The notes under the pieces were generated by a model. The model ran no database searches. It was not told where the DNA came from and was given only the letters and a program-made list of their open reading frames with translations. 64,000 bases of DNA. Source: a virus. Lineage: Duplodnaviria > Caudoviricetes. Within the stretch, counting starts at the first letter, position 1; every line of letters begins with the position of its first letter. The DNA lies in IMG/VR virus record IMGVR_UViG_3300036778_000017, positions 9,981-73,980 of that record; one strand, given 5' to 3'. The position numbers and the translations under genes were made by a program. Below, piece by piece: positions 1 to 64,000 of this stretch.

Positions 1-40
1 ATGCACGCCTTCGCGTCGCCCTTGAATGAGTAGCTCCAGC

Positions 41-322
41 TCATGATCCTGCTCCCTGCGGAGGAATGAGAGGTTTCGCTCTGGCCAACTCCGCCTTGGC
101 CAGGATCTCGAGACTGTCGGCGATGCGCTTGATGTCGCTGAGCACCAGAGCACCGAGCGTGTGAAGAGCCTCCTCTCCAGCCTCGGCTGCCTCCTTCGCC
201 ATGGTCGCGGCCTGCGCGACTGTGGACCCGCTCTTCAGTGCCTCGTCCACGCCTCGGTCGGCTGCCTTGAACGAACTCACGATCACGCCGAGCAGCGTGT
301 GGATCTCATTATCAAGCGGCAT
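41..322 (-). CDS. hypothetical protein downstream of terminase small subunit
   Basis: 93 aa ORF whose start overlaps the terS stop; same strand as the late operon. Confidence 0.6.
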   Translation of the reverse strand: MPLDNEIHTLLGVIVSSFKAADRGVDEALKSGSTVAQAATMAKEAAEAGEEALHTLGALVLSDIKRIADSLEILAKAELARAKPLIPPQGAGS

Positions 323-860
323 CGTCTATGTCCTCCTCGTCGTTGTCTGTCTGCACCGGCTCGTCTGCGAGCGAGGCGTCTGCTCCCTCGTAGCCCCTGC
401 CGTCGAGCTCGTCGTCGTAGTCCTCCTCCTGCCGCTCGTGAACAGCACGAGCGACGCCCTCGGCCAGCGACCGAAGAGCCGGGGGCACCGGAAGCCCGCG
501 CTCGGTGAGGCGATCGACTGCCTCCTGCGCGGACAAGGTGCGGTCCGTCTTGTCGTGGACGTCGACCTGAAGGGGCATCACCTTCTCCAGCATGCGACCG
601 AACACGGCTGGTTCAGCCCGCGACAGCCAGACGAGATACCCGACGGCTCCGTCCTTGCCCTTTCCGTCTCGACCAGAGGCCTCCGCAGCGGCGAGGATCG
701 CCTCCTTCAGGCGAACCCCGAACTTGTTCTTGGCTCCCTTGGGTCTACCGAGACCCTCCTGTCCCTTCTTGAACGGAACGAGGTTCTGCGGATTTCCTCG
801 ACGACCCTTGGGCATCTTGGGAGCGCGAACACTCTTCCGCTTGTGAGAGGACTTCGCCAC
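312..860 (-). CDS. terS: terminase small subunit
   Basis: GNPQNLVPFKKGQ..GRPKGAKNK motif typical of phage terS N-termini; GTG start with GAGGAAGG RBS; acidic tail. Confidence 0.8.
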   Translation of the reverse strand: MAKSSHKRKSVRAPKMPKGRRGNPQNLVPFKKGQEGLGRPKGAKNKFGVRLKEAILAAAEASGRDGKGKDGAVGYLVWLSRAEPAVFGRMLEKVMPLQVDVHDKTDRTLSAQEAVDRLTERGLPVPPALRSLAEGVARAVHERQEEDYDDELDGRGYEGADASLADEPVQTDNDEEDIDDAA

Positions 861-901
861 GGATCCTTCCTCAGTTTTCCTGCGCGTTAAATATCAGGGA
901 C

Positions 902-913
902 CACGCTACCGCC
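902..913 (-). promoter_or_regulatory. ops element (RfaH recruitment/pause site) GGCGGTAGCGTG
   Basis: + strand cacgctaccgcc at 902-913 is an exact match to the ops consensus GGCGGTAGnnTG on the sense strand, about 40 nt upstream of the terS start and just downstream of the NusG-family gene. Confidence 0.85.
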
Positions 914-969
914 GCCCCGGACTGAATGCCGAGGGATTGCAGAGCGCCTTGCGCATGTGTCGAGCTCTT

Positions 970-1479
970 TCAGGCGAGCTCGGTGACCCGATACTCCGTC
1001 GTGCGAACCTCGCGGCCCAGCAGACTGAAGAGTACCTCGACCCGACCACTCGACTGCATCTGTGTCAGCAGACCCGCCGAACCGGCGAACCGCCCTGAGC
1101 GGGGGACAACTGTGTCCCCGACACGATGCAGCTTGGTGACAGGATCGATGTAGTATCCCGCGTCATCTACGCTATCGCTGAGGAAGAACTGCAAGTCGTC
1201 ATCCGCCAACTTGGCAGGCTCACCGCAGTTCATCAGCAGCGAAGAGACGCCGCGAGTATTCCTGATCGACCACCACGCCTTCGTCTCCCTGACGAACACG
1301 TAGCCCTCGAACAGTGCGACAACACGACGGACGCCAAGACGGTTCGGCTCAGTCCTCATCAGCGGAAGCTCGACCTCGTAGCCCTGTCGGCTCAGGTGCC
1401 GACGAGCCTCGAGCTCGCTGTGCTCGTGAGTCGTCGCCACGAGCCATCCCAACTTTCGCTTCCGTGAGTTCCTCGCCAT
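970..1479 (-). CDS. RfaH/NusG-family transcription antiterminator (NGN + KOW)
   Basis: WLVATT..ARRHLSRQGYEVELP and LFEGYVFV (NGN); VGDTVVPRSGRFAG..GRVEVLFSLLGRE (KOW). Start refined to ATG 1479 with GAGG RBS. Confidence 0.9.
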   Translation of the reverse strand: MARNSRKRKLGWLVATTHEHSELEARRHLSRQGYEVELPLMRTEPNRLGVRRVVALFEGYVFVRETKAWWSIRNTRGVSSLLMNCGEPAKLADDDLQFFLSDSVDDAGYYIDPVTKLHRVGDTVVPRSGRFAGSAGLLTQMQSSGRVEVLFSLLGREVRTTEYRVTELA

Positions 1480-1828
1480 TCCGCCCTCGCCCGCCGCTGG
1501 CCAGCTGCCCAACACAACCCACAACCGCCAGCGGCCAAACCCTGCCACGGCATTCCGCTGATCCGCAAGGCCCCCTTCGGCGGCGGAACCCTCGCGCCTA
1601 ATCGCGGCTCCGCCAATGATGAGCGCATGCACAAGCGCACGTTCATCACGGGCATCCCCGTGTCGCGTGAATTGCTTGCAACCTGCATTTTTCCGTTTGC
1701 CCAGCAATTACAAGCACTTGACATGCAACCACCCCCGCCCTCCTGCAACCACTTTCGGGCATGATCCGTCACCTGAACGATGACTTTGTATCGCAAAGCG
1801 GATGCACCGGGCAGTCACAAACAAAAAG

Positions 1829-1837
1829 TTATGCACA
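1829..1837 (+). promoter_or_regulatory. DnaA box TTATGCACA
   Basis: fits TTWTNCACA; part of a 19-bp sequence (1824-1842) repeated in inverted form at 23823-23841. Confidence 0.6.
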
Positions 1838-1911
1838 GCCCCCGGCGGACCACTTTTTCGGCTGCGCTCCGCCCCGGCCGGGCCTAAAATGCCCGCTCTT
1901 GTGGTTGCAAC

Positions 1912-2391
1912 TTGTGGGGTAATACAACCGTGCTGAGACGTCATCTAGCTGCGCTGGCCAGCGTCACGCGCACTCCTTCGCTGGAGTATCGCGTGCGCCA
2001 GTATTTCAGACTTGGGGGAGAGCCGTTTCTTCAGGCCCTGCGGAGAGCAGGACTGGGACAGGCGGACATTGTCCTGTGCATGATGCGCATCAACACCCGT
2101 CGATCAAGGGAGATCGCGGAGGCGCTCATCGGAAGGCCGATCACCGTGGCTCAGGCGTGTCGGCTCACTTGGCAGTCTAACACTCAGCGACCGACTGTTC
2201 GGCGGCAGCCGGTCATCACGTGGATATGTCCAGACGTGTCGATCAGGAGAAGGACGCGGCTCGCAGCCGCGTTCCAGGAGTTTCGTGTCGGACGCACGCG
2301 AGAGCAGTTGATGTCGCGTGGCGTCTCTAGAGGTGACCTCCGTCGCGCAATCAGGCGCGGCTGGATCAGGATGGCGGGAGTCGATCTGTGA
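1912..2391 (+). CDS. hypothetical protein
   Basis: first ORF of a chain of overlapping + strand ORFs; start uncertain. Confidence 0.55.
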   Translation: MWGNTTVLRRHLAALASVTRTPSLEYRVRQYFRLGGEPFLQALRRAGLGQADIVLCMMRINTRRSREIAEALIGRPITVAQACRLTWQSNTQRPTVRRQPVITWICPDVSIRRRTRLAAAFQEFRVGRTREQLMSRGVSRGDLRRAIRRGWIRMAGVDL

Positions 2392-2729
2392 AGAAGGTGA
2401 GGGTGAAGAAGGTCAGGGTCAGCGACGCTGACGAGAAGAACAGACTGCGCGTTGCCGAGGAGCGACTGATGCACGCGGAGCAGGTCTCGAGGATGGCGGA
2501 CGAGAAGTCCTTCGTGCTGGTGCCGATCTGTGCCAAGAACGTGACGCGAGCAGCGTTCATCCGGGCCGTGGCGGACAGCAAGACAGAACTCGTCCACCGA
2601 GAGTGGCCGGAGGCCATGCAGGCGGCCCGCGACATGAGCGAGCACGGCGCGTTTGAGCTCGTGTACGTGTTCAGCAGAAAGACAAAGTCCCGCATGCTGG
2701 GGACGGCGGACAACGGGAGAGTGAAGTGA
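2388..2729 (+). CDS. hypothetical protein
   Basis: GTGA overlap with the upstream ORF; typical codon usage. Confidence 0.65.
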   Translation: MKKVRVKKVRVSDADEKNRLRVAEERLMHAEQVSRMADEKSFVLVPICAKNVTRAAFIRAVADSKTELVHREWPEAMQAARDMSEHGAFELVYVFSRKTKSRMLGTADNGRVK

Positions 2730-3052
2730 GCCCTAGCATATATCCGACGCGGGACATGGAGACGGCGGCCACCGAGCGCCGCGTGGAGCATCTGCGATCG
2801 GTCGAGACCATGCTCGCCGTCGAGTGCAGATGCCTGAAGGAGGAGACGCTGAGGGCGCTGGCGCTCGACCTGCTCGACAACCGAGAGCGCGTCTGGCATC
2901 GGCTGGACGACGGAACGCCGCTACCTTCGGCGGGCCTGTCCGTGATATTCGGGCGCGACTGCCTCGGCTTCGTGCACAACGCGACACACCTCCTCGGGTC
3001 ACGCGACATCGAGAAGTCGTGGATCGAGGAGTGGACACAGATACTGATCTGA
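2726..3052 (+). CDS. hypothetical protein
   Basis: GTGA overlap with the upstream ORF. Confidence 0.65.
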   Translation: MSPSIYPTRDMETAATERRVEHLRSVETMLAVECRCLKEETLRALALDLLDNRERVWHRLDDGTPLPSAGLSVIFGRDCLGFVHNATHLLGSRDIEKSWIEEWTQILI

Positions 3053-3070
3053 CTGAGCAGGAGACAACAG

Positions 3071-3553
3071 ATGGGGAAAGATCACAGTGACGAACGCACG
3101 AACGCCGACCTCAGGCGAACTGAGGCGATCCTACGCGGAGCTCTTGGAGATCCGCTTGACGGTACTGGAACTGATGCACGCAGATCTCATCTCGACGACC
3201 GTCGCTCTCGCGAGCAGCATGGCGGCGCTGAGAGCCCTGCGGAAGTTCGACGAGAGAGGATAGAACATGTCAGTCGCAAGTTTCCTCTTCATGATCGCAT
3301 ACTCTGGGACGAGCATCGTGCAGGTCTACGGTCCCCTGTCCATGACCGACTCCGAGTGCTGGACGATGGCCGCGAAGATGACTATCACGAGTACTCCGGG
3401 CCTGCCTCGCATGGAGTATTCCTGCGAGAGGAGACCGTTGTTGAGAGATGCTGGTGGTTCCTCCAGGACAACTGGCGCACCGTCGTCGGCATCTCGTTCG
3501 TCGCCGCGTCGGCCGGGTTCCTCGCAGCAGTGATCCTGATGGAGTTCCACTGA
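3071..3553 (+). CDS. hypothetical protein with C-terminal transmembrane helix
   Basis: RBS GGAG; hydrophobic C-terminus TVVGISFVAASAGFLAAVILM. Confidence 0.6.
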   Translation: MGKDHSDERTNADLRRTEAILRGALGDPLDGTGTDARRSHLDDRRSREQHGGAESPAEVRRERIEHVSRKFPLHDRILWDEHRAGLRSPVHDRLRVLDDGREDDYHEYSGPASHGVFLREETVVERCWWFLQDNWRTVVGISFVAASAGFLAAVILMEFH

Positions 3554-3855
3554 TGTCCTGGACAATACGATTCTGCTCTGTCTGTCGCGTCGACACTTGG
3601 CACGAGAATGGCGTGTGCGAGTGGACAGACTCGCATCGTCCGTCTGGTCGCTACGTCCCAGACCTGCAGAGAGACGCTGTCAATCCTAAGACAGGATTGA
3701 CGGAGCTCGAGCGGCGAGCGCGATACACGTGCGCCTGTCATGGTTTCTGGAAAGAGGACTGCCCGAGTGAGAAGAACAAGACAGAAGTCGGACAACGGTC
3801 TGCGCCCCCTGATGCGGGATCGCCTGCGTCAGGGGATATGGTGGACGACGATTGA
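3553..3855 (+). CDS. possible small Cys-rich protein
   Basis: TGATG coupling; CSVC and CACH motifs; overlaps the nuclease ORF, so uncertain. Confidence 0.4.
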   Translation: MSWTIRFCSVCRVDTWHENGVCEWTDSHRPSGRYVPDLQRDAVNPKTGLTELERRARYTCACHGFWKEDCPSEKNKTEVGQRSAPPDAGSPASGDMVDDD

Positions 3856-4228
3856 GACAGGTCTGGTCACGCAGGGCGTGCCGGACACGAACTACATCAG
3901 TGACGGGGGAGTCGAGGGCTGGTGCGAGTGCAAGGCGACCGACGGATGGAAGGTGAAGTTCCGTCCGATGCAGGTCGGCTGGCACGAGCGTCGCTACCGC
4001 ATGGGCGGCAGGACATGGATCGCCATCAGGCGACAGACGCGCGGCGGCCCTCGACAGGGCGCGGCGGTCGACGAGCTCTACTTGGTTCCTGGATGCTACG
4101 TGATCGAGCTCCGCGATCAGGGCATCGACTGCGGGCGCGCGCAGTTCATGGGAGACGGTGGTCCGGAGCGCTGGCGCTGGCGCGACGTCCGCCGGGCGCT
4201 GCTCGGGCCGGTTGTGCAGCGCGCCTAG
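3740..4228 (+). CDS. PD-(D/E)xK nuclease, VRR-NUC / Holliday junction resolvase-like
   Basis: GVPD..EGWCECK..FRPMQVGWHERR pattern. Confidence 0.75.
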   Translation: MVSGKRTARVRRTRQKSDNGLRPLMRDRLRQGIWWTTIETGLVTQGVPDTNYISDGGVEGWCECKATDGWKVKFRPMQVGWHERRYRMGGRTWIAIRRQTRGGPRQGAAVDELYLVPGCYVIELRDQGIDCGRAQFMGDGGPERWRWRDVRRALLGPVVQRA

Positions 4229-4466
4229 CACTACCCCAGATGCCCCTGCACTACCCGGGTACCTTGACCCCAGAACGCCATTAGCGGTCCGCCCAGCTGC
4301 CTTCCGGCCGCCCGATAGGTAGGTAGCGCCCGGCCCGGCCCAGCGGCCCGGGCGGGCCGCCCTAGCAGGCCGCCGGGTGGCCAAAACCGGCCCCCTACGG
4401 CACCATTGCGCAACGCCCTAGCCCGGGCAGGCCCCCGGGGCTGGCCAATGGGCCGCCGGGCTAGGG

Positions 4467-4497
4467 GCGCTCGCGAGCCCGTGCTGCTCGCGAGCGC
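4467..4497. terminator. 12-bp inverted repeat at a convergent junction
   Basis: gcgctcgcgagc-N7-gctcgcgagcgc; no U-tract, so function is inferred. Confidence 0.4.
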
Positions 4498-4579
4498 TGA
4501 CGGCGGCCCAGCTTGTACGCGCGCTGGACCGGACCGCCGTGTTTCGCGCGTCACTGCCCTCTTGGCAGTGCGCTCCTTC

Positions 4580-4798
4580 TCACGGCCACGTCCACCACAC
4601 GACCAGCACCGCGAGCGCGACCAGCACTGTCACCACCATTCCCTCCCAAGGCACCGTCCGTCCTCCCACCACCAGCTGTCCCTGCTTCCACATGGCCTCC
4701 TCGTCGCTGCGCGCCACGTCTCCGCAGCTGCACACCATGCGATAGTCGAGACTGTCCCCAATGAACGTCATGTCGTAGTCATGTCTGTGGATCTTCAT
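4580..4798 (-). CDS. small membrane protein
   Basis: 72 aa with hydrophobic C-terminus; last gene of the leftward early cluster. Confidence 0.55.
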   Translation of the reverse strand: MKIHRHDYDMTFIGDSLDYRMVCSCGDVARSDEEAMWKQGQLVVGGRTVPWEGMVVTVLVALAVLVVWWTWP

Positions 4799-4969
4799 CC
4801 TTGTCCTCCCATGGCATCTTCGGCAGCGTCGGCTTCGGAGCGCGAGCGGCCCGCGCCGACAAGGCCGCTCTGCGCTGCATTCCCTTGGCGTCCATGTCGC
4901 TCAGCGTGCGGTGCATGCCCGTCCGCAGCGAGATGAACGTCCTGGCTCTAGGCTTGTCCTTGTCGTCTT

Positions 4970-5404
4970 CTACCACTGCGAGAACCCTCCACTTCCTCTC
5001 TCGTTGGCGTAGATGCGCTTCAGCGCCGCGTACTGATCATCAGTCAGGTACGACAGCCTCTCCCAGAAGTCCCTCAGACTGGCGATGAACATGAGAGTGC
5101 TGACGTCGTATCTGCGCTCGCCCACGGCGTCGAACATGGGGCCTATGTCGTCGTCCGTGCGCTTCGTGAAGTCCCTCGGGCTGGGTCTCGGCGCCCTCGC
5201 GCCCCACGCGGACCCCCGCTTGGACGGAGGCGTGCGATAGTCGGGGGTCGGTGCGAGCTTGGGACCGTGGAGCACTTCGGCCCACGTCATCTGCTCAGCC
5301 TCCAGCATTCTGTTGGCGAGGCGCACGGCGTTCAGGGCCTCGCCGTCTCCGGTGCTGAACGTCATGCCCATGATCTGCGCCAGTCGCTTGCGATCAAGTG
5401 CCAC
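4970..5404 (-). CDS. hypothetical protein with DUF2786-like N-terminal helix pair
   Basis: RLAQIMGMTFS..GEALNAVRLANRML resembles the DUF2786 pattern. Confidence 0.55.
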   Translation of the reverse strand: MALDRKRLAQIMGMTFSTGDGEALNAVRLANRMLEAEQMTWAEVLHGPKLAPTPDYRTPPSKRGSAWGARAPRPSPRDFTKRTDDDIGPMFDAVGERRYDVSTLMFIASLRDFWERLSYLTDDQYAALKRIYANERGSGGFSQW

Positions 5405-5594
5405 CGAACTGCTCCCTCGATATCACCTCGCTCTCCGCTGGCGTCAGGACGTGAGCCGCTCTCTGGACACGGACCCATGCCTGATTGCGACGGAAACGTA
5501 TCTCGCGCTCCAGCGTCGCGATCTGTTCGAGCTCGTTGCTGACAGAAACGTAGACCGCGAGCGCTTCTCTGTACTCCGTCAGGTTGTCGGCCAC
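5394..5594 (-). CDS. hypothetical protein
   Basis: GTG start refined; overlaps neighbours. Confidence 0.5.
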   Translation of the reverse strand: MADNLTEYREALAVYVSVSNELEQIATLEREIRFRRNQAWVRVQRAAHVLTPAESEVISREQFGGT

Positions 5595-5842
5595 ACCACG
5601 CCCCTCTTTGTCAGCTGTCGATGAAGGAACATCGCCATGCGAATGGCGTCCTCGCGCCACTCGAGCTCGCGGCCGTTGTCCGGACCCGCGAACATGAGGC
5701 GCTCTGCCCACGTGGCGAGGATTTCGCTGTGCACGTAGTCGCCGCGAACACCCATTCTGTCGTTCTGCTCGGCTATCAGTATCCACTGCGCCATGTCGCG
5801 GACTATCGGCTGTATGAGATGCGGATTGGTTGGATCTCTCAT
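5579..5842 (-). CDS. hypothetical protein
   Basis: start refined to MRDPTNPH with GGAG RBS. Confidence 0.6.
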   Translation of the reverse strand: MRDPTNPHLIQPIVRDMAQWILIAEQNDRMGVRGDYVHSEILATWAERLMFAGPDNGRELEWREDAIRMAMFLHRQLTKRGVVWPTT

Positions 5843-6132
5843 GATGGATCTCCGAGCCGGATCGTGAACGTGCCGACGACGTCCTCGCCGTGCCTCCACA
5901 GCCCGATGATTGCAGGATCACCGTGCTTCCAGAAGCTGACGCGTGCACCGCTCCTGATGGTCGAGCTCCGGTCGCTCAGCGTGTACTGCCCGTCGACGTC
6001 GTGTCCCTCGAACACGCGTGTCCCGATCGAGATGACTAGCCTGTTGTTCTGCTTGATCACCTTGCACTTGTCGCTGTCCGAGCCTCGGTCGCCGTAGTAC
6101 ATAGTGATCTCTGCATCGCGATACGTCGTCAT
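5839..6132 (-). CDS. hypothetical protein
   Basis: ATGA coupling on both sides. Confidence 0.6.
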   Translation of the reverse strand: MTTYRDAEITMYYGDRGSDSDKCKVIKQNNRLVISIGTRVFEGHDVDGQYTLSDRSSTIRSGARVSFWKHGDPAIIGLWRHGEDVVGTFTIRLGDPS

Positions 6133-6542
6133 GTGACTTCTCCCTTCGGCCAGAAGTACGGCATGTCTGGCTTCACTCTCCAACCCATGCGGCCGTACCA
6201 CGCGGGGTCCTTCCTCAGAAGATTGCTCTTGTGGCTGTCGTGCAGGCGCGGATCACCGAGCCAGCGCGGAGCCTCGTCGCCGTGGTCGAGCATGTGGGGC
6301 ACGACCATGTTGTTCACGTAGCCTCTCCTCACCCACTCCTCCACGATTGCATCCATGTACTGCACCAGCTGCGACACGTGGCCGTCCCACATCGTCACGG
6401 CCGGGTGGAAGCGCCAGCTGGAGCCGGGCACCGTGAGGGCCATGATTATCTGGTAAGACTCCACGCGCTGCTTTCCGAGCCGCTTCCAATCGAGACACTT
6501 GGCCGAGCGCGCGAAGTCCGGATATGGCAGGAACGTGATCAC
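6129..6542 (-). CDS. pyrimidine-dimer DNA glycosylase-like protein (MSMEG_6728 family)
   Basis: ITFLPYPDFARSAKCLDWKRLGKQRVE..HPAVTMW..WLGDPRLHDSHKSNLLRKDP..Y..YFWP. Confidence 0.85.
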   Translation of the reverse strand: MITFLPYPDFARSAKCLDWKRLGKQRVESYQIIMALTVPGSSWRFHPAVTMWDGHVSQLVQYMDAIVEEWVRRGYVNNMVVPHMLDHGDEAPRWLGDPRLHDSHKSNLLRKDPAWYGRMGWRVKPDMPYFWPKGEVT

Positions 6543-7916
6543 TCCGGGCCTCCGTTGAGCATGATGTCGCAGATGGCTGGAGCCTGCCTGTCGCTGATGA
6601 CGGCCTCCGCGAACGGCACGTCGTGCTCGTCGAAAAGAACTATGTGCGGCCCGCAGTTCGGGTCGCCGCACCACATGACCGAGATGTGATGCGCTGTCTT
6701 GATCTGGCGTCTGTCTAGCGCCCGATACTTCTTGCTCACTGTCATTCTCCCTTGATGCAGTCTTTTCCATCCTTGCCGCAGCGCACTTGATAATCAAATA
6801 CGTCGCGCGGATTGTTCATGTTGTACACTGTCCAAGTGCTGACCAGACCAAAGTGCTTGGTCTGTGCTTCCTTCTGGCAGTTGGCCACTGACGTAGTTCG
6901 ATACCATTCTTGGTTTGGAGATATAGCCCAACCAGAATATGTGATGAGACAAGCAACTATGATACCTTCCATGTCCATTCTCCTTATGACTTCTTCCCTC
7001 CTGCCCACGGCAGTTCATCGTGAAACATCACCATCGGTCCTTGCTTGTGAGGCGTGCCCACTATCACGGACGAGGACGTCAGGTGCTGCTGCCTTGCGTT
7101 GAAGACAATCCTCGACACGCCCGTCGATGTCAGCGATGGATACGATGGTGGTTGTCTGCTGGACGAGTCTGCTGAGACAACGTCTGGTCGCACGACAGGA
7201 TGCTTCTTGCGGAGGCGCTCTATCTCCGCCCTGCGCTTCTTCCACTTCACTCGCCATACCCCACCTTCAGCTTGAATGAGAAACGCACCTTGCCTCTCAC
7301 GCGGATGCTGGTGCGTGCACCGACGTGCAGAATGCTGATGTCCTCCAGCAGAACGCGCTCGCTGACGAGCTCGCGGAACCGTGCGCGTAGCCAGTCCTGC
7401 AGAGTGCTCGTGCATCCGCCGATTGTCTGGACGACCTGACCGTCTGGGGACCACGGAACGTAGTGCCTGACCTCCGGCGTCGGGATCACTGTCACGATCG
7501 CGTCACGAGGAATGTCGCCGAATGACCTGATCTTACTGACCATGGCGTATCCTCGCTGCTAGTTCGAACGCCTTCAGGTCGTCGAACTCGTGAACGAACT
7601 GGAACAGCTTCAGCCACGAATCGGCCGTCAGCTTCTCGTAGTGACTAGGCTCCATGTTCAGCTTCACCATGACCTCGTCCGCGCCCGGCATGTTCAGGAG
7701 CTCCATCGCCTTGCGCACCGTGGCCGCGCGCTCAACCACGCGCTGACGCGGGATCTTATTCACGATCGCGATGCACGCCTGCACGCCCAGAATGAAGTGT
7801 CGTGCCTGATCAGGGCTGAGCTCGTGATACACCTTGGACTCTGCCTCGGTGATCAGCTTCTCGAATTGTCTCTCACCCGGTATCAATGCGGGTATCAATG
7901 AGAATGATAGTGCCAT
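6539..7916 (-). other. run of about 5 small hypothetical genes (6539-6745, 6742-7008, 7015-7257, 7247-7543, 7533-7916)
   Basis: abutting or overlapping minus-strand ORFs; no recognisable motifs. Confidence 0.55.
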
Positions 7917-7941
7917 TGCTCTCTACTCCTCTCATGCAAAT

Positions 7942-7967
7942 AGGGACCGCCCCGAAGGACGGTCCCT
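7942..7967 (-). terminator. intrinsic terminator-like hairpin with UUCG loop
   Basis: 11-bp stem, G-U wobble on the minus strand, cUUCGg loop, followed by AUUU, right after the 7986 gene. Confidence 0.7.
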
Positions 7968-7985
7968 TGCTCGGCCTCGAGCGCG

Positions 7986-8654
7986 CTACTTGACGGTGAT
8001 CCATCCTTGTCCGACAGCGAAGTGCAGGGACGCCGTGACACCACCGGCCTTCACGAAGTCCTTCACCTTCTTACCGTTATACTTGATGATCCGAGCGACG
8101 CGCTCGAATCGACCAGAGCCCTCGCGAGCCGGATTGGTCTTGATCTTGACGTGGATCGTTTCCTCGCCCGTGTAGCGGGTGCCGCCTCCAGCGGCGGTAC
8201 GAGCATTGGAACTCGAGGCTTTCTTCGACGCCTTCTTGGCCACCTTCTTCGCAGGGGCAGCCTTCGGGGCAGTCTTCTTCGCAGTCGCTGTCTTAGCCAT
8301 GGTACTCTCTTCCTTACTCTTGATCTCCTTCTGCACTGCCGTCTTGGCAGGCTTCTTCGGAGCACTCTCCTTCTTGGACGGTGCCTTGTCGGCGCTCTTC
8401 TTGGTCTTCTCCGCCGCGGATTTCTCCGCGTGGAACTTCACGAGAGCATCGTGGAGCGGAGGGATCACCTTCTTCAGTGCGTCCGGCTCCTCAGTCTCGA
8501 TCAGCAATTCGTCTGGGACCTTTAGTCCAATGTCGTGTGCTGTCGCCAGCATGTCGGAGTACAGTCCGTTCACCGTCTCGTATCCGTACGTGCTGAGTTC
8601 CGCGAGTTCCTTGGACCAGTCCTTCAGTTTCTTAGCAGCCATCTGGCTCCCCAT
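7986..8654 (-). CDS. Lys/Ala/Pro-rich (histone H1-like) putative DNA-binding protein
   Basis: AKKTAPKAAPAKKVAKK linker; C-terminal NPAREGS..VKDFVKAGG domain shared with 12942-13613. Confidence 0.75.
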   Translation of the reverse strand: MGSQMAAKKLKDWSKELAELSTYGYETVNGLYSDMLATAHDIGLKVPDELLIETEEPDALKKVIPPLHDALVKFHAEKSAAEKTKKSADKAPSKKESAPKKPAKTAVQKEIKSKEESTMAKTATAKKTAPKAAPAKKVAKKASKKASSSNARTAAGGGTRYTGEETIHVKIKTNPAREGSGRFERVARIIKYNGKKVKDFVKAGGVTASLHFAVGQGWITVK

Positions 8655-8742
8655 TTGCGTAGTGAAAACACCCTAGGTCCCGAGTGGGACCCGACACAAA
8701 GCATACGCCCGTCCAGCGTCTGCGGCAATCGTCGTCGCGTCG

Positions 8743-9465
8743 CTATTCTGCTGGTGCGGCACCCCCGATCGTGCTCCGCCCGGGCGGGGGCAGATGGTGT
8801 GTCGTGAAGTGTGCGATCATGGTCGCGAGCTCCACCTTCGCCTCGTCGCGAAGCTTCTGCGTCTCCTCGTTGTCCGTCTCCTGCTTCAGGCGACCAAGCC
8901 CGCTCTCGACGCTCTCCATCACCTCCTCACGTGTCGCTCGTCTGCGCTGCGCGTACCAGCGTATCGGCTCGGTCGGCTCGCCCATGCGTATCAGCACGCG
9001 ACCATCGTGGTCCTGGAACGGCGTCAGCTTGTTCGTGATAAGGACCGCTGTCACGCCCGGATTGCGCATGATGCCGATGCCAGCCGGAGCCTGATGTCCC
9101 TCCGGCAGGTCCACGGCGTTGCGCTTCATGCGAGGCTGTGCGAGGAACGGACAGGCGATAGCCGCGTACTCTGCGCACGACAGATGACACGGCGGCTCTG
9201 CGCTGGTCTTGGTGATAACGCACATGGGGCCGGCGACGAACACCAGCTTCTTGCCGAGAGGCTGGCCACATATCCAGCACAGTCGATCCCTCATGCACCT
9301 GAACTGTGTCTCTGGTGGCACCACTCGCAGGTCCCACTCGCCGTCCACCTTGGCGGCGAAGAACGGAACTGGATAGCCCTGCCTAGTGACGGGCCGCTCC
9401 CGTAGATTGTCTGGGAGCGGTATCTCTCGGATGCTGGTGTTCAGCATGTCTGTCGTGATCTTCAT
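8743..9465 (-). CDS. conserved Cys/His-rich hypothetical protein
   Basis: CWICG..EPPCHLSCAEYAAIACPFL putative Zn-binding pattern; start refined to MKITTD. Confidence 0.7.
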   Translation of the reverse strand: MKITTDMLNTSIREIPLPDNLRERPVTRQGYPVPFFAAKVDGEWDLRVVPPETQFRCMRDRLCWICGQPLGKKLVFVAGPMCVITKTSAEPPCHLSCAEYAAIACPFLAQPRMKRNAVDLPEGHQAPAGIGIMRNPGVTAVLITNKLTPFQDHDGRVLIRMGEPTEPIRWYAQRRRATREEVMESVESGLGRLKQETDNEETQKLRDEAKVELATMIAHFTTHHLPPPGRSTIGGAAPAE

Positions 9466-10732
9466 CGGTCGTACTCCGGTGGCTTGCGGCCCAGAACCTT
9501 CCGGGCCCGATTGATGGATGTCTTCATTCGACCGCTCAGCCAGCGCTCGATCTTCCATGCAGGGTAGATCTCTCCACCCGGCAGTGACTCCCACGCATTG
9601 ACGCACTCGTTCAGTGCGTCGAGCAGCCGCTCGCGGCTCGGGCCGTCGCCAGCCTCTATGTTCATGACTTCGGTCCCTCCTGTCCGGGCAGTCCAAAGAC
9701 GATGCCCTCTCCGTGTCTCCACTCGAAGACACAGAAGTCACCGCCGTCGGTGATCATGACCTTCTTCGTCGTGCCGAGGCGTGCTCCGACGCTGTGGCAG
9801 TAGTGCGTCGCCGCCTTCACCGCCTCCTCAGCGCTGACGTGCTGGCGCACGCACTCGTATGTGTCATTGGCGAACCACTGAAACACGCTGAACTCGCCAT
9901 CGGTGCTGAGCCTCGGCTCCTCGGGCAGCGGCCCCGGGTGCTTCGGCAGAAAGTCGTCACTCATGATCTGCTCCTGTTGCTGAGATCGCGAAGGCTGTCG
10001 AGCCAGCCGCACATTCGCAGCATGTTCGACTCGGCGGCGCCGTAGCCTCCGAACGCCTTCTCCTGCATGCACTCGCGAGCAGAGCCGCCGCGCTGATGTA
10101 TCCGGCGGCCCTCCTCGTATATGGTGTCCAGCTTCACCAGCATGCGGGGCAGTCCGAGATTGATGCTCCCATCCCGCTCCTTCGCCAGCTGCGTCTTCTC
10201 CTCGTCCGACGGCTCGACGCGACCGAGGTCATCGAGTTCATCTATGATCGGTGTCCAGTTGAACCAGTGTCGGCACTTCTGGTTCGCGCACTGAATGTTC
10301 GTGGACATCCCACCGCTGGCCCCCTCGTAGAACTCCGTGCCTCCACAGTACTTGCACTTCGGCATCTCACGAATCCTCCTTCTGTCTCCTGCGCCTCGGC
10401 ACTATCACAGGCGCGCTTCCGTCCATGAACTTCTCTACAGACTTCCTGACCTCTTCGAGATCACCGATGTCGGTGGCAGGCTCGAAGCGCTCCTCCCAGA
10501 ACCCGGCCTCGGCCATCACGCCGGATGGCCAGCGTATCTTTCGATTGCGTATCTCCTGCACCGTGATGAACGTCAGCCAGCCGAGGTTCGGCGTGTTGCT
10601 GTCCATCATGGAGCGGACCACGTAGCGCCCGCCAGCCCGGGGCCACGTGAGCCCCGGGTAGCGTCGTACTACACCACGGAACAGCTGGTCATTGACGCAG
10701 ATGACGGGCTGTCCGATGTAGAACAGCGGCAT
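9462..10732 (-). other. four small hypothetical genes (9462-~9665, 9662-~9964, 9961-10365 Zn-ribbon, 10367-10732)
   Basis: coupled minus-strand ORFs; CKYC..CANQKC in 9961-10365. Confidence 0.6.
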
Positions 10733-10733
10733 G

Positions 10734-11105
10734 TCACGCCCTCTTTCGCTTCTTGACCTTCTTCGGTTCCGCGGCCCGCGCCTTCTGCACGCGAGCTCGG
10801 TCCTTCTTGTTGAACGCCTTGGCGAAGGGCAACTCCTCCTCGACGTTCAGCCTCCGGGCCGGTCGGAACACGCGCTCGTATCCGACCGCTGTCACGATGC
10901 CCATGACGGTGGCATTGTGCGGTCTGCGCGTGCTGCCGTAGAACAGGGCGTCCAGCGTGGCGTAGCTCAGGTTCGCCAGCACTGCCACCTTCTGCAGTCC
11001 CTTCTTGGACATGAGGCCGACATCAGACAGCACCGTCTGGAGCTCGTCCTTCACCGGATCCTTGTCAGTGAACCGATATGTTCTGAGTATCTTGTGTGCT
11101 GCCAA
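10734..11105 (-). CDS. XRE-like helix-turn-helix protein
   Basis: LQKVAVLANLSYATLDALFYGSTRRPHNATVMGIVTAVG matches the HTH_3-type pattern. Confidence 0.6.
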   Translation of the reverse strand: MAAHKILRTYRFTDKDPVKDELQTVLSDVGLMSKKGLQKVAVLANLSYATLDALFYGSTRRPHNATVMGIVTAVGYERVFRPARRLNVEEELPFAKAFNKKDRARVQKARAAEPKKVKKRKRA

Positions 11106-11507
11106 CTATGCCTCCTGTATCTGGCAGGCGGTCTGGAACCGTTTCCGCCCCTTCATGGTGATGCGGTAGCGAACATTCTGTCCGTCACCGCTGCGCAAGA
11201 TCTCCTTCTCCCTCCACAGTTCGTTGAGCGTGGAGGGAAGCGTCGAGCCCTTCTTGCCCGACGCCTCCAGCACGAGGACCAGCTGCGGCCGCGACATGGA
11301 ATTCTTCGCAGCGTTCAGTGCTCCAAGCACGAGGCAGGCCGCTGACTGCGCCCCGCCCTTCTTCTGACCCGAGGTCTTGCCGGGCCGCTTCACGGTGTCG
11401 CTGACGATAGTCAGACGTGCGACACCCTTGGTCGTGTCGAGCATGCGAAACACATGCCCGAACGCGATCTCCTCGACGTCCACGAGGAGTTGCATGGGCT
11501 TCGGCAC
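11106..11507 (-). CDS. putative winged-helix DNA-binding protein
   Basis: basic; STLNELWREKEILRSGDGQNVRYRIT resembles a wHTH wing. Confidence 0.45.
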   Translation of the reverse strand: MPKPMQLLVDVEEIAFGHVFRMLDTTKGVARLTIVSDTVKRPGKTSGQKKGGAQSAACLVLGALNAAKNSMSRPQLVLVLEASGKKGSTLPSTLNELWREKEILRSGDGQNVRYRITMKGRKRFQTACQIQEA

Positions 11508-11908
11508 TATGCCGCAGCCCGATGGACGCTCAGCGTCTTTGCGAAGTCCACGATGGCCTGCTGAAGCTCAGGCCGCAGTGCCATCGTGTTCTCGAGCAGC
11601 TGGTGGCCGATGCGCGTGGCCATGAACTTCGCGATCGCCTCGCCCCTCGAGTTCGGCTTGTAGTCCGCCTCCTCCAGGAAGTACGCGATCGGCTTGCCCA
11701 GCGCCGTGCTGATCTGCCGGAGGCGCACACCACTTGCGCGGTTCACGCCCTTCTCGTACTTCTGCACCTGCTGAAAGCTGACGCCCAGCACGTTGCCGAG
11801 ATCTGACTGAGAGATCTTGGCATCAAGCCGAGCGGTCCTGATCTTCAGGCCGATCACCTTGTCCGCGGACGTCGCCGAACGCTGCTTCAACTTCTTCTTG
11901 GTAGTCAT
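11507..11908 (-). CDS. XRE-family (Cro/CI-type) transcriptional regulator
   Basis: IGLKIRTARLDAKISQSDLGNVLGVSFQQVQKYEKGVNR is a canonical HTH_3 seen in alphaproteobacteria. Confidence 0.92.
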   Translation of the reverse strand: MTTKKKLKQRSATSADKVIGLKIRTARLDAKISQSDLGNVLGVSFQQVQKYEKGVNRASGVRLRQISTALGKPIAYFLEEADYKPNSRGEAIAKFMATRIGHQLLENTMALRPELQQAIVDFAKTLSVHRAAA

Positions 11909-12940
11909 GCTGTTCTCCTTCGGTCACAGCTAGTGGACGTTCGCTTGGATCATAACCCGCGAAGCGAACCAGACGCGGTTCTTCAGTAGCTCCGAGACGA
12001 CGGGCACGCCTCATCTCGGTACGTCGCTCGGACTGCTTCTTCATCTGCCGAGCTCGGTACTCCTTGACAGCGACTGGACGACAGAGCTCACAGTACTTGT
12101 GCGCCTTGGTCGTGTACTCGCTGGTGAAATCACTGTGGCACTTCTTGCACGTCACGGTGATGCGCCGCACGACCATGTTGCGGCCATCCTTGGTCGAGCT
12201 CGTGCCGTGCACGTTGGTCACCGCTGGATCTCCTCGGTGGTCAGCAGAACAACCTCCGCATCCTTCCAGCGGTTCGGCCAGTCCTGCGCTATCTCCACGC
12301 ACTCCTTGTTGAAATTGTCCCGATAGTACGTGTCGTTGTCGGGGACATCGATCTCCATGACCACGCGGAGACGCTGCTTCGCCTCCCGCGCCGGACCTAT
12401 CAGCGTCTCCGACCCCCGCTCGCGCCGTGAACGGGGGCCGCCGCGCCGGGCGATCGGTGCGGGTTTCTTCCTGCTGTCCTTCATCGGTCTCCTCCTCTCC
12501 TCATGACATAGTGGCGCTCGCAGAAATCCTTGCAGTCCTCGATGCGAGCCTTGTAGATGGTGCCGCGCTTCGAGCGAAGCCACTGGTCACCATAGCGCGG
12601 GAAGAACTTCTGGGAGGTGCCGTTCACCCGGACGCACGTGTAGCGCACGCCCTCCGGTGTCCGTGCCTCCCACTGCTCAGTGCTGCTCGCTGACCGCGTC
12701 CAATCGAATATGCGATCAGTGCTCGACATTCATGCCCTCCCGCCAGTAGTGGAAGGACAGCCCGATGCTCACGAGGCTGAACGCGAAGATGGAGGCCCGA
12801 CCCGGGTCGTCATCTATGAACCACGTGTTGCCCTGAGACATCAACATCGGGACAGGGCGCTGCCCCTTGATCAGGTACGCGAGTAGCTCGATCTTCTTCG
12901 CGTCTGATCCCTCTGACTCTATCCGAAAACAGTAACGCAT
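11823..12940 (-). other. four small hypothetical genes (Zn-ribbon protein, 12218-~12485, 12481-12729, 12716-12940)
   Basis: overlapping minus-strand ORFs; CKKC..CELC motif; exact starts uncertain. Confidence 0.5.
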
Positions 12941-12941
12941 G

Positions 12942-13613
12942 TCACTCCATTCCCTTCACCTGCACGCACTTCGCCTTGACGGCGTTTGCCAGAGTGGTTG
13001 GATTGCCACCCTGCTTTATGAAGTCCTCGACGGTCTTGCCGTCGTGCTGGTACAGCAACGTCCAGCGCGCGAACGGCGCGGAGCCCTCCTTCTTCGGATT
13101 GGGCTTCAGCACCTTGATCTTGCTCTCCATCGGGAGCGCAAGCTTCTCGGCCCTCACCTCCGACTTGTTCTTCAGGTCCGTGCGCGTGGTCTTCACTCGA
13201 ACGCCCTTGGCGTCCATGTCCGTCTTGCGCGGCAGCGCCCACGGGTAGATATCTGCAATCGCCTTCTGGCTGGTCGCGCTCAGCTTCTTGAACAGGGCCA
13301 CGTCGCGGTCGCCCTTGTCCACGTAGTCGAGCATCGCTCGGTGGTCCTTCTGCACCTCCGGGTCCGGCTTGCCAGCACGCGCCAGCTTCTTCGCGTCCTC
13401 GAGGTTCTTGCGTGCGCCGATTGGCTTCATGTCGCGATACACGTAGAATGTCTTGGACCTGTCCGAGTTCTCTGACATGAGCTTGATGCGCGGCGCGTGC
13501 GACTCGCCGTCTGGAACGTGGTCGAGAGACCACTTGTCCTTGTCTGTCATGGACTGGAGCCAGATCCACTCGCGGGCTCGGTCCTTTAGAACTTTCAGTG
13601 CTGCCTTGGCCAC
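12942..13613 (-). CDS. basic hypothetical protein; C-terminal domain paralogous to 7986-8654
   Basis: NPKKEGSAPFARW..GKTVEDFIKQGG; AAGGAG RBS. Confidence 0.75.
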   Translation of the reverse strand: MAKAALKVLKDRAREWIWLQSMTDKDKWSLDHVPDGESHAPRIKLMSENSDRSKTFYVYRDMKPIGARKNLEDAKKLARAGKPDPEVQKDHRAMLDYVDKGDRDVALFKKLSATSQKAIADIYPWALPRKTDMDAKGVRVKTTRTDLKNKSEVRAEKLALPMESKIKVLKPNPKKEGSAPFARWTLLYQHDGKTVEDFIKQGGNPTTLANAVKAKCVQVKGME

Positions 13614-13745
13614 TTCCCTACTCCTTGTTGAACCTACACGTGCAGACCGTGCTCGGTATGCCCATGGCCTGCTTGAAGTCGCAGTAGTGCGCGACTATGA
13701 TGTATCCAATCAGGGCGATCCACCCTGCCTCGCGAAGCAGGCGCA

Positions 13746-14471
13746 TCACTGCTTTCCGATGGCGAGACGGCCCGCGCCCTTGTCCTTGCCGACCTGAGTG
13801 TGCAGCCCGATGTCATCAGCGGCTCTGCGACCCAGCACGGCGTGCAGGCCGTGCTTCAGCTTGGACTTCTTGGCGTGCTTACTCTCGAAGCCCTTGGCTG
13901 CCTGCACTGACTCGATCAGGGCCTTCTCGCTGGTGAACAGCGCGGGCAGGTTCAGCGGGTTCTCGCCGCTCCACTGCGGCTTGTCCGCCTGCATGGCGCG
14001 TGCTGTCATCTCGTCGAGACGCTCGCACAGCCTGATGAACGCCCCGCGCCGGAAGTCTATCATGTCCTTGTTCTGCGCGCCCCACTGCCGAGCATGATCC
14101 TTGGAGAGACGGATCACGGTGCGCACGAGGTACTGACCCATCTCGACGGCCACGACGACGTTGTGCCTGCGGCCGAAGATGGTCCAGTGTCCACCGCCGC
14201 GCCCGGGTGCAACGCCCTTGCACATATAGAACCGGCAGACGGCCCAGAACAGACGACGCCGCGCGGGGCTGTTGAACTCGTCCTTCTGCGTGAACATGTC
14301 CACGCTATCGTCGTTCTCTGCCCTGACGTTCTCCATCGACAGGTTGTGCCGGGACAGGAGCTCCTGCACCTTGGCCGCGAATGTCGCGGCCTCGTGTTCG
14401 TTGGTCGTGCCCTCGGCCTTGGCCATCAGGGCGCGTATGGTCTTGATCAGCTTGTCACTGATGTCGCTCAC
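13746..14471 (-). CDS. DUF2786-domain protein
   Basis: KLIKTIRALMAKAEGTTNEHEAATFAAKVQELLSRHNL; start refined to GTG 14471. Confidence 0.85.
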   Translation of the reverse strand: MSDISDKLIKTIRALMAKAEGTTNEHEAATFAAKVQELLSRHNLSMENVRAENDDSVDMFTQKDEFNSPARRRLFWAVCRFYMCKGVAPGRGGGHWTIFGRRHNVVVAVEMGQYLVRTVIRLSKDHARQWGAQNKDMIDFRRGAFIRLCERLDEMTARAMQADKPQWSGENPLNLPALFTSEKALIESVQAAKGFESKHAKKSKLKHGLHAVLGRRAADDIGLHTQVGKDKGAGRLAIGKQ

Positions 14472-14563
14472 GTTGGTCTCCACAAGTTTGGGGTTGCAGT
14501 TGCACGCCTGCACACTATAGCGCGGGCCGTGTTCCTGTGCCAGCCGAGGCTGGTCACCATTCT

Positions 14564-15477
14564 TTAGTCCCGGTTCCATCTCCGGTAGGTCCGCGCTTCT
14601 TCCTGCCCTCTGCGCGCGGCCTCGCGGCCCTGCTCGTACAGGTCGTGTCGACGGCCGGGTCGGTACGGATTGGTCTGGTATCGCTTCGGAACATCTCCTT
14701 CGATCGAAGCGATACCCCAGTTCCACGCCTCCTCCGCAGCGTGACCGCTGGTGGTCATGCGCATGAAGCGCTTGAACTCGCGCGTCGAGTGCTGAGGATC
14801 GTACATCATCTCGCGGTGCGTCAGATTGCGCTGTGTCATGGCTGCGCGTGCTCCTGTGCCAGTTCCCTAGCAACGCGCCGCGCCAGATCATCGTCTATCC
14901 CAGCGTCGTGCAGTGCGTCGAACGCCAGTGTATAGACTTCGTCGTAGATGGTGTCAGCACTGGCATCTTCTGCCCATTCCGCATTGCGCTCGACGTTGCC
15001 ACGAGCAATCTCCTTCAGACGCTGCCACTCCGCATCGTCCTGCTTCTTTAGTCGCCTCATCGCCATGTCAGTTCCTCCATGATCTGAGATACTTCACGAC
15101 CTCGGCACAGAACGCCGAGGACCATTGCGTGTTGTCCATCAGTAGATCGCGACGCTGTCCGGAGGAAAGGATGCCGAGATCCCTCTGCGCCTTCTCAATG
15201 ATCTCCTTGGCGCGCTCGACGTCCTCTCGCTCTACCGCCACGGCATAACCCTCCATCCGAACGACGCCCAGCGCTCCGGCGTTGGACTACTGTGGCTCCG
15301 CATCATGAGACGACGCTTGCCGCGTGCCTCGAGATAGCTCATGGTCTCCTGATCTGCTGGCCAGCACGAGTCGTATCGCAGCATGTCCAGCGGAAACGAG
15401 CCAACACCCTCGACGACGAACTCGTAAAGGAAGCGGGGCCGCTCGGTGGCGAGCAGCAGATGCTTCTGAATATTCAT
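14564..15477 (-). other. four small hypothetical genes (14564-14839, 14836-15066, 15068-15256, 15232-15477)
   Basis: abutting ORFs with RBS-like sites; the last has GSFPLDMLRYDSCWP. Confidence 0.6.
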
Positions 15478-15524
15478 GTGATCCTCCAGGGTCGGGGCGG
15501 CTTCTGCCGCCCCTGTCCTCGACT

Positions 15525-15839
15525 TTACTTGCTGCGCTTCACAGCGTGCTTCGCACGGCTGGCGGCTGCGGTCTTCTTGGCGTGCAGCTGCACGATGTCC
15601 GCGGACTTCTTCGCTGCGGTCTTCTTGGCCCCCGCCTTGCGCGCCTTCACCTTGGCCGGAACCTTCCGGGACATGATGAGTTCGTACTTGGCCTTGGCGA
15701 CAGCCGCCTTGCCCTGCAAGAAGCGAACTCGCTTGAGAGCGCGCCGCAGGCGGGGGTCGGCCTTGGTCTCGGATGCGATCGCAGTGTGCAGGGCAGTGAG
15801 AGCCTTGATGACGGCGTCGTACTTGGAAGTGGTGGCCAT
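15525..15839 (-). CDS. small Lys/Ala-rich basic protein
   Basis: MATTSKYD..KARKAGAKKTAAKK; GGAG RBS; preceded by a hairpin element. Confidence 0.7.
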   Translation of the reverse strand: MATTSKYDAVIKALTALHTAIASETKADPRLRRALKRVRFLQGKAAVAKAKYELIMSRKVPAKVKARKAGAKKTAAKKSADIVQLHAKKTAAASRAKHAVKRSK

Positions 15840-15879
15840 TGGATAGTCTCCTTCGTTGATAAGCGCCGCGCACGCGGCG

Positions 15880-15919
15880 GATGCGGAAGTGCATCGTGCT
15901 GCGGCCGCAGGGGCCGCAG
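15880..15919 (-). promoter_or_regulatory. two-hairpin leader element, copy 1
   Basis: GATGCGGAAGTGCATC (15880-15895), 3 nt, then an 8-bp hairpin (15899-15919). Confidence 0.55.
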
Positions 15920-15931
15920 TGTCGATGAACT

Positions 15932-17018
15932 TCACTTGATAACGCGGATGGACTGATAGTTCTCCCACGCGATGGTGCGGAGCGGATTGCCGCCGCCCCA
16001 CACTATGAACTGGCAGGAGACGAAGAACTTCGGAGTGTGGCACTGCGACGGTTGCGTGTTGACGCAGTACATGGTGTAGAACGTGATGAACCCGACGATC
16101 GTGATGAACTTACCCATTGCTTGGCTCCTTCGTGAAGCGGATCGGAAGCGCGCCTGCGCTGATCCAGTGTGACTTGGTCTCTCCGTCATATCGATAGTAG
16201 TACCCGGGCGGATCGTCCGGGCTGTCTCCGTTGTACTCGCCAGTGATCACCACCTTTCTGGTGCCGTGATACAGCGTTGCGCCGACCACGCTCATGACTG
16301 CCTCCGCTTGGCCAGCCAAGCAAGATAGGTGTCCTGCTGGCGCGGGTCGACATACCGTGCGGTCTGTGCCGTCAGGTGCCGAAGCGCCTCGCGCTGTGCG
16401 ATGCGGATGGCCTCTGCAATGATCTCGGCGCGGTTCTTGGTTTCTGCTTCACTCATGAATTGTCTCCTATGTTCGCGATGATGTCGTTGCACTTGTGCCA
16501 CCTGCCGTCCGCGTGCTGGAAGACAGCGACGCGGGCATGCTCGAACGTCTTGGACTTGGTGCGGTACATGCAGATCTGCACGCCAGCGTACTCGTGCACC
16601 TTATCGATGAAGATGGCGCATGATGGATGCGTGCGCTCGATCTCGACCATGAACGCGGCGCGCATGGCCTGAGCGGCGCGGAGCCGGCCGAAGCCAGCCC
16701 CGTCGCCCTGTCCTGCTTTCGGGTTCATCATGTTCACTTCTCCACGATGTGAGGAAGAGCCGACTTCATCTCTTCGGCCCATGCCTTGACGTCGGCAGCT
16801 GCCTGAGCATGCTGCCCGCGCTTGTACTTCTTGCCGGTGATCCCGGACGCTGCCTGAAGCATCTTGGTCGGTGTCCATGCGCGGTTGGGCACGATGCCCG
16901 CCTTTGCGTACAGCGACAGACCGGAAGCGATCGTGAAGGCCCGTATCATCGAGACAGCGTCGGGTCCTGCGAACAGTGTTCCGCCGGTGCTGTGCTTGAC
17001 ATAGCTTTCATTTGACAT
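15932..17018 (-). other. five small early genes (15932-~16120, 16110-~16295, 16292-~16456, 16453-16731, 16734-17018)
   Basis: coupled minus-strand ORFs at the head of the early cluster. Confidence 0.6.
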
Positions 17019-17040
17019 GCCAGTACTCCATTTCGTGGCT

Positions 17041-17079
17041 GATGCGGAAGTGCATCACGGAACAGTGCGGACACTGTTC
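17041..17079 (-). promoter_or_regulatory. two-hairpin leader element, copy 2
   Basis: GATGCGGAAGTGCATC (17041-17056), 3 nt, then gaacagtg-cgga-cactgttc (17060-17079). Confidence 0.55.
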
Positions 17080-17630
17080 TGCGATACACTGCGGAGAGCC
17101 CGGTATATGACCGGGATCTCCGTCAGTGAATTCGGTTACCGTGACACATTGAAGTGGCGGACTATTACGACCAGAAGTAGGAAACCAGCTGCTAGGTGCG
17201 GGGGCTAATGCGCTAATGGGGCGCGGCCTAAATGCGTAGCAACTACCTATCTAACCCTTGCTTGGTTGCTGCCGTGTGTCGCGAGCGCGATCGGAACGGA
17301 CCGGCCACTGAGGGCCCTGAGCAAACCAGATGGAGGCTATCTGGAAGGGTGCTGCCGTGTAGGGGCGTTGGCCGGGCACCAGCCGGTAGGCACAACCTAG
17401 CACGCCCCGGGCGGCCCGGCGACGCACTGGTGGACATGGTTAACAGATCACTGCCAAGGGGCGGCCCGGGGCGACCCAATACGCGCATATATAAAGGCTG
17501 GAGCAGGAGCGGCCCCAAAGTGGCTACAGGGGCAGCGCCCAGCTGCGCGGGCCGCACCAGCGGCCACTCTATGGTCCGCGCGGACCGTCCTGGGACCCGT
17601 GGCGCGGACCCGGGGCGGCCCGACCGGACG

Positions 17631-17646
17631 TTAACCCTTTCTTAAC
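17631..17646 (+). promoter_or_regulatory. CtrA binding site TTAA-N7-TTAAC
   Basis: ttaa ccctttc ttaac, intergenic, in a genome where TTAA is rare. Confidence 0.7.
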
Positions 17647-17748
17647 CACGTTCACAATATCCTCCTAGGCAGGCCCCGGGCAACCCGGGCAGGCTGGTGC
17701 CTGCCCCGCCGCGCTGGTGCGGTTGGGATAACGCAAGGGTAGTAGCCA

Positions 17749-17997
17749 ATGGCCATACGAATGTCGGAGAAGGAAGTGCGGCGCTGGATGAAACACGATC
17801 AGGCAAGCCGCGATGAGATGCTTGGAATATACTGGGAGGCAACGGAGAAGGGAACACGGCACGCCATGCTGACGGAGGGCATGAGGATTGCACATATCCG
17901 GTTCCTTCGTGATCAGCTTCTCGAGTGCATGAAGAAGGGCGAACACCTGTACGTCGAGAAGGGCACACCGAAGCAGGGCAGCAAGCCGATCGTCTGA
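17749..17997 (+). CDS. hypothetical protein, lone + strand gene
   Basis: 82 aa; CtrA box upstream and terminator-like hairpin downstream. Confidence 0.65.
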   Translation: MAIRMSEKEVRRWMKHDQASRDEMLGIYWEATEKGTRHAMLTEGMRIAHIRFLRDQLLECMKKGEHLYVEKGTPKQGSKPIV

Positions 17998-18001
17998 AAA
18001 T

Positions 18002-20164
18002 CTAGGCAGCAAGTAACTCAGGAGCCCGGCCCTTGCCGGGCTTTCTTGCGTCTGAGAACGGATACTTGGCCGTTCCCCACGTCTCGCCATACTCCTCGTC
18101 AACGCGCATCGGCACGCTGATTCTGATCGCGTTGCGCATTATCTCACCAATGGCCTGCCCGTCCTTCTCGCGTGTCAGCGAGAACGCGAGCTCATCGTGC
18201 ATCTGAAGCATCGGTATGAAGCCAGCCCGGGCGCACATGGCCATAGCCTTCTTCGTCTGGCGAGCAGCGGAACCCTGGATCAAGCGGTTCATCGCCTTGC
18301 GCGTGTCGGCACGGCGAAGCTTCTTGCCGAACCACGGATGGCCCTTGGTCTCGCAGCGCTCGAGCGCCTCCTCCAGTCGGCAGCTGTTCATGGCGAACTT
18401 GTACGCATAGCCGCGCCGCTTCTCCTCACGGTCCAGCCACTTCGGCTCAAAGTCATCGAAGTGCGATCGCGCCTTGTCGATCATGCGGATGTATCCGCGG
18501 TCCTCGGCATAGCCCTGACACAGCGCGTTCAGCTGCTTGACGAACGGCATCTCGCCGTCGTACTGCCCCATCACCTGCTCCGCCTCATCAAGCGTCATGC
18601 CGGTCATGGCAGCAAACTTCTTGACCCCCGCTCCGTACGCCTTCGCGAAGTTCACGTCCTTGGCGCGGCGTCGAGTGAGACCAGTCATCTCGACCACCAG
18701 ATTGTGGAAGTCGGTGTTCGGGTCACTCAGGTACTTGGCCACGGCCTCGTCGGCCTTCTTGCAGCCGAGTAGAGCAGCGTAGTGCACGATCAGGCGATAC
18801 TCCTGCTGCGAGTAGTCCGGAGCGAACCACAGCTGCCCCCTCTCCGGGAGGAACGCCATGCGCAGATACTTCGCGATCATCTCCGTCGTGTGCCAGCCCT
18901 CCACCGGGTCCGGCCGAGATGGCATCTGCTGAAGCGGGGGTTCCGAATAGCTGAACCGATGCGAGCGTGTTCCACCGTCCTCAGTCTTGAACTGATTGAT
19001 GTTGGCGTGTATGCGGCCCTCGTACACTGAGTTCTTGAGATACGCCCTGACGAACTTGGTCGCGGCCTCGTGGCACTGCTTCGCCTCTGCTATCGCCCGG
19101 GGCAGCGGATGCTCGGACGCGCGCATCCAGTCCTTGCTGAACTCAGTCTCTACCTCGCCGTCCTCGTCCTCGCCGCGCATGTACTCTTCTTCATCCACAC
19201 CGTGGACCTGACATGCCTGGATGAGCCATGACTTCTGGCGTATCTCGTCGATGGACACTCTCTGCTTCGTGATGTCGTATATCTTGTTGAGCGCGAATTG
19301 ATACTGCTTCATGAGCTCGTTCTCGAGCCAGTCCAGCCTCTCCTCGTTGACGCGGACACCACGCTTGCGCATGGCGTGCACCACCGGGATCAATTCCATC
19401 TCTAGATCGTAGGCACCTGTCAGGTCCTGCTCCTCGATCTGCGGTACCATCTTCTCGAATGCCAGCAAAGTCGAGCGCGCGTCCTGTTCGGCATACGGTC
19501 CCACGTATCTGGCTGGCATCTTGGCGAGATACTTCTTGACGTCGTCGCCCTTGTATCCGAAGCTGAACGCTGCGTCTCGCAGCATTGCCTCGTCCTTGCG
19601 CTCTACACCACACCACTCAGCAATGGAGTCCAGGCTGTACGCACTCTTCTGTCCCTTCTTGGCCCTGCGGTTCTCATCAATCATCATGGCCTGACAGCCG
19701 ATGTCATTGATGAACTCGTAGTCCGGTAGCTCGAGACCGAGGCCGCCGCTGTACTCTCCGGCGTTGAACCATCCTAGATCATATCCCGCGTTGCAGAAGA
19801 TGCGACGCTGTCCCTTCTTGGCCCTCAGCAGATGCTGGACCCACTTCTTGGCTCGCGAGCGATCGAAGCAGTTCGTGTCCGGATGTTCGATCGGCACGTA
19901 GATCGAGCGGACCTCTCCGCCCTGTCTCCATGCCGCTGACACACCGGCTATGTATCCTCCAGCTGAGCGAGAGTTGAACGCCCAGCCCGGTCCTGCTCCT
20001 CGTATTATACCATTGTCCAGTTCCTCGCTGTCTATCGCCACGTCCTGGACACGACTGAGGTCTGGCAGTTCCCCCGGCACGACCCAGCTGCTCTCTGGCG
20101 TTATCAGGGGCATCTGGCTCGGATCCAGCTTTGTTCTGCGCGGCTTGATGGATCTTGTCTTCAT
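18002..20164 (-). CDS. polA: DNA polymerase, family A (3'-5' exonuclease + polymerase)
   Basis: exo I AIDSE, exo II NAGYDL, exo III YAEQDA; motif A APDYSQQEYRL, motif B RRAKDVNFAKAYG, motif C LQMHDEL; start refined via ATGA overlap. Confidence 0.95.
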   Translation of the reverse strand: MKTRSIKPRRTKLDPSQMPLITPESSWVVPGELPDLSRVQDVAIDSEELDNGIIRGAGPGWAFNSRSAGGYIAGVSAAWRQGGEVRSIYVPIEHPDTNCFDRSRAKKWVQHLLRAKKGQRRIFCNAGYDLGWFNAGEYSGGLGLELPDYEFINDIGCQAMMIDENRRAKKGQKSAYSLDSIAEWCGVERKDEAMLRDAAFSFGYKGDDVKKYLAKMPARYVGPYAEQDARSTLLAFEKMVPQIEEQDLTGAYDLEMELIPVVHAMRKRGVRVNEERLDWLENELMKQYQFALNKIYDITKQRVSIDEIRQKSWLIQACQVHGVDEEEYMRGEDEDGEVETEFSKDWMRASEHPLPRAIAEAKQCHEAATKFVRAYLKNSVYEGRIHANINQFKTEDGGTRSHRFSYSEPPLQQMPSRPDPVEGWHTTEMIAKYLRMAFLPERGQLWFAPDYSQQEYRLIVHYAALLGCKKADEAVAKYLSDPNTDFHNLVVEMTGLTRRRAKDVNFAKAYGAGVKKFAAMTGMTLDEAEQVMGQYDGEMPFVKQLNALCQGYAEDRGYIRMIDKARSHFDDFEPKWLDREEKRRGYAYKFAMNSCRLEEALERCETKGHPWFGKKLRRADTRKAMNRLIQGSAARQTKKAMAMCARAGFIPMLQMHDELAFSLTREKDGQAIGEIMRNAIRISVPMRVDEEYGETWGTAKYPFSDARKPGKGRAPELLAA
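18023..18047 (+). terminator. intrinsic terminator-like hairpin
   Basis: agcccggc-cctt-gccgggct followed by ttctt. Confidence 0.6.
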
Positions 20165-20340
20165 CTGAACAGCTTGTCTAACAGAGGATACCACGCCACG
20201 CCGACGTAGATTATGAACGTGTACGTGATGTTGAACACCGTGACACTATTGGTCTTGCTGTGCACGTACAGAGGAATGACGATCGCAAAACCCGCGACCG
20301 TCACGTAGTAGTAAGCTCGTACGAGAGCCTCGATGATCAT
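20161..20340 (-). CDS. small membrane protein (59 aa; below the ORF track cut-off)
   Basis: hand translation MIIEALVRAYYYVTVAGFAIVIPLYV..FIIYVGVAWYPLLDKLFR; coupled to both neighbours. Confidence 0.65.
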   Translation of the reverse strand: MIIEALVRAYYYVTVAGFAIVIPLYVHSKTNSVTVFNITYTFIIYVGVAWYPLLDKLFR

Positions 20341-21410
20341 CAGTTGGGCTCACGCGCCCAGTGACTGAAGGTCTCAGACAGCTTGTACTTTCCGTCGCCA
20401 TCGTCCTGATAGTACATGAACTTGAAGTCCTGCCGACTCTCGTCGTACTCCTTCGAGTTCATCTCACGTATCAGCCTCGGGAAGTTATCGTCGATGCTCT
20501 CTGGAACGTGCTGCCTCTTGAGCGCCCAGCGATTGTCTTTTACGTACTCGTAGACATGCGCCAGTTCCCTCGGACAGTGGTGCGCCCCAACTATCGGCTC
20601 CAGCTGGTAGACACCAGATGCCCGCACCGTGTAGAACATGTCGGCCACTGCGCCGACCCTGATCTTCAGCGCGTCGTAGTACGGCTGGTCTATCACCCAC
20701 GGAACGAGGCTCTCGTGCTGCTCGCCACCATCCGGCCCCCGTTCCTCTCCGATATCCCTCGCAACCGTGGCGTCGTCGATGACGTCGGCGGTAGGCGGGG
20801 GCTCGGCAGGTGGATAGAACATGGCGCGAACTCGAGCCTCGACCTCCTCTCGAGACAAGCCCTTGTCGTCGGCTATCATCTGATACACGTCGGTTTCTGG
20901 CTGGTTGTACGTGGACTCGTATGTCCTGCTCTCAGGTTCTACGACGCCGCGTGATATCATCTCTGCCTCGACGAGAATGAGATATCTGCGAAGATCGCGA
21001 CACACCGCCAGCACCGTCCCGTCCTCACCCTTGGGCTTCTCCTCGATCTTTGCGAAGATATCCTCGGACGTCAGGCGATCCCTGAGCAACTCCAGGATCA
21101 TCATGGTCGCTTCGATGCTGCCCGGCAGATCTAACTTGATGCGCTGCCCGTAGTGAACGAAGTTGCGGAACGCGCCGATGGTGCAGTGAATGTTCTCCAT
21201 CGTCTTGACGTGATCTGGAAACTCCTTCGGAGCCATCATCACGAGCAACCGATCGATGTTGCGCTTGGCCATGAACCACGCGCTGCGACCGCCGCTCAGC
21301 TTCCAGCTTCCCTGATACGTCGCCTCCTTGTTCTCCAGCACGGCGCAGTCAGAGAGCGCCACGCTCTCGAGGAAGTTCATGTGGTCCATGTTATGTTCTT
21401 GTCGTGCCAT
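20340..21410 (-). CDS. Nmad1/DUF1599-like (MazG-fold) nucleotide-modification-associated protein with unknown C-terminal region
   Basis: KEATYQGSWKLSGGRSAWFMAKRNIDRL pattern; genomic context. Confidence 0.6.
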   Translation of the reverse strand: MARQEHNMDHMNFLESVALSDCAVLENKEATYQGSWKLSGGRSAWFMAKRNIDRLLVMMAPKEFPDHVKTMENIHCTIGAFRNFVHYGQRIKLDLPGSIEATMMILELLRDRLTSEDIFAKIEEKPKGEDGTVLAVCRDLRRYLILVEAEMISRGVVEPESRTYESTYNQPETDVYQMIADDKGLSREEVEARVRAMFYPPAEPPPTADVIDDATVARDIGEERGPDGGEQHESLVPWVIDQPYYDALKIRVGAVADMFYTVRASGVYQLEPIVGAHHCPRELAHVYEYVKDNRWALKRQHVPESIDDNFPRLIREMNSKEYDESRQDFKFMYYQDDGDGKYKLSETFSHWAREPN

Positions 21411-21966
21411 ACTCTGTCTCCATCTGGGTGCGTGTCTTCATGTAGCGGTGTATCGCCGGGATCAGTGACTCGTGATCCCGGTACTCCTTGGTGTCTCTCA
21501 TGCCCTCTAGATCGATGAGATTGGCAGACACGGCGTTCATCATGCGATCGATGATCGTGATGGCGTACTTGTTGCCCATGTTGTACTCGCGCCAGCCGTG
21601 CTCCCACATCTCGATGTTCTCGCATGCCTTGAACACGTGGCGCTCGAACTGTGAGAGTGGATGCTTCAGCTGAGGAACACCGATTCGCTCGTTCTGCAGC
21701 TTCTCCACGATGTTCTCGGCCTTCTGCATCGCAGGCCGGAGCTCGCCGATCATGATCTTGAACGGGTACGGTATGTCGCCGGCCATCTCGCCCATGTCGT
21801 GCTTCACCGTGTAGATCAGAATGTGACGTGGCGCTGATGGCCACACCGTTAGAATGATGCGCAGGATCTGCCACGAGTGCTCGCCTACGGACTGCTGATT
21901 ATGGACCGCCCACGTGTGATAGCGCCGGATTTCTCCTGACGCCCTCGGGTCCTCCGTGAGGTTCAT
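21391..21966 (-). CDS. HD-domain 5'-deoxynucleotidase-like (YfbR-like)
   Basis: IRRYHT..QSVGEHSW..KHDMGE..GDIPYP. Confidence 0.85.
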   Translation of the reverse strand: MNLTEDPRASGEIRRYHTWAVHNQQSVGEHSWQILRIILTVWPSAPRHILIYTVKHDMGEMAGDIPYPFKIMIGELRPAMQKAENIVEKLQNERIGVPQLKHPLSQFERHVFKACENIEMWEHGWREYNMGNKYAITIIDRMMNAVSANLIDLEGMRDTKEYRDHESLIPAIHRYMKTRTQMETEYGTTRT

Positions 21967-23030
21967 CGGGACCTCGGGTTCGTGCGATGCTCGAACCACT
22001 GGATGACAGCCTGTCGCCAGTCCTCGGCCTCGATCATGAACGCCATGTCGCGGGCGGAGTGGCGCATGGCAGACTTCCAGCGATTGTGCGCGATGAAGAT
22101 CGGCTCCGCGGTATTGCGGAACCATGAGTTCTTGTAGTCGTGCACCGTGGTCTCGACGCCCTCTGTCACGAGGTTCTTCTGCCACTCCATGAACTTCTTG
22201 AGATCAGCGTCGAAGAAGTCCCATTCCTTGGCCATGGGCAGCGCTCGGATCTTCAGGCCCTCGTAGGTGCTCAGTGTCGGCTCGGTCCCTACCTTCTCGA
22301 GCGTCTCCTCGTACGCGTGATAATTCCAGGACATCTGGTACATCTTGCCGACCAGCACGCCAACCCGGCCTGCCATGTACTCCTGCAAGATGCTGAAGTG
22401 AACGGCGTTGGCACCATACGCCCCGAGCACGATATCGTTGCTCCTGCACGAGATGAACATGTCCAGGAATGGCAACGGTTCGTCAGCGAAGACCTCCTTC
22501 CGAACCCGGAAGTAGACGTGAGTATTGCACGGCCGATCCTTCCAGACGCCATTCAGGTCGTTGGCTCCGTACTGAATATCGCACTCGCCGACCCTGCATC
22601 CCTGCTCGCGGGCATCCCACATCTGCAGAACGCACTGTCTGTCATCGTCCCTGAAGCGGAGGCGCTGAACGATGTGCTCCAGCTGATCGAAGCCCAGCGC
22701 CTGTCGCCATCGATGACCATACGCGCCGTGAACGCGGCCGTCCTCCTCGGCGAACCGAGTACCGAAGTCCGTGATGTATCTGTTCAGGGCGCTCACGTCG
22801 TCGCGCCCCGACAGCATCCATAGCGACTCGAACAGATGGAAGAACGGATTAGCCCCGCGCTTCTGGTCGAAGAGCACGCGCTGGGTCGGCTTGCGGTACA
22901 CGCTTGTCACCGGCATCGACATCACGCGCACCGGGCCGTTTCTGCTCGTCTCCCTTCGTCCCTCCGCGCCCATCAGACGCATGCCGCGCCAGTATAGCTC
23001 GTTGACGTCCTCACCCTCAATTACGTGCAC
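21963..23030 (-). CDS. thymidylate synthase-family enzyme, probable dUMP hydroxymethylase
   Basis: catalytic RPCN; RSND..GAN with Asn at the dUMP-specificity position; YHAY; linked to hmU kinase genes; start refined to GTG 23030. Confidence 0.85.
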   Translation of the reverse strand: MHVIEGEDVNELYWRGMRLMGAEGRRETSRNGPVRVMSMPVTSVYRKPTQRVLFDQKRGANPFFHLFESLWMLSGRDDVSALNRYITDFGTRFAEEDGRVHGAYGHRWRQALGFDQLEHIVQRLRFRDDDRQCVLQMWDAREQGCRVGECDIQYGANDLNGVWKDRPCNTHVYFRVRKEVFADEPLPFLDMFISCRSNDIVLGAYGANAVHFSILQEYMAGRVGVLVGKMYQMSWNYHAYEETLEKVGTEPTLSTYEGLKIRALPMAKEWDFFDADLKKFMEWQKNLVTEGVETTVHDYKNSWFRNTAEPIFIAHNRWKSAMRHSARDMAFMIEAEDWRQAVIQWFEHRTNPRSR

Positions 23031-23328
23031 TTGGTCCTCCTTCCTTGCTCTCCTGAATGATCTGATGCAGCGCTGCCGGAGTGGTCCGCGACATCTTGTC
23101 AATGTGCTTCGCGACCGCGTTGATGGTCTTGGTCTCCTGAAGATACAGCGTCTCATCGTAGGACAGCACTGTCACGTGCACCAGCCTCGCGACGATCTGC
23201 TCGACCGCGAATGCTATCATCTCCGGACACAGCCCCTCGAAGGTGTCGATCGCGTCGCATACCACCTGCTCAGCGTAGTCTTTTATGACCTGCTGCTTCT
23301 CAATGTCATCGATACATCTACACAGCAT
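23017..23328 (-). CDS. hypothetical protein
   Basis: coupled ORF between the UDG-like and TS genes. Confidence 0.6.
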   Translation of the reverse strand: MLCRCIDDIEKQQVIKDYAEQVVCDAIDTFEGLCPEMIAFAVEQIVARLVHVTVLSYDETLYLQETKTINAVAKHIDKMSRTTPAALHQIIQESKEGGPSARN

Positions 23329-23776
23329 TGTAGAGCTCCTCTAGGAGCGCTGCCACCAGCGCTCTGTTGTTCTCGTCATTGTACCAGAAATTCCTGCCGC
23401 TCGGATGCGGGATCTGCCGCCACGTCGAGCCCCCGATCACCTGCGGATGGAGCAGGAGGCGGGGGTGGCCGAACGCGGCGACTGTGTCAGCGCCGAGGAG
23501 GACGATGACACGACCACTTCCGAAGAACTCGCTGTACAGTCTGTCGGCTCCCTCACGAGCCATCTTCTTGTTGAAGATCCTTGCGTTCATGACGTTGCGC
23601 CTGTCGAAGCGATCGAGATACTGCTGACGGCGCACGTCAGGCACTCTCGTCTCGAGCATCTTGAACAGGCGATGTCCAGTGCATCCCTCAGGCGCTGGGA
23701 ACAGAGCATACTTGGGGTCGTCGTGAAGAGGATTGTTCATCCCGATCAGGACCGGTCTCTTGTCTACTTTCTTCAT
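23318..23776 (-). CDS. uracil-DNA glycosylase superfamily protein
   Basis: VLIGMNNP..TGHRLFKML..IVLLG..IPHPSGRNFWY; start refined to MKKVDK. Confidence 0.7.
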   Translation of the reverse strand: MKKVDKRPVLIGMNNPLHDDPKYALFPAPEGCTGHRLFKMLETRVPDVRRQQYLDRFDRRNVMNARIFNKKMAREGADRLYSEFFGSGRVIVLLGADTVAAFGHPRLLLHPQVIGGSTWRQIPHPSGRNFWYNDENNRALVAALLEELYNAV

Positions 23777-23827
23777 GCTCTTATTCTCGCCTGCCTCGTG
23801 TTCCGGTACAAGCAACCCCTGCGGGGC

Positions 23828-23836
23828 TGTGCATAA
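23828..23836 (-). promoter_or_regulatory. DnaA box (TGTGCATAA on +)
   Basis: within a 19-bp inverted copy of 1824-1842; about 50 nt upstream of the UDG-like start. Confidence 0.6.
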
Positions 23837-23839
23837 CTT

Positions 23840-24789
23840 TTACTTGAGACCCATGAAGATCAGGTTGTCAACGGCTACGCGTCTCTTGTCGTGCTTCAGG
23901 CCGAGGTCGTCCATTGCCTTGAAAAGCCTGATGGTCACGCGCCACGCCTGCTCGACCATCATCTGCTGTTGTGTGTCCTGAGGCTCCATGGAGTATTGAA
24001 TGGCCATCTCCCTCGCGATGGCTGGATCGAGCTCCTGTCTCACGACATTGCGATGCCAGTTCTCCAGCTGCGCTGCCAGAATGATTATGTTCATGTGATG
24101 CGCGATCGGTGGAAGGTCTGCAATCTTGATGCTAGTCATCTCAACAACTCCACGAGGCGTTCCATGTGATCAGCGGCGATCCTCGTTTTCTCGGCCGCGT
24201 ACTGTATCCTCTTCATGCTCATCTTTCGCGTGGCCAGCATGGTCACCAGCTGGAAGCCAGCCTCGCTGTGGACCTTGTGCGCGAGCACGAGCTCCTTCTC
24301 AATGTCTACTGGCGAACTCGCGGAGGAAGGATTTGTCTTCTTCCGAGAGGTCTTCTCTGTCGACTGCTCGAGCGACAAGCGCATCTGCCGCTCCGTCACC
24401 GTGGACGCGGTCGTAGAAGCGCTTTGCTTTTTCGACGCGACGCCTCTCGTGACGGTTCGTGCTCGTGACGTCCCTCCACGTGGTGTCTTCGCCTTGCTGG
24501 CCACGGTTGATCTTCTCCAGTTGTCTCTTGGCATTGACCCTGCGACGCTCCTTGTCGCTGAGCGTTGAGTAGCTCATCTGATAGAGACCTCCATTCCATT
24601 CACGATCATGATCTTTTCTCCAGAACCTCTCATGACGAACGCCTCGAATGTCTTGAGCTCCCACTGGAGCGCACCCTCGACGGCGTGCCGCTTCCCATCC
24701 TTGGTCTCGATCACTAGTCGCACGTCCTCAGACTGTCCGTTGGCGATCAGCCAGACCCTGAGTGCCTCCACTATCATGGAGAAATTCAT
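23840..24789 (-). other. three small hypothetical genes (23840-24139; one of the overlapping ORFs 24136-24534 / 24299-24664; 24574-~24789)
   Basis: minus-strand ORFs; frame choice in 24136-24664 is ambiguous. Confidence 0.45.
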
Positions 24790-25031
24790 GACGTCCTCCA
24801 CGGCAGGCTCTGGTCGAATGCCTTGCTGAAGTGTCGTATCCTGCAGACCTGGAAGTGCCTCTCTGCCTGTCGATCGAGACACCAGCCCACGATGTACCAC
24901 TGCGAGCCATCGTGAGGATAATACTTGCTCTCGAGAAACCGAATGCCGGTAGGCACCACGCGCCGTTCCTCGTCATATCCCTCGTGATTGACATAGTCGA
25001 ATGTCACGACTTTCCCGTCCCAGACGCTCAT
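24786..25031 (-). CDS. stand-alone WYL-domain protein
   Basis: VTFDYVNHEG..RRVVPTGI..QWYIVGWCLDRQAERHFQVCRI. Confidence 0.85.
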   Translation of the reverse strand: MSVWDGKVVTFDYVNHEGYDEERRVVPTGIRFLESKYYPHDGSQWYIVGWCLDRQAERHFQVCRIRHFSKAFDQSLPWRTS

Positions 25032-25367
25032 GTGTCGTCACCTCCTCTACACTCCTTGCAGATCCAGGCAGCCGTGCCCATCTGTGTCGTGTACATGTGA
25101 CACGAGCGCCATCGACGACAGCACTCGCACTCGATCTCGATCGGAGCCTTCGTGAGCCTGCTCATCGCGGCATCTCCATCACGAAGTAGACGTCGTCTGG
25201 CCGCTCAGCGATGGCTGTCTTCATGGCAGCTGACGCCTCCTTGGCCGTGGCGTGAGCCGATAGGAAGCGTGCCAGCACCACCCGGAACGGGAACTCCTTG
25301 TCCGGTCTGCGTTGCGTGGCAGCTACCTTCTTCGCAACGGCCTTCTTGTTCACCTTGGGCTTCTTCA

Positions 25368-25964
25368 TCACTTCCTCCCCAGAAGCAGAATGTGCCAGTT
25401 GCCGCCGCGAAACAGGACCGTCTCCTCGACGTCCCATCCCAGCTGCCTGATCAGGGCCAAGAACGGACGCTTGGCGTGCTCCGACGTGTTCGACTTCGGC
25501 AGGTACTTCTCGCCGAAGCGAATGGTGCACACGATGTTCTTCTTGGCGACGCGGCAGATCTCCTTTACCGTGGCACGCATGCCGTCCTGATCGATCAGGT
25601 CCAGAAAGCGCACGCAGATCACCATGTCTGCCGACTTGTCCTTCACCTCTAGGTTCGTGGCAGATCCCTGCTCCAGCTGAATGTGCTTCGCCTTGGCCCC
25701 GCGAAGTTTCTTCTTGGCGAGGTCGAGCATCGCCTCGCTGATATCGATGCCGAGCACCGTGCACGATGCCTTCGCATAGTCCTCGAAGAACCGGCCGGTT
25801 CCCACTGGAACGTCCAGGACTGTCCTTGGTTTCAGCTCCGCGATCCACGCTCCAACCGTCTCGTTCTCGAGGTTCCAGCGCGCCTGCTTCTTGCGAATGT
25901 CCTCGTACGTCTCGGCCTTGCGGCCGCGATACTTCTTGCTCGTCTGCTGCAGACTGACCATCAC
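25368..25964 (-). CDS. class I SAM-dependent methyltransferase
   Basis: motif I VLDVPVGTGRF; GIDISEAML; GSATNL; ADMVICVRFL. Lacks DPPY/NPPY/PC DNA-MTase motifs. Confidence 0.9.
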   Translation of the reverse strand: MMVSLQQTSKKYRGRKAETYEDIRKKQARWNLENETVGAWIAELKPRTVLDVPVGTGRFFEDYAKASCTVLGIDISEAMLDLAKKKLRGAKAKHIQLEQGSATNLEVKDKSADMVICVRFLDLIDQDGMRATVKEICRVAKKNIVCTIRFGEKYLPKSNTSEHAKRPFLALIRQLGWDVEETVLFRGGNWHILLLGRK

Positions 25965-26506
25965 TCATCTCCATCGTGCGGCCCGAGCCACCGCCTGATC
26001 ACCTCGAAGCAGGCGTCTCGGTCGCCCACCACTGTCTCGCAGTGAAAGTTCACCGCGTCTCGGTGAACCTTGTCGTACGTCTTCTTGATCGACTTCTCGG
26101 CGATCCTGTGCCCACGCTTGCGCACGTCTCTGAGGCACGTGGCCACGTCCGTGTTGAGCACGACGACGCGAACTTCGAACTTCTCAGCCACGAGCTCGTT
26201 GACACGAGCCACGCCATCGCTCATGTTCTTCCCCTCCATGATGACGTCGTGGCCAGACCGAGCCGCCCAGCGCGCGATCTCGTATGCCTCGTCAAGCGAC
26301 TTCAGCGTGTCGATGCCCCCGTTCGCAATCTGGTAGTGACCGGGGGTCACGAGACACTTCCCAGCGACGGTTCGGCCGTGCAGCGTGTACAGCGGCTTGA
26401 CGCGAGGCGGAGCCATGAGATCGCGATGCTTCGTGTAGAGCGCCACGACGCGTCGCACCAGATGGCTCTTGCCGGAGCCAGATGTTCCCCTGACTGATAT
26501 GATCAT
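25961..26506 (-). CDS. P-loop kinase, 5-hmU DNA kinase P-loop domain-like
   Basis: IISVRGTSGSGKS Walker A; GGIDT; VIMEG; CLRDVRKRG lid; next to the helical kinase partner. Confidence 0.8.
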   Translation of the reverse strand: MIISVRGTSGSGKSHLVRRVVALYTKHRDLMAPPRVKPLYTLHGRTVAGKCLVTPGHYQIANGGIDTLKSLDEAYEIARWAARSGHDVIMEGKNMSDGVARVNELVAEKFEVRVVVLNTDVATCLRDVRKRGHRIAEKSIKKTYDKVHRDAVNFHCETVVGDRDACFEVIRRWLGPHDGDE

Positions 26507-27498
26507 AGCCCTGCCGCCAGCCTCGCCTTGTCCAGTTGGTCCACGAGGCGAATGTAGAAGTCGCCACGGTTCCACTCGCGACGCTGCTCCCTGCCGATGT
26601 CCTCGCGATTGGCCATGAAGCGCTTCACGTCGATTGCCTTGCTGACCACGTACGGATCGGGATTGAACCCGGCCTTGCGAAGCATGCTGCCCGACTCTGG
26701 CTGGAACACCATCGGCAGTCCCGCGCTCAGCATCTCGTAGAACCGATTGGCCGGCGAGTGGAACTCCTCGCTGGACTTGCGGTCCTCGATGTACAGGCCG
26801 AGGCCAAACGAGCCGAGCGCACCGTAGAAGTTCTCGCCGATGGCTCCCATGTGCCGACACAGCGGATACTTCTTGGCGAACTTGTCTACCGGACTACTGA
26901 TCACAGTCTCGACCGCAGGGCGAGTGAAGTAGCGATCGAACAGCGGCACGCGACTAGACTTGCCGCTCCCGTCGCGGAACGAGCCGTAGTACAGAAGCGT
27001 GTCCTTGGCATCGGCGCGCCGCTTCTTGATCTTGCTCTCGCTGTACTGCTGGTCGAACGTCAGCATGTTCCAGTTGACGTAGTGACTGCCGGGCAGCGTG
27101 TACCACTTCTCGCACGTGCTCCAGAAGATCGTGCGCTCCTTCCCCTCCTTCTTTCGCGTGACGAACGCCTTGCGGAATGGTGACTCGGCACCAGCATCGT
27201 CCTTCGGCGGGATGATGGTGTAGTCGTTCTGGACCCACACCACGCGCTTCGCACCGAGGATCGCTCGAGACAGAGGCTCAAGAACCTTGCTGAACCCATA
27301 CGCGCCGTTCACTATGATCAGCACGTCTAGGTTCGTCATGTCGCCGATCTCAGCACCGCACACCAGCGGAATGTCAGACATGGTCATGTCGCCGAGTGTC
27401 TTCTGCAGCCAGCGCGCTATTCGCACGCTCGCGACCATGCTGTTCTCGCTGATGCGCACGAAACTGAACATCGCGATTTTCTTCTTTCTACCCGCCAA
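26503..27498 (-). CDS. GT-B glycosyltransferase, T4 beta-glucosyltransferase-like
   Basis: LDVLIIVNG..F, VWVQND, LLYYGSFR and SPANRFYEMLSAGLPMVF parallel T4 BGT segments as recalled (DRLIVVNS, LRVWETMAS); TTG start with GGAGG RBS. Confidence 0.75.
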   Translation of the reverse strand: MAGRKKKIAMFSFVRISENSMVASVRIARWLQKTLGDMTMSDIPLVCGAEIGDMTNLDVLIIVNGAYGFSKVLEPLSRAILGAKRVVWVQNDYTIIPPKDDAGAESPFRKAFVTRKKEGKERTIFWSTCEKWYTLPGSHYVNWNMLTFDQQYSESKIKKRRADAKDTLLYYGSFRDGSGKSSRVPLFDRYFTRPAVETVISSPVDKFAKKYPLCRHMGAIGENFYGALGSFGLGLYIEDRKSSEEFHSPANRFYEMLSAGLPMVFQPESGSMLRKAGFNPDPYVVSKAIDVKRFMANREDIGREQRREWNRGDFYIRLVDQLDKARLAAGL

Positions 27499-27507
27499 TT
27501 CTTCCTC

Positions 27508-27672
27508 CTACCCGCTGAGTGTTTCAGTTGCCGCCCCGACGTACTGTTCCCAGCTGTCGTCAGGTATCTTGAGAATGATGACCCTGAGCCAAGTCCAGTG
27601 CAACATCTCGACTGGATTGATCAGCTTGTTCTTGTGATCATCAATCAACTTCAGTGCTTCTTCCTTTGTCAT
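27508..27672 (-). CDS. small hypothetical protein (54 aa)
   Basis: hand translation MTKEEALKLIDDHKNKLINPVEMLHWTWLRVII..; coupled to the upstream ORF. Confidence 0.6.
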   Translation of the reverse strand: MTKEEALKLIDDHKNKLINPVEMLHWTWLRVIILKIPDDSWEQYVGAATETLSG

Positions 27673-27908
27673 CTCTTGAATTCCCACGTACAGGTCGCCT
27701 TGTCGCCCGGGCGAACGTCAGGCTTGTTGTCACAGCGCACGGCGGTTCGGCTGTCCACGAACGTGATCCACCAGCCGTCCGATACCTCCCTAGTGCTGGC
27801 GTCCGGCCCCGTGCCTCCGGCCCACTCAGTCCGGAAGCGCTCGACGACGTCCTTCACCGTGCAGACCTGCACGTACTGCGTGATCTTCTCGCTCACTACC
27901 TCAGGCAC
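27669..27908 (-). CDS. hypothetical protein
   Basis: 79 aa, overlaps both neighbours. Confidence 0.6.
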   Translation of the reverse strand: MPEVVSEKITQYVQVCTVKDVVERFRTEWAGGTGPDASTREVSDGWWITFVDSRTAVRCDNKPDVRPGDKATCTWEFKR

Positions 27909-28881
27909 GATACACTCCTCTTGGCTTGCCCTCCTTCAGGCGAACACGCTCGTACTTGTCGAACTCACAGAGCGTGTGCTCCACGTCACGCATCTCCCAG
28001 TCCGGCCACTCCTTCTTCGTCATGCCCATGGCCACGCGCATCCGGCTCCAGTGCTCGGCTCTGGAGCTCTCGTCCAGGATCACTACCATGTACTTCAGCA
28101 TCTCGTCGCGTCCGCTGAACTTCGCGGTCTTGTCGCGGCCCATCACGCGGTTCAGCCCCCGCTTGCACCCGGGACCGGGGGATGCCCACGTGTCGATGTC
28201 GTTCGCCTTGTTGAGCAGGAATGTGTGACGCAGGTCAGTCACGATCTCGTACGAGTGGAAGTTGCCGAAGTATGGCTGCTCGCGCAGCCACTCCCAAGCC
28301 CCCTCGAGACTGTACTCGTTTCTTCGTGGATTGTCGTTCAGCCAGTGCCGCCAGTCGCTCTTCCTCCAGAAGTTCTGCAGGACCCAGAGCACGCCGTCCA
28401 GCTTCGTCATGCCAGCCGGCGAGGAGATGATGTAGGCACCAGTCACGTACGGACCGCGCGGCGTTCTGCTCACCAGCGCGCGCTTCAGCGGCCTGACGTC
28501 GCCCCTCGCAGCGAACTCCTCGAAGGCGCCGAAACCCTTCTTGAGATCATTGTCCTGGAACATCGCAACGCCACTCTCGATCCTGTTCAGCATGCGAAAC
28601 ACGACGGTCGCGAGCAGAACGCGCTCGTCCTTGTTCCTGTGCAGCGGCCCGCGAACGTTGTCTGCGAACCACTTGGTTGTCTTGTCCAGCTCCCGGAAGA
28701 CGTTGGTGAACCGGAAGCGGTAAAGGATAGGATCATCAGTCTCCCACTGCGGTCGCAGTCGCTTGTAGAGATAGATCTGGTGACGGGCCTGCGCGTAGTT
28801 GAAGAAGCGACGCAGGCCCTCTCTCGGCAGCTTGATCTCCTTCACTTCTTCCTCCACGCACCGAGGTTCTGCCGACGCCAC
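27901..28881 (-). CDS. 5-hmU DNA kinase helical domain protein (aGPT-Pplase1 family)
   Basis: WETDDPILYRFRFTNVFRELDK..FGNFHSYEIVTDL..GPGCKRGL..DVEHTLCEFDKY. Confidence 0.85.
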   Translation of the reverse strand: MASAEPRCVEEEVKEIKLPREGLRRFFNYAQARHQIYLYKRLRPQWETDDPILYRFRFTNVFRELDKTTKWFADNVRGPLHRNKDERVLLATVVFRMLNRIESGVAMFQDNDLKKGFGAFEEFAARGDVRPLKRALVSRTPRGPYVTGAYIISSPAGMTKLDGVLWVLQNFWRKSDWRHWLNDNPRRNEYSLEGAWEWLREQPYFGNFHSYEIVTDLRHTFLLNKANDIDTWASPGPGCKRGLNRVMGRDKTAKFSGRDEMLKYMVVILDESSRAEHWSRMRVAMGMTKKEWPDWEMRDVEHTLCEFDKYERVRLKEGKPRGVYRA

Positions 28882-29138
28882 TCCTGCGCCCGACTGGCCA
28901 TGTCCCGAGCCTGATCGACCTGCGGCCTGTCAGTCAGTGGTCTCTCGCCCACGAGGATCTGGTACTCGCGGAAGTCTGCCCACTCCATCACGATCCTGTG
29001 GAACATTGGATCTCGACCGAGCAGCGTGAAGCGCGGCTCACCGGGCAGTGCCCGGTGATAACAGTCGTTGGGATCGATCTTCGCGGACATGATGTCCTCC
29101 TCCAGTTCGAGTTGAGCGAGTGGGTCATTTGGCATCAT
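28842..29138 (-). CDS. conserved phage hypothetical protein
   Basis: ALPGEPRFTLLGRDP..WA motif common in phages. Confidence 0.6.
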   Translation of the reverse strand: MMPNDPLAQLELEEDIMSAKIDPNDCYHRALPGEPRFTLLGRDPMFHRIVMEWADFREYQILVGERPLTDRPQVDQARDMASRAQEWRRQNLGAWRKK

Positions 29139-29659
29139 GCTGATGCCTTGTGTCTGATGATCTCCATTCTGGCCCACGCCAGCCAAGAGTCAACGATGAT
29201 CGACATCAGACCTCGAACACCGTCCGGCAGTTCTCCCATAGGGGTCTTTTGTCCATCGAGTAATTCCTCCAGGAACTCCTCAACTTTCTGGGGAGTTGTC
29301 TTCATCTTGAACCTCGGATCAACGAAGTTCCAATCTGAGTTCATGATGATTTCTACACACTCCTGGACATTTTTCCCGTCTCGTATGTTTATCACACGCT
29401 CCCTATCTGCCTCCAGCTTTGTAACCTGACCAGATGGTCGTGATGGCTTCGGCTTCTTGTCTGTGGATGGCAAAGAGGACTTGGATAGTGGGAGCTCGTC
29501 ACGAAACAACGACCTGATGAAATCCCGCATGGATGTGCCGCCCTCCTGCTCGTTTATCCTCCGCTGAAGCTCGAAGGACGACTCTGCATTGCGATTATAG
29601 ATTAGGCGGTGAAGAAGTGTCATCGCGTCGATCTCGGTTATCTTTTCTTTTCTGGTCAT
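29135..29659 (-). CDS. hypothetical protein in an AT-richer segment
   Basis: 174 aa; visibly more A/T-ending codons than its neighbours. Confidence 0.65.
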   Translation of the reverse strand: MTRKEKITEIDAMTLLHRLIYNRNAESSFELQRRINEQEGGTSMRDFIRSLFRDELPLSKSSLPSTDKKPKPSRPSGQVTKLEADRERVINIRDGKNVQECVEIIMNSDWNFVDPRFKMKTTPQKVEEFLEELLDGQKTPMGELPDGVRGLMSIIVDSWLAWARMEIIRHKASA

Positions 29660-29737
29660 GTATATAGTCTCCTGTTTGATGGACGATGATTGATGATTGA
29701 TGTAGTCCTAGACTTTCTCGTTATTCCACCTCCTTTT

Positions 29738-30211
29738 CTATCCGAGCGGCCCGAGTACCAAGAAGTGAGTTGGATGAACCTCGATCTCGTACCACTCGTC
29801 GTTCGTCATCGACCACTTCCCAGCGAGGAAGCAGCCTCCAACTTCCTTCGAGTGCGGGCTGTCGCCAGCACCATCCTGCCAGTACCCCATCCCGTATCCC
29901 TCCGTGTTGCAGTCGAGGTCCACGAGCTCTGGGGCCTGCAGAAACAACTCTGCCTGATACTTGTCGCGGAGTTCCTCGATGGGATGCCACGGCAGGATGT
30001 CCGGCTTGTTGCCCTTCATCTCCGAGACAGCCATCTCGAATAGTCTCTGGTGATCAGGCCCAACGAGCTCGTCGGGGACACCGCCGAAGTGCAGGATCAC
30101 CTGACGCCATGTCGTGTCGAGCGCGCGACGGTACACGTTGTTCAGCGGGCGGTTCTGGACCTCCGCCCGCCAGCGCTCGACGGCCCAGATCAAGTGGACG
30201 CTTGTCGTCAT
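29738..30211 (-). CDS. hypothetical protein
   Basis: ATGA overlap with the exonuclease gene. Confidence 0.6.
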   Translation of the reverse strand: MTTSVHLIWAVERWRAEVQNRPLNNVYRRALDTTWRQVILHFGGVPDELVGPDHQRLFEMAVSEMKGNKPDILPWHPIEELRDKYQAELFLQAPELVDLDCNTEGYGMGYWQDGAGDSPHSKEVGGCFLAGKWSMTNDEWYEIEVHPTHFLVLGPLG

Positions 30212-30747
30212 ACCAAGTTACCTCTCAGTTTCTTGTGGCCCATGCTCACGCACAGTACCTGATGCTTGCAGTCGGCAAGCGCGTTGTGATACGTTCCCTG
30301 TCGCTTGATCGAGAACGTGTTGAGGCCGGACACTCGATAGATCGTGCGCGTGTCCTGCGCCTCGTGGAAACGCCACGGCTGTTTCTTCCCCAGCGCTCGA
30401 TAAACCCAGGACAGAAGTGGCTCGTCGAAGTTCGCGCCCTGCGACCAGAACCATCGACCACCGCGACCGAAGAACACCGCGAACTTCTCGACGACCTCCT
30501 CGATGGGTAGCTGTCCCTCGGACAACTGCTTGTTCGCGAGCGCGTGCTCCGGCTTGGCCCAGAATGCCACTGTGCCCTCCTCCTTGTACATCTTCAGCTT
30601 CTTGCACGAGGTCTCCGTGATGTTGCAGTAGAACTCGTCGCCCAGCTGCCCTGTCTCCGGATCGAAGAACACGGCACCGAGGCTGCGGATCATGGAGCCC
30701 GGCGAGGTGCCCCACGTCTCGAGATCTACCATTACGTCGTTCAGCAT
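30208..30747 (-). CDS. DEDDh 3'-5' exonuclease (Rv2179c-like)
   Basis: VMVDLET, WSQGANFD, DTRT, HNALADC. Confidence 0.9.
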   Translation of the reverse strand: MLNDVMVDLETWGTSPGSMIRSLGAVFFDPETGQLGDEFYCNITETSCKKLKMYKEEGTVAFWAKPEHALANKQLSEGQLPIEEVVEKFAVFFGRGGRWFWSQGANFDEPLLSWVYRALGKKQPWRFHEAQDTRTIYRVSGLNTFSIKRQGTYHNALADCKHQVLCVSMGHKKLRGNLV

Positions 30748-30760
30748 TTCGTTCTCCTGT

Positions 30761-32329
30761 TCAGACCCACTGACACTCGTTCTCGGTCTGTGATGCCACT
30801 ATGGTTAGACGCTGTCGCGCCCGGGTTACTCCGACGTACCAGACTCGCCTCTCGTCGTCGGGGTTCTTGTCGACCTCCTTCGCCGTGCGGTACGCCATCT
30901 CTGTCATGAGAACGACGTGGTCCGCCTCAGCGCCCTTGGCCGAGTGAATGGTGGACAAGCGCACGCGAGGCGCATGCCGCAGTTTCTCACCGCGTCGCCG
31001 CGCGGCGAGCAGATAGCTCATGTCGGCGCCGGGCAGCCGGTCCAGCGCCTCGTGCCAGATCTTGTTCGGCGTCATGAGAAGGCCGCCGTAGTTGATCAGG
31101 TCCTTCATGGAGATCGCGAGCTCCTCGTCATCGCCGAAACCCTGAAGCCCCTTGTATCCGTGCTTCACCTGCACCGTGTCGCCGACCTTCGGGCTGATCA
31201 TGCTGTACATCGCGCGGGCGTCTCCGAGAAGCACGTGCTTCCCGGCTCGCAACCTCTCCCACGTCTCGGCTGCCCGCAGCGCGTTCATGGGTATCGAGCT
31301 CTTGCCGTTCATCTCATACACAATCCCCCGCTCGCGCATGATCGGCTCGACCTGTTCTCGAAGAATGTACTGGTTTCTGGCGAGCACCAGAACGGGGGCC
31401 GTCGGGGAGTCGTCGCGCCACTTGTCGTTGACGTCTGCGTCGTCGATCTCGGCCACGCGCTCGATGGTTCCCTTCCCCTTGCGGGCCGCCCACTCCTTCT
31501 CTCTGCGATGCCGCAGTCCCATGATGATGCCGGCCGACACGCGCTGTATCTCCTTCGGGCATCGCCATGACTGCCCGAGTACTGACACCGTGCCGTCCAT
31601 GCTCACGAACGTCTCGATGTCGGCACCAGCCCATCGGTAGATGGCCTGATCATCGTCGCCGGCCACCACCACGCGCCTGACACCGTCCGCCAGCTGGAAG
31701 ATCACGCGCCACTGAAGATGTGATAGATCCTGCGCCTCGTCGACGAGGAGCACGTCTAGGTTGAGCCTGATGCCGGACGCCACGAACTTGCTGAGCATGT
31801 CCGTGTAGTCTATCAGCGCCTTGTCCTTCTTGTAGATGGCCAGCGCCCTCGACACTCGGTCAACCTCGACCCAAGGCAGACCGTCGTCGTCCTCGTCGTA
31901 CAGGGCGCGGAGCGGTATGCCGCGGATACGCGACAGGTTCTCCATGAACAGAATGCGATCCCCGAGCTCGAAGTTCGACATGATGCCGTCGTTGGACCAA
32001 GCCCGACCCGTCACCTCGACGCCCGCGAACTCTGCGAACTCGTTGAGGGCAGGCCCAGCCAGAACCTGAGCCGATCTCAGGCCCAGCTGGCGAAAGCACA
32101 TGCTGTGAATGGTCTGGAAGTAGGGCAGGTCGTCCTTCTCCAGACCGAAGCGCTTCATGGCTCGCGTCCGAGCCTCCTCCGCTGCGCGCTGAGTGAAGGA
32201 GACGTAGCCGATACGGTTCGGCTTCGTCCCCCTCGCCAACTCCTCGTCGAGGATGTTCAGCAGCGTCGTCGTCTTTCCGGTGCCTGGAGGCCCGAGGACG
32301 ATGTCTGGGAAGAACTCACTCACGCGCAC
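30761..32329 (-). CDS. UvrD/Rep-family SF1 helicase
   Basis: GPPGTGKT, TIHS, VDEAQD, GDDDQAIYRWAGA, STIHSAKGAEAD, YVGVTRA. Confidence 0.95.
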   Translation of the reverse strand: MRVSEFFPDIVLGPPGTGKTTTLLNILDEELARGTKPNRIGYVSFTQRAAEEARTRAMKRFGLEKDDLPYFQTIHSMCFRQLGLRSAQVLAGPALNEFAEFAGVEVTGRAWSNDGIMSNFELGDRILFMENLSRIRGIPLRALYDEDDDGLPWVEVDRVSRALAIYKKDKALIDYTDMLSKFVASGIRLNLDVLLVDEAQDLSHLQWRVIFQLADGVRRVVVAGDDDQAIYRWAGADIETFVSMDGTVSVLGQSWRCPKEIQRVSAGIIMGLRHRREKEWAARKGKGTIERVAEIDDADVNDKWRDDSPTAPVLVLARNQYILREQVEPIMRERGIVYEMNGKSSIPMNALRAAETWERLRAGKHVLLGDARAMYSMISPKVGDTVQVKHGYKGLQGFGDDEELAISMKDLINYGGLLMTPNKIWHEALDRLPGADMSYLLAARRRGEKLRHAPRVRLSTIHSAKGAEADHVVLMTEMAYRTAKEVDKNPDDERRVWYVGVTRARQRLTIVASQTENECQWV

Positions 32330-32762
32330 CGCCCCACGCCTTGCCCCAGTCTGCCGTCTGCACGCCCATGTCTGCGAGCACGATCCCCTCGTTCGGGATC
32401 ACCTGAACCGCGCGGTCGTCCCAGATGGAGTGAGCACGCCAGTCCTTCCAGCACTGAGCCCGAAGGCGCTGACCGATGTACTTCTCCGTGAGGTTCGCGA
32501 GTGCGAACTTCATGTCGATGCCGGTGAAGGCCTCTCCAGTGACCTTGCACGTCTGGACCTCTCCGTCGTTCAGTGGCACCCGAGCCGTGAACAGGCGAAC
32601 CTCGATCCCGGCCTGGAGCCAGCGCTGCACGCGCTGGATCATGGGCTGGATAGGATCACCGAACTGATCCCACTTGACCCACTCAGTGTAGGTGAACAGC
32701 GTGCCGTCCACGTCAACGAGGATGTACTCGCCCTCCTTGACATCTGGTAGTATCTCAGCCAT
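32316..32762 (-). CDS. HAD-superfamily phosphatase (PNKP/nucleotidase-like)
   Basis: ILVDVDGTL; LFTAR; IWDDRA. Confidence 0.85.
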   Translation of the reverse strand: MAEILPDVKEGEYILVDVDGTLFTYTEWVKWDQFGDPIQPMIQRVQRWLQAGIEVRLFTARVPLNDGEVQTCKVTGEAFTGIDMKFALANLTEKYIGQRLRAQCWKDWRAHSIWDDRAVQVIPNEGIVLADMGVQTADWGKAWGGARE

Positions 32763-32973
32763 GCTTCTTCCTCTCTGCGATGATTGCCTGCACCAGCGGA
32801 CACTCCACCAGCCTCACGGCCCTCGTTCTCGCGCACAGATCCGTGATGGTCCTGCGCGCATACTCCTCGGCCTCTCGATGAACCTGCTCCATCGAGGACT
32901 GGTCCGTCCAGTTCTCCAGCGCGATGTCGAGCTCGACGGTCACCTGAACCTTCGCCCTCACAGATGTCACCAT
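32755..32973 (-). CDS. hypothetical protein
   Basis: coupled small ORF. Confidence 0.55.
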   Translation of the reverse strand: MVTSVRAKVQVTVELDIALENWTDQSSMEQVHREAEEYARRTITDLCARTRAVRLVECPLVQAIIAERKKHG

Positions 32974-33434
32974 GTCATGAGCCTCCTTATGTCACCCGTG
33001 GTGTGAATGGTCACCTCCAGCGGGCGCGGGTCCAGCGCCATCGGCAGAAGCCAGTTGAGATTGCCGATCTGCGGAAACTTCTGGTTCCGCGGGTCGCACC
33101 ACTCCAGCGTCTCGTTGCTGTCATTGATCGTCGGCGCGATGTACGACCCCGTGATGGTGCACCTGAAGAAGTACACGCGATAGCCCGGGCCGTTCTCGAT
33201 CGCGAACAGATCCCACTTGTCCGTGTTCAGCTGTGCCTCCTCGTCGAACTCCCGCCTCATGGCATCGTACGCCGTCTCGCCCGGCTCCATCTGACCGCCG
33301 ATGGCGTTCATGAAGCCCTTCTGCCACGACGGTTGCTCCTTGCGCACGAGCAGGACCATGTCGCGATAGAGCAGAAAGCCCGCCACGTACTGGCGGAAGC
33401 CCTCCTCGCCCTCCTTGGGATGCTTCTTTGTCAC
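32967..33434 (-). CDS. NUDIX hydrolase
   Basis: Nudix box GGQMEPGETAYDAMRREFDEEAQL. Confidence 0.92.
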   Translation of the reverse strand: MTKKHPKEGEEGFRQYVAGFLLYRDMVLLVRKEQPSWQKGFMNAIGGQMEPGETAYDAMRREFDEEAQLNTDKWDLFAIENGPGYRVYFFRCTITGSYIAPTINDSNETLEWCDPRNQKFPQIGNLNWLLPMALDPRPLEVTIHTTGDIRRLMTW

Positions 33435-33892
33435 TGCTGCCTCCTGTGATAAGTGTCATCCATCATCGAGACGCCCGGAAGCCGGTCGTCAACGATATCC
33501 GTGTTAACGACGCCCGGCCGGGGCTGATTGACCACGGGCCGCAGGACTGGACGAGCCGGAGGCTCGGGCGGCGAGGCCTGAGTCTCCGGCTCCCGAAGCT
33601 GTGCCTCTACCCGCTCAGGCGCAGCCTCGTGTCTGGTCGACTTCTGCCGTCGATAGCGCTGGATACCCATCGACAACTGCGTCGCAGTCTGCTCGAGAAG
33701 CGTTCCGAGTGCAACTGCCTCCGCGCTTCTCTCCTCGTACGCCAGCCGTAGCTCGGCGTTCTGTCTCCTCATGATCTCGAGCTCGCCGTCCTTACGCTCG
33801 GACAACATCTTCACTAGCTCTAGTTCCTGCCGCGTCGTCTGTAACTCAGACGCGAGCTCGTGAACCTCGTCTCCTAGAAATGTCTTAGACAT
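33431..33892 (-). CDS. coiled-coil hypothetical protein
   Basis: heptad-like helix; start refined to MSKTFLG. Confidence 0.6.
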   Translation of the reverse strand: MSKTFLGDEVHELASELQTTRQELELVKMLSERKDGELEIMRRQNAELRLAYEERSAEAVALGTLLEQTATQLSMGIQRYRRQKSTRHEAAPERVEAQLREPETQASPPEPPARPVLRPVVNQPRPGVVNTDIVDDRLPGVSMMDDTYHRRQQ

Positions 33893-33908
33893 ACCACAAG
33901 TCTCCTTC

Positions 33909-35531
33909 TCAGATTGGCCGCTCCTTCGGAGTCGGCGCGCTAACCTCCGGCATGGCCTGAACCACGTCCGAAGGAACCCAGTGAACATGGACTGTTCGCT
34001 TCTTGATCTCCATGGTCTCGAAGTCACCGCCCAGCTTGTCTATCATGTTGACCAGCTGCGGCTTGGTCAGCCCCTTCATGCCCTCTCGCTCCACGAACTT
34101 GTGCAGCTTGGACATGACGAAGTAGTGTCGCTTATTCTCCGTGTCCTCCCACGGAGCGCCGCGCAACAGGTCCTCGAGTTTCTCACCGCGCTGCCTGTTC
34201 GTCAGGAACGTCTCGAGCAATTCGTGGAACTCACCCTCGCGGCCCACGTCCTTCGATACCTCGATGACCTCCGTCATCTTGGACATCGCCTCCTGTATCA
34301 CCATCAGCCACTCCCCCTGAGGAATGATGCCGAATGGGTTGTGCAGCACGTTCACCAGAAGCTTCTGGAAACGATCCCACCGCACGAGGTCATCAGTGCT
34401 GCACTCCACGTGCGCTCCCTCGACCTCCACGAACCAGATCGGCGGGTCACTGTCCATCTTCTTGATGGAGGTGATGACGGGCAGCACGGCCCCGCTTCCA
34501 CCGGACACGCCGAACTTGCGCTTGCGGCACAGGATGCTGTCGCAGTACGACCGCATCGGCTCGTCCTTGCACTTGTACTGATAGTCCTTCTTGCGAAGGC
34601 TCTTGATGATGCTGTTGACGTTCTCCTGCGGATGGACCGGGACGCAGTACAGCGCGTTCGCTCTCTCGAGCTCCTGCTCCCATTCGTCCGGAAACTTCTT
34701 CTTGAAGTACACGCCCATGTGAAAGAGCGTGTTGTTCTGTCCTCCCTGCTTGATGCCCTCCGCGATCAGATGCACGAGGCACGGCGGCCCGTCGCCAAAC
34801 GGCACCGTCGGGTCATCGTGCTTCGACCCCCGCTTGCCCCGCTTCGATCCCTTTCCAGGGAGCGCAGAGCCGGGGGCCGCGCGAAGGTTTCGCGTCTGGA
34901 GCTCGTCGATCTGGGATGGCGACTGCTTTGCCTTCTCCGCGACACGCACGAACTCCGGTAGTCCAATCTCACTGCCGTTCTTGCGGAGGCCCACCTGCCT
35001 CTCGATCTTGCCTCCGTACGTGTCGCCGTAGTACGGCATTATCATCCACGATCCCTGATCTCCTCGGTCAGTTAGGAGCGTGGCCTGCTTCGGGAATATC
35101 TCGCTGCCCGCTATCCCGAGCGCGGCCGCGAGGTCCCGGAGCAGATCCTGCACCACCTTGGCAGGCGTCACCTCCGCACAGAAGAAGAACAGATGCAGTC
35201 CGCCGGACTTCGAGCGGCACGGCACCAGCGGAAGCTTGAGAGCCTCGACCTTCTTGATCAGGTCCGTGAGGTCCTGCCCATATACGTCGTAGTCGATGCT
35301 CCCCCAGACTGTGCTGTTGTCCGTTCGTATGGGAACGATGCCGAGAGGCTTCTTGCCCGCGACGTGCTGCTCCCAGTGCTTCTCTGTCGTCGCACCCTTC
35401 AGCGTTCTCGCCGAGGGCTTGATGACCCACTTGAGGCTCTCCCCTGTCGGATCGCGCACTGGAGTTCCGTGCGTGCCGTAGTGCGTGTCGTTGCCCTCGA
35501 ACAACGCCGCAAGTCTCTGCATTGGTGTCAT
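33909..35531 (-). CDS. archaeo-eukaryotic primase (AEP) with PriCT domain
   Basis: WGSIDYD, SKSGGLHLFFF, GGQNNTLFHMGVYFKK; CKDEP..CDSILC Cys cluster. Confidence 0.85.
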   Translation of the reverse strand: MTPMQRLAALFEGNDTHYGTHGTPVRDPTGESLKWVIKPSARTLKGATTEKHWEQHVAGKKPLGIVPIRTDNSTVWGSIDYDVYGQDLTDLIKKVEALKLPLVPCRSKSGGLHLFFFCAEVTPAKVVQDLLRDLAAALGIAGSEIFPKQATLLTDRGDQGSWMIMPYYGDTYGGKIERQVGLRKNGSEIGLPEFVRVAEKAKQSPSQIDELQTRNLRAAPGSALPGKGSKRGKRGSKHDDPTVPFGDGPPCLVHLIAEGIKQGGQNNTLFHMGVYFKKKFPDEWEQELERANALYCVPVHPQENVNSIIKSLRKKDYQYKCKDEPMRSYCDSILCRKRKFGVSGGSGAVLPVITSIKKMDSDPPIWFVEVEGAHVECSTDDLVRWDRFQKLLVNVLHNPFGIIPQGEWLMVIQEAMSKMTEVIEVSKDVGREGEFHELLETFLTNRQRGEKLEDLLRGAPWEDTENKRHYFVMSKLHKFVEREGMKGLTKPQLVNMIDKLGGDFETMEIKKRTVHVHWVPSDVVQAMPEVSAPTPKERPI

Positions 35532-35559
35532 TGTTCAGTCCACAAGTCCGAGAGAAAGT

Positions 35560-35583
35560 GGGACCGCCCCGAGGGGCGGCCCC
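35560..35583 (-). terminator. intrinsic terminator-like hairpin
   Basis: 10-bp stem with G-U on the minus strand, CUCG loop, ACUUUCUCU tail; shares gggaccgccccga with the 7942 hairpin. Confidence 0.7.
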
Positions 35584-35595
35584 GGATAGTGTCGC

Positions 35596-36498
35596 TCAGA
35601 CGTGCTCGCTGTCGCGCTGCCCCTTGGCGTTGCTGCCCTGAACATCGCTGCCCTCGTCCACCTGATCACCCGTCATCTGGTCAGACTTGAGGATGCCCTT
35701 GGTGAAGTCGGACTCGATCTGCCGCGCCATGCGGTAGACCGCCGGATCGGTGAGCATCGTCGGCTCGCCTCCCTCATCGTCCACGTTCCACATGAACCAG
35801 TCGCCCTGATCGTTGGTGCGGAACTGAAGCTTCATGCGATACAGATAGCCGTAGCTTGGCGACTTCATGTCGGTACCCGGAACGCGCTTCCGGTTCATGA
35901 GAGTCATCCACGCGCGGCTGGCACCGTGGCCGCTGCCCGACATCGGAATGACGAACGGCAGTGGCGCGTCGAACTCGTCCAGCACGATCACGACGTGCTC
36001 GCGGGTCTCGACCACCGAGTTGCCGTTCTTGCGACGCCAGCCCTTCTTCTTGGGGTTCTGCGGGTCGGTCCAGATGAAAGCGTCGCCGGGCTTCTCGTCG
36101 TGACGGGCGACGAAGCCGCCGCGGTCAGGAAGCCACTCGATCCAGCACTTGGAGAAGTAGGCCGGAACCACGAGGATGCCGTCGTCACCAGAGACGACCT
36201 GCTGAGTGCCGCGGAACCAGATAGATCCGGCCTCCGCACCCTCCACGTAGCTGTCGCCCTTCTTCTGCACCTGCGGACTGTTCGACTGCAGGATGTAGAT
36301 GAGCGGTACGATGTTGTCCTCGACGGCAGTGGAGACGCCCTTTCCTGCGTCCGCCGCCATCATCTTGGTCATCTCCTCCATGGCGGCCGCGTCCGCGACT
36401 GCCCTGCCCTTGTCCGACGTAGTCTGCACCGCCCGTGACTTGGGCGGCGGAGGAGCGGACGCCCGCCCCTTGTTGCTGCTCGTCGCTTGCTTCGCCAT
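35596..36498 (-). CDS. putative ssDNA-binding/annealing protein
   Basis: IVPLIYILQSNSPQV pattern, acidic C-tail, position before the primase; start refined to MAKQAT. Confidence 0.55.
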   Translation of the reverse strand: MAKQATSSNKGRASAPPPPKSRAVQTTSDKGRAVADAAAMEEMTKMMAADAGKGVSTAVEDNIVPLIYILQSNSPQVQKKGDSYVEGAEAGSIWFRGTQQVVSGDDGILVVPAYFSKCWIEWLPDRGGFVARHDEKPGDAFIWTDPQNPKKKGWRRKNGNSVVETREHVVIVLDEFDAPLPFVIPMSGSGHGASRAWMTLMNRKRVPGTDMKSPSYGYLYRMKLQFRTNDQGDWFMWNVDDEGGEPTMLTDPAVYRMARQIESDFTKGILKSDQMTGDQVDEGSDVQGSNAKGQRDSEHV

Positions 36499-37157
36499 CA
36501 CTTCTTTCCTTTCGTGGTTGTCTTCAGACCCTTCTGTGCCTTCTCGGCCTTGGTCTCCTTCTGCCGAACGACCTGTACGCGCCGCTCGACAGTCGCACCT
36601 AGCAGATCGAGGCGAGGCGATTTCTTCTTCACCTCGATCTGGTTCTTCAGCCACGCCGTCAGAGTGTTCCACGGCACGCCGAAACTTGATGAGTAGCTGA
36701 ACTTCTTGGAAGTCAGCAGCTTCTCGAACTCCTGTCGCCTCTTGGTGTCCTTCAGTCCGAACTGAACCTCGAACGTTGTCTTGAGCAGGTCCGGGTCCTG
36801 CTTCTGGATGTACTGAATGGACTTGTTGTAGTTCTCGACCTTCGGGTCAGCTGGCGTCCCGATGTTCGCCTTGTAGTACCAGCCCACGACAGTCTCGTAC
36901 GGGGGCTCGTTGCCCTCGCCGCTGATGCCGATGTTGTCGACCTTGGCCTGATCGAACAGATCGACCAGTGTCTTGGTCTTCATCTCGTTGATCATGGTGC
37001 CGTTCACCGCCAGATCTTCCTCAAGCTTCTCGCGCTGCTTCTCGAGCTTCCTGAGTTCTGCGACGCCCTGCCGAAGTCTGTCAAGCTTGTCCTTCGGTGG
37101 TGGTTTCTGTGAGTCCTCTCGCATCATCTCGAGAACTGCGCTGCTCGCCTTCGCCAT
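36498..37157 (-). CDS. conserved phage replication-module protein
   Basis: 219 aa; first gene of the leftward replication operon. Confidence 0.7.
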   Translation of the reverse strand: MAKASSAVLEMMREDSQKPPPKDKLDRLRQGVAELRKLEKQREKLEEDLAVNGTMINEMKTKTLVDLFDQAKVDNIGISGEGNEPPYETVVGWYYKANIGTPADPKVENYNKSIQYIQKQDPDLLKTTFEVQFGLKDTKRRQEFEKLLTSKKFSYSSSFGVPWNTLTAWLKNQIEVKKKSPRLDLLGATVERRVQVVRQKETKAEKAQKGLKTTTKGKK

Positions 37158-37252
37158 GCTGTGATCTCCACAAGTACCTGCCGAGGGTTAGCGTGGCAGG
37201 GGTTACAAGCATGGCACGGGCCGTGTTCCGTTACCATGGGGTTACTTTGGAC

Positions 37253-37261
37253 TGTGCATAA
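37253..37261 (-). promoter_or_regulatory. DnaA box (TGTGCATAA); a second near-match CTGTTCATAACTTT lies at 37426-37439
   Basis: fits TTWTNCACA, centred in a ctttggac/gtccaaag inverted repeat, in the divergent intergenic region. Confidence 0.55.
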
Positions 37262-37655
37262 GTGTCCAAAGCGAGGGCCGCAGCGCCCTTGTGGTCAAGC
37301 ACTGCGGCCCCGGCCCGGGTGCTCACCAGCCGCCCTTGTCGTGCGCGCACTGCGAAGGACAGTGCCCAAGTTGGCGGGGTAGCAGGCTGAAGGGTGCCAC
37401 GGCCCGCGTTCCACTACAAGCCGCCCTGTTCATAACTTTCCGGGGGCCGTGGCCCTATCGCGCGCCTCCGCCAGCTAGATGCGCCGGCGAACTTGAACGT
37501 TCACGCAGATCATGCGGACACCCCGATAACGAGCAGGATGACCTCACGTGTGCGCTTACGCACGCATCTAGCTGGCAGAGGCGCGCTATGCGAGGCTTGC
37601 AACGGAACCGGGGCCGTGGCATCCTTCTTGCCCAACCCCCGCCTGAAGGATCCCA

Positions 37656-39188
37656 GTGCAGTACGTCTCCAAGACCAAGCCCATGAAGCACCAGACGGCC
37701 GCAGCGCTCGCAGCGTTTCACGCGCCAGCTAGGCCGAGCCGTGACGACAATTTCGCGTATCTCATGGACATGGGCACGGGAAAGTCGAAGGTCGTGCTGG
37801 ACGAGTGGGGAGCGGGGGCCGTGAACAGTGAACTGCCGAACCTTCTAGTGGTCGCGCCAGCTGGCTCGTATCGCAACTGGTTTCAGGGCAAGAACGAGAT
37901 ACAGAAGTCGGAGCTAGACATGCATCTGCCAGACGAGCTCCGCGAGCGCATGCTCGTGAACCACTGGCGGAGCGGCTCGCCTCGCGAGCATCGCGAGAGC
38001 CTAGCGGAGTTCCTGCGAACCAAGGACCGACCCCGCGCGCTGTTCGTCAACGTCGAGGCACTGTCCAGCGTCGAGAAGGCGCAGGAGCTCGTGGAGGAAT
38101 ATCTCGAGGGCGGCAGAACCTACATGGCGGTCGACGAGAGCACGACCATAAAGAGCCCGGACAGTCTGCGCGGGCGGTACATCACGAACGTCGGGCAGCG
38201 CGCCAGCTGCCGTCGCATCCTGACAGGTCTGCTGACGCCACGCTCCCCGCTGGACGCGTGGGGTCAGTTCAATTTCCTGGACTGGCGCATCCTCGGCTCG
38301 CCGAGCTACTTCGGGTTCAAGCGTCGCTTCGCGATCACGAAGAAGATGCTGGTGGACGCGGACTACGACGACAATCGCGAGCCGATCGAGGGAACCGGCC
38401 GGAAGATAGAGGTCGTTGTCGGCTATCGCAATCTCGAGGAGCTCCACGAGCGGATCTCGAGGTACAGCTACCGGGTACTGAAGGAGGATTGTCTCGATCT
38501 CGCGCCGAAGATATTCCTGACGAGAGAGGTCGAGCACACCAAGGAGCAGGCGCGGATGTACGCGGAGCTCCGGGCCAATGCGACGACGGCCATCATGCGT
38601 GGCGAGCTAGAGGAGAGCTACGTCTCCGTCGACATGATGCTCCAGATGATGATCCGGCTGCACCAGATCAATCTGGGATACGCGGTGAATGATGATGGCG
38701 ACATACGCGACCTGCCAGAGAATCGCACCGACCAGATCATCGAGATCCTGGACGAGCACGACGGCAAGACTGTGATATGGTCACCGTTCATTCATCGGAT
38801 AGAGGTACTGGCTGAGAAGTTGAGGAAGGAGTATGGCCCCAAGTCCGTTGCAATGTTCTACGGACAGAACAGGAGCACGCGCCACTTGGACGAGGCGCGG
38901 TTCATCGACGACCCCGAGTGCAAGATAATGATTGCCTCGCAGGCGGCCGGAGGTCGTGGAAACACTTGGGTCTGTGCGAACCTGAATATCTATGACAGCA
39001 ATAACTATGACCTAGAGCAGCGTCAGCAGAGCGAGGATCGAACCCACCGAAAGGGGCAGCTGCGAAAGGTGACATACGTGGACCTGATGACGCCGGACAC
39101 CGTGGACTATCGGTTCGTGCACGCGCTCCGGAACAAGTACGACATGGCGACGCAGATCACTGGAGAGCGCATGCGTGCGTGGATATAG
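37656..39188 (+). CDS. SNF2-family helicase
   Basis: YLMDMGTGKSKV, AVDESTTIK, ILTGLLTP, QSEDRTHRKGQ. Confidence 0.92.
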   Translation: MQYVSKTKPMKHQTAAALAAFHAPARPSRDDNFAYLMDMGTGKSKVVLDEWGAGAVNSELPNLLVVAPAGSYRNWFQGKNEIQKSELDMHLPDELRERMLVNHWRSGSPREHRESLAEFLRTKDRPRALFVNVEALSSVEKAQELVEEYLEGGRTYMAVDESTTIKSPDSLRGRYITNVGQRASCRRILTGLLTPRSPLDAWGQFNFLDWRILGSPSYFGFKRRFAITKKMLVDADYDDNREPIEGTGRKIEVVVGYRNLEELHERISRYSYRVLKEDCLDLAPKIFLTREVEHTKEQARMYAELRANATTAIMRGELEESYVSVDMMLQMMIRLHQINLGYAVNDDGDIRDLPENRTDQIIEILDEHDGKTVIWSPFIHRIEVLAEKLRKEYGPKSVAMFYGQNRSTRHLDEARFIDDPECKIMIASQAAGGRGNTWVCANLNIYDSNNYDLEQRQQSEDRTHRKGQLRKVTYVDLMTPDTVDYRFVHALRNKYDMATQITGERMRAWI

Positions 39189-39458
39189 CGGTGCAACCTG
39201 TAGTGCCCCGCCCGGGTGCCACTGGTATTTAGGTGTTCCCCGCCAGCATGCCCTAGAACGCCATTAGCGGACCGCTGGATGGCCCTGCCCAGTTTTGGCT
39301 ACCACCCTAGCGCCCCGGGGGCCGCCAGCGCACCAGCGCCCGGCCGCCCGGGGCTGGCGGGGCGCGCAAACCCGGGCCGGGCAGCTGCCCGGGCAGGGCA
39401 GGGGCCGCCCGCGCCCGGGCCGCAGGCGCGGCCACTGGAGGCCGCGACAGCGCCGCGC

Positions 39459-39875
39459 CTAGCTGTCCGCTCCGATGTTGAACGTGACGGAGCCACTGAG
39501 AAACTTCACGCTCGATCCGATGGCGACAGTGATCGGACCGCCCGCCACTGCTCGAGACGCGTACATGTGACCGGCCGAGGCGTCGTCGAACAGCGCGAAG
39601 TGAGAGATGTTGACCGGCCCCGTCTCCGACAGACCCCAGTCAACGTCGATGTTGGACGTCAGCAGATGCAGCGCTCCGGACGCCAGTGCAGCGAACGTGA
39701 TGGACTGCCGCTTGCCCGCGCTCTTGACGGAGGCCCCGACCTCGGTGCCCGTGGTCTTCGGGTTGCCGTTGAACAGCCCGAGAAAGAGTGTCGTCGGCCG
39801 TGACGGCATGTCGGCCTGATTGTTCAGCCAGCGAAGCGTGATATTGCCGAAGTATGGAGTGAGATCAGAAGCCAT
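39459..39875 (-). CDS. phage tail fibre-associated small structural protein
   Basis: LFLGLFNGNP..ISHFALFDDASAG family pattern; last gene of the late operon. Confidence 0.65.
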   Translation of the reverse strand: MASDLTPYFGNITLRWLNNQADMPSRPTTLFLGLFNGNPKTTGTEVGASVKSAGKRQSITFAALASGALHLLTSNIDVDWGLSETGPVNISHFALFDDASAGHMYASRAVAGGPITVAIGSSVKFLSGSVTFNIGADS

Positions 39876-39884
39876 GGTGCGCCC

Positions 39885-40379
39885 TCAGTAGTAGTGGAAG
39901 ATAACTGGAATGCTGGTGAACGCTGCGGCAAAGATGCTCGCGTAGATCCACACGCGACCCTTCCAGTCCGGCGGCGTGAAGATGTAGATGCCCCGGAGAA
40001 GTCCGAGACAGAAGATTGTGCCTGCGACGAGATAACTGATGGTGTCGAACATGGTCGTCGCCGCGAACATGCCGACACCGGCCGTTGTCTGTGCCAGAGT
40101 ATCGTCAATGTGGATGACATGCACGTGCAGACCATAGACGTATGTCTTCCACACGCTGAACGTCCGGTACGCCTCGGCACCGAACACCCAGAAGAGAACG
40201 CACGCAGTTGGAACACCGGGCAGTCCAGCCCAGCGCTGATAGTTGGCAGGACCAGACGTGGCCCAAGTGTCCCACAGAAACACCGAGATCATGATCGTCA
40301 GGGTGAACAGCAGAATGAAAGCCACACCATTGATACACTCACGCATGAACGCTTGATGATTGACAATGAAGTCGATCAC
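39885..40379 (-). CDS. multi-pass membrane protein
   Basis: about 4 hydrophobic segments. Confidence 0.7.
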   Translation of the reverse strand: MIDFIVNHQAFMRECINGVAFILLFTLTIMISVFLWDTWATSGPANYQRWAGLPGVPTACVLFWVFGAEAYRTFSVWKTYVYGLHVHVIHIDDTLAQTTAGVGMFAATTMFDTISYLVAGTIFCLGLLRGIYIFTPPDWKGRVWIYASIFAAAFTSIPVIFHYY

Positions 40380-40627
40380 TTCAGTTCCTCTCGACGAATG
40401 GCCATCCGCTCAAAATCAGCGAATGAGTTTGTCCTGGACTTGGCTATCTGGATGGACCGCCGCAGGGCCTCGTTGCCACGCGACCGTCTTGCAATTGATC
40501 TTTGTACTCTCTCGACAATCTTGCCCACGTCGTGGGCCATGTCGTCTGTCTCTGCATTGAGGTATTCATCGCGGGTGGCATGTGTGACGCGAAACATCGC
40601 GAGGAACCTTTCCAATTGCCTGATCAT
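40376..40627 (-). CDS. hypothetical protein
   Basis: ATGA overlaps. Confidence 0.6.
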   Translation of the reverse strand: MIRQLERFLAMFRVTHATRDEYLNAETDDMAHDVGKIVERVQRSIARRSRGNEALRRSIQIAKSRTNSFADFERMAIRREELK

Positions 40628-41202
40628 ATCTTGCGCCTTCTACTGACGGTTGTTACCTGCCCCAGCAAGTTGCGCATTTCAACGACCTGAGCCTGTCCCG
40701 CCCCACGAATGGCATCTGCCATCTTGTTGGACATGTCGTCTATGGACTTTCTCACGTCGCTCACGTACTGCAGTGAGAGAGTTCTGTTCTCCATCACGGC
40801 AGCGTTCAAGGCACGGATAGCATCAGCCATGCTCTCCACCGCCTTCGCACTGGCGGCATTGTGATCCTTGATGTTATCATACTGCGCAAGGATCGATACC
40901 TTGAGTAACTCGAACGCCTGCGCCTGCTTCTCGAGCAGACGCGCCTGTTCCTCCGTCAGTTCGTTTCTCTCGTCAGTGACTTTCAGCATGTCGGTGAGAA
41001 CCTTGCCGGTGTCACTGAGCGTCTTGTTCAAGGTGTCCCGCTCCTGCAGTCGGTATCCATAGATCTTGTCTGCGCGGGCCTGCATCTGTCTGATGTAGGC
41101 TATGGACGCGGCCTGCGTCCCGCATAGAACGAAGATTATGGCTCCCGGCAAGCCGAGACCCTCCAGTATGTGGACGATCCACTCAGGGATCATTGGTATC
41201 AC
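40624..41202 (-). CDS. membrane-anchored coiled-coil protein (lysis cassette; holin/antiholin-like?)
   Basis: N-terminal TM GLPGAIIFVLCG followed by a coiled coil. Confidence 0.55.
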   Translation of the reverse strand: MIPMIPEWIVHILEGLGLPGAIIFVLCGTQAASIAYIRQMQARADKIYGYRLQERDTLNKTLSDTGKVLTDMLKVTDERNELTEEQARLLEKQAQAFELLKVSILAQYDNIKDHNAASAKAVESMADAIRALNAAVMENRTLSLQYVSDVRKSIDDMSNKMADAIRGAGQAQVVEMRNLLGQVTTVSRRRKI

Positions 41203-41456
41203 CTCTTGGGCGTGAAGCCCGAACAGTGCAGTGATTGACCATACTGATTGTGAGCAAGGATCTCACGAGCAGTGATGTCTGTGAACTGATCATCCTTCGA
41301 CACCCTGATGGCTGACCATCCGGTGCAGACGCCTCCACCACAGCCCGCGAGACTAGTCGCGACGCCACTTATCAAGATCAGTCTTAACAGTCTTCGGGTC
41401 CATCTTCGCGACATTGTCGTCAACCTCCTTTCGCTTCTTGAGCGCGTCTGCGTCAC
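41199..41456 (-). CDS. o-spanin-like lipoprotein
   Basis: lipobox LAGC; overlaps the 3' end of the upstream i-spanin-like gene. Confidence 0.65.
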   Translation of the reverse strand: MTQTRSRSERRLTTMSRRWTRRLLRLILISGVATSLAGCGGGVCTGWSAIRVSKDDQFTDITAREILAHNQYGQSLHCSGFTPKR

Positions 41457-41685
41457 GCTGCCTCTCGCGCTCCTCCTCGTCGTGACTGCCCTTGTATCTT
41501 CCTCCCACGTATGCGAGGAATATCGCAGCGATGCCGCCGAGCAGCCACTTGAGCCAGCCCGGCAGAATGTTCCACAGCGGTATCAGCACTGGCGAGAAGA
41601 AGTAGAACAGCGCGCCAGCGCCGAGCACCGCAACGACAACGTATACCCAGACGGGTATGTGGTCGACGATGAAGTTCCAGATCAT
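41353..41685 (-). CDS. i-spanin-like membrane protein
   Basis: TM helices followed by a charged helical tail, right after the endolysin. Confidence 0.55.
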   Translation of the reverse strand: MIWNFIVDHIPVWVYVVVAVLGAGALFYFFSPVLIPLWNILPGWLKWLLGGIAAIFLAYVGGRYKGSHDEEERERQRDADALKKRKEVDDNVAKMDPKTVKTDLDKWRRD

Positions 41686-42683
41686 GCTGCCTTCTTAACC
41701 TCCGTATCCCCCGCCGTGCGTCCGCTCTGCGTCACGGTTCCCGGAGCGATGTTGCCGGTCGCCGATCCCTGAGCGGTCGGGTCGACGTAGTGCGCCTTCA
41801 CCTCGTCCGGAACGATGTCGTTCTGGTTCGCGCCCTGAACGGGGGCTAGGTTGAGGGCGTCGGTGAGTTCGGCGTTCTTCTTGCGAGCGTACCACGACCA
41901 GAGCAGTCCGCCGCCCGTGAGCAGTGCGCCCGCGACCACGATGCCGATCAGGACCTGATCGACGAGGTGCGAGTTGCCCTGAAGCGGCTGAAGTGTGGAC
42001 TGGATGGTCGTCAGCGTCGTCGTGACGGCACCGCCCGCCGAGGTCGCGTCCGCTGGAGCAGTCGAGACAAGTGGCTTCGCGTCCACAAGCGTCGCCTTCT
42101 TGTTCATGTTCGGAGACCAGACGACCTCCGGACCCACGGAGCCCGATGCCCAAGCCTGACCGATCTTCTTCAGCTGGTTGACGCGGCTCGTCCAGCCATT
42201 GCCGAAGTGGTAGAACGTCTTCAGGCCCTGAAGGAACGCCATGCGCCGCGCGAGAATGTTGGCGACCAGAGCATCATCGTCGTTGTAGTTGTAGATGGCC
42301 TGCATCGTGACGTCGCCCAGCACGCCGTCCGGGTTTAGACCAAGAGCGCGCTGTACCCACTTGATGGACTGGCCAGGACCAGAGTTGATGGCACCGTCGG
42401 CAACGACGACGTCGATGCCGGGAGGGAGCTCGTCGAACCTGATCTTCTGACCGTAGTTCTGCCAGTAGATCGCGTCGCGCTCCGCGTCCGTCATCGTGAA
42501 GACGTCGCGGTTTGGCTTGCCGTTCTTCTTGAGCCAAGCCGAGAACTCACGCTGGATCACACCCTGATTGGTGCGACCGCCCGGATCGATTGGGTCGTCG
42601 TCCTTGCCACCCTCGAACCTCAACTCGATCTTCATCGCGTCAGCCCAAGAGTGCTGCTTTCCGTGGCTATCCACTTGTGTCAT
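41682..42683 (-). CDS. endolysin, glycoside hydrolase family 108 + peptidoglycan-binding domain + C-terminal TM
   Basis: FEGGKDDDPIDPGGRTNQGV; DGAINSGP; FGNGWTSRV. Confidence 0.9.
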   Translation of the reverse strand: MTQVDSHGKQHSWADAMKIELRFEGGKDDDPIDPGGRTNQGVIQREFSAWLKKNGKPNRDVFTMTDAERDAIYWQNYGQKIRFDELPPGIDVVVADGAINSGPGQSIKWVQRALGLNPDGVLGDVTMQAIYNYNDDDALVANILARRMAFLQGLKTFYHFGNGWTSRVNQLKKIGQAWASGSVGPEVVWSPNMNKKATLVDAKPLVSTAPADATSAGGAVTTTLTTIQSTLQPLQGNSHLVDQVLIGIVVAGALLTGGGLLWSWYARKKNAELTDALNLAPVQGANQNDIVPDEVKAHYVDPTAQGSATGNIAPGTVTQSGRTAGDTEVKKAA

Positions 42684-45496
42684 GTCTTTCGTCCTGTGCT
42701 GATGACCATCTGCTGAGGGATGATCAGTGGTGAGAAGCTGCCGAAGCCGTCCAGCGCGTCGCTGTCGCCATCGCTGAAATCTGCGGACAATGTGAAGTTG
42801 GCCGTCACCGCTAGTGTGCCGGACATCGCGTCGTCGTCACTGTCGCTGAAGTGTATCTGGTTCGGACTGCCCGCCACGACAGTGGGCGAGCCAGACATCG
42901 TGTCGTCGAAGTTGTCCGAAAAGCCGCCGGACAAGGACACGCCGACATCCTGCGAGTCCAGGACGTTGAACATGATCTGATACAGATTGATGGCACCGAA
43001 CGCCGGACCACTCTCGAGCACCATGCGCCAGTGCTGTATGCCGTCACCGATCGCCGGATCCCCGACCAGCCCGAAGCCGTCCGTGGTCGGAGCGACCATG
43101 TACGTGCAGGCTTCTCGGAAGTGCCACGAGGGACCGACCTGAGCGTAGGTCGAACCGTCAGTGGAGATCTCCCAGTGCCACTTCCCGAAGACCGTTGGGT
43201 TGCCGCCAGAGTCGAAGGCCTCCTGCGCGTTGGAGTCGACCTGGAACAGAACGTGATTGATCACGACCTTTCGTGGGAACGTGAACTCGATGTAGGCACC
43301 GACTGTGGACATCGGCGTCCCGGCATTCAGTCCTGTCCCGATCTGAGACACGGTGTACGTGTGACCACCGGAGTCTATCGTCAGGTTGTCTCCGTCGAAC
43401 AGCGCGTCCGCAGGATCGAAGTACGGAGCGCTCGGTCCGCGGAACACCCAGCCCGGCCCGAGTGAGAAGCCAACCTGCTTCTCTGGTCGTCCATTAGTCG
43501 ATCGTCTGTCACCACCATCGAGCACTGAGTGAGCAACCTTGACGCGAAGCTCTGAGCCGAACTTGGACTCACCACTGAACGTAGAGGCACCGACCCACAC
43601 GAACTCATAGTGCGGCCACAATATTGGATTTCGCGGAGTGATCTGATACTCCGTGAAATTCATGCCGTGATACTGCGGGTCTGTGAGAACAGACGTCTCT
43701 GTCTCTGCAGGCGAGAAGGCGTCGAACTCTATCGCATACGAGTCATTGCTGATCTCGCCGACGCCCACACCACCGACAAACTTGAAGCGACTGGTGTCCT
43801 GCAGATCGAGTGTCTCCGGACCAACGAGCGCCAGACCACGAACCTCGATGCCCCACACTCCGGTATCAAACCAGTGTGCCCAGTTTGCAGGTTGAGATCC
43901 ACCGCCGAACGTGAAGCCGTTGCCTCCGGAGTACGCTGCGTCGTACAGTTGAGAGACAGGAGTGCTGCCAGCCTTCCCGTATATGCCAACGGTCATGAGA
44001 CCATTGGCCACGCGATCTCCCTGTGACCAGATGCTGTCCCAGTCCGCCTCGAGATATCGCTTCGCCGGCGATATGTTGGCGGCGATCTCGAAGATCTGGT
44101 GTCCGTCGACCACCGATATGGGGCCACCCTCGCCGGCGATCAACGACACAGTTGCCGTGAGCGTCTGCCCGGGTACGCTCGTCAGGAACTGGCCAGAGAT
44201 GATGGACGCAGTCACTGTCACCGTGTCGCCAGACACTGAGACGCCGCCAGTAGGCGGACCCGTGTCGCCGGGACCGGCAAACGCGAACGCCAGAAGACCC
44301 CAGTCTGCAACGGAGCTACCGAACGTCAGGGTCTGCGAGGTGCTGGCGCTCGACGGATCCGGGTACTGTCTGGCGAAGCCAAGCTGAGACTTCTTCGTGT
44401 TCGTGAAGGACGGACCAGCCATGTAGAGAAGGGAACCGTTCGCAACGCCAACCGATCCCGTGTTCCCAGTGGACGAGTTACCAGACAGGACGTAGGTCTG
44501 ACCAGCACCGTCAGTCGTCATGGAGACGGTGGGAGCACTCGTGGTGCCGCCAGTCACTGATGCAGACTGAACTCCCGCCTGATCGAACGGATTGTCCGGG
44601 TCCTGCAGATTGCGCATCGTGAACGCGACCATGACGCCCGCGTCATTGTTCGGACTCCAAGCGACGGTAATTCTACCGTCCTTGATCTGCGTCGTGATCT
44701 TCTTGTACCAGACCTCCAGGGTCTGGGTCGTCGACGATCCAGTCCACTTCTCAAACGCATATTGAGCTAGGGTGTTCGAGCCCGTCCCCGTGACACTAGT
44801 CGCTCCGAACGCCGTCAGGCTGTTGGACACCGCGTGCAGAACAACGACCAGAACGTCGTTGACATCAGCAGAGAAGAACCCACGATTGGTGCTGCTCGCA
44901 CCATTGAAGAGGAAGTCCTGCATGAAACCAATGTTCATGCAGGAGTTGCCGGAGTCCGCAGTGTTCCAGTCGGAGAAGCCCGAGGGCGCAGTCTGCGCCC
45001 AGCTGCCGGAGTCCGAGACGATATCGACCGTGCACGCATTCTGCAGGAACGCGTGAGGGTCTAGAGCAGGACGCTCCGGGATAGCGATGCCACCAGTCCC
45101 AGTCGCTGGGTTGGCCGTGCCAGATCCGTTCCAGTTTCCATTGTCGATCCTGACCCACAGCAGATTGTTGTCGAGATCAACAGCGAAGCAGACCGTGTGA
45201 CCAGCGACAGTTCCGAGACTCATGCCACTACCGGAGCCCCACGTCGACAAGTACGTGCCGCTGCTCTGGAACCGTATCGCGAAGAACGTGTTGTCGTCCG
45301 ACACCATCGCCGAGCAGCCGAAGCCGACAGTGAAGGTCGTGCCGCTCAGGTTCTGAAATTCGATATAGCGCTTGCCCTTGTCGCGGGGCGAGTTCGCGCG
45401 GATCTGGTTGTTGCCGGACGAGGTGGTGGCGGTCTTGTTGCTGTTGGATAGCGTGATGCCAGCAGACTTGTGAAACGTAGACCAAGAGATCGTCAT
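42680..45496 (-). CDS. tail tip/receptor-binding protein with N-terminal SPRY/ConA-like domain
   Basis: GKRYIEF..VCFAVDLDNNLLWVRIDNGNW; Gly/Ser/Thr-rich beta-strand character. Confidence 0.7.
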   Translation of the reverse strand: MTISWSTFHKSAGITLSNSNKTATTSSGNNQIRANSPRDKGKRYIEFQNLSGTTFTVGFGCSAMVSDDNTFFAIRFQSSGTYLSTWGSGSGMSLGTVAGHTVCFAVDLDNNLLWVRIDNGNWNGSGTANPATGTGGIAIPERPALDPHAFLQNACTVDIVSDSGSWAQTAPSGFSDWNTADSGNSCMNIGFMQDFLFNGASSTNRGFFSADVNDVLVVVLHAVSNSLTAFGATSVTGTGSNTLAQYAFEKWTGSSTTQTLEVWYKKITTQIKDGRITVAWSPNNDAGVMVAFTMRNLQDPDNPFDQAGVQSASVTGGTTSAPTVSMTTDGAGQTYVLSGNSSTGNTGSVGVANGSLLYMAGPSFTNTKKSQLGFARQYPDPSSASTSQTLTFGSSVADWGLLAFAFAGPGDTGPPTGGVSVSGDTVTVTASIISGQFLTSVPGQTLTATVSLIAGEGGPISVVDGHQIFEIAANISPAKRYLEADWDSIWSQGDRVANGLMTVGIYGKAGSTPVSQLYDAAYSGGNGFTFGGGSQPANWAHWFDTGVWGIEVRGLALVGPETLDLQDTSRFKFVGGVGVGEISNDSYAIEFDAFSPAETETSVLTDPQYHGMNFTEYQITPRNPILWPHYEFVWVGASTFSGESKFGSELRVKVAHSVLDGGDRRSTNGRPEKQVGFSLGPGWVFRGPSAPYFDPADALFDGDNLTIDSGGHTYTVSQIGTGLNAGTPMSTVGAYIEFTFPRKVVINHVLFQVDSNAQEAFDSGGNPTVFGKWHWEISTDGSTYAQVGPSWHFREACTYMVAPTTDGFGLVGDPAIGDGIQHWRMVLESGPAFGAINLYQIMFNVLDSQDVGVSLSGGFSDNFDDTMSGSPTVVAGSPNQIHFSDSDDDAMSGTLAVTANFTLSADFSDGDSDALDGFGSFSPLIIPQQMVISTGRKT

Positions 45497-46629
45497 GTCC
45501 AGCTGAACCTTACTCTGCCGCTCGCACCAGCACCGTTGCCCGAACCGCTCGTGTCTGTCACGCCCGCTCCCACCGAGAAGGCGACAGGATCACCATTCGC
45601 GGGACCATCCACACCCTTCGTCAGCACGTGCTTCACGTAAGCACCGCCTCCGCCTCCGGGCTGCTTCGCCTGAGACGGAGAACCCGATATGTGCTGCGTC
45701 TGAAACGCCGAGCCAGATCCACCGCCGCCCGGAGCAGCGCCGGAGATCCCTGAGTTGAAGTACCCGCCAACGATCGACGGGCTGGAGACTGCTGATCCAC
45801 CCGCGCCTCCGTGAGGAGACGAGCCGCCAGCGCCGGTCACGCCGCTGGCATCAGTCGTGGGAGACGGCGTGCCACCAGCCTGACCGTTCGTGTTCTCTGT
45901 GTTGCCGCCAGACGCGACACCGCCCGCACCGCCAGCGCCAGAGTTGAACACGTTCGACGTGGACTTCTTTCCTCCGCCAGCCGTAAGGCTGTACGTGGTG
46001 CACGTCGTGTCGTGACCGTCAGCGCCCAGCGACGTCAGACCACCAGTGGCACCAGATCCCCAGAGCTCGATGATGAACTTGTCAGTGTACGACCCGTCAC
46101 TTGGAGCATTGAACGTTCCAGCGTGCGAGTTGAACTGCTGGAAATTCGGACCACTGTCGTCCAGAGTGCCCGGATCCGTGCCGCCCGGAGGACCATCCTC
46201 TGGTCTGCTGGATCGTTGTAACAACCGATAGTATCGCTTGTTGATGCCCGTGGCCGTCAGGTCTGTCAGGAGAACATGGTTCGACACCATCTCCTCCTGC
46301 GTGTACTGCCCGAACAGGATGTCCCCCGCTTGCAGCGTGTCGGCAGGAGATGTCGCTGGGTTGTCTGATCCAATCAGCACGGCGGCCCCGATCGTCAGCG
46401 CAGTCTCGACCTCGATGATGAACGCGTTCATGTGAACGGGGGTGCCGAAGTCTAGCTCGAGCGCCGCGAATGAGTGCCCGACGTTGAGCGCACCACCGGC
46501 CACGAACGGATCAGGATACGTGCGAAGGTCGGTCGCGAGCGGAGCCCAGCCCGTGACCTCGTCGCCGTCGACCATGTTGGCGACAACGCCTGTCTTCGTA
46601 GAGAAGCCGAACTGCTTGACGATTGGCAT
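45493..46629 (-). CDS. tail protein with glycine-rich domain
   Basis: IELWGSGATGG..GGGGGAY..GASGRVRFSW. Confidence 0.7.
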   Translation of the reverse strand: MPIVKQFGFSTKTGVVANMVDGDEVTGWAPLATDLRTYPDPFVAGGALNVGHSFAALELDFGTPVHMNAFIIEVETALTIGAAVLIGSDNPATSPADTLQAGDILFGQYTQEEMVSNHVLLTDLTATGINKRYYRLLQRSSRPEDGPPGGTDPGTLDDSGPNFQQFNSHAGTFNAPSDGSYTDKFIIELWGSGATGGLTSLGADGHDTTCTTYSLTAGGGKKSTSNVFNSGAGGAGGVASGGNTENTNGQAGGTPSPTTDASGVTGAGGSSPHGGAGGSAVSSPSIVGGYFNSGISGAAPGGGGSGSAFQTQHISGSPSQAKQPGGGGGAYVKHVLTKGVDGPANGDPVAFSVGAGVTDTSGSGNGAGASGRVRFSWT

Positions 46630-47453
46630 CAGAGATCCTGACGAACGCCGCGGATTGTGAGGCTGAGAGACTTGGCCGTGCTGTCGAGCGCGGGCGGCGG
46701 AACGCCGAGGAAGTCTCCCTCGACGAACGCGACCGCTGCCGAGAACGTGAACGTGCCGCTGGTGTGGCCGGCGAGGATCGTGCCGGTGCCGATGGTGGTG
46801 CTCTCCTTCTTCAGCGTCACCGTGAAGTCAGCGGTCGGCGCAGTGCGGAGCTCGATGACGCTGTCCGTTAGACCGGCGGGCAGGGTCACGGCGCGCGTGA
46901 AGGTGTGACCAAACATGAAGTCGCCACTGTCCACACCACGGCCGGGAACTCCGGGCCAGTAGAACGCGAGGTCGTAGATCGACGAGTCCTCTCCGAACAC
47001 CAGCTGATAGAGTGGATCACCGAAGGTCGGCGAGCCGCTGTCCTCGTCGACGGCGTTGGGATCGAAGATGGCCGGACTGTCGGGACTGGTGTGGTTGATC
47101 AGCACCATGTACAGGCCCTGATGCGGAACCGTGAAGAAGTCCAGCTTCTTGTAGGGAAACGCATTGACCCAGTTGCCGAGCAGACGGAACGTCGCGATCG
47201 GAAGCTGGAACGGTCCTATGTGCGAGCCGTCGCTCATGTTGAGCGTGGCCTGAGAGCCATCCTCGTCCGACACCGTGATGTCCACGATGCTGACAGCAGT
47301 CGGCGGATGCTCCTCGAGATCGAGGACGCGCGTGTGAAGCGTCCAGATGTCGTTGTCTGCTTGAGACGACGTCAGCTTCCCGCCGGTGCCAGCGCCAGTT
47401 CCGGCTCCCCATTTCGTGTTGTCCGTAGTTCTGAAGTCCAGTCCTGCGACCAT
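46629..47453 (-). CDS. tail structural protein
   Basis: position; GLYMVLINHTS carbohydrate-binding-like segment. Confidence 0.6.
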   Translation of the reverse strand: MVAGLDFRTTDNTKWGAGTGAGTGGKLTSSQADNDIWTLHTRVLDLEEHPPTAVSIVDITVSDEDGSQATLNMSDGSHIGPFQLPIATFRLLGNWVNAFPYKKLDFFTVPHQGLYMVLINHTSPDSPAIFDPNAVDEDSGSPTFGDPLYQLVFGEDSSIYDLAFYWPGVPGRGVDSGDFMFGHTFTRAVTLPAGLTDSVIELRTAPTADFTVTLKKESTTIGTGTILAGHTSGTFTFSAAVAFVEGDFLGVPPPALDSTAKSLSLTIRGVRQDL

Positions 47454-47463
47454 CTATCTTCCC

Positions 47464-47856
47464 CTATGTGCCCGGAGCATTCTTGATGACACCCTTCTGG
47501 ATGACCTCAGTGTTGTCCGTATTCGTGTTGCCCTGGAACTTCAGCGAGATCTTCGCACCAGTCTTCGGGTCTCGACCTTGATAGGCCGTCATCTGCTCGG
47601 TGTCGATGAACTGCGAAGTGTCGTCCGGATTGTGCACGCGCACCGTGTCTGTCGTGCGCTGCGTCTCGTTGAAGTTCGCGGGCTTCACCGTCGACTGATC
47701 CTGTGCGGAGAAGTCGAACAGCGTGGCACCGGAGCGGCCCCACGTGACGCCCGGATTATCGATTATCTTTGGCGTCGCGAGCAGCTGCGTCGGCACGCCC
47801 GGTCGAATGGGCGTCAGCTGTGTCGGTCGTACGACGAACTCGAGATGGTTAGGCAT
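47464..47856 (-). CDS. minor tail protein
   Basis: position in the tail module. Confidence 0.55.
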   Translation of the reverse strand: MPNHLEFVVRPTQLTPIRPGVPTQLLATPKIIDNPGVTWGRSGATLFDFSAQDQSTVKPANFNETQRTTDTVRVHNPDDTSQFIDTEQMTAYQGRDPKTGAKISLKFQGNTNTDNTEVIQKGVIKNAPGT

Positions 47857-49714
47857 TGCTCGCGGCCTCCAAGTCTATCTGCTTCACGACGATCAGATCA
47901 GACACACTGATCACGACCTCGTGTTGGAACGGACCGCCCTCCATGGGCACCATCTTCGCAGTGATGGTTGTCGGGTTCGCCTGAAGAATGGCGTCCACGG
48001 CACTCTGGTCGTTCAGCGGTGCCTCCGCCAGCGGCGCGAGAAGTTCTCGCTGAGTGCCCGGGCCGTTGGCCAGTGTCATCTCTATCAGCGAGTTCTGCAC
48101 CGTCAGTCCGTGCAGGAAGTCGACGCCGTCGTCGAACTCCGCGAACTGCGGCATGGTCCACAGAATGTCGGACGTGCCCGTCAGCAGAAGCTGCTGATTG
48201 ACGCGCTCCTGCCAGTCATCCTCGACCCAGTCGTCCTCGACCCACGTCGGGTCGCCGGCAGTAGCGGAGTACGTGCCGCCCTTGCCGACGGCGCTCGCGA
48301 TCGTGATGGTGGTGGTTGCCTCGCCCTGATCACCATCGAGTGTCATCTCATACCCGATGATCTTGCCAGCTGCCTGTCCGCCCGGAAGGCGATGGTCGTG
48401 AAACAGACCGTTCTTGGTCAGGTCGCACAGCCGCAGCGCATCCAGCATCGGCATCGTGATCTGCGTCTCGACTGCACGCGACCGTGTAATCAGGTTCGCG
48501 CGCGCGAGAAGAAGCAGATGCTCAACGGAGTGCATGCCGCGCGGAGTATGCACGTAGTCGCGGCGGCGAACGTCTCCGATCGGTATGGCCATGTCCACGA
48601 CACCGTCGCTCGGGTCACTGACCTTGTTCGCCGAGAGCGTGATGACCATCGACTCGTCCTCACCGGGCAGCGTGACGATGTCCTGCTGATCAGTCTGCAG
48701 CGTGAACGTGACGACCTGACCGAACTCACGATTGGCAGCGTACTCCACCGTCAGTTCCGGCACCGCGTATCCCAGCGACGCGATGATGATCTCGTACTGG
48801 AAGTCCACGCTGGCGTCACCGACACCAGACACCACCTGCCCGATGGTATAAACCGGGAAGAAGATAGAGCCCTCGGCCAGTGACGGCGTGGTGTTCTGCC
48901 ACGTGAAGATGACAGGGACCTTGACCTGAGGCTGCGCTCCGGACACGTCTGTCATGGAGCCAGACACCACGTCCCAACCAGAGCCGAACTTGTCGCCCTG
49001 CTGCGGCCAATCACTGATCAGGCCGCTCATGGTGAACGACGTTGGGATCGGATCAGGCAGAAACAACTCCCGCACCTTGCCGGTCAGGTCCAGACCACCA
49101 GCATCGCTCTGAGACCACGGAATGGTCGCGATCATCTGCACGCTCCGGAGTGGCGTGCTGTTCAGCGTGACAGACATGTTGTCGTAGAAGTGCTGGTTCT
49201 CCTGGACTTCTTCGACACCGTTCTCACCGATCAGCACGTCCGACGCAGTAACAACATGCGTCACTGGATGGATGTGCCAGAGCTTGGAGTACGCCTCCAG
49301 CACCACATCCGGGTCATCCCAGCTGTCTGGCGACACGAATATGGGATCCCAGTACGGCAGGACCTTCATGGTGTTCGCGAGAGTAGTCTTCTGCGCCACA
49401 AAGTTGGACGGTCGAGCCGTGAAGTCCAGCTGCACGAGAGTGTCGAACAGGTTCGTGGGAACACCGATGAGACGACCCTTGCAGATCGCCCGCACCACTG
49501 AGCCGTCAAAGATCGACAGATAGGCCCAGCGCTTGCGGCTCGGGTTCAGTAGACCGATGCGCGGGTTCCTGATCGTGGCTGAGAAGCCAGCGAAGTCACC
49601 CTCCTGCTGGGACTGCCTGAAGCTGAAGACCCACTCGTCCATGCGATCGTGCACCGACGCATCAAACGTGTCGGTCTCGTTGATCCACGCGAAGAATATC
49701 TGTCCAGGAAACAC
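47849..49714 (-). CDS. tail tip/hub protein
   Basis: 621 aa, second gene after the tape measure. Confidence 0.6.
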   Translation of the reverse strand: MFPGQIFFAWINETDTFDASVHDRMDEWVFSFRQSQQEGDFAGFSATIRNPRIGLLNPSRKRWAYLSIFDGSVVRAICKGRLIGVPTNLFDTLVQLDFTARPSNFVAQKTTLANTMKVLPYWDPIFVSPDSWDDPDVVLEAYSKLWHIHPVTHVVTASDVLIGENGVEEVQENQHFYDNMSVTLNSTPLRSVQMIATIPWSQSDAGGLDLTGKVRELFLPDPIPTSFTMSGLISDWPQQGDKFGSGWDVVSGSMTDVSGAQPQVKVPVIFTWQNTTPSLAEGSIFFPVYTIGQVVSGVGDASVDFQYEIIIASLGYAVPELTVEYAANREFGQVVTFTLQTDQQDIVTLPGEDESMVITLSANKVSDPSDGVVDMAIPIGDVRRRDYVHTPRGMHSVEHLLLLARANLITRSRAVETQITMPMLDALRLCDLTKNGLFHDHRLPGGQAAGKIIGYEMTLDGDQGEATTTITIASAVGKGGTYSATAGDPTWVEDDWVEDDWQERVNQQLLLTGTSDILWTMPQFAEFDDGVDFLHGLTVQNSLIEMTLANGPGTQRELLAPLAEAPLNDQSAVDAILQANPTTITAKMVPMEGGPFQHEVVISVSDLIVVKQIDLEAASNA

Positions 49715-50188
49715 TCAGACCTCCTCGAGATCGAGCGACCAGCTGACGGCAGCCCCATACTCGTCTTCATCAATGTTCCACGATATCACATTCATGATCA
49801 GTCGTGGCCGATAGTACACGTGCGCACCCTCATCGAACTCCGATCCAGGAACGACAGTGCGGCCGGGCGTCGCACCGTCGCTCCTGGATAGCCGAGCGAT
49901 GCAGTCAACACTGACCTGCATGCCGGGATAGACACCATCGAAGTTCGGCGGTGCCTGATCGTCCCCAGTGATCGTAGACTTGTACTTGCGAAATCCTGCG
50001 AACGAGATATCCTTCAGCGTGCCGTCCACCATGCGCTTCGGCTGCGACGCCTGATCGATGAGCGTGAGAGTCTGCTTCAGGCCACGCGCCGAGTATGGAT
50101 TGACGCCCATGCCCACGATGCGGAGCAGCGTGTGAGCATTGGGCGCGGTCGGATCGTATACCGACGGATCTAGCGATGGATCGGACAC
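49715..50188 (-). CDS. distal tail protein-like
   Basis: first gene after the tape measure; ends WSLDLEEV. Confidence 0.6.
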   Translation of the reverse strand: MSDPSLDPSVYDPTAPNAHTLLRIVGMGVNPYSARGLKQTLTLIDQASQPKRMVDGTLKDISFAGFRKYKSTITGDDQAPPNFDGVYPGMQVSVDCIARLSRSDGATPGRTVVPGSEFDEGAHVYYRPRLIMNVISWNIDEDEYGAAVSWSLDLEEV

Positions 50189-50189
50189 G

Positions 50190-52739
50190 TCAGTTTCTCC
50201 TGTTGCCGACCCACGAGGGCTTGCGCCCTGCGGATCGGTTCTGCTTCGCTACCGCGTACTTCGTCAGCTTGTTCCCGACGTCCTCCGGCATCAGCAGTCC
50301 CTCGAACGTGTCGTTTCCGATCGTGAGGTTCAGCGCCCGCAGGCCCGCGCTTCCGCTGACGGCACCACCCCCGGCGAAGGCGACGCGAGGAGCGGGGGCC
50401 ACGAACCCTCCGCCGAAGCTGAACCCGCGAATGTCGAGAAGACCTCTGTTGACCGCGTGCATGAAGCCCAGCCCGTACTTCTTCACTGCTCGAGCGCGCA
50501 TGACCCACTCGCCGTCGGACAACCACGCCGGGATCTTGTCTCCGGTCGGACCACCCGGGCCGCGAATGTGTCCGCCCTCCGCAGCGAACGTGGCTGACTG
50601 ACCGACAGTGCCGCCTCCGCCGGAGCCGCTGTCGCTTCCGAAGAACGCACCGATCGCCTTGATCGCGTCTAGCACCGGCTGCAGAACGCTGAGAACAGAG
50701 TTGACGAACTTGGTGGTGGCGTCCTTCGCAGCGTTCCACGCGTCCGTGAACGCCTGAATGACGGAGTTCTTGATGTTATCCCAGACAGACTGGAGCGTGG
50801 CGGGAAGCGCCTGAAAGAACGTGACCACGGCGTTCCACGCGTCGATCACGCCCTGCGCGATGGCACCGACGCTCGACGTGATGAAAGTCCATGCCTGACC
50901 GATCAGCGTCTGGATGCCGGTGCTCAGGTTCTGGAAGAACGTCAGCACGCCGTTCCACGCTGCCACGACGAGAGCCGCCGCAGCGGAGGCCGCGCTCTGG
51001 ATGCCATCCCACGCGGCGCTCAGCACGTCCCCGATGTTCGTGGCCAGCGTCTTGAAGAAGTCGACAGTGGCGTTCCACGCATCGATGACGGCCTGCGTTG
51101 CGGCCTGATTGGTCGCGGAGATCAGCTGCCACGCTGCCACGAAGAATGCGACGACGGCGGCCGTCACGATCTTCGCGTTGTTGAGGAAGTTGGTGAAGAA
51201 CGCGATGACGTCAGTGATCGCCTGCGAGGCCGCAGCTGCGAACGCCTTCCAGTCGATGTTCTTGATGATGAAGAACAGTGCCACGCCCAGCGCAGCCACT
51301 GCGATCGCAGCCGCGCCGAACGAGACCCCGAGCGTGGTCGCGACGATCTCCGTGAGCGTCACGAGCAGAGGGATGCCGGACTTGAGGATGCTGAAGAAGG
51401 TCTTGAAGGCACCACCAGCCGTGGACACTGACACGCCGAACTTGATGACCTGAGCAGACAACTTGCCACCGCCGAGCAGCGTGCTGACAATAGTGATCGC
51501 CTCGCCGAGCACGCCGAAGGACGCCTTGCCGACAGCACCGAAAAGGCGGAGCAGCGTGGTCAGCAGACGGATGGAGCCAGTCACCTGAGCCAGAAGTGCT
51601 ATGATGATGATCGAGCCAGCCGTCAGCTGAGTCCCGAACACGGCATTGATCGTGGAGGCGAGCCCGTTGAAGAACCCGATGACCTTCGTGATGGCTGGGA
51701 CGAGCGTGTTGTTGAAGAAGTCGATGACGCTCGGAGCCGCCGCGATGATGCCGTCGAACACGGCCGCAGCTGCCTTGCCGATGTTCGTAAGGAACAGCTG
51801 AAGCTGAGGACCGTTGTTCGCGATCAGCTGCTGGATCTTGTTCGACGCGTCAACGAAGAACTTGTTGATGGCTCCGAGATTGGCTCCGATGACGGAGTTG
51901 ATCTGGTCCACGAGACCAGCCAGTGCCGGTCCGAAGTTCTGTATGAACGACTGCTTGATCTGATTGACGGTGTTGCCGAAGTTCAGCAGCGACGTCAGGA
52001 GCGGACCACCAAGCGTATCGATCAGCTGATTGAACGCCTCGCGGTCCTTCAGTGACTTCTGCAGATCGTCATTCGCCTTCTTCACAGCCTCCTGCGCGGC
52101 GGCCGTCTGCGCAGCCGTCCTCTGCTGCTCGTCGAAGTCCTTGTTCAGCTGCTGAAGAGCCTGGAAGTACTGGACCCACGTGATCTTCCCGGCGAGCGCG
52201 TCCTGCTGAAGCTTCCGCTGAGCCGCGTCGAGATTGATGTACGCCTGCTGCTGAGTGAGTGACGCGTTGTTCGCGTCGATCTGAGCCTGCGTCTGCTTCT
52301 GCAGAGCATCGCTGGTGCCGTTGACGGTGTTGGCCACCTTGCTCGCAGCGAGCGCCAGACCGACGCCTGCGGCCGCAGCGCCAGCTGTCGCGGTCGCCAG
52401 ACGCTGCGTGAAGCGTCCGACGGCCTGCACCAGCTGGGGGAACTTGTCCGTGACGCCCTGAATAGACTTCTGCAGACTGCCCAGCTGATCGTTGAACTGC
52501 TGAAGCTTGGACGCACCGGCCGCCTGATTGACCTGAGCGACACCAGTCGCGGCCTTCTGGCTCGAAGTTGCGATCTGGTTGGCAGACTTCGAGATGTCAT
52601 TGGAGGCCCGAGTGACGCTCTGGTCAAGCTTGTCGAACGCCGCGGAGCTCTTGTCCGCGAACGACTGGACCTGAGCCGTCGCCTCTTCACCGCCGGTGAC
52701 GGTGATCTGGGATACTAGGTCCTGGTCATCAGTTGCCAT
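50190..52739 (-). CDS. tail tape measure protein
   Basis: 849 aa, Ala-rich, periodic W/F (AAW, DAW) repeats, C-terminal FAAEGG..GPGGPTGDKIPAWLSDGEWV. Confidence 0.9.
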   Translation of the reverse strand: MATDDQDLVSQITVTGGEEATAQVQSFADKSSAAFDKLDQSVTRASNDISKSANQIATSSQKAATGVAQVNQAAGASKLQQFNDQLGSLQKSIQGVTDKFPQLVQAVGRFTQRLATATAGAAAAGVGLALAASKVANTVNGTSDALQKQTQAQIDANNASLTQQQAYINLDAAQRKLQQDALAGKITWVQYFQALQQLNKDFDEQQRTAAQTAAAQEAVKKANDDLQKSLKDREAFNQLIDTLGGPLLTSLLNFGNTVNQIKQSFIQNFGPALAGLVDQINSVIGANLGAINKFFVDASNKIQQLIANNGPQLQLFLTNIGKAAAAVFDGIIAAAPSVIDFFNNTLVPAITKVIGFFNGLASTINAVFGTQLTAGSIIIIALLAQVTGSIRLLTTLLRLFGAVGKASFGVLGEAITIVSTLLGGGKLSAQVIKFGVSVSTAGGAFKTFFSILKSGIPLLVTLTEIVATTLGVSFGAAAIAVAALGVALFFIIKNIDWKAFAAAASQAITDVIAFFTNFLNNAKIVTAAVVAFFVAAWQLISATNQAATQAVIDAWNATVDFFKTLATNIGDVLSAAWDGIQSAASAAAALVVAAWNGVLTFFQNLSTGIQTLIGQAWTFITSSVGAIAQGVIDAWNAVVTFFQALPATLQSVWDNIKNSVIQAFTDAWNAAKDATTKFVNSVLSVLQPVLDAIKAIGAFFGSDSGSGGGGTVGQSATFAAEGGHIRGPGGPTGDKIPAWLSDGEWVMRARAVKKYGLGFMHAVNRGLLDIRGFSFGGGFVAPAPRVAFAGGGAVSGSAGLRALNLTIGNDTFEGLLMPEDVGNKLTKYAVAKQNRSAGRKPSWVGNRRN

Positions 52740-53292
52740 TTGTCATCGCCTGCTTATAGAACGCGCCCATGCTTCGGGCAATCGTCTTGATGATGTCTCG
52801 AAGATGCCACTTCTGCGGGATGCGAACCTGCGCCTTTCCGAAGTACTGAGGTCCGTCCTTCGAGAGGAGCAGTGGTGCACCACCACTCTTGCGATCGACC
52901 CTGAAGAGAGGCTGACCGAAGTCCCGCGCGCGAACGTGCAGGACATCTGCTCGGCTGTTCTTGAGAGGGATCCAGAGAAGCGGCTTGCCGTGAATGATCG
53001 CGCCAAACTCGAACACTCGCCAGTAGGACACTGCGTGCGTAGCCCTGATACGAAGATCCGTCCGCGACTGAAACGACACGAGGGCCTGGAAGCCCTCCTG
53101 CCATCGCTCACTGCCGAAGTTTCCCCCGGCCTTGATGTTCGCGCGACCCTGCGACTCGATCTCGTCCTTGGCCGCCTGAGCAGCTGCCTGAATGGCCGCC
53201 ACCTGACGCTCCGAGAAGTTCTTGGCACGAACCCGAAGCTTCGGGCCAAGCTGATCGACACCGTCCATCTTGAATGTGAGACTACCTGCCAT
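52729..53292 (-). CDS. tail completion/neck protein
   Basis: YWRVFEFGAII pattern resembling HK97 gp10-like proteins. Confidence 0.55.
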   Translation of the reverse strand: MAGSLTFKMDGVDQLGPKLRVRAKNFSERQVAAIQAAAQAAKDEIESQGRANIKAGGNFGSERWQEGFQALVSFQSRTDLRIRATHAVSYWRVFEFGAIIHGKPLLWIPLKNSRADVLHVRARDFGQPLFRVDRKSGGAPLLLSKDGPQYFGKAQVRIPQKWHLRDIIKTIARSMGAFYKQAMTNGN

Positions 53293-53515
53293 TGTCCGAC
53301 AGCTTCTTTCTAAACTCCGTGTATCCGCGCTTGTCAGCGTGCTGAGCAGCGCGATACAGATCCATCACTCGCGCGTCTCGATCCAACTCCTCGCGGGATA
53401 TCAGTTCGAGCCACCCGCTGAGTTGTCGAGGAGTACTGTTCCAGCAGTCTTCCTCTAGCCTTCCGGCGGCGACACACCGTTGGATTGCCCGGGCGATATC
53501 GTACCCGGAGCCCAT
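53282..53515 (-). CDS. tail assembly chaperone, GT-like second frame
   Basis: overlaps the upstream chaperone in the -1 frame; WNSTPRQL. Confidence 0.6.
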   Translation of the reverse strand: MGSGYDIARAIQRCVAAGRLEEDCWNSTPRQLSGWLELISREELDRDARVMDLYRAAQHADKRGYTEFRKKLSDNGR

Positions 53516-53922
53516 CCACGCCCGCCTGTGGACTGGCCGATTAGACCTTGGACTCCTTCGCGAAAACGATCGAGACCTCTCGGAAACGTGAGCTCGATCA
53601 TCTTCATCATCACGTCGAACTGCTCGCCGATGACGAGATTGCTCGCCGCCTCCGCGTGCTTCGCGAGATCGTCAGCATCGTTTACATTCGCCCCCGTGGC
53701 GGCCGCGAGGATCAGCCCTGCGGCCTCCGGGAACTTCTCCACGAGCGTCATCGCCATGTTCGCGTCCGTGAGATTTCCAGTGAGCAGCATCCTGATCTCT
53801 GGAAACGTCAGTAGAACCTTGGCGATGGCCTTCGAGGACAGACCATTCACCGCCAGCTGCTCGCCACGGATCTCTACCGTGCCCTTCGCAGCTGCCGGAG
53901 CGATATCAATCAGACTAACCAT
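53455..53922 (-). CDS. tail assembly chaperone (G-like)
   Basis: lies between the major tail protein and the tape measure. Confidence 0.7.
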   Translation of the reverse strand: MVSLIDIAPAAAKGTVEIRGEQLAVNGLSSKAIAKVLLTFPEIRMLLTGNLTDANMAMTLVEKFPEAAGLILAAATGANVNDADDLAKHAEAASNLVIGEQFDVMMKMIELTFPRGLDRFREGVQGLIGQSTGGRGWAPGTISPGQSNGVSPPEG

Positions 53923-53960
53923 GTTACTTCCCTTCTACCCGTCAGAGAAACTCGTGTCCC

Positions 53961-54509
53961 TTAGGACACGAGCGTTACGTTGGTGAACTGAGCGACGCCG
54001 AACTTCCCGGCATTGGGCCCAGAGGCTGCGACCAGAACATCAGCGGTCACCTCCATGTTGTTGAACTCATCAGAGATGAAGTTCAGGTCGCCGCTCGGAG
54101 TGAACGACACGTTGTAGAGGTCGACCGTGATCTGCGGGCCTATCTCGTTGGTGCCGACGAACTTCAACTCGCCGGTGACGGCCGTGGTGTCGAAGATCTG
54201 CACCGTCGGACCGCCCATGGCTCCCTCGTCCACGGTGCCCAGCACCATGATCGAGAGGTTGAAGGCCGTGAACTCCTCCATCGTGATCTTGCACTGCGCC
54301 TGCTTGTCCAGGATGACTATCAGGTCCTTCTTCTTGACGCCCTCTCTCGAACTGAAGTGCTCGAGAGTGTCGAGGGTCGGTGTGATCGTCATGGCGGTCA
54401 CGTTGCCCAGATCCCTGAACGTCGAGTCGCCCGTCTTCTTGAATGACACAATCCCCTTGCCGACCTGAAGATTGCCGACGTTGGGAGAGTGCATGGTAGG
54501 TTCAGTCAT
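53961..54509 (-). CDS. major tail tube protein
   Basis: NLQVGKGIVSF..FRDLGNV..LEHFSSREG; position. Confidence 0.8.
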   Translation of the reverse strand: MTEPTMHSPNVGNLQVGKGIVSFKKTGDSTFRDLGNVTAMTITPTLDTLEHFSSREGVKKKDLIVILDKQAQCKITMEEFTAFNLSIMVLGTVDEGAMGGPTVQIFDTTAVTGELKFVGTNEIGPQITVDLYNVSFTPSGDLNFISDEFNNMEVTADVLVAASGPNAGKFGVAQFTNVTLVS

Positions 54510-54997
54510 CAGCTGACTCCTTGCTGGTTAGTCGTTGGAAAGAACACGTAGTTGAACTGAAAATTCAGCTGCATCTGCCCGCTTAGAGCACCGCCAGACT
54601 TCAGGTCAGTAACGCAACCATTGTAGAGGATCGTCCCGTTAGAGCCGATCAGTGCTTGCAGCTGTGCGTCCCCGGCTATCGCGTGAACCAGCTGCATGCG
54701 CCTCGTGTTGAGATCGGTGCCGGTAGTCGTGTCGTCGTTGGGCCGATCATCAAGAAGGATGTAGATCTCGGGCCGCATTCCGAGTACGGACGGCACGAGT
54801 GGCAGCGAGCGACCACCCTGCGCCCGGTTCTGTCGTCCACCGTGCGTGAGAACGGGGGTCTCGTCACCATCGAGGACGGCGAGGGCTGGTCGCTTATCCT
54901 GAGCGCGAAGCCCCCGGTTGCGCACCACCGTCTTGTATCCGAGATCCTGTCCGACGGCGAGCAGGCGGAGGATAACGGACTCGCGAGTGTCTGCCAT
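54509..54997 (-). CDS. tail terminator-like protein
   Basis: position directly before the tail tube gene. Confidence 0.55.
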   Translation of the reverse strand: MADTRESVILRLLAVGQDLGYKTVVRNRGLRAQDKRPALAVLDGDETPVLTHGGRQNRAQGGRSLPLVPSVLGMRPEIYILLDDRPNDDTTTGTDLNTRRMQLVHAIAGDAQLQALIGSNGTILYNGCVTDLKSGGALSGQMQLNFQFNYVFFPTTNQQGVS

Positions 54998-55006
54998 GTG
55001 GTCTCC

Positions 55007-57817
55007 TTAATCTAGCTCGAAGTATTGCATCCACATGGGACAGACGAACCCCAAGGTGATCGTTCCAGCCGTGTACGTCGGCGTCGGCATCGTGCTCAAT
55101 GCAGTGTTGGTCTCGTCGACCGCGACGGTCATGGTGCCGATCGTCTGAATGACGCCGCCGGACTGGACTGAGAGATCAGGTCTCTCGTTGTGGAAGCCCG
55201 CGAACGCATTGGCCGACACCTTCGTCGACGTCCCGGAGCCGACTGCTAGACCAGCGCAGTAGTATCCGGGTTCGACGTTGAGATTTGGGCTGGTGGCCGG
55301 TATCTGAGATCCCGCATTGAAGAAGCTTGCCTGAAGACCACTGTCGTAGAGCGTTACACCACCTCCGGCCGCGCTGTTCACCTGATTGCGAACGAGCCTG
55401 AATATGAACAGACGACCATCCGTCGCCTTCGGCACTGAGACAACGCAACCGAGCTTCGTGATGCGGATAGCGTACTCGCACCAGAACGGCATCAGGTACA
55501 TCGTGCTGAAGTTCATGGCCAGCACGGAGGCACTCGTCGTCGTGAACGATGGGAACCCCGTCTTGTTGCTCGCTCCACTCAGGATTGGCGGAGCCTTCCT
55601 CGCAGTGGTGATCTGGGACTGCACGAACTGCAGAGTAGACGCTGTCGTGTTGGCGAATGGTCCACCGTTGTTCAGCGAGACGCACGCCAACGTGTAATAG
55701 TTCGTGTTCTTCGTGATAGAGGTGACGCGAGCAGTCCACGTTCCAGTATTAGCTCCAGTTCCAGGAGTTCCCGGAAACATCCGCAACACCAGATCATAGG
55801 TGCCGTCCTGCGTTCCAGCGATGAGAGCGTCGATCTGTGTGGTGAGATCAGTGCTGCCGCTGTTCGTCTTGGACAGATAGATGTTGAACGCGTCCACGGG
55901 CGAGCCGCTCGAGGCGCGAAACTTCCCGGCTCCAGGGTCGCTGTTCGTGGTCGTGGTGTCGAACGCCCACTGCGACACGATGCCCGAGGAGCCAGACGCG
56001 CCGCTGGCACCAGTCGCACCCGTCGCACCCTGCGGTCCCTGCAGAGAGAACGACTGATCGACCCAAGCCCCGGCCGTGTACGTGTAGACCTCGCCGTTGC
56101 TGGAGCGAAGATAATTGTCTCCATTCGCGACTCCCGCAGGGTTGCCCGTGGTCGGAGCAGCCGATCCGGTGTACCAGAGTGATCCGCGCGCACCAGCCGA
56201 GCCTGCGGAGCCGGCCGAGCCAGCCGGTCCGACGATCGAGAAACCCTGATCTGCCCACGCGCCAGAAACGTACTTGTAGACCTCGCCGTTCGAGCTCCGA
56301 AGATAGAAGTCCCCATTGAGCACACCAGCCGGACTACCCGTGGTCGGCGCTCCGGATCCCGTGCTCCACACCGAGCCGCGAGCACCGTCTGCACCGGCCG
56401 AGCCGGTAGCACCAGTCGCGCCCTTCAGGTTGCCTACGACAGAGCCCCACGCTCCAGCAGACTTCGGCCCATAGAGATCACCATTGCTGACGTTGAGATA
56501 CGTGTCACCGTTCTTGCCAAGAGCACCAGAGGGAACACCAGCACCAGACAGGAAGTCGTCACCATCAGCACCAGCTGCGCCCGTGGCTCCAGTCGCGCCC
56601 GGTGCACCGTCCGCGCCGTCCGCACCAGTGTCTCCAGTGTCGCCCTTGTCTCCCTTGTCGCCGGCTAGAACACCTTGATCTGTCCAAGCCCCGGCAGACT
56701 TGGAATAGAGATGGTGCGAGACGTTGTCGACGTACTGGTCCCCGTTGTTCCCCAGCCCCGACGAAGGCGCTCCCGAGCCGACGAGGAGTTGTGCACCCGT
56801 GTCGCCCTTGTCGCCCTTGTCGCCCTTGGCACCGGTCGCTCCGGTTGCACCGTCGGCTCCGGCGGGACCGTGGAGACTTCCCTCGAGGGTCCAGCTTCCG
56901 CCGGACTTTCCGTAGAGATTGAAGGCTGTGGTGTCGATGTACTGATCGCCGTTGGCACCGAGGCCGGAAGACGGAGCCCCGGAGCCGGTGTGTATTGTGG
57001 CACCGTCAACACCAGCGGCACCTGCGGCTCCTGCAGTCCCCTTGATATTCCCGATGAGGGTCCAGCTGGACACACCAGTCTTTGAGTAGAAGTTGAATGA
57101 CGCACCGTCAATATAGCTATCGCCGACAACGCCAAGACCGCTCCCAGGAGCGCCAGTGCCGACGTGTAGTGATAGACCGGATGCGCCTGCAGAACCTGCG
57201 TCTCCTGTGTCACCCTTGTCTCCCTTCGCACCAGCTGCGCCAGTCGCGCCCGTGGCACCCGCGGAACCAGCCGCGCCCTGCGGACCAGCGTCGCCCTGAT
57301 CTCCCTTGTCGCCCTTGTCACCCTTCGGTCCCTTCAGCGACGCCTGCAGGACCCAGTGACCAGACAGCTTCTTGTACAGATTGCCGGTGTCGACGTCGAT
57401 GTAGAGCTCGTTGTCGATGCCCATGTCGTCCGTCGGCGCACCGTGTCCGGTCAGGATGTCCGTTCCCTCACCGATCACGACCGCGCCAGCGTCGCCCTGA
57501 GCGCCCTGCGGCCCCGTCGCACCCTGAGCGCCGCGAACGTCAACCGCCAGCGTGATGTCAGTCACGAAGCCCGTGACGCCAACGTACTTCCCGATCTCGC
57601 TGTCCGGCTTATCGCCCTCGCCACCGATGAAGTCGACGAGACGCTCGACGCGCCGCGCTCCGTCGTTGACGATGGCAAGAACGGGGGTCCAGCCAGCGAA
57701 GCCGTTCTCGCCGGGCGTTCCGGGCAGACCGATTGGATCAAGAACGACGGTCTCTCCGATCGGCGGTGAGACCTCGATGACGATGACGTCGAGGACGTCG
57801 ACTGCGGTGTCCGTCAC
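55007..57817 (-). CDS. collagen-like fibre protein with repeated G.GAP..G..GD.Y modules
   Basis: multiple (GXY)n tracts alternating with 7 or more globular repeats; distinct C-terminal domain. Confidence 0.85.
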   Translation of the reverse strand: MTDTAVDVLDVIVIEVSPPIGETVVLDPIGLPGTPGENGFAGWTPVLAIVNDGARRVERLVDFIGGEGDKPDSEIGKYVGVTGFVTDITLAVDVRGAQGATGPQGAQGDAGAVVIGEGTDILTGHGAPTDDMGIDNELYIDVDTGNLYKKLSGHWVLQASLKGPKGDKGDKGDQGDAGPQGAAGSAGATGATGAAGAKGDKGDTGDAGSAGASGLSLHVGTGAPGSGLGVVGDSYIDGASFNFYSKTGVSSWTLIGNIKGTAGAAGAAGVDGATIHTGSGAPSSGLGANGDQYIDTTAFNLYGKSGGSWTLEGSLHGPAGADGATGATGAKGDKGDKGDTGAQLLVGSGAPSSGLGNNGDQYVDNVSHHLYSKSAGAWTDQGVLAGDKGDKGDTGDTGADGADGAPGATGATGAAGADGDDFLSGAGVPSGALGKNGDTYLNVSNGDLYGPKSAGAWGSVVGNLKGATGATGSAGADGARGSVWSTGSGAPTTGSPAGVLNGDFYLRSSNGEVYKYVSGAWADQGFSIVGPAGSAGSAGSAGARGSLWYTGSAAPTTGNPAGVANGDNYLRSSNGEVYTYTAGAWVDQSFSLQGPQGATGATGASGASGSSGIVSQWAFDTTTTNSDPGAGKFRASSGSPVDAFNIYLSKTNSGSTDLTTQIDALIAGTQDGTYDLVLRMFPGTPGTGANTGTWTARVTSITKNTNYYTLACVSLNNGGPFANTTASTLQFVQSQITTARKAPPILSGASNKTGFPSFTTTSASVLAMNFSTMYLMPFWCEYAIRITKLGCVVSVPKATDGRLFIFRLVRNQVNSAAGGGVTLYDSGLQASFFNAGSQIPATSPNLNVEPGYYCAGLAVGSGTSTKVSANAFAGFHNERPDLSVQSGGVIQTIGTMTVAVDETNTALSTMPTPTYTAGTITLGFVCPMWMQYFELD

Positions 57818-58194
57818 GACGCGACCTCCTCGTCATCATTGATGCCGCCGATCCCATTGATCGTGCCCATCATGTACACGATCTCGCTGGTCCCGTTGCG
57901 GATCTCGATTTCGTAGCTCGACTTGCCCGGCTGACCCTGCTTCCCCTGCTTCAGGAGACGGGTCTGCTCGGCAGTTGGCGTGAAGGTGTACGTTCCCGCG
58001 TCCGCGGACACGGTGCCCGGTCCGGTGCCCGCGTTGTCCGCCAGCGTGAGGCGAAATGCGAGGGTCTTGCTGTTGAACACCGATAACCGAATGTCCTCGA
58101 CAGGTATCGGCGTTCCGTTGATCTTGAACGATGCGATCAGCGGCGAGGTCGTGCCGCGGATCCAATCGAAGTCGTAGATTGCTAGATCAGCCAT
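57814..58194 (-). CDS. BppU-like Ig-fold structural protein
   Basis: FDWIRGTT..YTFTPTAEQT..YEIEI pattern; coupled to the collagen gene. Confidence 0.5.
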   Translation of the reverse strand: MADLAIYDFDWIRGTTSPLIASFKINGTPIPVEDIRLSVFNSKTLAFRLTLADNAGTGPGTVSADAGTYTFTPTAEQTRLLKQGKQGQPGKSSYEIEIRNGTSEIVYMMGTINGIGGINDDEEVAS

Positions 58195-58205
58195 CTAGAG
58201 AAACC

Positions 58206-59252
58206 TCACTGCGGCGTCGGCGACGATGACACTGTCATCTTCAGCGACTTGATGTTGACCGTGAAGACGACAGACTCTGCATCGTCGCCACTTGCTGCGA
58301 CGCCCACGCCACTCGCGGGCTTGCCTGTCTTCTTGTTGATGCGTATCGTGTCCCCATTCGGGAACGTGAATATCGGGGCGTTCGGGTCGTCTATCTTGAA
58401 CGGCGAGAAGACCGGCGAGTTGACCGCGTCTACCGGGAAGTCGCTCACAGTTCCGTCGAACGCTATCGCGCTGATGACCCAGCCTCTGCCCTCGGCACCC
58501 GTCGGCATGTTGGGCATGTCCACCTGAAACGTGTACGTCGGGTCGCCAGTCACTGGATCCTTGCCCAGCTTGTCCTTCGGCACGCGACCACTGTTCAGTG
58601 CGAACGATACCTGACCTCGCGTGGAGAACGACTTGTCAGTGACAGGCTTCTTGATCTCGATGACCTGCCAGTCTGCCTGAGGCGATCCTGGATTTCCAGC
58701 GAACGGCGCGTTAGCTGCGTTTCGCTGATTGGCATTCAGCTGTGCCTCTGACAGAGACGTGAACGAGCCCCAGACCTCACCGTAGGTCATCGGTGTTCCG
58801 TTGTTGTTCAGATACCACGTCGGAGAGTCGATGTTAGCAGCGTTCGGCGGACCTGTAATCGGCTTTCCGAAGGCTCTGGCGTTGACAGCGTCAGATGACG
58901 CAGAGTACGTGGCCCACCGACCGACGCTGGGACTTCCAGTTATCTCGTCCTTGTGACGATACGGATCATTCGTTCCGACGTACCACTGATCCAGCTTCTG
59001 CCGCATGAGGGCCGACACTGGATTGACCACCTGAACTCCAGTGTCTCCAGGAAACGTGATGTTGCCGCTGAACACGTTCATGGGATCAGCACCCCACGGA
59101 GTGACAGACAGAGTGACCGGCTCTCCGTCAGTCGGAGGAGCTCCAAAGTTCAGTGCCGAGTAGGACACGAAGCAGAACACGATCCCACCACCCTTGAAGC
59201 TGATGCGATCGATGATATTGTTGAACCGCTGCTGCGGTCCGGGCTTCGCCAC
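58206..59252 (-). CDS. virion structural protein, unknown function
   Basis: 348 aa within the neck module. Confidence 0.65.
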   Translation of the reverse strand: MAKPGPQQRFNNIIDRISFKGGGIVFCFVSYSALNFGAPPTDGEPVTLSVTPWGADPMNVFSGNITFPGDTGVQVVNPVSALMRQKLDQWYVGTNDPYRHKDEITGSPSVGRWATYSASSDAVNARAFGKPITGPPNAANIDSPTWYLNNNGTPMTYGEVWGSFTSLSEAQLNANQRNAANAPFAGNPGSPQADWQVIEIKKPVTDKSFSTRGQVSFALNSGRVPKDKLGKDPVTGDPTYTFQVDMPNMPTGAEGRGWVISAIAFDGTVSDFPVDAVNSPVFSPFKIDDPNAPIFTFPNGDTIRINKKTGKPASGVGVAASGDDAESVVFTVNIKSLKMTVSSSPTPQ

Positions 59253-59253
59253 G

Positions 59254-59595
59254 TCAAGCGTCTCCTATGAACAGACACGGACAATCGAACGCGATCCACG
59301 TGCCGTCCGGCTGCGGGTTCTGTGGAGGAAGAGTCAGCTTGTATCGCTTCCCCTTGAACTCAACGGTGTCGAGCTCCGGGTCCGGCACGCCGGACACTGG
59401 AACATTCAGCGCGCTGATCATGATGCGGACCACGCCGTCAGCATACAGCCCGCGCTCCCGAGGAGTGTACGCACTGATCGCCATGGTGGCCGACCGCCTC
59501 GCGCCGTCCCGGACGAGGAAGCCGTTGTTCTCGCCTCCTCCCCAGCTGGCGATGTGACCGTGCCACACTCGGCGGCTTCTGTCAAAGTCCGGCAT
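59254..59595 (-). CDS. head-tail adaptor/closure protein
   Basis: position and size. Confidence 0.55.
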   Translation of the reverse strand: MPDFDRSRRVWHGHIASWGGGENNGFLVRDGARRSATMAISAYTPRERGLYADGVVRIMISALNVPVSGVPDPELDTVEFKGKRYKLTLPPQNPQPDGTWIAFDCPCLFIGDA

Positions 59596-59978
59596 CAGAC
59601 AGTCACCGGGCCAGTCTTGTTGAGCTTCAGCAGTCGATAGAAGCTGCGACCATATGACGTAGAGCCGTACTGCGAGTTCGCTGCCTGATCATCGGCCGAC
59701 CGCGAGTTATCGTAGCTGATGCTCATGCCGCCGAACGACTCGCTGGCGATGATGCCACTGGACGACCCCCCGCCCGCGCCCGAGGAGTTCTCGACGGTGA
59801 GGAGATGAGCCGTCAGGTACAGAATGGCCGGAGCGTAGTCCACTTCTCGCCAACTGGTGTCCACCGAGTTGATCGCCTCGTCGAGGACGGCCTGTATCTG
59901 GTCACTGTCCGTGTCCTCGAACTGCGGGAAGCGAGCAGTGAAGTCGTCGGTCGTCGGTGCGGTGTAGGCCATGGTCAC
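59595..59978 (-). CDS. head-tail connector (DUF4054-like)
   Basis: FTARFPQF..AILYLTAHLL..YGSTSYGRSFYRLLK. Confidence 0.8.
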   Translation of the reverse strand: MTMAYTAPTTDDFTARFPQFEDTDSDQIQAVLDEAINSVDTSWREVDYAPAILYLTAHLLTVENSSGAGGGSSSGIIASESFGGMSISYDNSRSADDQAANSQYGSTSYGRSFYRLLKLNKTGPVTV

Positions 59979-60583
59979 CTCCTCGCGCGGGCGCGCTTCG
60001 CGGGTGCGCGTGCGAGCGGACGCTCGGGCGGGGGCGGAGACACCACCACGTCTGCTCGGGCTTCTCGTGCCTCGTCAGCCGCCCGCTTGAACGGATGCGT
60101 AGGCTCGCCCCACTTCTCCTTCTCAGCATCGTCCCGCTGCTTCTGCTCTTCCTTCTCGAGCTCCTTCGGGTCGACGTCGTCGTGAATGAAGCGCTCGCCG
60201 TTCTTGCGATCACGCTGCGCAGATATCCAGTCCTCTACCATCGTGCGAAGCATCATGCGCATCTGTTGGCGCGAGGGCCTGATCTGCGTGAGATTGTTCG
60301 GCGGAACTACCTCGAGAAACCGACGGAGCAGATCCTCGTATCCGTCGAACTCGATGACGTGGAGCAGATCGAGATATCCGCGAACCTCTTCTGGAACGCT
60401 GGCCTCGTTCTCGTCTCGCACCAGCACGGTGTCCGGCATGGCCGAGAACCTGAGACCCTGAACGACCTGACCTGACAGGTCTGCGATGACCACACGACCG
60501 ACTGGTACGGACACCGGTCTGTTGGTCCTGTCATAGAACACTCGTGGTCCCTCGCCCAAGTTCAGCAACGAAACTCTCATCAT
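59975..60583 (-). CDS. hypothetical protein, head module
   Basis: 202 aa downstream of the capsid gene. Confidence 0.6.
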   Translation of the reverse strand: MMRVSLLNLGEGPRVFYDRTNRPVSVPVGRVVIADLSGQVVQGLRFSAMPDTVLVRDENEASVPEEVRGYLDLLHVIEFDGYEDLLRRFLEVVPPNNLTQIRPSRQQMRMMLRTMVEDWISAQRDRKNGERFIHDDVDPKELEKEEQKQRDDAEKEKWGEPTHPFKRAADEAREARADVVVSPPPPERPLARAPAKRARARR

Positions 60584-60598
60584 GATATTCCTCTCGAA

Positions 60599-60730
60599 CT
60601 ACCCGTTGAATTGCCTGATGACAAGTGCGATCACCAGTGTCGCGGCAATGATGACACCAGTGATCACCAGAAGCACGTACCAGCGAGGATACAGGGTGTT
60701 GCCTACCCAGACAAGATCACTCAGTCTCAT
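60599..60730 (-). CDS. small single-pass membrane protein (43 aa; below the ORF cut-off)
   Basis: hand translation MRLSDLVWVGNTLYPRWYVLLVITGVIIAATLVIALVIRQFNG; GGAG RBS. Confidence 0.55.
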   Translation of the reverse strand: MRLSDLVWVGNTLYPRWYVLLVITGVIIAATLVIALVIRQFNG

Positions 60731-60760
60731 GTCACGTCTCCAAGTGGTTGCAGAACTGGC

Positions 60761-60784
60761 CGGAGGGGCGGCGAGACCCCTCCG
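60761..60784 (-). terminator. hairpin after the major capsid gene
   Basis: cggagggg-N8-cccctccg; weak U-tract. Confidence 0.5.
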
Positions 60785-60797
60785 ACCACTTGGCGGC

Positions 60798-61763
60798 TTA
60801 CGACAGCTGATCCGAAGTGAGGATGCCGTCGACGTACCGCACAGCGCCCGGGCGGCGGATTTCCAGGCCGGCGAGCCTGAAGATACCCGGGACGTCGAAG
60901 ACCATGGGTGCCGACTGGAAGACAGGCAGGAACCTATGGGTCATGGGAATGTGCATCTTCAGAACCTGCGGATCCCGACGATACGCGATCATGCGGCCGG
61001 AGCCGTTCTGGCCTGCGCTCTCCAGACCGCGGAGCGCGCGGATAGTGAGTTGCTGACCAGTGATCTGAGTGTAGACGTTGCTGCGAGTCAAGTAATCGAG
61101 CACGGAGCGATCCGTGTTGTCGATGCGCTTGGTTCCCAGGATCGTCAGAGCAGCGACCGGCAGGAGCAGAGTGTCCGCCATCTCGACCGTCAGCGACGAG
61201 ACATACACGCCGGTCAGCGCGTTGTTCACGTCGGCGAGGATCTCGTCAGCGGACTTCTGGTCCCACGTGGTATGGGCACCGCCGCTTCCGCCGTGACCAG
61301 CGAGAACGGTGGTGATGCCCGGATAGTTCATGATGCCGAAGATCGACTTCTCGCCCTTGCCGCGAAGAGCCACGTCATCGACGAACTCCTCGTAGGCACG
61401 ACGAGCAGCCGCTGCACGATCGGCCGACAGATTGGTGCCGGGGATCATGAGCGCCTGACCGAGCTCCTCGAGATCGTAGCGATAGCCGATGTCGGCCATC
61501 TCGATCCCGACCTCGTGCTTCGCACGATCCACGTCAGCGACGTGAATGTCCTTGGCACGAGCAGCGAACCAACCGGCCTTGCCGGTCTTGTCGGTCGAGT
61601 AGTACGTGACAGACTTCGCCCACTCGTTGGCGGAGGTGTCGACGGGGATCAAGGCCGGATACTGGATGTCCGGATACAAGATCTGGACAACCTGCGCCTC
61701 GATGGACGAGGTCTGGGAGACCAGAAAGCCGAGGGCCTGCTGGTCGGTGACACGAAATCGCAT
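60798..61763 (-). CDS. major capsid protein (DUF2184 family)
   Basis: LYPDIQYPALIPV..YRYDLEEL..GLEIRRPGAVRYVDGI. Confidence 0.9.
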   Translation of the reverse strand: MRFRVTDQQALGFLVSQTSSIEAQVVQILYPDIQYPALIPVDTSANEWAKSVTYYSTDKTGKAGWFAARAKDIHVADVDRAKHEVGIEMADIGYRYDLEELGQALMIPGTNLSADRAAAARRAYEEFVDDVALRGKGEKSIFGIMNYPGITTVLAGHGGSGGAHTTWDQKSADEILADVNNALTGVYVSSLTVEMADTLLLPVAALTILGTKRIDNTDRSVLDYLTRSNVYTQITGQQLTIRALRGLESAGQNGSGRMIAYRRDPQVLKMHIPMTHRFLPVFQSAPMVFDVPGIFRLAGLEIRRPGAVRYVDGILTSDQLS

Positions 61764-61830
61764 TATTTTGTTCCTCAGATGAGAGGGTTGAAGGAGGCCG
61801 CGTAGAGCGACGCGTGCGTCGCCCTCTCGC

Positions 61831-62304
61831 TTAGCCCGCGGAGGTGGTCTTGTAGTCCGGGAGCGTCACGACGGCGCGACCGCCGGTTCCGCACGAGGTC
61901 TTCCAGTGAGCACCCTTGATAAGCTGGTTGCTCGAAGGCTGGTTCGTGAGAAGTCCAGTGGCTCCGACGAAGTAGACGGGATCCTGCGCCGCGACCGCGT
62001 GAGACGGCTCGACCCAGATATCACCCTCCTCGAGAATGTCGACGTTGTTCGGCGGCAGATACACATCGTGCTCGGCACCGAGGGTGACGACCTTGACGCT
62101 GATGCCGCGGAAACCCGCCGCCGTTCCACCGAGAACGACACCCTGATCGGAGAGAGTGCCCTGAGAGACAGCGCGACCGAACGGAATTCCGCCCGGACCA
62201 GCCGTCTCGCAGATCCCGGTCTGGACCTCGAAGTCGGTGCTCGCAATAGTGCCGGGCGGGTTGGGAGCCAACCGCTCGGAGTAGGTGGACTGAACAGTAG
62301 CCAT
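61831..62304 (-). CDS. head decoration/cement protein
   Basis: GIPFGRAV..GDIWVE..DPVYF; position before the MCP. Confidence 0.75.
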   Translation of the reverse strand: MATVQSTYSERLAPNPPGTIASTDFEVQTGICETAGPGGIPFGRAVSQGTLSDQGVVLGGTAAGFRGISVKVVTLGAEHDVYLPPNNVDILEEGDIWVEPSHAVAAQDPVYFVGATGLLTNQPSSNQLIKGAHWKTSCGTGGRAVVTLPDYKTTSAG

Positions 62305-62377
62305 GATGGCTTCTTTCCTTGTGATTAGTGGTGGAACCCCCGATCAGAGAGCGGGGGCGAGGGTTCGGGTGTGGAGA

Positions 62378-63808
62378 CTAGGCGTGCGAGGCCGGAGCCT
62401 TCCAGGCGTTCTCCAGCTGCTTGTCACGATCGTCGTACAGCTTGTCGCGGGCCGCGTCGTTGGCGATCGCCACCGAGTGAGGCTGATGCGAGAAGGCAGT
62501 GCGCGTCCGGTCGACACCAGCGTCGCCGACGCTGACGGCAGCAGCCAGAGTGTCGAAGGACACTCGGATCTGCTCCGGCTTCCAGTCCTTGGCCGCGTCG
62601 CCCAACTTGGCGTCGACGACCTGCTTCATGACGTCCTCGATGGACTTGCCGTCCACCACGACCGCCGGGAAGAGGACCTTGGCCTTGTCCGCCACGATCT
62701 GCCGATCCTTGACGAGGCCGTCGAGCTTGTCCGGCGTCAGGACAGCGTCCTTCAGCTGGGTCTCGAGCGTCGCCGTCTTCGCGACCGCAGCCGCGAGATC
62801 GGTGGTCAGCTTCGCGATCTGACCTTCCTTGTCCTTCACCGCAGCGTCGCTGGTCGCCTTGAGGGTGTCCAGCTGCGACTGCAGCGTAACTTGAGCGGCC
62901 TTCGCCTGATCCATGAAGCGCTGGACGACCTGAATGGCCGTGTCGCTCATCTCGCAGGTGATGCCGTCAACAATCATCGTCTTCATGGCATTCATCTCCT
63001 GTTGGTTGCCATCTTTCACTTGACCGAGAAGGTAGAAGGCGGCATACTCGACGTCCGCCCTCCCGTCCTTCTTGGCCTTGGCTTGTGCACTCTGCAAGGC
63101 CGCGATATGCACCGAGCCGTCCTTCATGAACGGGTATTCCCCGTCAAGGAAACCAAGAACTTGGTCTCCCTCCTCGAGAGCCTTGTCGCGGACGACCCGG
63201 CCTTCCCGAATTGCTTCGACGCCCCTACCGACGGCGTCGGACAACTTCTGCGACGTCGCAGCGTCCCCGAATGCGTACTCGGGACCTGCTCGCCCGGCCT
63301 TAACGAAGGCCGTGTGATTGATGCGAATGCCGACCTGTCGGCCATCGTACTGCTCGCCCGCAGGCGTCGTGCCGGGCGTCATGTCGATGTCGCAGGTGTA
63401 TCCCGCCGACAGCTGCCTCTTGCCGCCGTCCTTGTACTTCTTGATCAGGCGGCCATCCATCAGCACCATGGGCACGCGGATGGCGTCTCCGTCCCGCAGG
63501 ACCTCACCTCCCATGTTGCCCTTGGCGTAGTCCTTCCAGTTGGCCTGATCGACCATGACCGGCGGATGGTCGTCTGTGATCGGCTTGTAGGCGAACGACG
63601 CCATGCTGTCCGCGGAGAACACCTCCTCCGGCGGACGATAGATGCGGACCACGGACTTGTCGGTCACGCCGACCTCGCTTCCGCGGTACAGCTGGATGCC
63701 CGTGCGCGCGACCTTCGGCGCACCGACGAGGTATCCGTCAGCAGTCTCGGTGACCTTGGCTCCGTCGTCGAGCTCCATAAGCAAGTCGTTGAACTGATAT
63801 CGCATCAT
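62378..63808 (-). CDS. DUF2213 prohead protease/scaffold protein
   Basis: TADGYL..VARTGIQLYRG..YRPPEEVFS..QLSAGY..NHTAFVKAGRAGP. Confidence 0.9.
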   Translation of the reverse strand: MMRYQFNDLLMELDDGAKVTETADGYLVGAPKVARTGIQLYRGSEVGVTDKSVVRIYRPPEEVFSADSMASFAYKPITDDHPPVMVDQANWKDYAKGNMGGEVLRDGDAIRVPMVLMDGRLIKKYKDGGKRQLSAGYTCDIDMTPGTTPAGEQYDGRQVGIRINHTAFVKAGRAGPEYAFGDAATSQKLSDAVGRGVEAIREGRVVRDKALEEGDQVLGFLDGEYPFMKDGSVHIAALQSAQAKAKKDGRADVEYAAFYLLGQVKDGNQQEMNAMKTMIVDGITCEMSDTAIQVVQRFMDQAKAAQVTLQSQLDTLKATSDAAVKDKEGQIAKLTTDLAAAVAKTATLETQLKDAVLTPDKLDGLVKDRQIVADKAKVLFPAVVVDGKSIEDVMKQVVDAKLGDAAKDWKPEQIRVSFDTLAAAVSVGDAGVDRTRTAFSHQPHSVAIANDAARDKLYDDRDKQLENAWKAPASHA

Positions 63809-64000
63809 GGTCTCCAATAGCGCCTGATCCAGCCAGACTCCTCCTGAGCCTGATGGTCCCACGGCTTGCGCCTGCCGTGGAAGAATACGAGTCGTGTCTT
63901 GGCGCTGAACGAGCCCAGACGACGACAGTGCAGCGGATAGCTCGCCAGCACCGGATACGGAATGTCAGTGTGGCCGGGCTTGCCGACCAATTTCCAGCTC
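63805..64000 (-). CDS. C-terminus of a GT-A (GT8-like) glycosyltransferase, partial at the window edge
   Basis: frame open to position 64000; ASY..RLVFFHGRRKPW..WIRRYW. Confidence 0.6.
   Translation of the reverse strand, partial: SWKLVGKPGHTDIPYPVLASYPLHCRRLGSFSAKTRLVFFHGRRKPWDHQAQEESGWIRRYWRP

Follow-up and report, generated by a model that had tools for sequence, protein, structure and literature searches.

The stretch of DNA analysed here (the window, 64,000 nt) comprises bases 9981-73980 of a 73,980-bp IMG/VR record from an uncultured soil phage, rated 96% complete. Nearly all open reading frames (ORFs) lie on the minus strand, and no tRNA genes were detected in the window. An ORF at 970-1479 on the minus strand encodes a 169-aa RfaH-like paralogue of NusG that carries a basic N-terminal arm (MARNSRKRK), an NGN domain and a KOW domain, contains the sequences ARRHLSRQG and LFEGYVFV, and ends with a TGA stop codon at 970-972. 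A gap of 109 nt (861-969) separates this gene from the GTG start codon, at position 860, of the next minus-strand gene (312-860), which codes for a basic 182-aa protein, the putative 'terS'; this protein belongs to phrog_11043, a family of unknown function, and matched no Pfam or NCBIfam model. The gap holds, at 902-913 on the minus strand, the sequence GGCGGTAGCGTG, an exact match to the ops element located on the non-template strand, which is the sense strand for both genes. Its 3′ end lies 41 nt before the GTG, in accordance with the first-pass annotation of this DNA, which had placed a perfect ops element about 40 nt before the next gene. Two RNA hairpins on the minus strand precede the element, hairpin 1 (961-982) across the stop codon and hairpin 2 (915-934) directly 5′ of ops. 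On the other side of the RfaH-like gene, a divergent regulatory region (1480-1911) separates it from a small plus-strand operon.

Beyond the putative 'terS' gene, the late unit continues on the minus strand through positions 1-322, with a 93-aa ORF at 41-322, and then past the window start to the genes of the large terminase subunit TerL (7360-8865 of the record, L029; Terminase_6N/6C match) and of a portal protein fused to a C-terminal Acb1 domain (5276-7372 of the record, L029; Phage_portal_3 match), both on the minus strand. TerL and portal lie 1.1-4.7 kb beyond the first gene after ops, with small ORFs between. If the record is circularly permuted, the distal part of the unit is found at 39299-64000, where all ORFs are on the minus strand and PHROGs matches identified a head protease (62378-63862), a major head protein (60798-61763), a tail fibre (55007-57817) and a tape measure protein (50190-52739). 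With the same proviso, the late unit (packaging, head and tail) is about 35 kb long, which agrees with the 25 kb or more that had been claimed for it. On the minus strand, only one site (35583-35560) strongly resembles an intrinsic terminator. No intrinsic terminator was found between ops and the end of the record, which weighs against an anti-termination role, and the obstacles that such a factor would overcome along this unit are presumed to be Rho and pauses. Searches of the 73,980-bp record detected no lambdoid Q protein (Pfam Phage_antitermQ and Antiterm, for which control genomes matched as expected), no sigma-70 factor and no T7-like RNA polymerase, an absence that is consistent with dependence on the host RNA polymerase.

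We then placed the RfaH-like protein among the NusG paralogues. The ORF matched the Pfam NusG NGN model (52 bits), and its best NCBIfam model was RfaH (TIGR01955, 66.7 bits), ahead of UpxY (37.1 bits), NusG (27.7 bits) and LoaP (17.7 bits). The RfaH score is below the equivalog cut-off of 144.5 bits, so that the protein does not qualify as an RfaH equivalog. The UpxY and LoaP scores likewise stay under the cut-offs of these subfamilies (100 and 125 bits), and the protein is not a housekeeping NusG either (TIGR00922 cut-off, 135.7 bits); the genes around it are phage genes, not ribosomal ones. PHROGs assigned it to phrog_6386, 'transcription antiterminator'. When the family profile was compared with PDB sequences, residues 11-167 aligned to residues 2-158 of E. 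coli RfaH (71 bits, E 1e-18), while NusG chains reached at most 50 bits in the same search; BLASTP gave 30% identity to E. coli RfaH (NC_000913.3; E 5e-13). The first-pass description of the ORF as an RfaH-like NusG paralogue is therefore borne out by both NCBIfam and PDB comparisons, which set it nearer to RfaH than to NusG (and, in NCBIfam, than to UpxY or LoaP), with no grouping with housekeeping NusG, yet at a score under the RfaH cut-off. The family itself is small: in a search of 1.8 billion cluster representatives, 9 clusters scored E<1e-30, and thousands of paralogues 160-170 aa long came after them. RfaH was the best model for all of ten sampled neighbours (42-130 bits, all under the cut-off). 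The nearest plasmid homologues are 30-36% identical and mainly alphaproteobacterial, together with enterobacterial rfaH genes.

In its autoinhibited fold, RfaH has a C-terminal domain in the form of an α-helical hairpin that packs on the NGN domain, an arrangement that needs residues E48, I93 and F130. The window protein departs from this pattern, since the equivalent of E48 falls in a two-residue deletion, I93 and F130 are both replaced by Leu, and the KOW domain is predicted as β-strand. AlphaFold2, run on the family alignment, modelled the C-terminal domain in that state (pLDDT 89.5), although AlphaFold2 may miss fold switching. Foldseek matched the model over its full length to NusG and to the 'fully recruited RfaH' structure 8phk, whereas autoinhibited RfaH structures matched the NGN domain only (93-97 columns). 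The two-domain NGN and KOW architecture of RfaH can thus be aligned over the full length in the PDB profile search and by Foldseek. On these models the protein probably lacks autoinhibition; it is RfaH-like by sequence, yet no RfaH equivalog, and is predicted to adopt a NusG-like β state. We counted against an RfaH-type function the score far under the equivalog cut-off, the change of K10 to His, the deletion of E48 and the replacement of the HTTT motif by AWWS.

The 12-mer is identical to the E. coli ops element, including the bases of the non-template mini-hairpin and the pause core. The window holds a single exact copy of GGCGGTAGNNTG, where 0.08 occurrences are expected (8 of 100 shuffled sequences contained a match), and the whole 73,980-bp record likewise holds one. 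The ops sequence (GGCGGTAGnnTG) thus stands on the non-template strand of the unit that it would control, as a candidate loading site. Its position is less typical: it lies 3′ of the factor gene, outside a promoter-proximal leader, and this was noted against its being an RfaH loading site. The Rfam JUMPstart model (RF01707) gave 16.8 bits against a gathering threshold of 35 (E 1.6 in 1.3 kb), with essentially ops alone in the aligned part; in a JUMPstart search of 10 loci, no match was listed at E up to 10. As a control, we sampled 81 GGNNGGCGGTAGCGTG sites in viral contigs. At 80 of these no NusG-like gene ended within 400 nt upstream, and the sole exception (L083) turned out to be a second genuine pair of gene and ops.

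To follow the locus in related phages, we collected 43 metagenomic homologues (alignment A1) and compared 20 loci, the window and 19 further distinct ones. Another alignment (A3), drawn broadly from RfaH-like representatives, proved too diverse to be used in finding loci. No match was obtained with the single protein in viral contigs, with the alignment in genome contigs, or by tblastn of 50,697 GenBank phage records, where E=1 yielded weak matches to gut and Firmicutes phages only. The order of genes is constant, with a divergent gene of ~152 aa, a gap of ~450 nt, the NusG-like gene, a gap of ~100 nt, a basic protein of 160-198 aa, small ORFs and TerL; the portal gene shares in this conserved synteny, and the 160-198-aa gene follows ops in every locus compared. 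In 12 of the 20 loci, whose proteins are 47-68% identical, GGCGGTAGC[G/A]TG is present 50-75 nt past the stop codon, and G or A at position 10 is the sole variation among them. Alignment of 11 canonical loci gave a pairwise identity of 95.8% for the 12-mer and of ~30% for the flanking intergenic DNA. Retention of ops in the same gap of related phages had been put forward as a check on the pair, and the outcome supports it. The remaining eight loci carry variant elements at the equivalent spot, namely GGCAGCGCATTG (L007 and L023), GCGCAGCGCGTG (L003), GGCGAAGCATG (L004), CTCGGTGCCATG (L024), GCCGGAGGCGTG (L019), GGCGGCGCTTG (L149) and GGCGGCAGCATG (L150). This non-canonical fraction was counted against a conserved ops function. 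A consensus pause has G at -10, T at -1 and G at +1, and the TG at positions 11-12 of the element, its pause core, is kept in all 17 aligned loci, variants included.

The variant loci allowed us to ask whether protein and element change together. Loci were classed from their DNA alone, and the 161 columns of the protein alignment were ranked by the number of variant loci with a residue absent from the canonical loci. The two top columns correspond to Q24 and T68 of E. coli RfaH (six of eight variant loci each), and the K10 column is tied third (five of eight). In the crystal structure of the RfaH:ops complex (PMC5995543), 11 residues touch the ops loop, all three of these positions among them; for both of the two top columns out of 161 to belong to this 11-residue set, the probability by chance is ~0.004. 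At the equivalents of K10, H20 and Q24, canonical loci have His, Glu (or the His of the window) and Gln, respectively. A departure from the canonical state at one or more of these positions was seen in 8/8 variant and 0/12 canonical loci, which amounts to about three independent events and not eight, as five of the variants form one weakly supported clade (86/90). L019 and L150 are placed beside L017 in the tree, and the sequence of L149 is similar to that of L021. A point against the covariation is L150, which retains His and Gln although T6 of its element is replaced by C. At the positions of K10, H20, R23, Q24 and R73, the window protein carries His, His, Arg, Gln and Arg, so that K10 is replaced and the other four residues are kept; across the family, the consensus at these positions reads His, Glu, Lys/Arg, Gln and Arg. 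This covariation with the DNA element argues that the contact surface is in use.

Comparative evidence also points to conserved RNA structure in the leader. Hairpin 1 (961-982) encloses the stop codon in the loop of a 7-bp stem (CGAGCTC/GAGCTCG), and a conserved (T/C)ACAT box comes after it at 955-959. Both RNAfold and comparison support this hairpin: about 13 of 17 loci have an equivalent stem around the stop codon, and the two arms show compensatory substitutions, for example GGAACTG/CAGTTCC. A canonical intrinsic terminator was ruled out at this site, as no T-run follows. Hairpin 2 (915-934) is a GC-rich stem-loop, with a single nucleotide between its 3′ arm and ops, and a hairpin of 5-10 bp ends 1-2 nt before the element in 17/17 folded loci. 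In an alignment that was not fitted to structure, 73.7% of the cells of hairpin 2 were paired, compared with 62.9% after shuffling (0/500 shuffles as high), and the covariation score was 0.31 versus 0.17 (0/500), with lower values in slid controls; double changes were seen at four of the six pairs. Taken as a whole, the 130-nt leader has no exceptional stability (z = -0.9), and for this reason the case for the hairpins is a comparative one. The stem of hairpin 2 ends ~12 nt before T11, a spacing that we take to be near that of his-type hairpin-stabilised pauses. From this geometry, hairpin 2 presumably prolongs the pause at ops.

The exception among the 81 control sites proved to represent a second phage lineage. 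In L083, a NusG-like gene that also belongs to phrog_6386 and adjoins a PurZ-like gene ends 60 nt upstream of the ops match, and its product is 32% identical to the window protein. A search with the family of L083 yielded 8 viral loci, 7 of which have the ops core GCGGTAG 55-85 nt past the gene, usually with a hairpin directly 5′ of the core, and the neighbouring genes differ from those of the window lineage. Because this family repeats it, the layout of gene, hairpin and ops is present in at least two divergent phage lineages. The earlier proposal of an RfaH/ops pair at the head of the packaging and virion operon accordingly gains a conserved pair, covariation at contact residues and a second lineage.

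Transcription of the late unit presumably starts in the divergent region at 1480-1911. The gap (430 nt in the window, ~420-540 nt elsewhere) and the divergent gene of ~152 aa are syntenic in all long loci, and an alignment of 12 loci revealed an invariant DnaA-box-like TGTGCATAA at 1829-1837, three GGTTGYA repeats and a CGTGCG/CGCACG palindrome. Because this region separates it from the divergent operon, the gene of the RfaH-like factor stands first in the late unit. A scan of positions 1-3000 revealed no sigma-70 promoter consensus. A promoter at the (T/C)ACAT box was considered, and no acceptable pair of -35 and -10 sequences was identified there; a promoter between the factor gene and ops is possible, which counts against the module proposed below.

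Taken together, the data make it probable that the locus is a self-contained processivity and anti-termination module for the late operon, in which a cis-encoded RfaH-like factor is paired with ops at a hairpin-assisted pause. Under such a scheme, the host RNA polymerase would initiate within 1480-1911 and transcribe the RfaH-like gene first. About 35-70 nt past its stop codon, the nascent RNA would fold into hairpin 2 as the polymerase reaches ops, where it would pause and expose the ops bases on the non-template strand. The phage protein could then bind the exposed loop through the NGN face used by E. coli RfaH (equivalents of K10, H20, Q24, T68 and R73), clamp the polymerase and travel along with it. 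Exclusion of NusG, and hence of Rho, together with suppression of pausing, would permit the ~35-kb packaging, head and tail unit to be read to its end, and the KOW domain may couple the lead ribosome. Given that its gene directly precedes ops within this unit and that no autoinhibition is predicted for it, the factor would probably work chiefly in cis, with a feed-forward delay before full late expression.

We considered whether the 12-mer and its hairpin could instead be another, ops-like cis element, such as a late promoter or operator, a pac/terS site or a translational operator, with a NusG paralogue that loads without sequence specificity. The element stands directly before the packaging genes, the missing sigma-70 promoter upstream leaves room for an unrecognised promoter type near the (T/C)ACAT box, and a protein predicted to be in the β state would need no ops for its activation. 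However, the identity to E. coli ops extends to the mini-hairpin bases and the pause core, changes in the element coincide specifically with changes at RfaH DNA-contact positions, and the ops core follows a 32%-identical paralogue in a lineage with different neighbours. We therefore regard this explanation as unlikely, and the factor-ops module as the better account of the locus.

The host bears on a further explanation. It is probably an alphaproteobacterium, as hinted by a GcrA-family gene in one relative (L026), by the alphaproteobacterial plasmid homologues and by the DnaA-box-like motif. No GcrA gene was found in the 73,980-bp record, and the only CtrA-type box, at 17631, lies a long way from this locus. 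A search of 185,579 representative genomes revealed no related prophage, and a TerL-based prophage search for the host returned one distant match to a Lachnospiraceae metagenome-assembled genome, which was uninformative. The first-pass annotation had considered the host group as one not known for RfaH, which does not hold, as ~18% of rfaH genes are alphaproteobacterial (PMC7593976) and so are the nearest plasmid homologues. Given that RfaH homologues are common in Alphaproteobacteria (PMC7593976), ops might recruit the host RfaH, while the phage protein competes with NusG or RfaH for host shut-off or redirects ops-controlled envelope operons of the host; a constitutively active paralogue could displace NusG globally (10.64898/2026.03.16.712203). 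Tight linkage of gene and element in two lineages, in conjunction with the covariation, nevertheless points to the phage protein as the reader of the element, and two alphaproteobacterial plasmid loci with homologues showed no leader ops, which leaves this explanation with an even smaller probability than a different cis element. Finally, non-canonical elements in 8/20 loci and the divergence of the protein from RfaH could be signs of a host-captured gene decaying as a relic, with no current role in late transcription, but we consider this highly improbable, as no locus has a disrupted ORF, 10 columns of alignment A1 are invariant and 27 more nearly so, ops stands out at 96% identity from flanks at 30%, the hairpins covary and the placement with respect to TerL does not vary. 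We conclude that the feature is real and under selection.

The preferred reading, a phage-encoded factor that reads its own ops, can be carried one step further. The phages may possess private, co-evolving pairs of factor and signal, with at least four elements (GGCGGTAGCGTG, GGCGGCAGCATG/GGCGGCGC.., GGCAGCGCATTG and CTCGGTGCCATG) and matching substitutions at the positions of K10, H20, Q24 and T68, every pair being loaded at a hairpin-reinforced pause, and possibly with a basic N-terminal arm (MARKRK, conserved) that binds the hairpin. We hold this extension as a tentative one, which is rather more likely to be wrong than right. If true, it would provide a natural set of orthogonal RfaH-type switches with dual recognition of DNA and RNA. 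Should the candidate thymidine-modification cluster of this genome be real, the factor might also face a modified T6.

A universal elongation factor that is loaded in a sequence-specific manner has its textbook example in RfaH and ops, which to our knowledge have been described almost only from the chromosomes and plasmids of enterobacteria. Tailed phages whose hosts are probably soil Alphaproteobacteria appear to employ this 12-nt signal in the role of lambdoid Q, which makes the module a candidate for the switch from early to late expression in a large group of uncultured phages. Its natural variants of protein-DNA specificity offer tests of DNA recognition by NusG paralogues and of the evolution of autoinhibition, and the compact pairs of factor and signal might serve as orthogonal anti-termination parts. 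A full-text search of the literature found no characterised phage RfaH-ops pair, as the first-pass annotation had supposed, but that view needs tempering, since rfaH-like genes on prophages were mentioned earlier (PMC7593976) and a plasmid-encoded counterpart, PrfaH, has been characterised (PMC11880322).

Compared with E. coli RfaH and ops, which serve the waa, hly, kps and tra operons, the phage system is alike in the NGN and KOW domains, the identical 12-nt signal, the conserved H20, R23, Q24 and R73, and a long, horizontally mobile operon as its target. Unlike E. coli RfaH, the phage protein (30% identical, below the cut-off) has His for K10, lacks E48 and HTTT, is predicted in the β, active state and not as an autoinhibited α-hairpin, and is encoded in cis upstream of its ops. 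In E. coli, ops is found in the promoter-proximal leader, whereas the phage ops is 3′ of the factor gene. JUMPstart (RF01707) resembles the phage leader in ending with the ops 12-mer after structured sequence just upstream, and differs in that the phage locus scored below threshold with the ops portion only aligned and has another sequence in its upstream hairpin.

Lambda Q and Q21, BrrG and GafZ (the last two from alphaproteobacterial gene transfer agents, GTAs) are alike in the proposed job of rendering the host RNA polymerase termination-resistant, in a gene just before the late or virion operon and in loading at a programmed pause. Their folds are unrelated to that of the phage RfaH-like protein, and Q loads through duplex DNA at a sigma-dependent, promoter-proximal pause, whereas a single-stranded non-template signal at an elemental or hairpin pause is proposed here. 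BrrG (Bartonella GTA) and GafZ (Caulobacter GTA) were examined as possible relatives and set aside, as BrrG is Q21-like in structure and no link to NusG or RfaH is drawn in either paper.

The closest characterised analogue is PrfaH of IncX3 plasmids, a plasmid-encoded RfaH paralogue that is co-transcribed with its operon, has its own ops-like site and carries altered contact residues (PMC11880322; PDB 9ik0). Both systems comprise an RfaH paralogue on a mobile element, co-transcription with a long operon and, within the transcribed unit, an ops-type signal on the non-template strand; a changed target sequence is accompanied by changed contact residues in either system (PMC11880322). The PrfaH site has another sequence, lies upstream of prfaH and serves a type IV secretion operon, whereas the phage unit encodes virion genes; the function of PrfaH has been demonstrated, and that of the phage protein is predicted from sequence. 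About 14% of RfaH homologues are predicted to be monomorphic (β), and such proteins are constitutively active and are encoded within or beside long operons (10.64898/2026.03.16.712203). The phage protein, as modelled, fits with these monomorphic, cis-encoded homologues, which it resembles in an AlphaFold2 β KOW domain and in a gene in or beside a long operon, in the same orientation (10.64898/2026.03.16.712203). They are, however, chromosomal and mostly beside lipopolysaccharide or secretion operons, and the phage context and the covariation with ops are absent from that preprint (10.64898/2026.03.16.712203). All in all, this kind of system is already known, and what appears to be new is the phage pair, with its series of covarying ops elements.

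Analysis of the 430-nt control region located 5′ of the RfaH-like gene revealed conserved elements on the minus strand. Three GGTTGCA/GGTTGTA repeats and a CGTGCG-N-CGCACG palindrome (window ~1690-1760) are conserved, with equivalents in the related metagenomic phage loci L003-L026, and probably serve a regulator as operator or promoter sites. The block CTGTGCATAACTTTTT (window 1821-1842), which surrounds the DnaA-box-like sequence TGTGCATAA (window 1829-1837), was near-invariant across 12 related loci and lies ~70 nt from the divergent gene.

At the other end of the RfaH-like gene, a hairpin spans the stop codon, with a (T/C)ACAT box just after it (window 955-982, minus strand). The hairpin was kept, with compensatory changes, in ~13 of the 17 loci, and it has no T-run. 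It could represent a processing site, a 3′-end stabiliser or a piece of an unrecognised promoter. Of the intrinsic-terminator-like hairpins of the coding strand, the strongest (window 35560-35583, minus strand; 10 bp, 9 of them GC pairs, with a T-rich tail) separates a 358-aa ORF from the primase gene. It sits in the replication block, outside the late unit.

In the bases of the record that precede the window (L029:5276-7372, minus strand), a single 698-aa ORF encodes the portal protein (Phage_portal_3, 325 bits) with an anti-CBASS Acb1 domain (112 bits) at its C-terminus; a gene call with the same two families was present in the relative L016. One relative has a GcrA-family gene (PF07750; L026:4119-4874, plus strand) in its late leader region; this gene is absent from the window's own record and hints at an alphaproteobacterial host. 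Another relative carries a tRNA gene (L021:4922-4993, plus strand; Rfam 63.7 bits, anticodon loop CAU) amid the small ORFs that separate ops from TerL. The second phage lineage has a PurZ-like gene (L083:2582-3670, minus strand; phrog_1211, 176 bits) before its RfaH-like gene, which suggests that the genome of this phage contains 2-aminoadenine.

Finally, the RfaH-like protein begins with an Arg/Lys-rich, MARKRKS-like arm of ~10 residues (window 1444-1479, minus strand), predicted with low pLDDT ahead of the NGN domain and conserved in the alignment of metagenomic homologues (A1). This arm is lacking in E. coli RfaH and may bind nucleic acid, hairpin 2 (the stem-loop just before ops) being one candidate target.

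Follow-up and report, generated by a model that had tools for sequence, protein, structure and literature searches.

Non-coding islands free of TC/GA dinucleotides in a clade of phages predicted to encode a 5-hydroxymethyl-dU pathway

Thymidine is hypermodified by way of 5-hydroxymethyldeoxyuridine (5-hmdU) in the phages M6, ViI, phiW-14 and PaMx11 (PMC5889632, PMC8989533), amino-acid:DNA transferases having been reported for M6 and PaMx11 (PMC8989533); a TG/TC site preference has been suggested for 5-hmdU hypermodification, and TG is the reported site of action of the M6 kinase (PMC6449724). In the Pseudomonas phage iggy, dPreQ0 is placed by DpdA at a strict GA motif, with ~97% of GA sites modified, as described in a paper in which the words 'intergenic' and 'depleted' do not occur (PMC10484667). 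The phage T-dioxygenase 5mYOX97 prefers NTC, and such enzymes are often linked to glycosyltransferases (PMC13229309). The specificity of phage hypermodification is known in a handful of cases, and its determination needs virion DNA together with mass spectrometry or long-read signal.

Non-coding stretches free of TC and GA were found in a soil phage, in a 64-kb window (the whole stretch of DNA analysed) of its 74-kb metagenome-derived record, G000. A sequence-only reading had described such runs by coordinates that proved to be strict interiors of the actual ones, and had missed one of 61 nt (17508-17568). Ranked by length, the two longest runs spanned 39279-39438 (160 nt) and 4315-4471 (157 nt), followed by 17345-17421 (77 nt), 17182-17250 (69 nt), 1488-1554 (67 nt), 17664-17727 (64 nt) and the missed run. 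The cores of island A (the 157-nt run, GC 0.79) and island B (the 160-nt run, GC 0.84) contained no TC/GA, versus 12.6 and 10.8 expected from their own composition, and mononucleotide shuffling, repeated 20,000 times, never gave a TC/GA-free version of either, confirming the claim that the depletion exceeds what composition predicts; the shorter runs had P values of 5e-5 to 2e-3 in composition-matched shuffling. None of the other dinucleotide classes was missing from the islands, where they were close to expectation, with TA enriched. Over the whole 74-kb genome GA/TC was the sole outlier in longest gap (160 and 157 nt versus ~58 nt expected), the longest gaps of all other classes (~60-400 nt) agreeing with chance expectation. 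Coding windows contained 8-13 TC+GA per 60 nt, a range that fits the 11 and 13 counted earlier on two coding lines. The islands were also rich, as had been stated, in CC/GG (28-31 per 100 nt versus ~13), in CCCGGG (15 of the 35 sites in the window lay inside ~1.3 kb of islands) and in CTAG (16 observed versus 4.2 expected when the TC/GA-free runs of four genomes, 1,735 nt in total, were combined).

Island A (4229-4579; GC 0.74; four CCCGGG and three CTAG) is the non-coding gap of a convergent junction and adjoins the 3' end of a small conserved gene, phrog_2165 (3740-4228, plus strand). Island B (39189-39458; GC 0.77; six CCCGGG) is the gap between an SNF2-type helicase gene (37656-39188, plus strand), whose 3' end it adjoins, and a fibre-like gene on the minus strand. 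The same 15-nt conserved box, GAACGCCATTAGCGG, stands at the head of both (4273-4287 and 39256-39270, plus strand) and is among the few GA-containing spots near the islands; the TC/GA-free core of island A is opened by TAGGTAGGTAG (4316-4326, plus strand), in which three TAG stops, one per frame, can be read directly. Island C (17019-17748; five CCCGGG) is a long co-directional gap 3' of the family A DNA polymerase gene (18002-20194, minus strand), in which the four free runs between 17182 and 17727 listed above alternate with segments of normal TC/GA content. Island D is the 67-nt run at 1488-1554, located in the leader of a NusG/RfaH-like gene (970-1482, minus strand; true start near 1482, with M-A-R-(x)-RKRK conserved with G001), and by eye it adjoins at its end a Shine-Dalgarno-like GAGGG on the minus strand. 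Thus, the assignment of the islands to the main convergent and divergent junctions held for A and B, but C is co-directional, D is a leader, and the divergent gap 5' of the helicase operon (37158-37460; free runs 37184-37227 and 37359-37389) is half depleted, with 1-4 TC+GA per 60 nt versus ~7 expected.

Searches for conventional signals were negative. Neither intrinsic terminators nor -35/-10 hexamers were detected in islands A and B, and the two weak terminator/promoter matches in island C were no more than in shuffles, leading to the rejection of an intrinsic terminator or sigma-70 promoter region. A structured non-coding RNA was rejected as well (no Rfam or tRNA matches to the islands; folding energy relative to composition, z -1.9 and +0.3), as was a host-derived REP/MITE-like repeat, GGCCGCCCGGGGC being present in 3 copies per alphaproteobacterial genome, close to the number expected by chance.

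G000 was compared with the relatives G001, G002, G003 and G004, and with the further relatives L015, L016 and L017. Syntenic islands were located 3' of the phrog_2165, SNF2 helicase and DNA polymerase genes: counterparts of island A in G001 (free run of 268 nt) and G002, whose phrog_2165 homologues likewise have an island after the 3' end, of island B in G001, L015, L016 and L017, and of island C in G001, G002 and G004. In at least five diverged genomes syntenic positions were free of TC/GA, even where the DNA was not rich in GC, as in a 149-nt run of G004 that ends, by eye, at a Shine-Dalgarno-like motif just 5' of the next gene start. Island sequences were barely alignable among relatives and motif positions were not kept; with position conserved and sequence not, the constraint acts on composition, as a kind of grammar, rather than on sequence. 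Pooled non-coding GA/TC was 0.58 in G000 (z -7.7), 0.52 in G001 (z -10.2), 0.69 in G002 and 0.71 in G004, and this was the only class depleted in non-coding DNA, no other falling below 0.82. Islands were absent from G003, the island-bearing genomes formed one clade, and no unmodified relatives were found.

Three alphaproteobacterial genomes had non-coding TC/GA at 1.15x expectation and free runs that reached at most 51-68 nt, indicating that the islands are not a host signature, and intergenic GA/TC near 1 in M6 (1.05), Ab18 (1.08) and CAjan (0.90) indicated that the depletion is not general to non-coding DNA. Dinucleotide-free islands were absent from the hmU-modifying phages M6, Ab18/19 and Epa5. 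In iggy, intergenic GA/TC was 0.57 (z -8.6), versus 0.52-0.58 in G000 and G001, and GA/TC-free runs of 152-171 nt were present, its convergent strand switch and a divergent gap each holding one of them; some of the iggy runs fall in annotated low-complexity genes. The intergenic DNA of M6 was depleted of CA/TG (0.75, z -4.6). The idea that modification specificity can be read from the genome was therefore borne out by iggy and M6, but the calibration with non-coding depletion failed in CAjan (GA/GGC) and Ab18.

From homology, the phage is predicted to encode a 5-hmdU pathway, all of it on the minus strand: a thymidylate-synthase-family enzyme, the candidate dUMP hydroxymethylase (21963-23156; Thymidylat_synt, 9e-19); a P-loop kinase related to M6 gp54 (25961-26506), gp54 being a 5-hmdU DNA kinase (PMC8989533); a GT-B glycosyltransferase-like protein (26503-27498), which matched no sequence family and is T4 beta-glucosyltransferase (BGT)-like by language-model features and predicted structure, at the level of a lead; and an M6 gp55-like HMUDK_hel protein (27901-28881; HMUDK_hel, 4e-39). 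A class I SAM methyltransferase (Methyltransf_25/11; 25368-25964, minus strand) is of the small-molecule type and not of a DNA methyltransferase family. Many genes of the replication module had no family assignment. Glycosyltransferases of the TAGT family (TET-associated glycosyltransferase, PF20691) were detected in G001, G002 and G004, and the BGT-like protein in G000; amino-acid:DNA transferase was not found in the island-bearing genomes and was present in the island-less G003. Since the island-bearing genomes are a single clade, the correlation between glycosyltransferases and islands amounts effectively to n = 1. The P-loop kinase was undetected in G001 and G004, suggesting that the chemistry varies within the clade.

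The best explanation, tentative as a whole and held with a confidence a little short of even, is a TC-specific hypermodification accompanied by the purge of its context from non-coding islands. In this alphaproteobacterial siphovirus clade, thymine would be replaced by 5-hydroxymethyluracil (hmU), supplied by the TS-like hydroxymethylase before replication, and then hypermodified, probably with a sugar, by an enzyme most likely acting in the TC context. Genes would need TC/GA, and long non-coding stretches at operon ends, leaders and strand switches would have been purged of it under selection for unmodified DNA, so that bulky adducts in the major groove would be absent or much rarer there. 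Such adduct-poor islands may be open to RNA polymerase and regulators, to termination factors or roadblocks, or to replication or recombination proteins.

The decorated context, carrying chemically modified thymines, is probably TC, or GA in the complementary strand, as the sequence-only reading had proposed; the restriction of the depletion to GA/TC, the pathway genes, the parallel with iggy and M6 and the precedent of NTC preference in 5mYOX97 all point this way. TC-only palindromic hexamers in the clade had an O/E of 0.87, and those with T in other contexts one of 0.59 (P = 0.008), but palindromes with TG only were tolerated about equally (0.91) and CA/TG was enriched in the islands (1.18-1.29), so that if TG is modified too the islands are not modification-free, and a modification-free state of the islands was not supported. 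Two further observations count against the TC reading: GANTC is strongly avoided despite holding both TC and GA, and Ab19 and Epa5 tolerate TC palindromes, yet have no islands. In M6 only TG-containing palindromes were tolerated (TG-only 0.74 versus TC-only 0.04); the test was flat in VPv64, which is related through its DNA polymerase and in which a search for HMUDK_hel homologues was negative, and failed to calibrate in iggy and CAjan. Overall, the earlier interpretation was partly supported. The high GC of the islands (74-84%), their CCCGGG clusters and the role of convergent-junction DNA are left over by the TC-modification reading.

It is unlikely, but deserving of attention, that the islands are functional GC-rich elements, either arrays of protein sites or operon-end insulators, from which TC/GA is excluded for reasons other than modification, such as avoidance of Shine-Dalgarno cores (GGAG/GAGG) and anti-Shine-Dalgarno (CUCC) in the transcripts of both directions, of -35 (TTGAC) on both strands, and of GANTC (CcrM) or GATC. 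The 12-mer GGCCGCCCGGGG, which occurs 8 times in G000 and G001 combined and only in islands, fits this explanation, as does CCCGGG, which clusters in islands and alone among the pure-G/C hexamer palindromes escapes avoidance. CTAG and the three-frame TAG block provide stops both ways, the free runs of island D and G004 end by eye at the Shine-Dalgarno-like motifs 5' of gene starts, and convergent junctions without intrinsic terminators would need another stop device. However, avoidance of Shine-Dalgarno, -35 and GANTC sites would by a rough estimate spare about one third of TC/GA, and none is left in 157-268 nt; the pressure should moreover be universal, whereas M6, Ab18, CAjan and the three alphaproteobacteria are undepleted. 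Neither sequence nor motif positions are conserved between relatives, and the G004 run lacks the GC richness.

We consider it improbable that the islands reflect a mutational purge, in which modified TC is error-prone or subject to biased repair (TC to CC) and unconstrained DNA decays without any function being served. The lack of TC/GA in the islands, their high GC and their fast turnover would all follow from this single process, and iggy is GA/TC-poor across its whole genome (0.79). A bias that erased all TC over 160-270 nt should nevertheless dominate synonymous sites, and fourfold and codon-junction synonymous sites show the opposite, with TC at 1.6-1.9x expected and CC at 0.47-0.57 at the junctions. 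The excess of TC there arises because CC is avoided and not because TC is selected; the genome had been called TC/GA-rich, which is true of its genes (GA/TC 1.34), but mostly as an alphaproteobacterial signature plus CC/GG avoidance. In non-coding DNA, CC/GG is only at expectation (1.0), and the non-coding segments 1555-1670 and 1730-1819 retain normal TC/GA content.

Little probability is likewise assigned to a different modification, of the G or A of GA or the C of TC, by an unrecognised enzyme. GA is the established DpdA motif in iggy and CAjan (PMC10484667), the size of the depletion equals that of iggy, and the unassigned genes of the replication module leave room for such an enzyme. Against it, no homologues of TGT/DpdA, FolE, QueC, QueD or QueE were found in G000-G004, PF01702 was missing from the same genomes, and the iggy and CAjan proteins gave only E > 0.01 by tblastn, so a 7-deazaguanine (DpdA) GA-motif system with preQ0 synthesis was rejected. 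The 5mYOX (TET/JBP) T-dioxygenase pathway was rejected too, no Tet_JBP dioxygenase (PF12851) being found in the five genomes at E <= 0.1, and the only methyltransferase of the cluster is the small-molecule one. Chance or low complexity, namely GC-rich tandem repeats incidentally free of TC/GA, is extremely improbable: the G001 islands do contain an 11-nt unit, CCCGGGGCCGC, repeated in tandem ~4.5 times, as well as GGGCAGG repeats, but most island sequence is non-repeated, and both the shuffling result and the recurrence at syntenic sites, some not GC-rich, speak against it.

If depletion in non-coding DNA reveals which context is modified, the hypermodification specificity of uncultured phages would be predictable from their sequences alone. 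Loss of the modified context from non-coding DNA would, if it is a general rule, extend to GA in iggy and TG in M6, and would mean that bulky adducts are costly enough for gene regulation to have reshaped the non-coding part of the genome; a probable, so far uncharacterised glycosyl-hmU chemistry in bacterial viruses would be indicated as well. The reading supplies oligonucleotide substrates (NTC versus NTG) for the TAGT, BGT-like and kinase enzymes of the clade.

Among known systems, M6-type phages have in common with G000 the TS-family enzyme, the gp54-like kinase and the gp55-like HMUDK_hel protein, as well as a partial, context-dependent modification, proposed here on sequence grounds, and M6 intergenic DNA is likewise poor in its own context; they differ in using amino-acid:DNA transferases, where this clade has glycosyltransferases, and in M6, Ab18/19 and Epa5 being devoid of islands. 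The resemblance to iggy lies in the strand-symmetric GA/TC motif, the matching intergenic depletion and the placement of free runs, but the DpdA/preQ0 genes are iggy's, and GA/TC is poor throughout that genome and rich in the genes here. 5mYOX97 is a phage thymidine-modifying enzyme that reads TC exactly, with TAGT-type enzymes in such clusters, and differs in its dioxygenase. Vertebrate CpG islands and the strand switches of kinetoplastids are both regulatory DNA of distinct modification status; in the former the target dinucleotide is kept and the enzyme escaped, and base J, glucosyl-hmU, marks the convergent switches of the latter. It is possible, though on balance doubtful, that the clade writes a base-J-like glycosylated hmU at TC and that its GC-rich, TC-free islands at operon ends are unmodified, inverse CpG islands that follow a wider rule. 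While vertebrates retain the CpG target and kinetoplastid strand switches are where base J accumulates, in this clade the putative target would be deleted from the sequence and be missing from such switches.

The largest runs free of TC and GA dinucleotides (TC on one strand being GA on the other) in the window were located at 4315-4471 (157 nt) and 39279-39438 (160 nt). All the runs listed in the sequence-only reading were recovered, with one more at 17508-17568, and the coding density that it had counted by hand was reproduced (8-13 TC+GA per 60 nt). From their own composition, the cores of islands A (GC 0.79) and B (GC 0.84) were expected to contain 12.6 and 10.8 TC+GA, respectively, and none was seen in either; for each island, 0/20,000 shuffles were free of TC/GA, and the other nine dinucleotide classes were near expectation. 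Island A (4229-4579) lies at a convergent junction, after the plus-strand gene 3740-4228, and island B (39189-39458) at another, after the SNF2 helicase gene. Downstream of the DNA polymerase gene, island C (17019-17748) alternates four TC/GA-free runs with normal segments, and the island D run (1488-1554) occupies the leader of a NusG-like gene with its true start near 1482. The earlier placement of the islands at the main convergent and divergent junctions held for the former, both of which are filled, by A and B, but the divergent gap at 37158-37460 was only half depleted. Non-coding stretches at 1555-1670 and 1730-1819 had normal TC/GA, indicating that the TC/GA-free property is more than the mere absence of coding. 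Several TGCAACC/GGTTGCA copies at 1670-1915, where the NusG-like gene and the plus-strand genes diverge, are likely operator or promoter elements.

The islands contained 15 of the 35 CCCGGG sites of the window, and CTAG reached about four times expectation in the TC/GA-free runs pooled from four genomes (1,735 nt); beside CCCGGG, GGCCGCCCGGGGC was a motif of island DNA. A 15-nt box, GAACGCCATTAGCGG, was common to the starts of islands A and B, TAG in all three frames opened the TC/GA-free core of A, and the eight copies of the 12-mer GGCCGCCCGGGG in G000 (the record holding the window) plus its relative G001 all fell inside islands. Structured RNA was rejected, since folding was no better than for shuffles and no Rfam or tRNA match was found in the islands. 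Neither intrinsic terminators nor sigma-70 promoters were present in them, and a host repeat element was discarded because the motif was not repeated in alphaproteobacterial genomes.

The record is 73,980 bp long (estimated completeness 96%) and the window covers its bases 9981-73980, with a window GC of 0.607 and the majority of genes on the minus strand. Its genes for a family A DNA polymerase, primase, helicases, tape-measure protein and collagen-like fibre mark it as a siphovirus-type phage; the tail-fibre gene at 55007-57817 carries long collagen-like 9-nt (Gly-X-Y) repeat arrays of families D1-D4. A near-identity search of deposited phage genomes found no close relative, and the nearest DNA polymerases shared about 30-34% identity. 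Capsid relatives (50-63% identity) carried by Inquilinus, Shinella and Profundibacterium genomes, a GcrA-like gene within the 5-hydroxymethyluracil (hmU) cluster of the relative G004, and the strong avoidance of GANTC in G000 (76 sites against roughly 480 expected from GA and TC frequencies by our own arithmetic) jointly indicate that the host is an alphaproteobacterium.

Relatives recovered by protein-guided searches had helicase identities to G000 of 79% (G001), 78-80% (contigs L015 and L016), 61-62% (L017 and G002), 48% (G005), 45% (G003) and 43% (G004). Syntenic islands were detected in G001 (TC/GA-free runs of 268, 106, 86 and 85 nt), G002 (93 and 74 nt), G004 (149 and 90 nt), L015 (112 nt), L016 (84, 80 and 71 nt) and L017 (126 nt); G003 had no non-coding gaps at the island positions and no long TC/GA-free runs. 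Island sequences were hardly alignable across relatives, and alignment aimed at conserved structure yielded only one semi-conserved part, the box region. The ends of the G002 contigs (L117 1-236 and the end of L120) overlap by about 210 nt, with bases 1-209 matching 70177-70385 with one indel, within the island A equivalent; the record is classed as linear.

Genome-wide odds in G000 (GA/TC 1.34, CC/GG 0.75, TA 0.46) showed qualitatively the same signature as three alphaproteobacteria (1.24-1.28, 0.81-0.84 and 0.37-0.39, respectively). The longest TC/GA-free runs in these bacteria (sixty kb each) were 51-68 nt, and their non-coding-like DNA had TC/GA at 1.15 times expectation; a host signature or neutral composition was rejected, as host-type non-coding DNA was not depleted. 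In the phages M6, Ab19, Epa5 and VPv64, the longest runs (51-56 nt) equalled the chance prediction. These controls exclude host composition and general non-coding constraints. At phage codon junctions the bias was sharper than genome-wide (TC 1.6-1.9, CC 0.47-0.57): in fourfold codons C3, at about 0.4, fell to 0.14-0.18 when the next base was C, and T3 was favoured equally before G and C. The junction TC excess is thus CC avoidance, so synonymous sites give no evidence of selection for TC itself, and that candidate was dropped.

Pfam profiles assigned one product of the window to the thymidylate-synthase family of enzymes and another to HMUDK_hel. The C-terminal part of ORF 25961-26860 (P-loop kinase gene, now placed at 25961-26506) matched phrog_800, consistent with the 'terminase small subunit' mislabel of M6 gp54, a proven 5-hmdU DNA kinase (PMC8989533). 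The sole methyltransferase of the cluster (25368-25964) is a SAM enzyme of small-molecule type, which led to the rejection of a DNA methyltransferase with a GA/TC motif. No sequence family was found for 26503-27498; its resemblance to T4 beta-glucosyltransferase clusters (language-model features 0.97, predicted-structure TM 0.74) is a lead. The nucleotide-modification region also encodes a small WYL-domain protein (24786-25031). The TET-associated glycosyltransferase (TAGT, PF20691) was present in G001, G002 and G004. In G001 (L006:8650-13916) and G004 (L127:3177-6674) the hmU cluster combines HMUDK_hel, TAGT and a radical-SAM/SPASM enzyme, without TET dioxygenase, and may be a way for phage DNA to gain a base-J-like nucleotide through direct glycosylation. 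No P-loop kinase was detectable in G001 or G004, which have islands, and G003 has the kinase without islands, so the islands are not tied to this enzyme. An amino-acid:DNA transferase, carried by M6 and PaMx11 (PMC8989533), was absent from all island-bearing genomes and present in island-less G003. The TET/JBP pathway was rejected, as Tet/JBP dioxygenase was absent.

As an independent test, the avoidance of palindromic hexamers was compared through observed/expected ratios under a fourth-order Markov model. For the TG-only, TC-only, other-T and pure G/C classes, in that order, the ratios were 0.74, 0.04, 0.08 and 0.58 in M6; 0.82, 0.30, 0.60 and 0.74 in G003; 0.88, 0.77, 0.32 and 0.09 in Ab19 and Epa5; and 0.91, 0.87, 0.59 and 0.68 in the island clade (TC-only versus other-T, P = 0.008). 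In M6 (NC_007809; L008+L009), TC/GA palindromes without TG/CA numbered 10 against 239 expected, with TG-containing ones near expectation. This outcome agrees with the literature, where the purified M6 kinase reportedly modifies TG and protects NcoI sites (PMC6449724, PMC8989533), and gives a read-out of that reported specificity from sequence alone. VPv64, where a search for HMUDK_hel homologues gave no hit, was flat across classes, and in a simpler comparison two alphaproteobacterial samples showed no difference between palindromes with and without TC/GA. By this measure TC seems to behave as a protected context in the island clade, and TG likewise. In the whole G000 genome CCWGG was strongly avoided (59 versus about 250); of the pure-G/C hexamer palindromes, GGGCCC, GGCGCC and CCGCGG were avoided and CCCGGG was not.

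Dinucleotide observed/expected ratios in non-coding DNA (annotated or syntenic) were tested against shuffles of each segment. The depletion withstood this control in all four island genomes: GA/TC was 0.58 (z -7.7) in G000, 0.52 (z -10.2) in G001, 0.69 (z -4.9) in G002 and 0.71 (z -5.1) in G004, with CA/TG at 1.18 (z +3.2), 1.22 (z +4.7), 1.23 (z +3.6) and 1.29 (z +4.9), respectively. IMG/VR contigs of a second lineage, of GC 0.36 (L157-L161), have the same gene order of HMUDK_hel, TAGT, TS and polymerase. Their GA/TC odds of 0.75-0.78, versus 0.96-1.34 in 17 helicase-relative loci of GC 0.37-0.56, are a lead that would fit an effect on GA/TC by hmU clusters of the glycosyltransferase type.

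The reading that we favour, tentatively and at slightly less than an even chance, is that TC/GA would be the recognition context of something peculiar to the island clade, whose one known special feature is its hmU-based, glycosyltransferase-type modification cluster, and that long non-coding stretches would have been selected to lack this context. A modification-independent function of GC-rich elements is unlikely, though a serious contender; island GC content was 74-84%, and the 149-nt run of G004 was not GC-rich. Mutational decay of modified sites from TC to CC is considered improbable and is contradicted by the synonymous sites: no uniform mutational process can leave these CC-poor and TC-rich and the islands CC-rich and TC-free. 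Little weight is likewise given to an unrecognised modification of another base. The DpdA/7-deazaguanine pathway was rejected, DpdA and preQ0 genes being absent. Chance is very improbable. The longest genome-wide gaps were far beyond the chance value for the GA/TC class only (160 and 157 versus about 58 nt).

The sequence-only reading, in which T in TC may receive a bulky hypermodification that control regions avoid, was correct in its observation, which holds across the clade, and comparative evidence is partly behind the TC context. Modification-free islands fared worse: TG also seems to behave as a protected context, and the TG/CA enrichment of the islands makes this the main inconsistency. 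The link of the islands to modification is partly supported. No description of TC/GA-free islands was found in the literature searched, and they would represent a new form of modification-linked motif avoidance.

Dinucleotide-specific modification of phage DNA has precedents in GA, by DpdA (PMC10484667), in TG/TC, by the hmU kinase (PMC6449724), and in NTC, by 5mYOX97 (PMC13229309). The depleted non-coding class was the true motif in two of four calibration phages. Iggy (GA/TC 0.57, z -8.6; CA/TG 1.03, z +0.6) and M6 (1.05, z +1.0; 0.75, z -4.6), which share a host species, formed a double dissociation. The calibration was imperfect: CAjan (motifs GA and GGC) was barely depleted (0.90, z -1.8; 1.00, z -0.0), and in Ab18 (1.08, z +1.8; 0.89, z -2.6) other classes were lowest. 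Iggy (MN029011; L131+L132) bears dPreQ0 on about 97% of GA sites (PMC10484667), and a word search of that paper found no mention of intergenic depletion. Its GA/TC was 0.79 genome-wide and 0.16 in right-end gaps, with GA/TC-free runs of 152-171 nt at 27694-27854, 39300-39456, 42700-42870 and 60074-60225, one of them coinciding with its convergent strand switch and another lying inside a divergent gap. The intergenic value of 0.57 in this phage is close to the 0.52-0.58 of G001 and G000.

Follow-up and report, generated by a model that had tools for sequence, protein, structure and literature searches.

The comparison set for thymidine hypermodification comprised the Pseudomonas phages PaMx11 and M6 (Mesyanzhinovviridae), Salmonella phage ViI, Delftia phage PhiW-14 and Bacillus phage SP10 (PMC8989533); their clusters are described by Lee et al. 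2018 and 2021 and in PMC8989533. In clusters of the PaMx11/M6-type a TS homologue of the dUMP-hydroxymethylase type is followed by an HD nucleotidase, and a P-loop 5-hmdU DNA kinase is accompanied by an HMUDK_hel/clade 1 protein. Both features recur in the cassette reported here, which is located on the minus strand of the 74-kb genome (73,980 bp; CheckV completeness 96%) of an uncultured phage from a single soil metagenome. The cassette encodes a TS homologue, an HD nucleotidase, HMUDK_hel, a glycosyltransferase (GT), a P-loop kinase and a SAM methyltransferase (MTase), and, like the PaMx11/M6-type clusters, it is flanked by the genes for UvrD helicase and PolA. The window, i.e. the whole stretch of DNA analysed, has 64,000 nucleotides. 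All five genes named in the original prediction were recovered in place on the minus strand.

The TS homologue (21963..23030, minus strand; PF00303 9e-19, phrog_5131 7e-87) is the only TS-family gene of the genome. Its ORF is open from 21963 to 23156 with GTG 23030 as the likely start, preceded by a AAGGAGGA ribosome-binding site. Alignment to E. coli ThyA showed conservation of C146, R166, S167, D169 and N177. A TS-family enzyme with the dUMP-type Asn had been predicted, and the PF00303 match, N177 and the motif CRSNDIVLGAYGAN bear this out. The protein shares 38% identity with its homologues from PaMx11 and from M6-like phages, and its nearest cultured homologues all come from hmU-hypermodifying phages. 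At an ATGA overlap the TS stop codon meets the ATG of the HD-domain 5'-deoxynucleotidase gene (YfbR-like; 21391..21966, minus strand; PF12917 9.7e-5). Its product is a homologue of PaMx11 gp52 and scored 8e-59 with a local HMM seeded with the HD proteins of PaMx11 and IME392. 5hoC pathways, too, are marked by a nucleotide kinase gene clustered with those of a GT and a TS homologue (PMC13326640), and the TS homologue might be a 5-hydroxy-dCMP synthase serving cytosine glycosylation of the RB69, DLP3 and RL38JI type, or else a plain thymidylate synthase. Yet D169N, the mark of 5-hydroxy-dCMP synthases, is missing, residue 177 is the uracil-type Asn instead of the cytosine-type Asp, the kinase is homologous to the DNA-base kinase gp49 and not thymidylate-kinase-like, and an HMUDK_hel gene is present. 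A plain thymidylate synthase is at odds with position 143, which is Asp as in the hydroxymethylases, shared with T4 gp42 and PaMx11 gp51, and not Leu as in ThyA. We give hardly any credence to either identity.

The GT (26503..27498, minus strand; 331 aa), a predicted DNA hmU glycosyltransferase, had no match in Pfam, PHROG or NCBIfam, and none of its 473 metagenomic homologues bears a name. The AlphaFold model (pLDDT 93.6) has a GT-B fold. T4 BGT was the top solved match with Foldseek (E 6.5e-9) as well as with VIA-align (Z 19.8, 288 residues, rmsd 3.9), where T4 AGT (Z 16.8) and other GT-B enzymes (Z ≤16.5) came next. The motifs YYGSFR..R and NRFYE align with S189/R191/R195 and R269/E272 of BGT, respectively, and the strand-end D83 aligns with D100, which we take to be the catalytic Asp; this equivalence comes from the sequence alignment and published work on BGT rather than from superposition of the active sites. 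The predicted resemblance to T4 beta-glucosyltransferase is thus upheld by fold and motifs at a sequence identity of about 14%. The UDP-binding and catalytic-Asp motifs are invariant in 39 homologues. 5hmU in DNA can be glucosylated by T4 BGT itself (PMC4111573).

In 46 viral loci with GT identities of 24-68% the genes follow the order hel-(MTase)-GT-(rSAM)-(kinase)-TS-HD, the core of which is hel-GT-TS. Because three complete genomes with HMUDK_hel, GT and TS carry no kinase and the closest relatives of this phage have no MTase, kinase and MTase are accessory to this core. MTases were seen in kinase-bearing loci only (5/11 lineages with a kinase vs 0/6 without; Fisher about p 0.08, worked by hand on our own grouping of the loci), and one lineage has a kinase::MTase fusion. 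In some loci the GT is joined by a PfkB sugar kinase and by further glycosyltransferases of the DNA type (TAGT PF20691), and the genes of distant GT homologues immediately follow those of a Tet_JBP dioxygenase and a ParB-like protein, the dioxygenase being the second known route to hmU (PMC13229309). If the target of GT and/or MTase were not DNA but, for example, a surface glycan of the host, a protein or a small molecule, virion DNA would contain only hmU or 5-PmdU. This would fit the generic small-molecule type of the MTase and a large survey, in which most phage GT contigs were not beside base-modification genes (bioRxiv 10.1101/2023.12.21.572611). We consider it very improbable, as the nearest solved structures to the GT are the two T4 DNA glucosyltransferases, the GT is kept between HMUDK_hel and TS over wide divergence, related loci combine it with TAGT and with Tet_JBP, and kinase and MTase are fused in one lineage.

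Further ORFs accompany the cassette on the minus strand. A conserved 356-aa protein between the HD gene and PolA (20340..21410) had no match in Pfam, PHROG or NCBIfam and occupies the equivalent position in 27 related loci. In the MTase-TS interval a conserved 165-aa protein (23318..23815; phrog_12275 1.6e-19), also found in the closest related loci, gave a weak match to the UDG superfamily (0.034). Two small overlapping ORFs of 59 and 79 aa fill the interval between HMUDK_hel and GT (27508..27908), and the 79-aa ORF recurs in close relatives.

The original prediction had recognised no amino-acid:DNA transferase (AADT), PLP decarboxylase or radical SAM gene in the window. Profile searches extended these absences to the whole 73,980-bp genome, where ADDT PF18724, Aminotran_1_2 and Radical_SAM as well as TAGT and Tet_JBP gave no match. 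ADDT PF18724 was found in 0/10 complete related GT-bearing genomes, with PaMx11 as a positive control at 3e-29, and no homologue of the PaMx11 FAD lyase was found in related loci. The preserved gene order in dozens of viral contigs and the 0/10 count for ADDT support the proposal of a thymidine-hypermodification cassette with a BGT-like GT-B enzyme in the AADT slot of characterised phages. HMM searches of all ORFs of the full genome had been suggested as a check; apart from the missing ADDT they returned HMUDK_HMUD1 at only 0.029 and HMUDK_hel (PF18723) at 4.3e-39, which exceeds the cut-off.

The HMUDK_hel protein (27901..28881, minus strand; formerly aGPT-Pplase clade 1) is a helix-hairpin-helix protein with 45% identity to PaMx11 gp50. 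The top PDB match of its model (pLDDT 87.8) was the 5-PmdU glycinyltransferase PUGT, PaMx11 gp46 (8z2m; Z 10.3); HhH DNA glycosylases came next. F208, D216, C305, E306 and K309 are invariant. Because of this best match and the invariant Cys305, the absence of an AADT holds for clade 2 (PF18724), while an AADT-like protein is present. The modelled structure makes HMUDK_hel a paralogue of the amino-acid:DNA transferase that would have kept the catalytic cysteine, and not simply half a kinase. With this cysteine it may perform chemistry outside the model favored below. For instance, the kinase could produce 5-phosphomethyl-dU, Cys305 of HMUDK_hel could attack C6, expel the phosphate and add an unspecified nucleophile, and GT and MTase could tailor that group or leftover hmU. 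All AADT-type clusters likewise have HMUDK_hel alongside the kinase, and weak profile alignments place its C305, F208 and D216 on C247, W146 and D153 of PUGT (E 0.22 and 0.053, not significant), where C247 is catalytic and W146 stacks on the base (PMC11472151). On the other hand HMUDK_hel has Glu or Gln aligned with K150, the donor-glycine-binding Lys of PUGT, and amino-acid transfer in vitro did not require the clade 1 protein of M6 (PMC8989533). Moreover, HMUDK_hel would find no phosphate leaving group in those complete hel+GT genomes that have no kinase. Substitution of this kind therefore appears rather unlikely.

The GT-kinase-MTase triad was predicted to be translationally coupled, and the overlaps were confirmed: the kinase start overlaps the GT stop codon in an ATGA, and kinase and MTase genes overlap in GTGA or TGATG. 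The P-loop kinase (25961..26506, minus strand; Walker A GTSGSGKS) is a homologue of the 5-hydroxymethyluracil DNA kinase (5-HMUDK) PaMx11 gp49 with 35% identity (E 1e-29). Its Pfam scores were weak (AAA_33 4.8e-6 and the HMUDK_HMUD1 value given above), and those of gp49 are just as weak. Of the two 5-hmU kinase halves that had been proposed as separate genes, the P-loop kinase stands as a gp49 homologue and the helical half is unnecessary for activity: M6 gp54 alone phosphorylates hmU DNA and so does the SP10 kinase domain alone (PMC8989533). The MTase (25368..25964, minus strand) is a class I SAM methyltransferase of the small-molecule type (Methyltransf_25 2.4e-19). Its relatives in PDB and NCBIfam are generic and far under curated cut-offs, and such matches give no hint of the substrate.

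The kinase-linked GTs form one stable crown group (label shuffles with as few changes: 0/500), and those of this phage's type carry a DGSGKSS insert between two phosphate-binding arginines. Together with the overlap of GT and kinase genes this could mean that the acceptor of the GT is the phosphate of 5-PmdU; the thymine methyl would then carry a sugar-1-phosphate diester (glycosyl-phospho-hmU), to be methylated by the MTase. Certain GT-B enzymes do accept phosphate-type nucleophiles, for example glycogen phosphorylase and SenB, the latter one of the structural matches of the GT (Z 15.2). Yet only part of the kinase-linked GTs has the insert, and neither the presumed general-base Asp nor the UDP motifs differ between homologues linked to a kinase, homologues without one and those linked to Tet/JBP, which argues for a single type of acceptor, a hydroxyl, in the whole family. 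Transfer to the phosphate is therefore decidedly improbable.

We favor, with slightly better than even confidence, a rewriting of thymine in two stages, in which TS-made hmU is glycosylated on DNA by the GT and a phosphate/methyl branch is added. Gene identities, folds, motifs, couplings, absences and co-occurrence are observations, from which we infer acceptor, donor, order of steps and final chemistry. Before replication the TS homologue would convert dUMP to 5-hydroxymethyl-dUMP, the HD nucleotidase would help to lower competing dTMP, and hmU would enter DNA instead of T through kinases of the host or the phage and through the phage PolA. On the polymer the inverting BGT-like GT-B enzyme would take a host UDP-sugar and, with Asp83 as general base, glycosylate the 5-hydroxymethyl group to a base-J-like O-glycosyl-hmU; it would fill the role played in the M6, PaMx11 and ViI pathways by the amino-acid:DNA transferase. 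HMUDK_hel accompanies the GT throughout and probably serves to flip the hmU base out or to activate it. Kinase and MTase, which share the GT message, may add the branch, most likely by phosphorylation of hmU sites (less likely of the sugar) and O-methylation of phosphate or sugar. Direct glycosylation of hmU by the GT would leave the kinase without an obvious purpose and three complete genomes have none, so its role here is guesswork. Sequence cannot decide between glycosyl-hmU, glycosyl-phospho-hmU and a methylated form; the most likely product is glycosyl-hmU with phosphate/methyl elaboration. In line with the original prediction, no publication describing a thymidine pathway of kinase, GT and MTase was found in the literature. 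Because the cassette joins these three enzymes without the amino-acid transferase of every characterised pathway, the DNA of this phage probably carries a base of undescribed chemistry.

With T4 BGT and AGT, which act on 5-hydroxymethylcytosine in DNA, the locus shares the GT-B fold, the UDP-binding motifs GSFR..R and R..E, the strand-end Asp and a GT gene near a TS-family hydroxymethylase. Unlike T4 BGT, the GT lies outside Pfam; the base supplied is hmC there and hmU here, and T4 has no base kinase, AADT paralogue or MTase coupled as here to the GT. Base J of kinetoplastids (JBP1/2 thymine hydroxylase and JGT) shares the predicted O-glycosylation of 5-hydroxymethyluracil in DNA and, through distant members of the GT family, the neighborhood of Tet/JBP dioxygenases. 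Here, by contrast, a TS-type enzyme would make hmU as a nucleotide, the GT belongs with the GT-B, BGT-like enzymes and not with the JGT family, and kinase and MTase are added. The 5-hydroxycytosine pathways of RB69, DLP3 and RL38JI (PMC13326640) likewise cluster a P-loop kinase and GT-B glycosyltransferases with a TS homologue and add sugars on the DNA polymer; in those, however, the TS homologue bears D169N and uses dCMP, the kinase is a nucleotide kinase resembling thymidylate kinase, and an HMUDK_hel gene is absent. Phage clusters of Tet/JBP (5mYOX) and GT (Burke 2021; Pyle 2024; PMC13229309) also combine base hydroxymethylation with subsequent glycosyl transfer, and TAGT-type GTs join this phage's GT family in loci L023 and L049; their hydroxylation is post-replicative with mostly cytosine products, and the dioxygenase is absent from this window. 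In contrast to the PaMx11/M6-type clusters, the cassette has no clade 2 AADT, Aminotran_1_2 PLP or radical SAM gene. The AADT slot is filled by the BGT-like GT-B enzyme and the SAM methyltransferase, and the expected product would be a sugar and/or phosphate derivative where PaMx11 and M6 make an amino-acid-derived amine.

The cassette is part of a window that covers 64 kb of a single viral contig of 73,980 bp, which is listed as linear by IMG/VR and was rated 96% complete by CheckV. The window has a GC content of about 60% and carries most of its genes on the minus strand. Genes were assigned by same-strand calls together with HMM searches of six-frame ORFs; a greedy longest-ORF map chose wrong-strand ORFs at a GC content of 60%. 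No cultured phage proved close: a search of 50,697 phage records by Megablast, with the 6.9-kb region as query, gave no match. By PolA, the nearest cultured relatives were HTVC023P-type pelagiphages and PaMx11-like Pseudomonas phages with 32-34% identity. A search of sequencing runs for the phage returned one match, a soil metagenome that probably is its source, and listed no RNA run.

From high to low coordinates the minus strand encodes a UvrD helicase (30761-32329), an Rv2179c-like exonuclease (30208-30747), three small genes without assigned function, HMUDK_hel (hereafter hel, 27901-28881; PF18723, E 4.3e-39), two small ORFs, a 331-aa orphan assigned as a glycosyltransferase by predicted structure and motifs (GT, 26503-27498), a P-loop kinase homologous to PaMx11 gp49 (25961-26506) and a SAM methyltransferase (MTase, 25368-25964; Methyltransf_25, E 2.4e-19). 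Five short ORFs follow, then a thymidylate synthase (TS) homologue recognised by its ThyA-type alignment (21963-23030), an HD nucleotidase (21391-21966), a 356-aa protein without assigned function (20340-21410), which keeps this position next to HD and PolA across 27 related loci, and PolA (18002-20194). A 165-aa protein on the same strand (23318-23815; phrog_12275) is conserved with the cassette; it has a weak match to the UDG superfamily and no meaningful match in the PDB. The stop of GT and the start of the kinase overlap in ATGA, the stop of the kinase and the start of the MTase in GTGA or TGATG, and TS and HD again in ATGA. The frame of the MTase was chosen by GC3 values and gene overlaps, the alternative frame at 25162-25974 being without matches. 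Every element of the gene list in the original prediction is thus present, each in its place.

The 42 codons 5' of the likely TS start (23031-23156) are Arg-rich, lack homology and overlap the end of an ORF at 23017-23328; the longest-ORF start of TS at 23156 is probably wrong. Upstream of the cassette we noted a NUDIX hydrolase (32967-33434), which could help to clear the dTTP or dUTP pool, a protein with an archaeo-eukaryotic primase domain (33909-35531) and a Pam3 gp34-like protein (35596-36672).

The GT was identified only through structure prediction. It belongs to no recognised sequence family, searches of Pfam, PHROG and NCBIfam yielding none even at an E of 5, and its 473 homologues in metagenomes are all unnamed. 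The AlphaFold model, for which 40 of the metagenomic homologues were used, had a mean pLDDT of 93.6. Foldseek of this model against the PDB returned six entries of T4 beta-glucosyltransferase (BGT) first (best E 6.5e-9, TM 0.62-0.66), among the matches the D100A mutant with bound UDP-glucose (1NZD), followed by T4 alpha-glucosyltransferase (AGT). VIA-align against PDB representatives gave a Z of 19.8 for BGT (288 of 322 residues, rmsd 3.9), 16.8 for AGT and at most 16.5 for other GT-B enzymes. By hhalign the similarity to T4 BGT reached an E of 0.016 and was confined to the C-terminal domain. Hhalign and MAFFT aligned YYGSFR166...R174 of the GT with GGS189-F-R191-SGQ-R195 of BGT, N-R243-FY-E246 with L-R269-VW-E272, and VQN-D83-Y with LFT-D100-I. 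We take S189, R191, R195, R269 and E272 of BGT to be ligands of the UDP phosphates and D100 to be the general base; the GT residues aligned to these sites are invariant across the GT family. Thus both fold and motifs bore out a BGT-like GT-B enzyme, as the original prediction had proposed. A diverged amino-acid:DNA transferase (AADT) was rejected as an identity of the GT because BLASTP found no similarity to the AADT of PaMx11. The GTs of the window phage and its closest relatives (loci L005-L008 and L023) contain a P-loop-like insert, DGSGKSS, at about residues 167-173 (window 26950-27010), between the arginines aligned to BGT UDP-phosphate ligands; other family members are without it.

The TS homologue, the only TS-family gene of the genome, was aligned with E. 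coli ThyA, T4 gp42, PaMx11 gp51 and the homologue from the cultured coliphage vB_EcoM_IME392. The catalytic Cys146, R166, S167, D169 and G173 are retained, and the alignment shows the motifs PC(146)N, RSND(169) and GAN(177). At position 177 the enzyme has Asn, T4 dCMP hydroxymethylase Asp; at position 143 it shares Asp with T4 gp42 and PaMx11 gp51, while ThyA has Leu. In the TS family N177 is the substrate determinant with Asn specifying uracil, position 143 has been linked to hydroxymethyl versus methyl product, and D169N to 5-hydroxy-dCMP synthases (PMC13326640, 2026). Cys146, Asn177 and a residue other than Leu at 143 are thus all present, and from its sequence we read the TS homologue as a putative dUMP hydroxymethylase. 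The closest cultured homologues are in M6- and PaMx11-like phages (38% identity). A 5-hydroxy-dCMP synthase was rejected as D169 is retained.

The P-loop kinase carries a Walker A motif, GTSGSGKS, at residues 7-14. It aligned over its full length with PaMx11 gp49 (35% identity, E 1e-29), which is listed as a 5-hydroxymethyl-dU DNA kinase (5-HMUDK) in Table 1 of PMC8989533. In Pfam the kinase yielded generic P-loop matches, and its score with HMUDK_HMUD1 (PF18748), 14.3 bits, was below the gathering cut-off of 27. PaMx11 gp49 likewise stayed below at 18.1 bits, so the model is insensitive for the gp49-type clade. By its full-length identity to gp49 the protein is, at the level of sequence, a real homologue of 5-HMUDK.

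Comparison with PDB and NCBIfam did not narrow the substrate class of the MTase. The GT loci contain two unrelated MTase families, both confined to loci with a kinase, and in L036 and L037 kinase and MTase form one protein of 378 aa. In L037 (IMGVR_UViG_3300028840_000575; 9760-10896), as in L036, the fused protein combines a 5-HMUDK-type P-loop kinase with a SAM methyltransferase of class I; its MTase part and a stand-alone gene at L025:4399-5028 are members of one family. The fusion shares its cluster with hel, a GT and two radical SAM enzymes, one of the B12 and one of the SPASM type. Gene overlap, fusion and co-distribution all link MTase and kinase.

The original prediction took hel for the helical half of the kinase. 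The Pfam part of this assignment held: hel matched PF18723, a family once named aGPT-Pplase clade 1, with 135 bits against a gathering cut-off of 25. Its role as a kinase half is opposed by published data: hydroxymethyluracil (hmU) DNA is phosphorylated by purified M6 gp54 alone and also by SP10 gp186 reduced to its kinase domain, the C-terminal part being removed, and the clade 1 protein gp55 of M6 is dispensable for amino-acid transfer (PMC8989533). The predicted structure also pointed elsewhere. The model of hel (pLDDT 87.8) had an all-helical fold resembling HhH glycosylases, and its best solved match was PUGT, the 5-phosphomethyl-dU glycinyltransferase gp46 of PaMx11 (8z2m; Z 10.3, 221 residues). 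Queuine-salvage DUF2419 and HhH DNA glycosylases came next, with Mag1, Ogg and EndoIII at a Z of 8-9; Foldseek with the same model found no match at an E of 0.001 or better. A comparison of 17 hel sequences, all taken from loci with a GT, showed F208, D216, C305, E306 and K309 to be invariant, and C305 stands in the context E/Q-H-x-L-C-E-F-D-K. Weak colinear profile alignments placed F208 and D216 on W146 and D153 of PUGT and C305 on C247, hhalign putting the C305 region on PUGT 237-250 at an E of 0.22. For PUGT, a role as catalytic nucleophile has been described for C247, stacking on the flipped base for W146 and metal binding for E243 (PMC11472151); the Glu and the Cys belong to an E-x-x-L-C motif. 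K150, the PUGT Lys that holds the glycine donor, has Glu or Gln as its counterpart in the hel alignment. Profile-profile alignment of hel with AADT yielded only short stretches below significance (E 0.22 and 0.053), so structure was required to reveal the relationship. From the structural match, the invariant residues and the replacement of K150, hel is best described as a paralogue of AADT with a predicted, probably competent, Cys-containing base-flipping pocket and a donor site that would be different or absent.

Searching IMG/VR with an alignment of GTs yielded 46 loci with 24-68% identity, which were annotated by iterated HMM searches of six-frame ORFs. The layout hel-(MTase)-GT-(radical SAM/SPASM)-(kinase)-TS-HD is conserved, and nearly every GT locus with enough flanking DNA also has hel and TS. 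The AADT profile ADDT (PF18724; aGPT-Pplase clade 2) found nothing in 10 complete GT-bearing genomes and in E. coli phage IME392; the PaMx11 control scored 3.3e-29. Because the kinase profile gave nothing in three complete genomes with hel, GT and TS, the kinase is accessory. In a tree of the GTs the kinase-linked members form one crown group, which includes the window phage, and the kinase-less lineages are basal or sister to it; none of 500 shuffles matched this clustering of the kinase label.

In L038 and L039, the loci of the most distant GT homologues, the GT immediately follows a ParB-like gene and a Tet_JBP dioxygenase (PF12851, E 6.9e-18; Pfam-checked in L039); by BLAST clustering only, L050 has the same clusters in the same order. 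This context has been assigned to phage thymine dioxygenases, producers of 5hmU (PMC13229309, 2026). Standing beside both TS-type and Tet_JBP-type hmU genes, the GT family is tied to hmU that is made by two independent routes. The GTs of L038, L039, L050 and L049 have 24-30% identity and an adjoining terminase, with no hel or TS gene nearby; in L049 a TAGT glycosyltransferase accompanies the GT, as do two radical SAM enzymes.

Add-ons in other loci comprise radical SAM-SPASM and B12-radical SAM enzymes, a second GT, TAGT (PF20691) and a PfkB sugar kinase. At L023:7105-10114 a PfkB-family sugar kinase with an HldE-like N-terminus precedes the GT and TAGT (PF20691) follows it, an arrangement that points to decoration of a two-sugar or heptose type in this lineage. 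Genes resembling homing endonucleases (GIY-YIG; NUMOD3) are located between hel and GT in L005, L006 and L014. In IME392 (L001; MH719082.1, 26744-43787) a related cluster, annotated as hypothetical throughout, encodes an MTase, a 302-aa protein, a BCCT betaine/choline transporter, a PIG-L deacetylase, a 344-aa protein, the GT homologue, hel, an AAA_28 P-loop protein, TS and HD. As a cultured phage IME392 offers a tractable model for the GT pathway family.

On the simplest reading the GT would be a DNA hmU O-glycosyltransferase with BGT-like inverting chemistry. T4 BGT itself is reported to be able to glucosylate 5hmU in DNA (PMC4111573). Kinase-linked, kinase-less and dioxygenase-linked GTs did not differ in the catalytic Asp or in their UDP motifs, which argues from sequence, short of proof, for the same hydroxyl acceptor throughout the family and against a phosphate acceptor. 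That these motifs are the same with or without a kinase also counts against a GT that builds a sugar-phosphate diester, which we regard as distinctly unlikely. For the kinase and the MTase we favor a phosphate-based branch in view of gene overlap, fusion and co-distribution: hmU sites or the sugar would be phosphorylated and then methylated. That hel, with its predicted AADT-like pocket, instead displaces the phosphate with an unspecified nucleophile seems rather improbable to us. The virion DNA may carry a thymine derivative made by the kinase-GT-MTase trio that keeps the phosphate in the final base; we offer this tentatively, as a possibility on the doubtful side. The candidates would be a methyl-phosphate ester of hmU or glycosyl-phospho-hmU, a sugar-1-phosphate diester, possibly beside base-J-like glycosyl-hmU. 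The base kinase would then build part of the final structure, beyond supplying a leaving group. We know of no description of a phosphodiester-linked or methyl-phosphorylated nucleobase at the thymine methyl. The predicted product is likely a chemically new base, and the GT family is large.

To our knowledge, every understood thymidine hypermodification proceeds from hmU via a kinase and an amino-acid (or diamine) transferase to tailoring. The cassette and its approximately 470 metagenomic relatives would represent a second large branch, in which a T4-like DNA glycosyltransferase takes the place of the transferase, with or without a kinase. The original prediction had recognised no AADT, PLP decarboxylase or radical SAM gene in the window, and this absence extended to the whole 74-kb genome: ADDT stayed without a match even with E allowed up to 10, and profile searches found no Aminotran_1_2, Radical_SAM or TAGT and no Tet_JBP (PF12851), dCMP deaminase or dUTPase. 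Metavirome surveys have reported GT-B genes close to ThyS genes and left them uncharacterised (bioRxiv 10.1101/2023.12.21.572611), and our literature search found no description of a thymidine pathway combining 5-HMUDK and a glycosyltransferase. Thymine derivatives of the predicted kinds bear on the evasion of restriction and CRISPR systems, on DNA glycosylase defences against modified bases, on failed sequencing or amplification of phage DNA and on new enzymatic tools for 5hmU labelling. The widespread HMUDK_hel gains a testable role as a predicted AADT-like, Cys-bearing base-flipping partner independent of the kinase.

The 5-hydroxycytosine pathways of RB69, DLP3 and RL38JI differ from the window cassette in TS signature and kinase type. 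Base J chemistry is known from kinetoplastids. The window phage may work likewise, via glycosyl-hmU, but uses neither JBP nor JGT: the genome lacks PF12851, and the GT is a BGT-like GT-B enzyme. If glycosyl-hmU is indeed the product, base J chemistry would be widespread among phages of soil and water and would be reached by way of a different enzyme. The version with kinase and MTase could give a phosphate-bearing base of an unseen kind. The clusters of PaMx11 and M6 have TS, HD, kinase, hel and genome position in common with the window cassette; yet where these phages possess AADT and its tailoring enzymes, the cassette has a BGT-like GT and an MTase instead.
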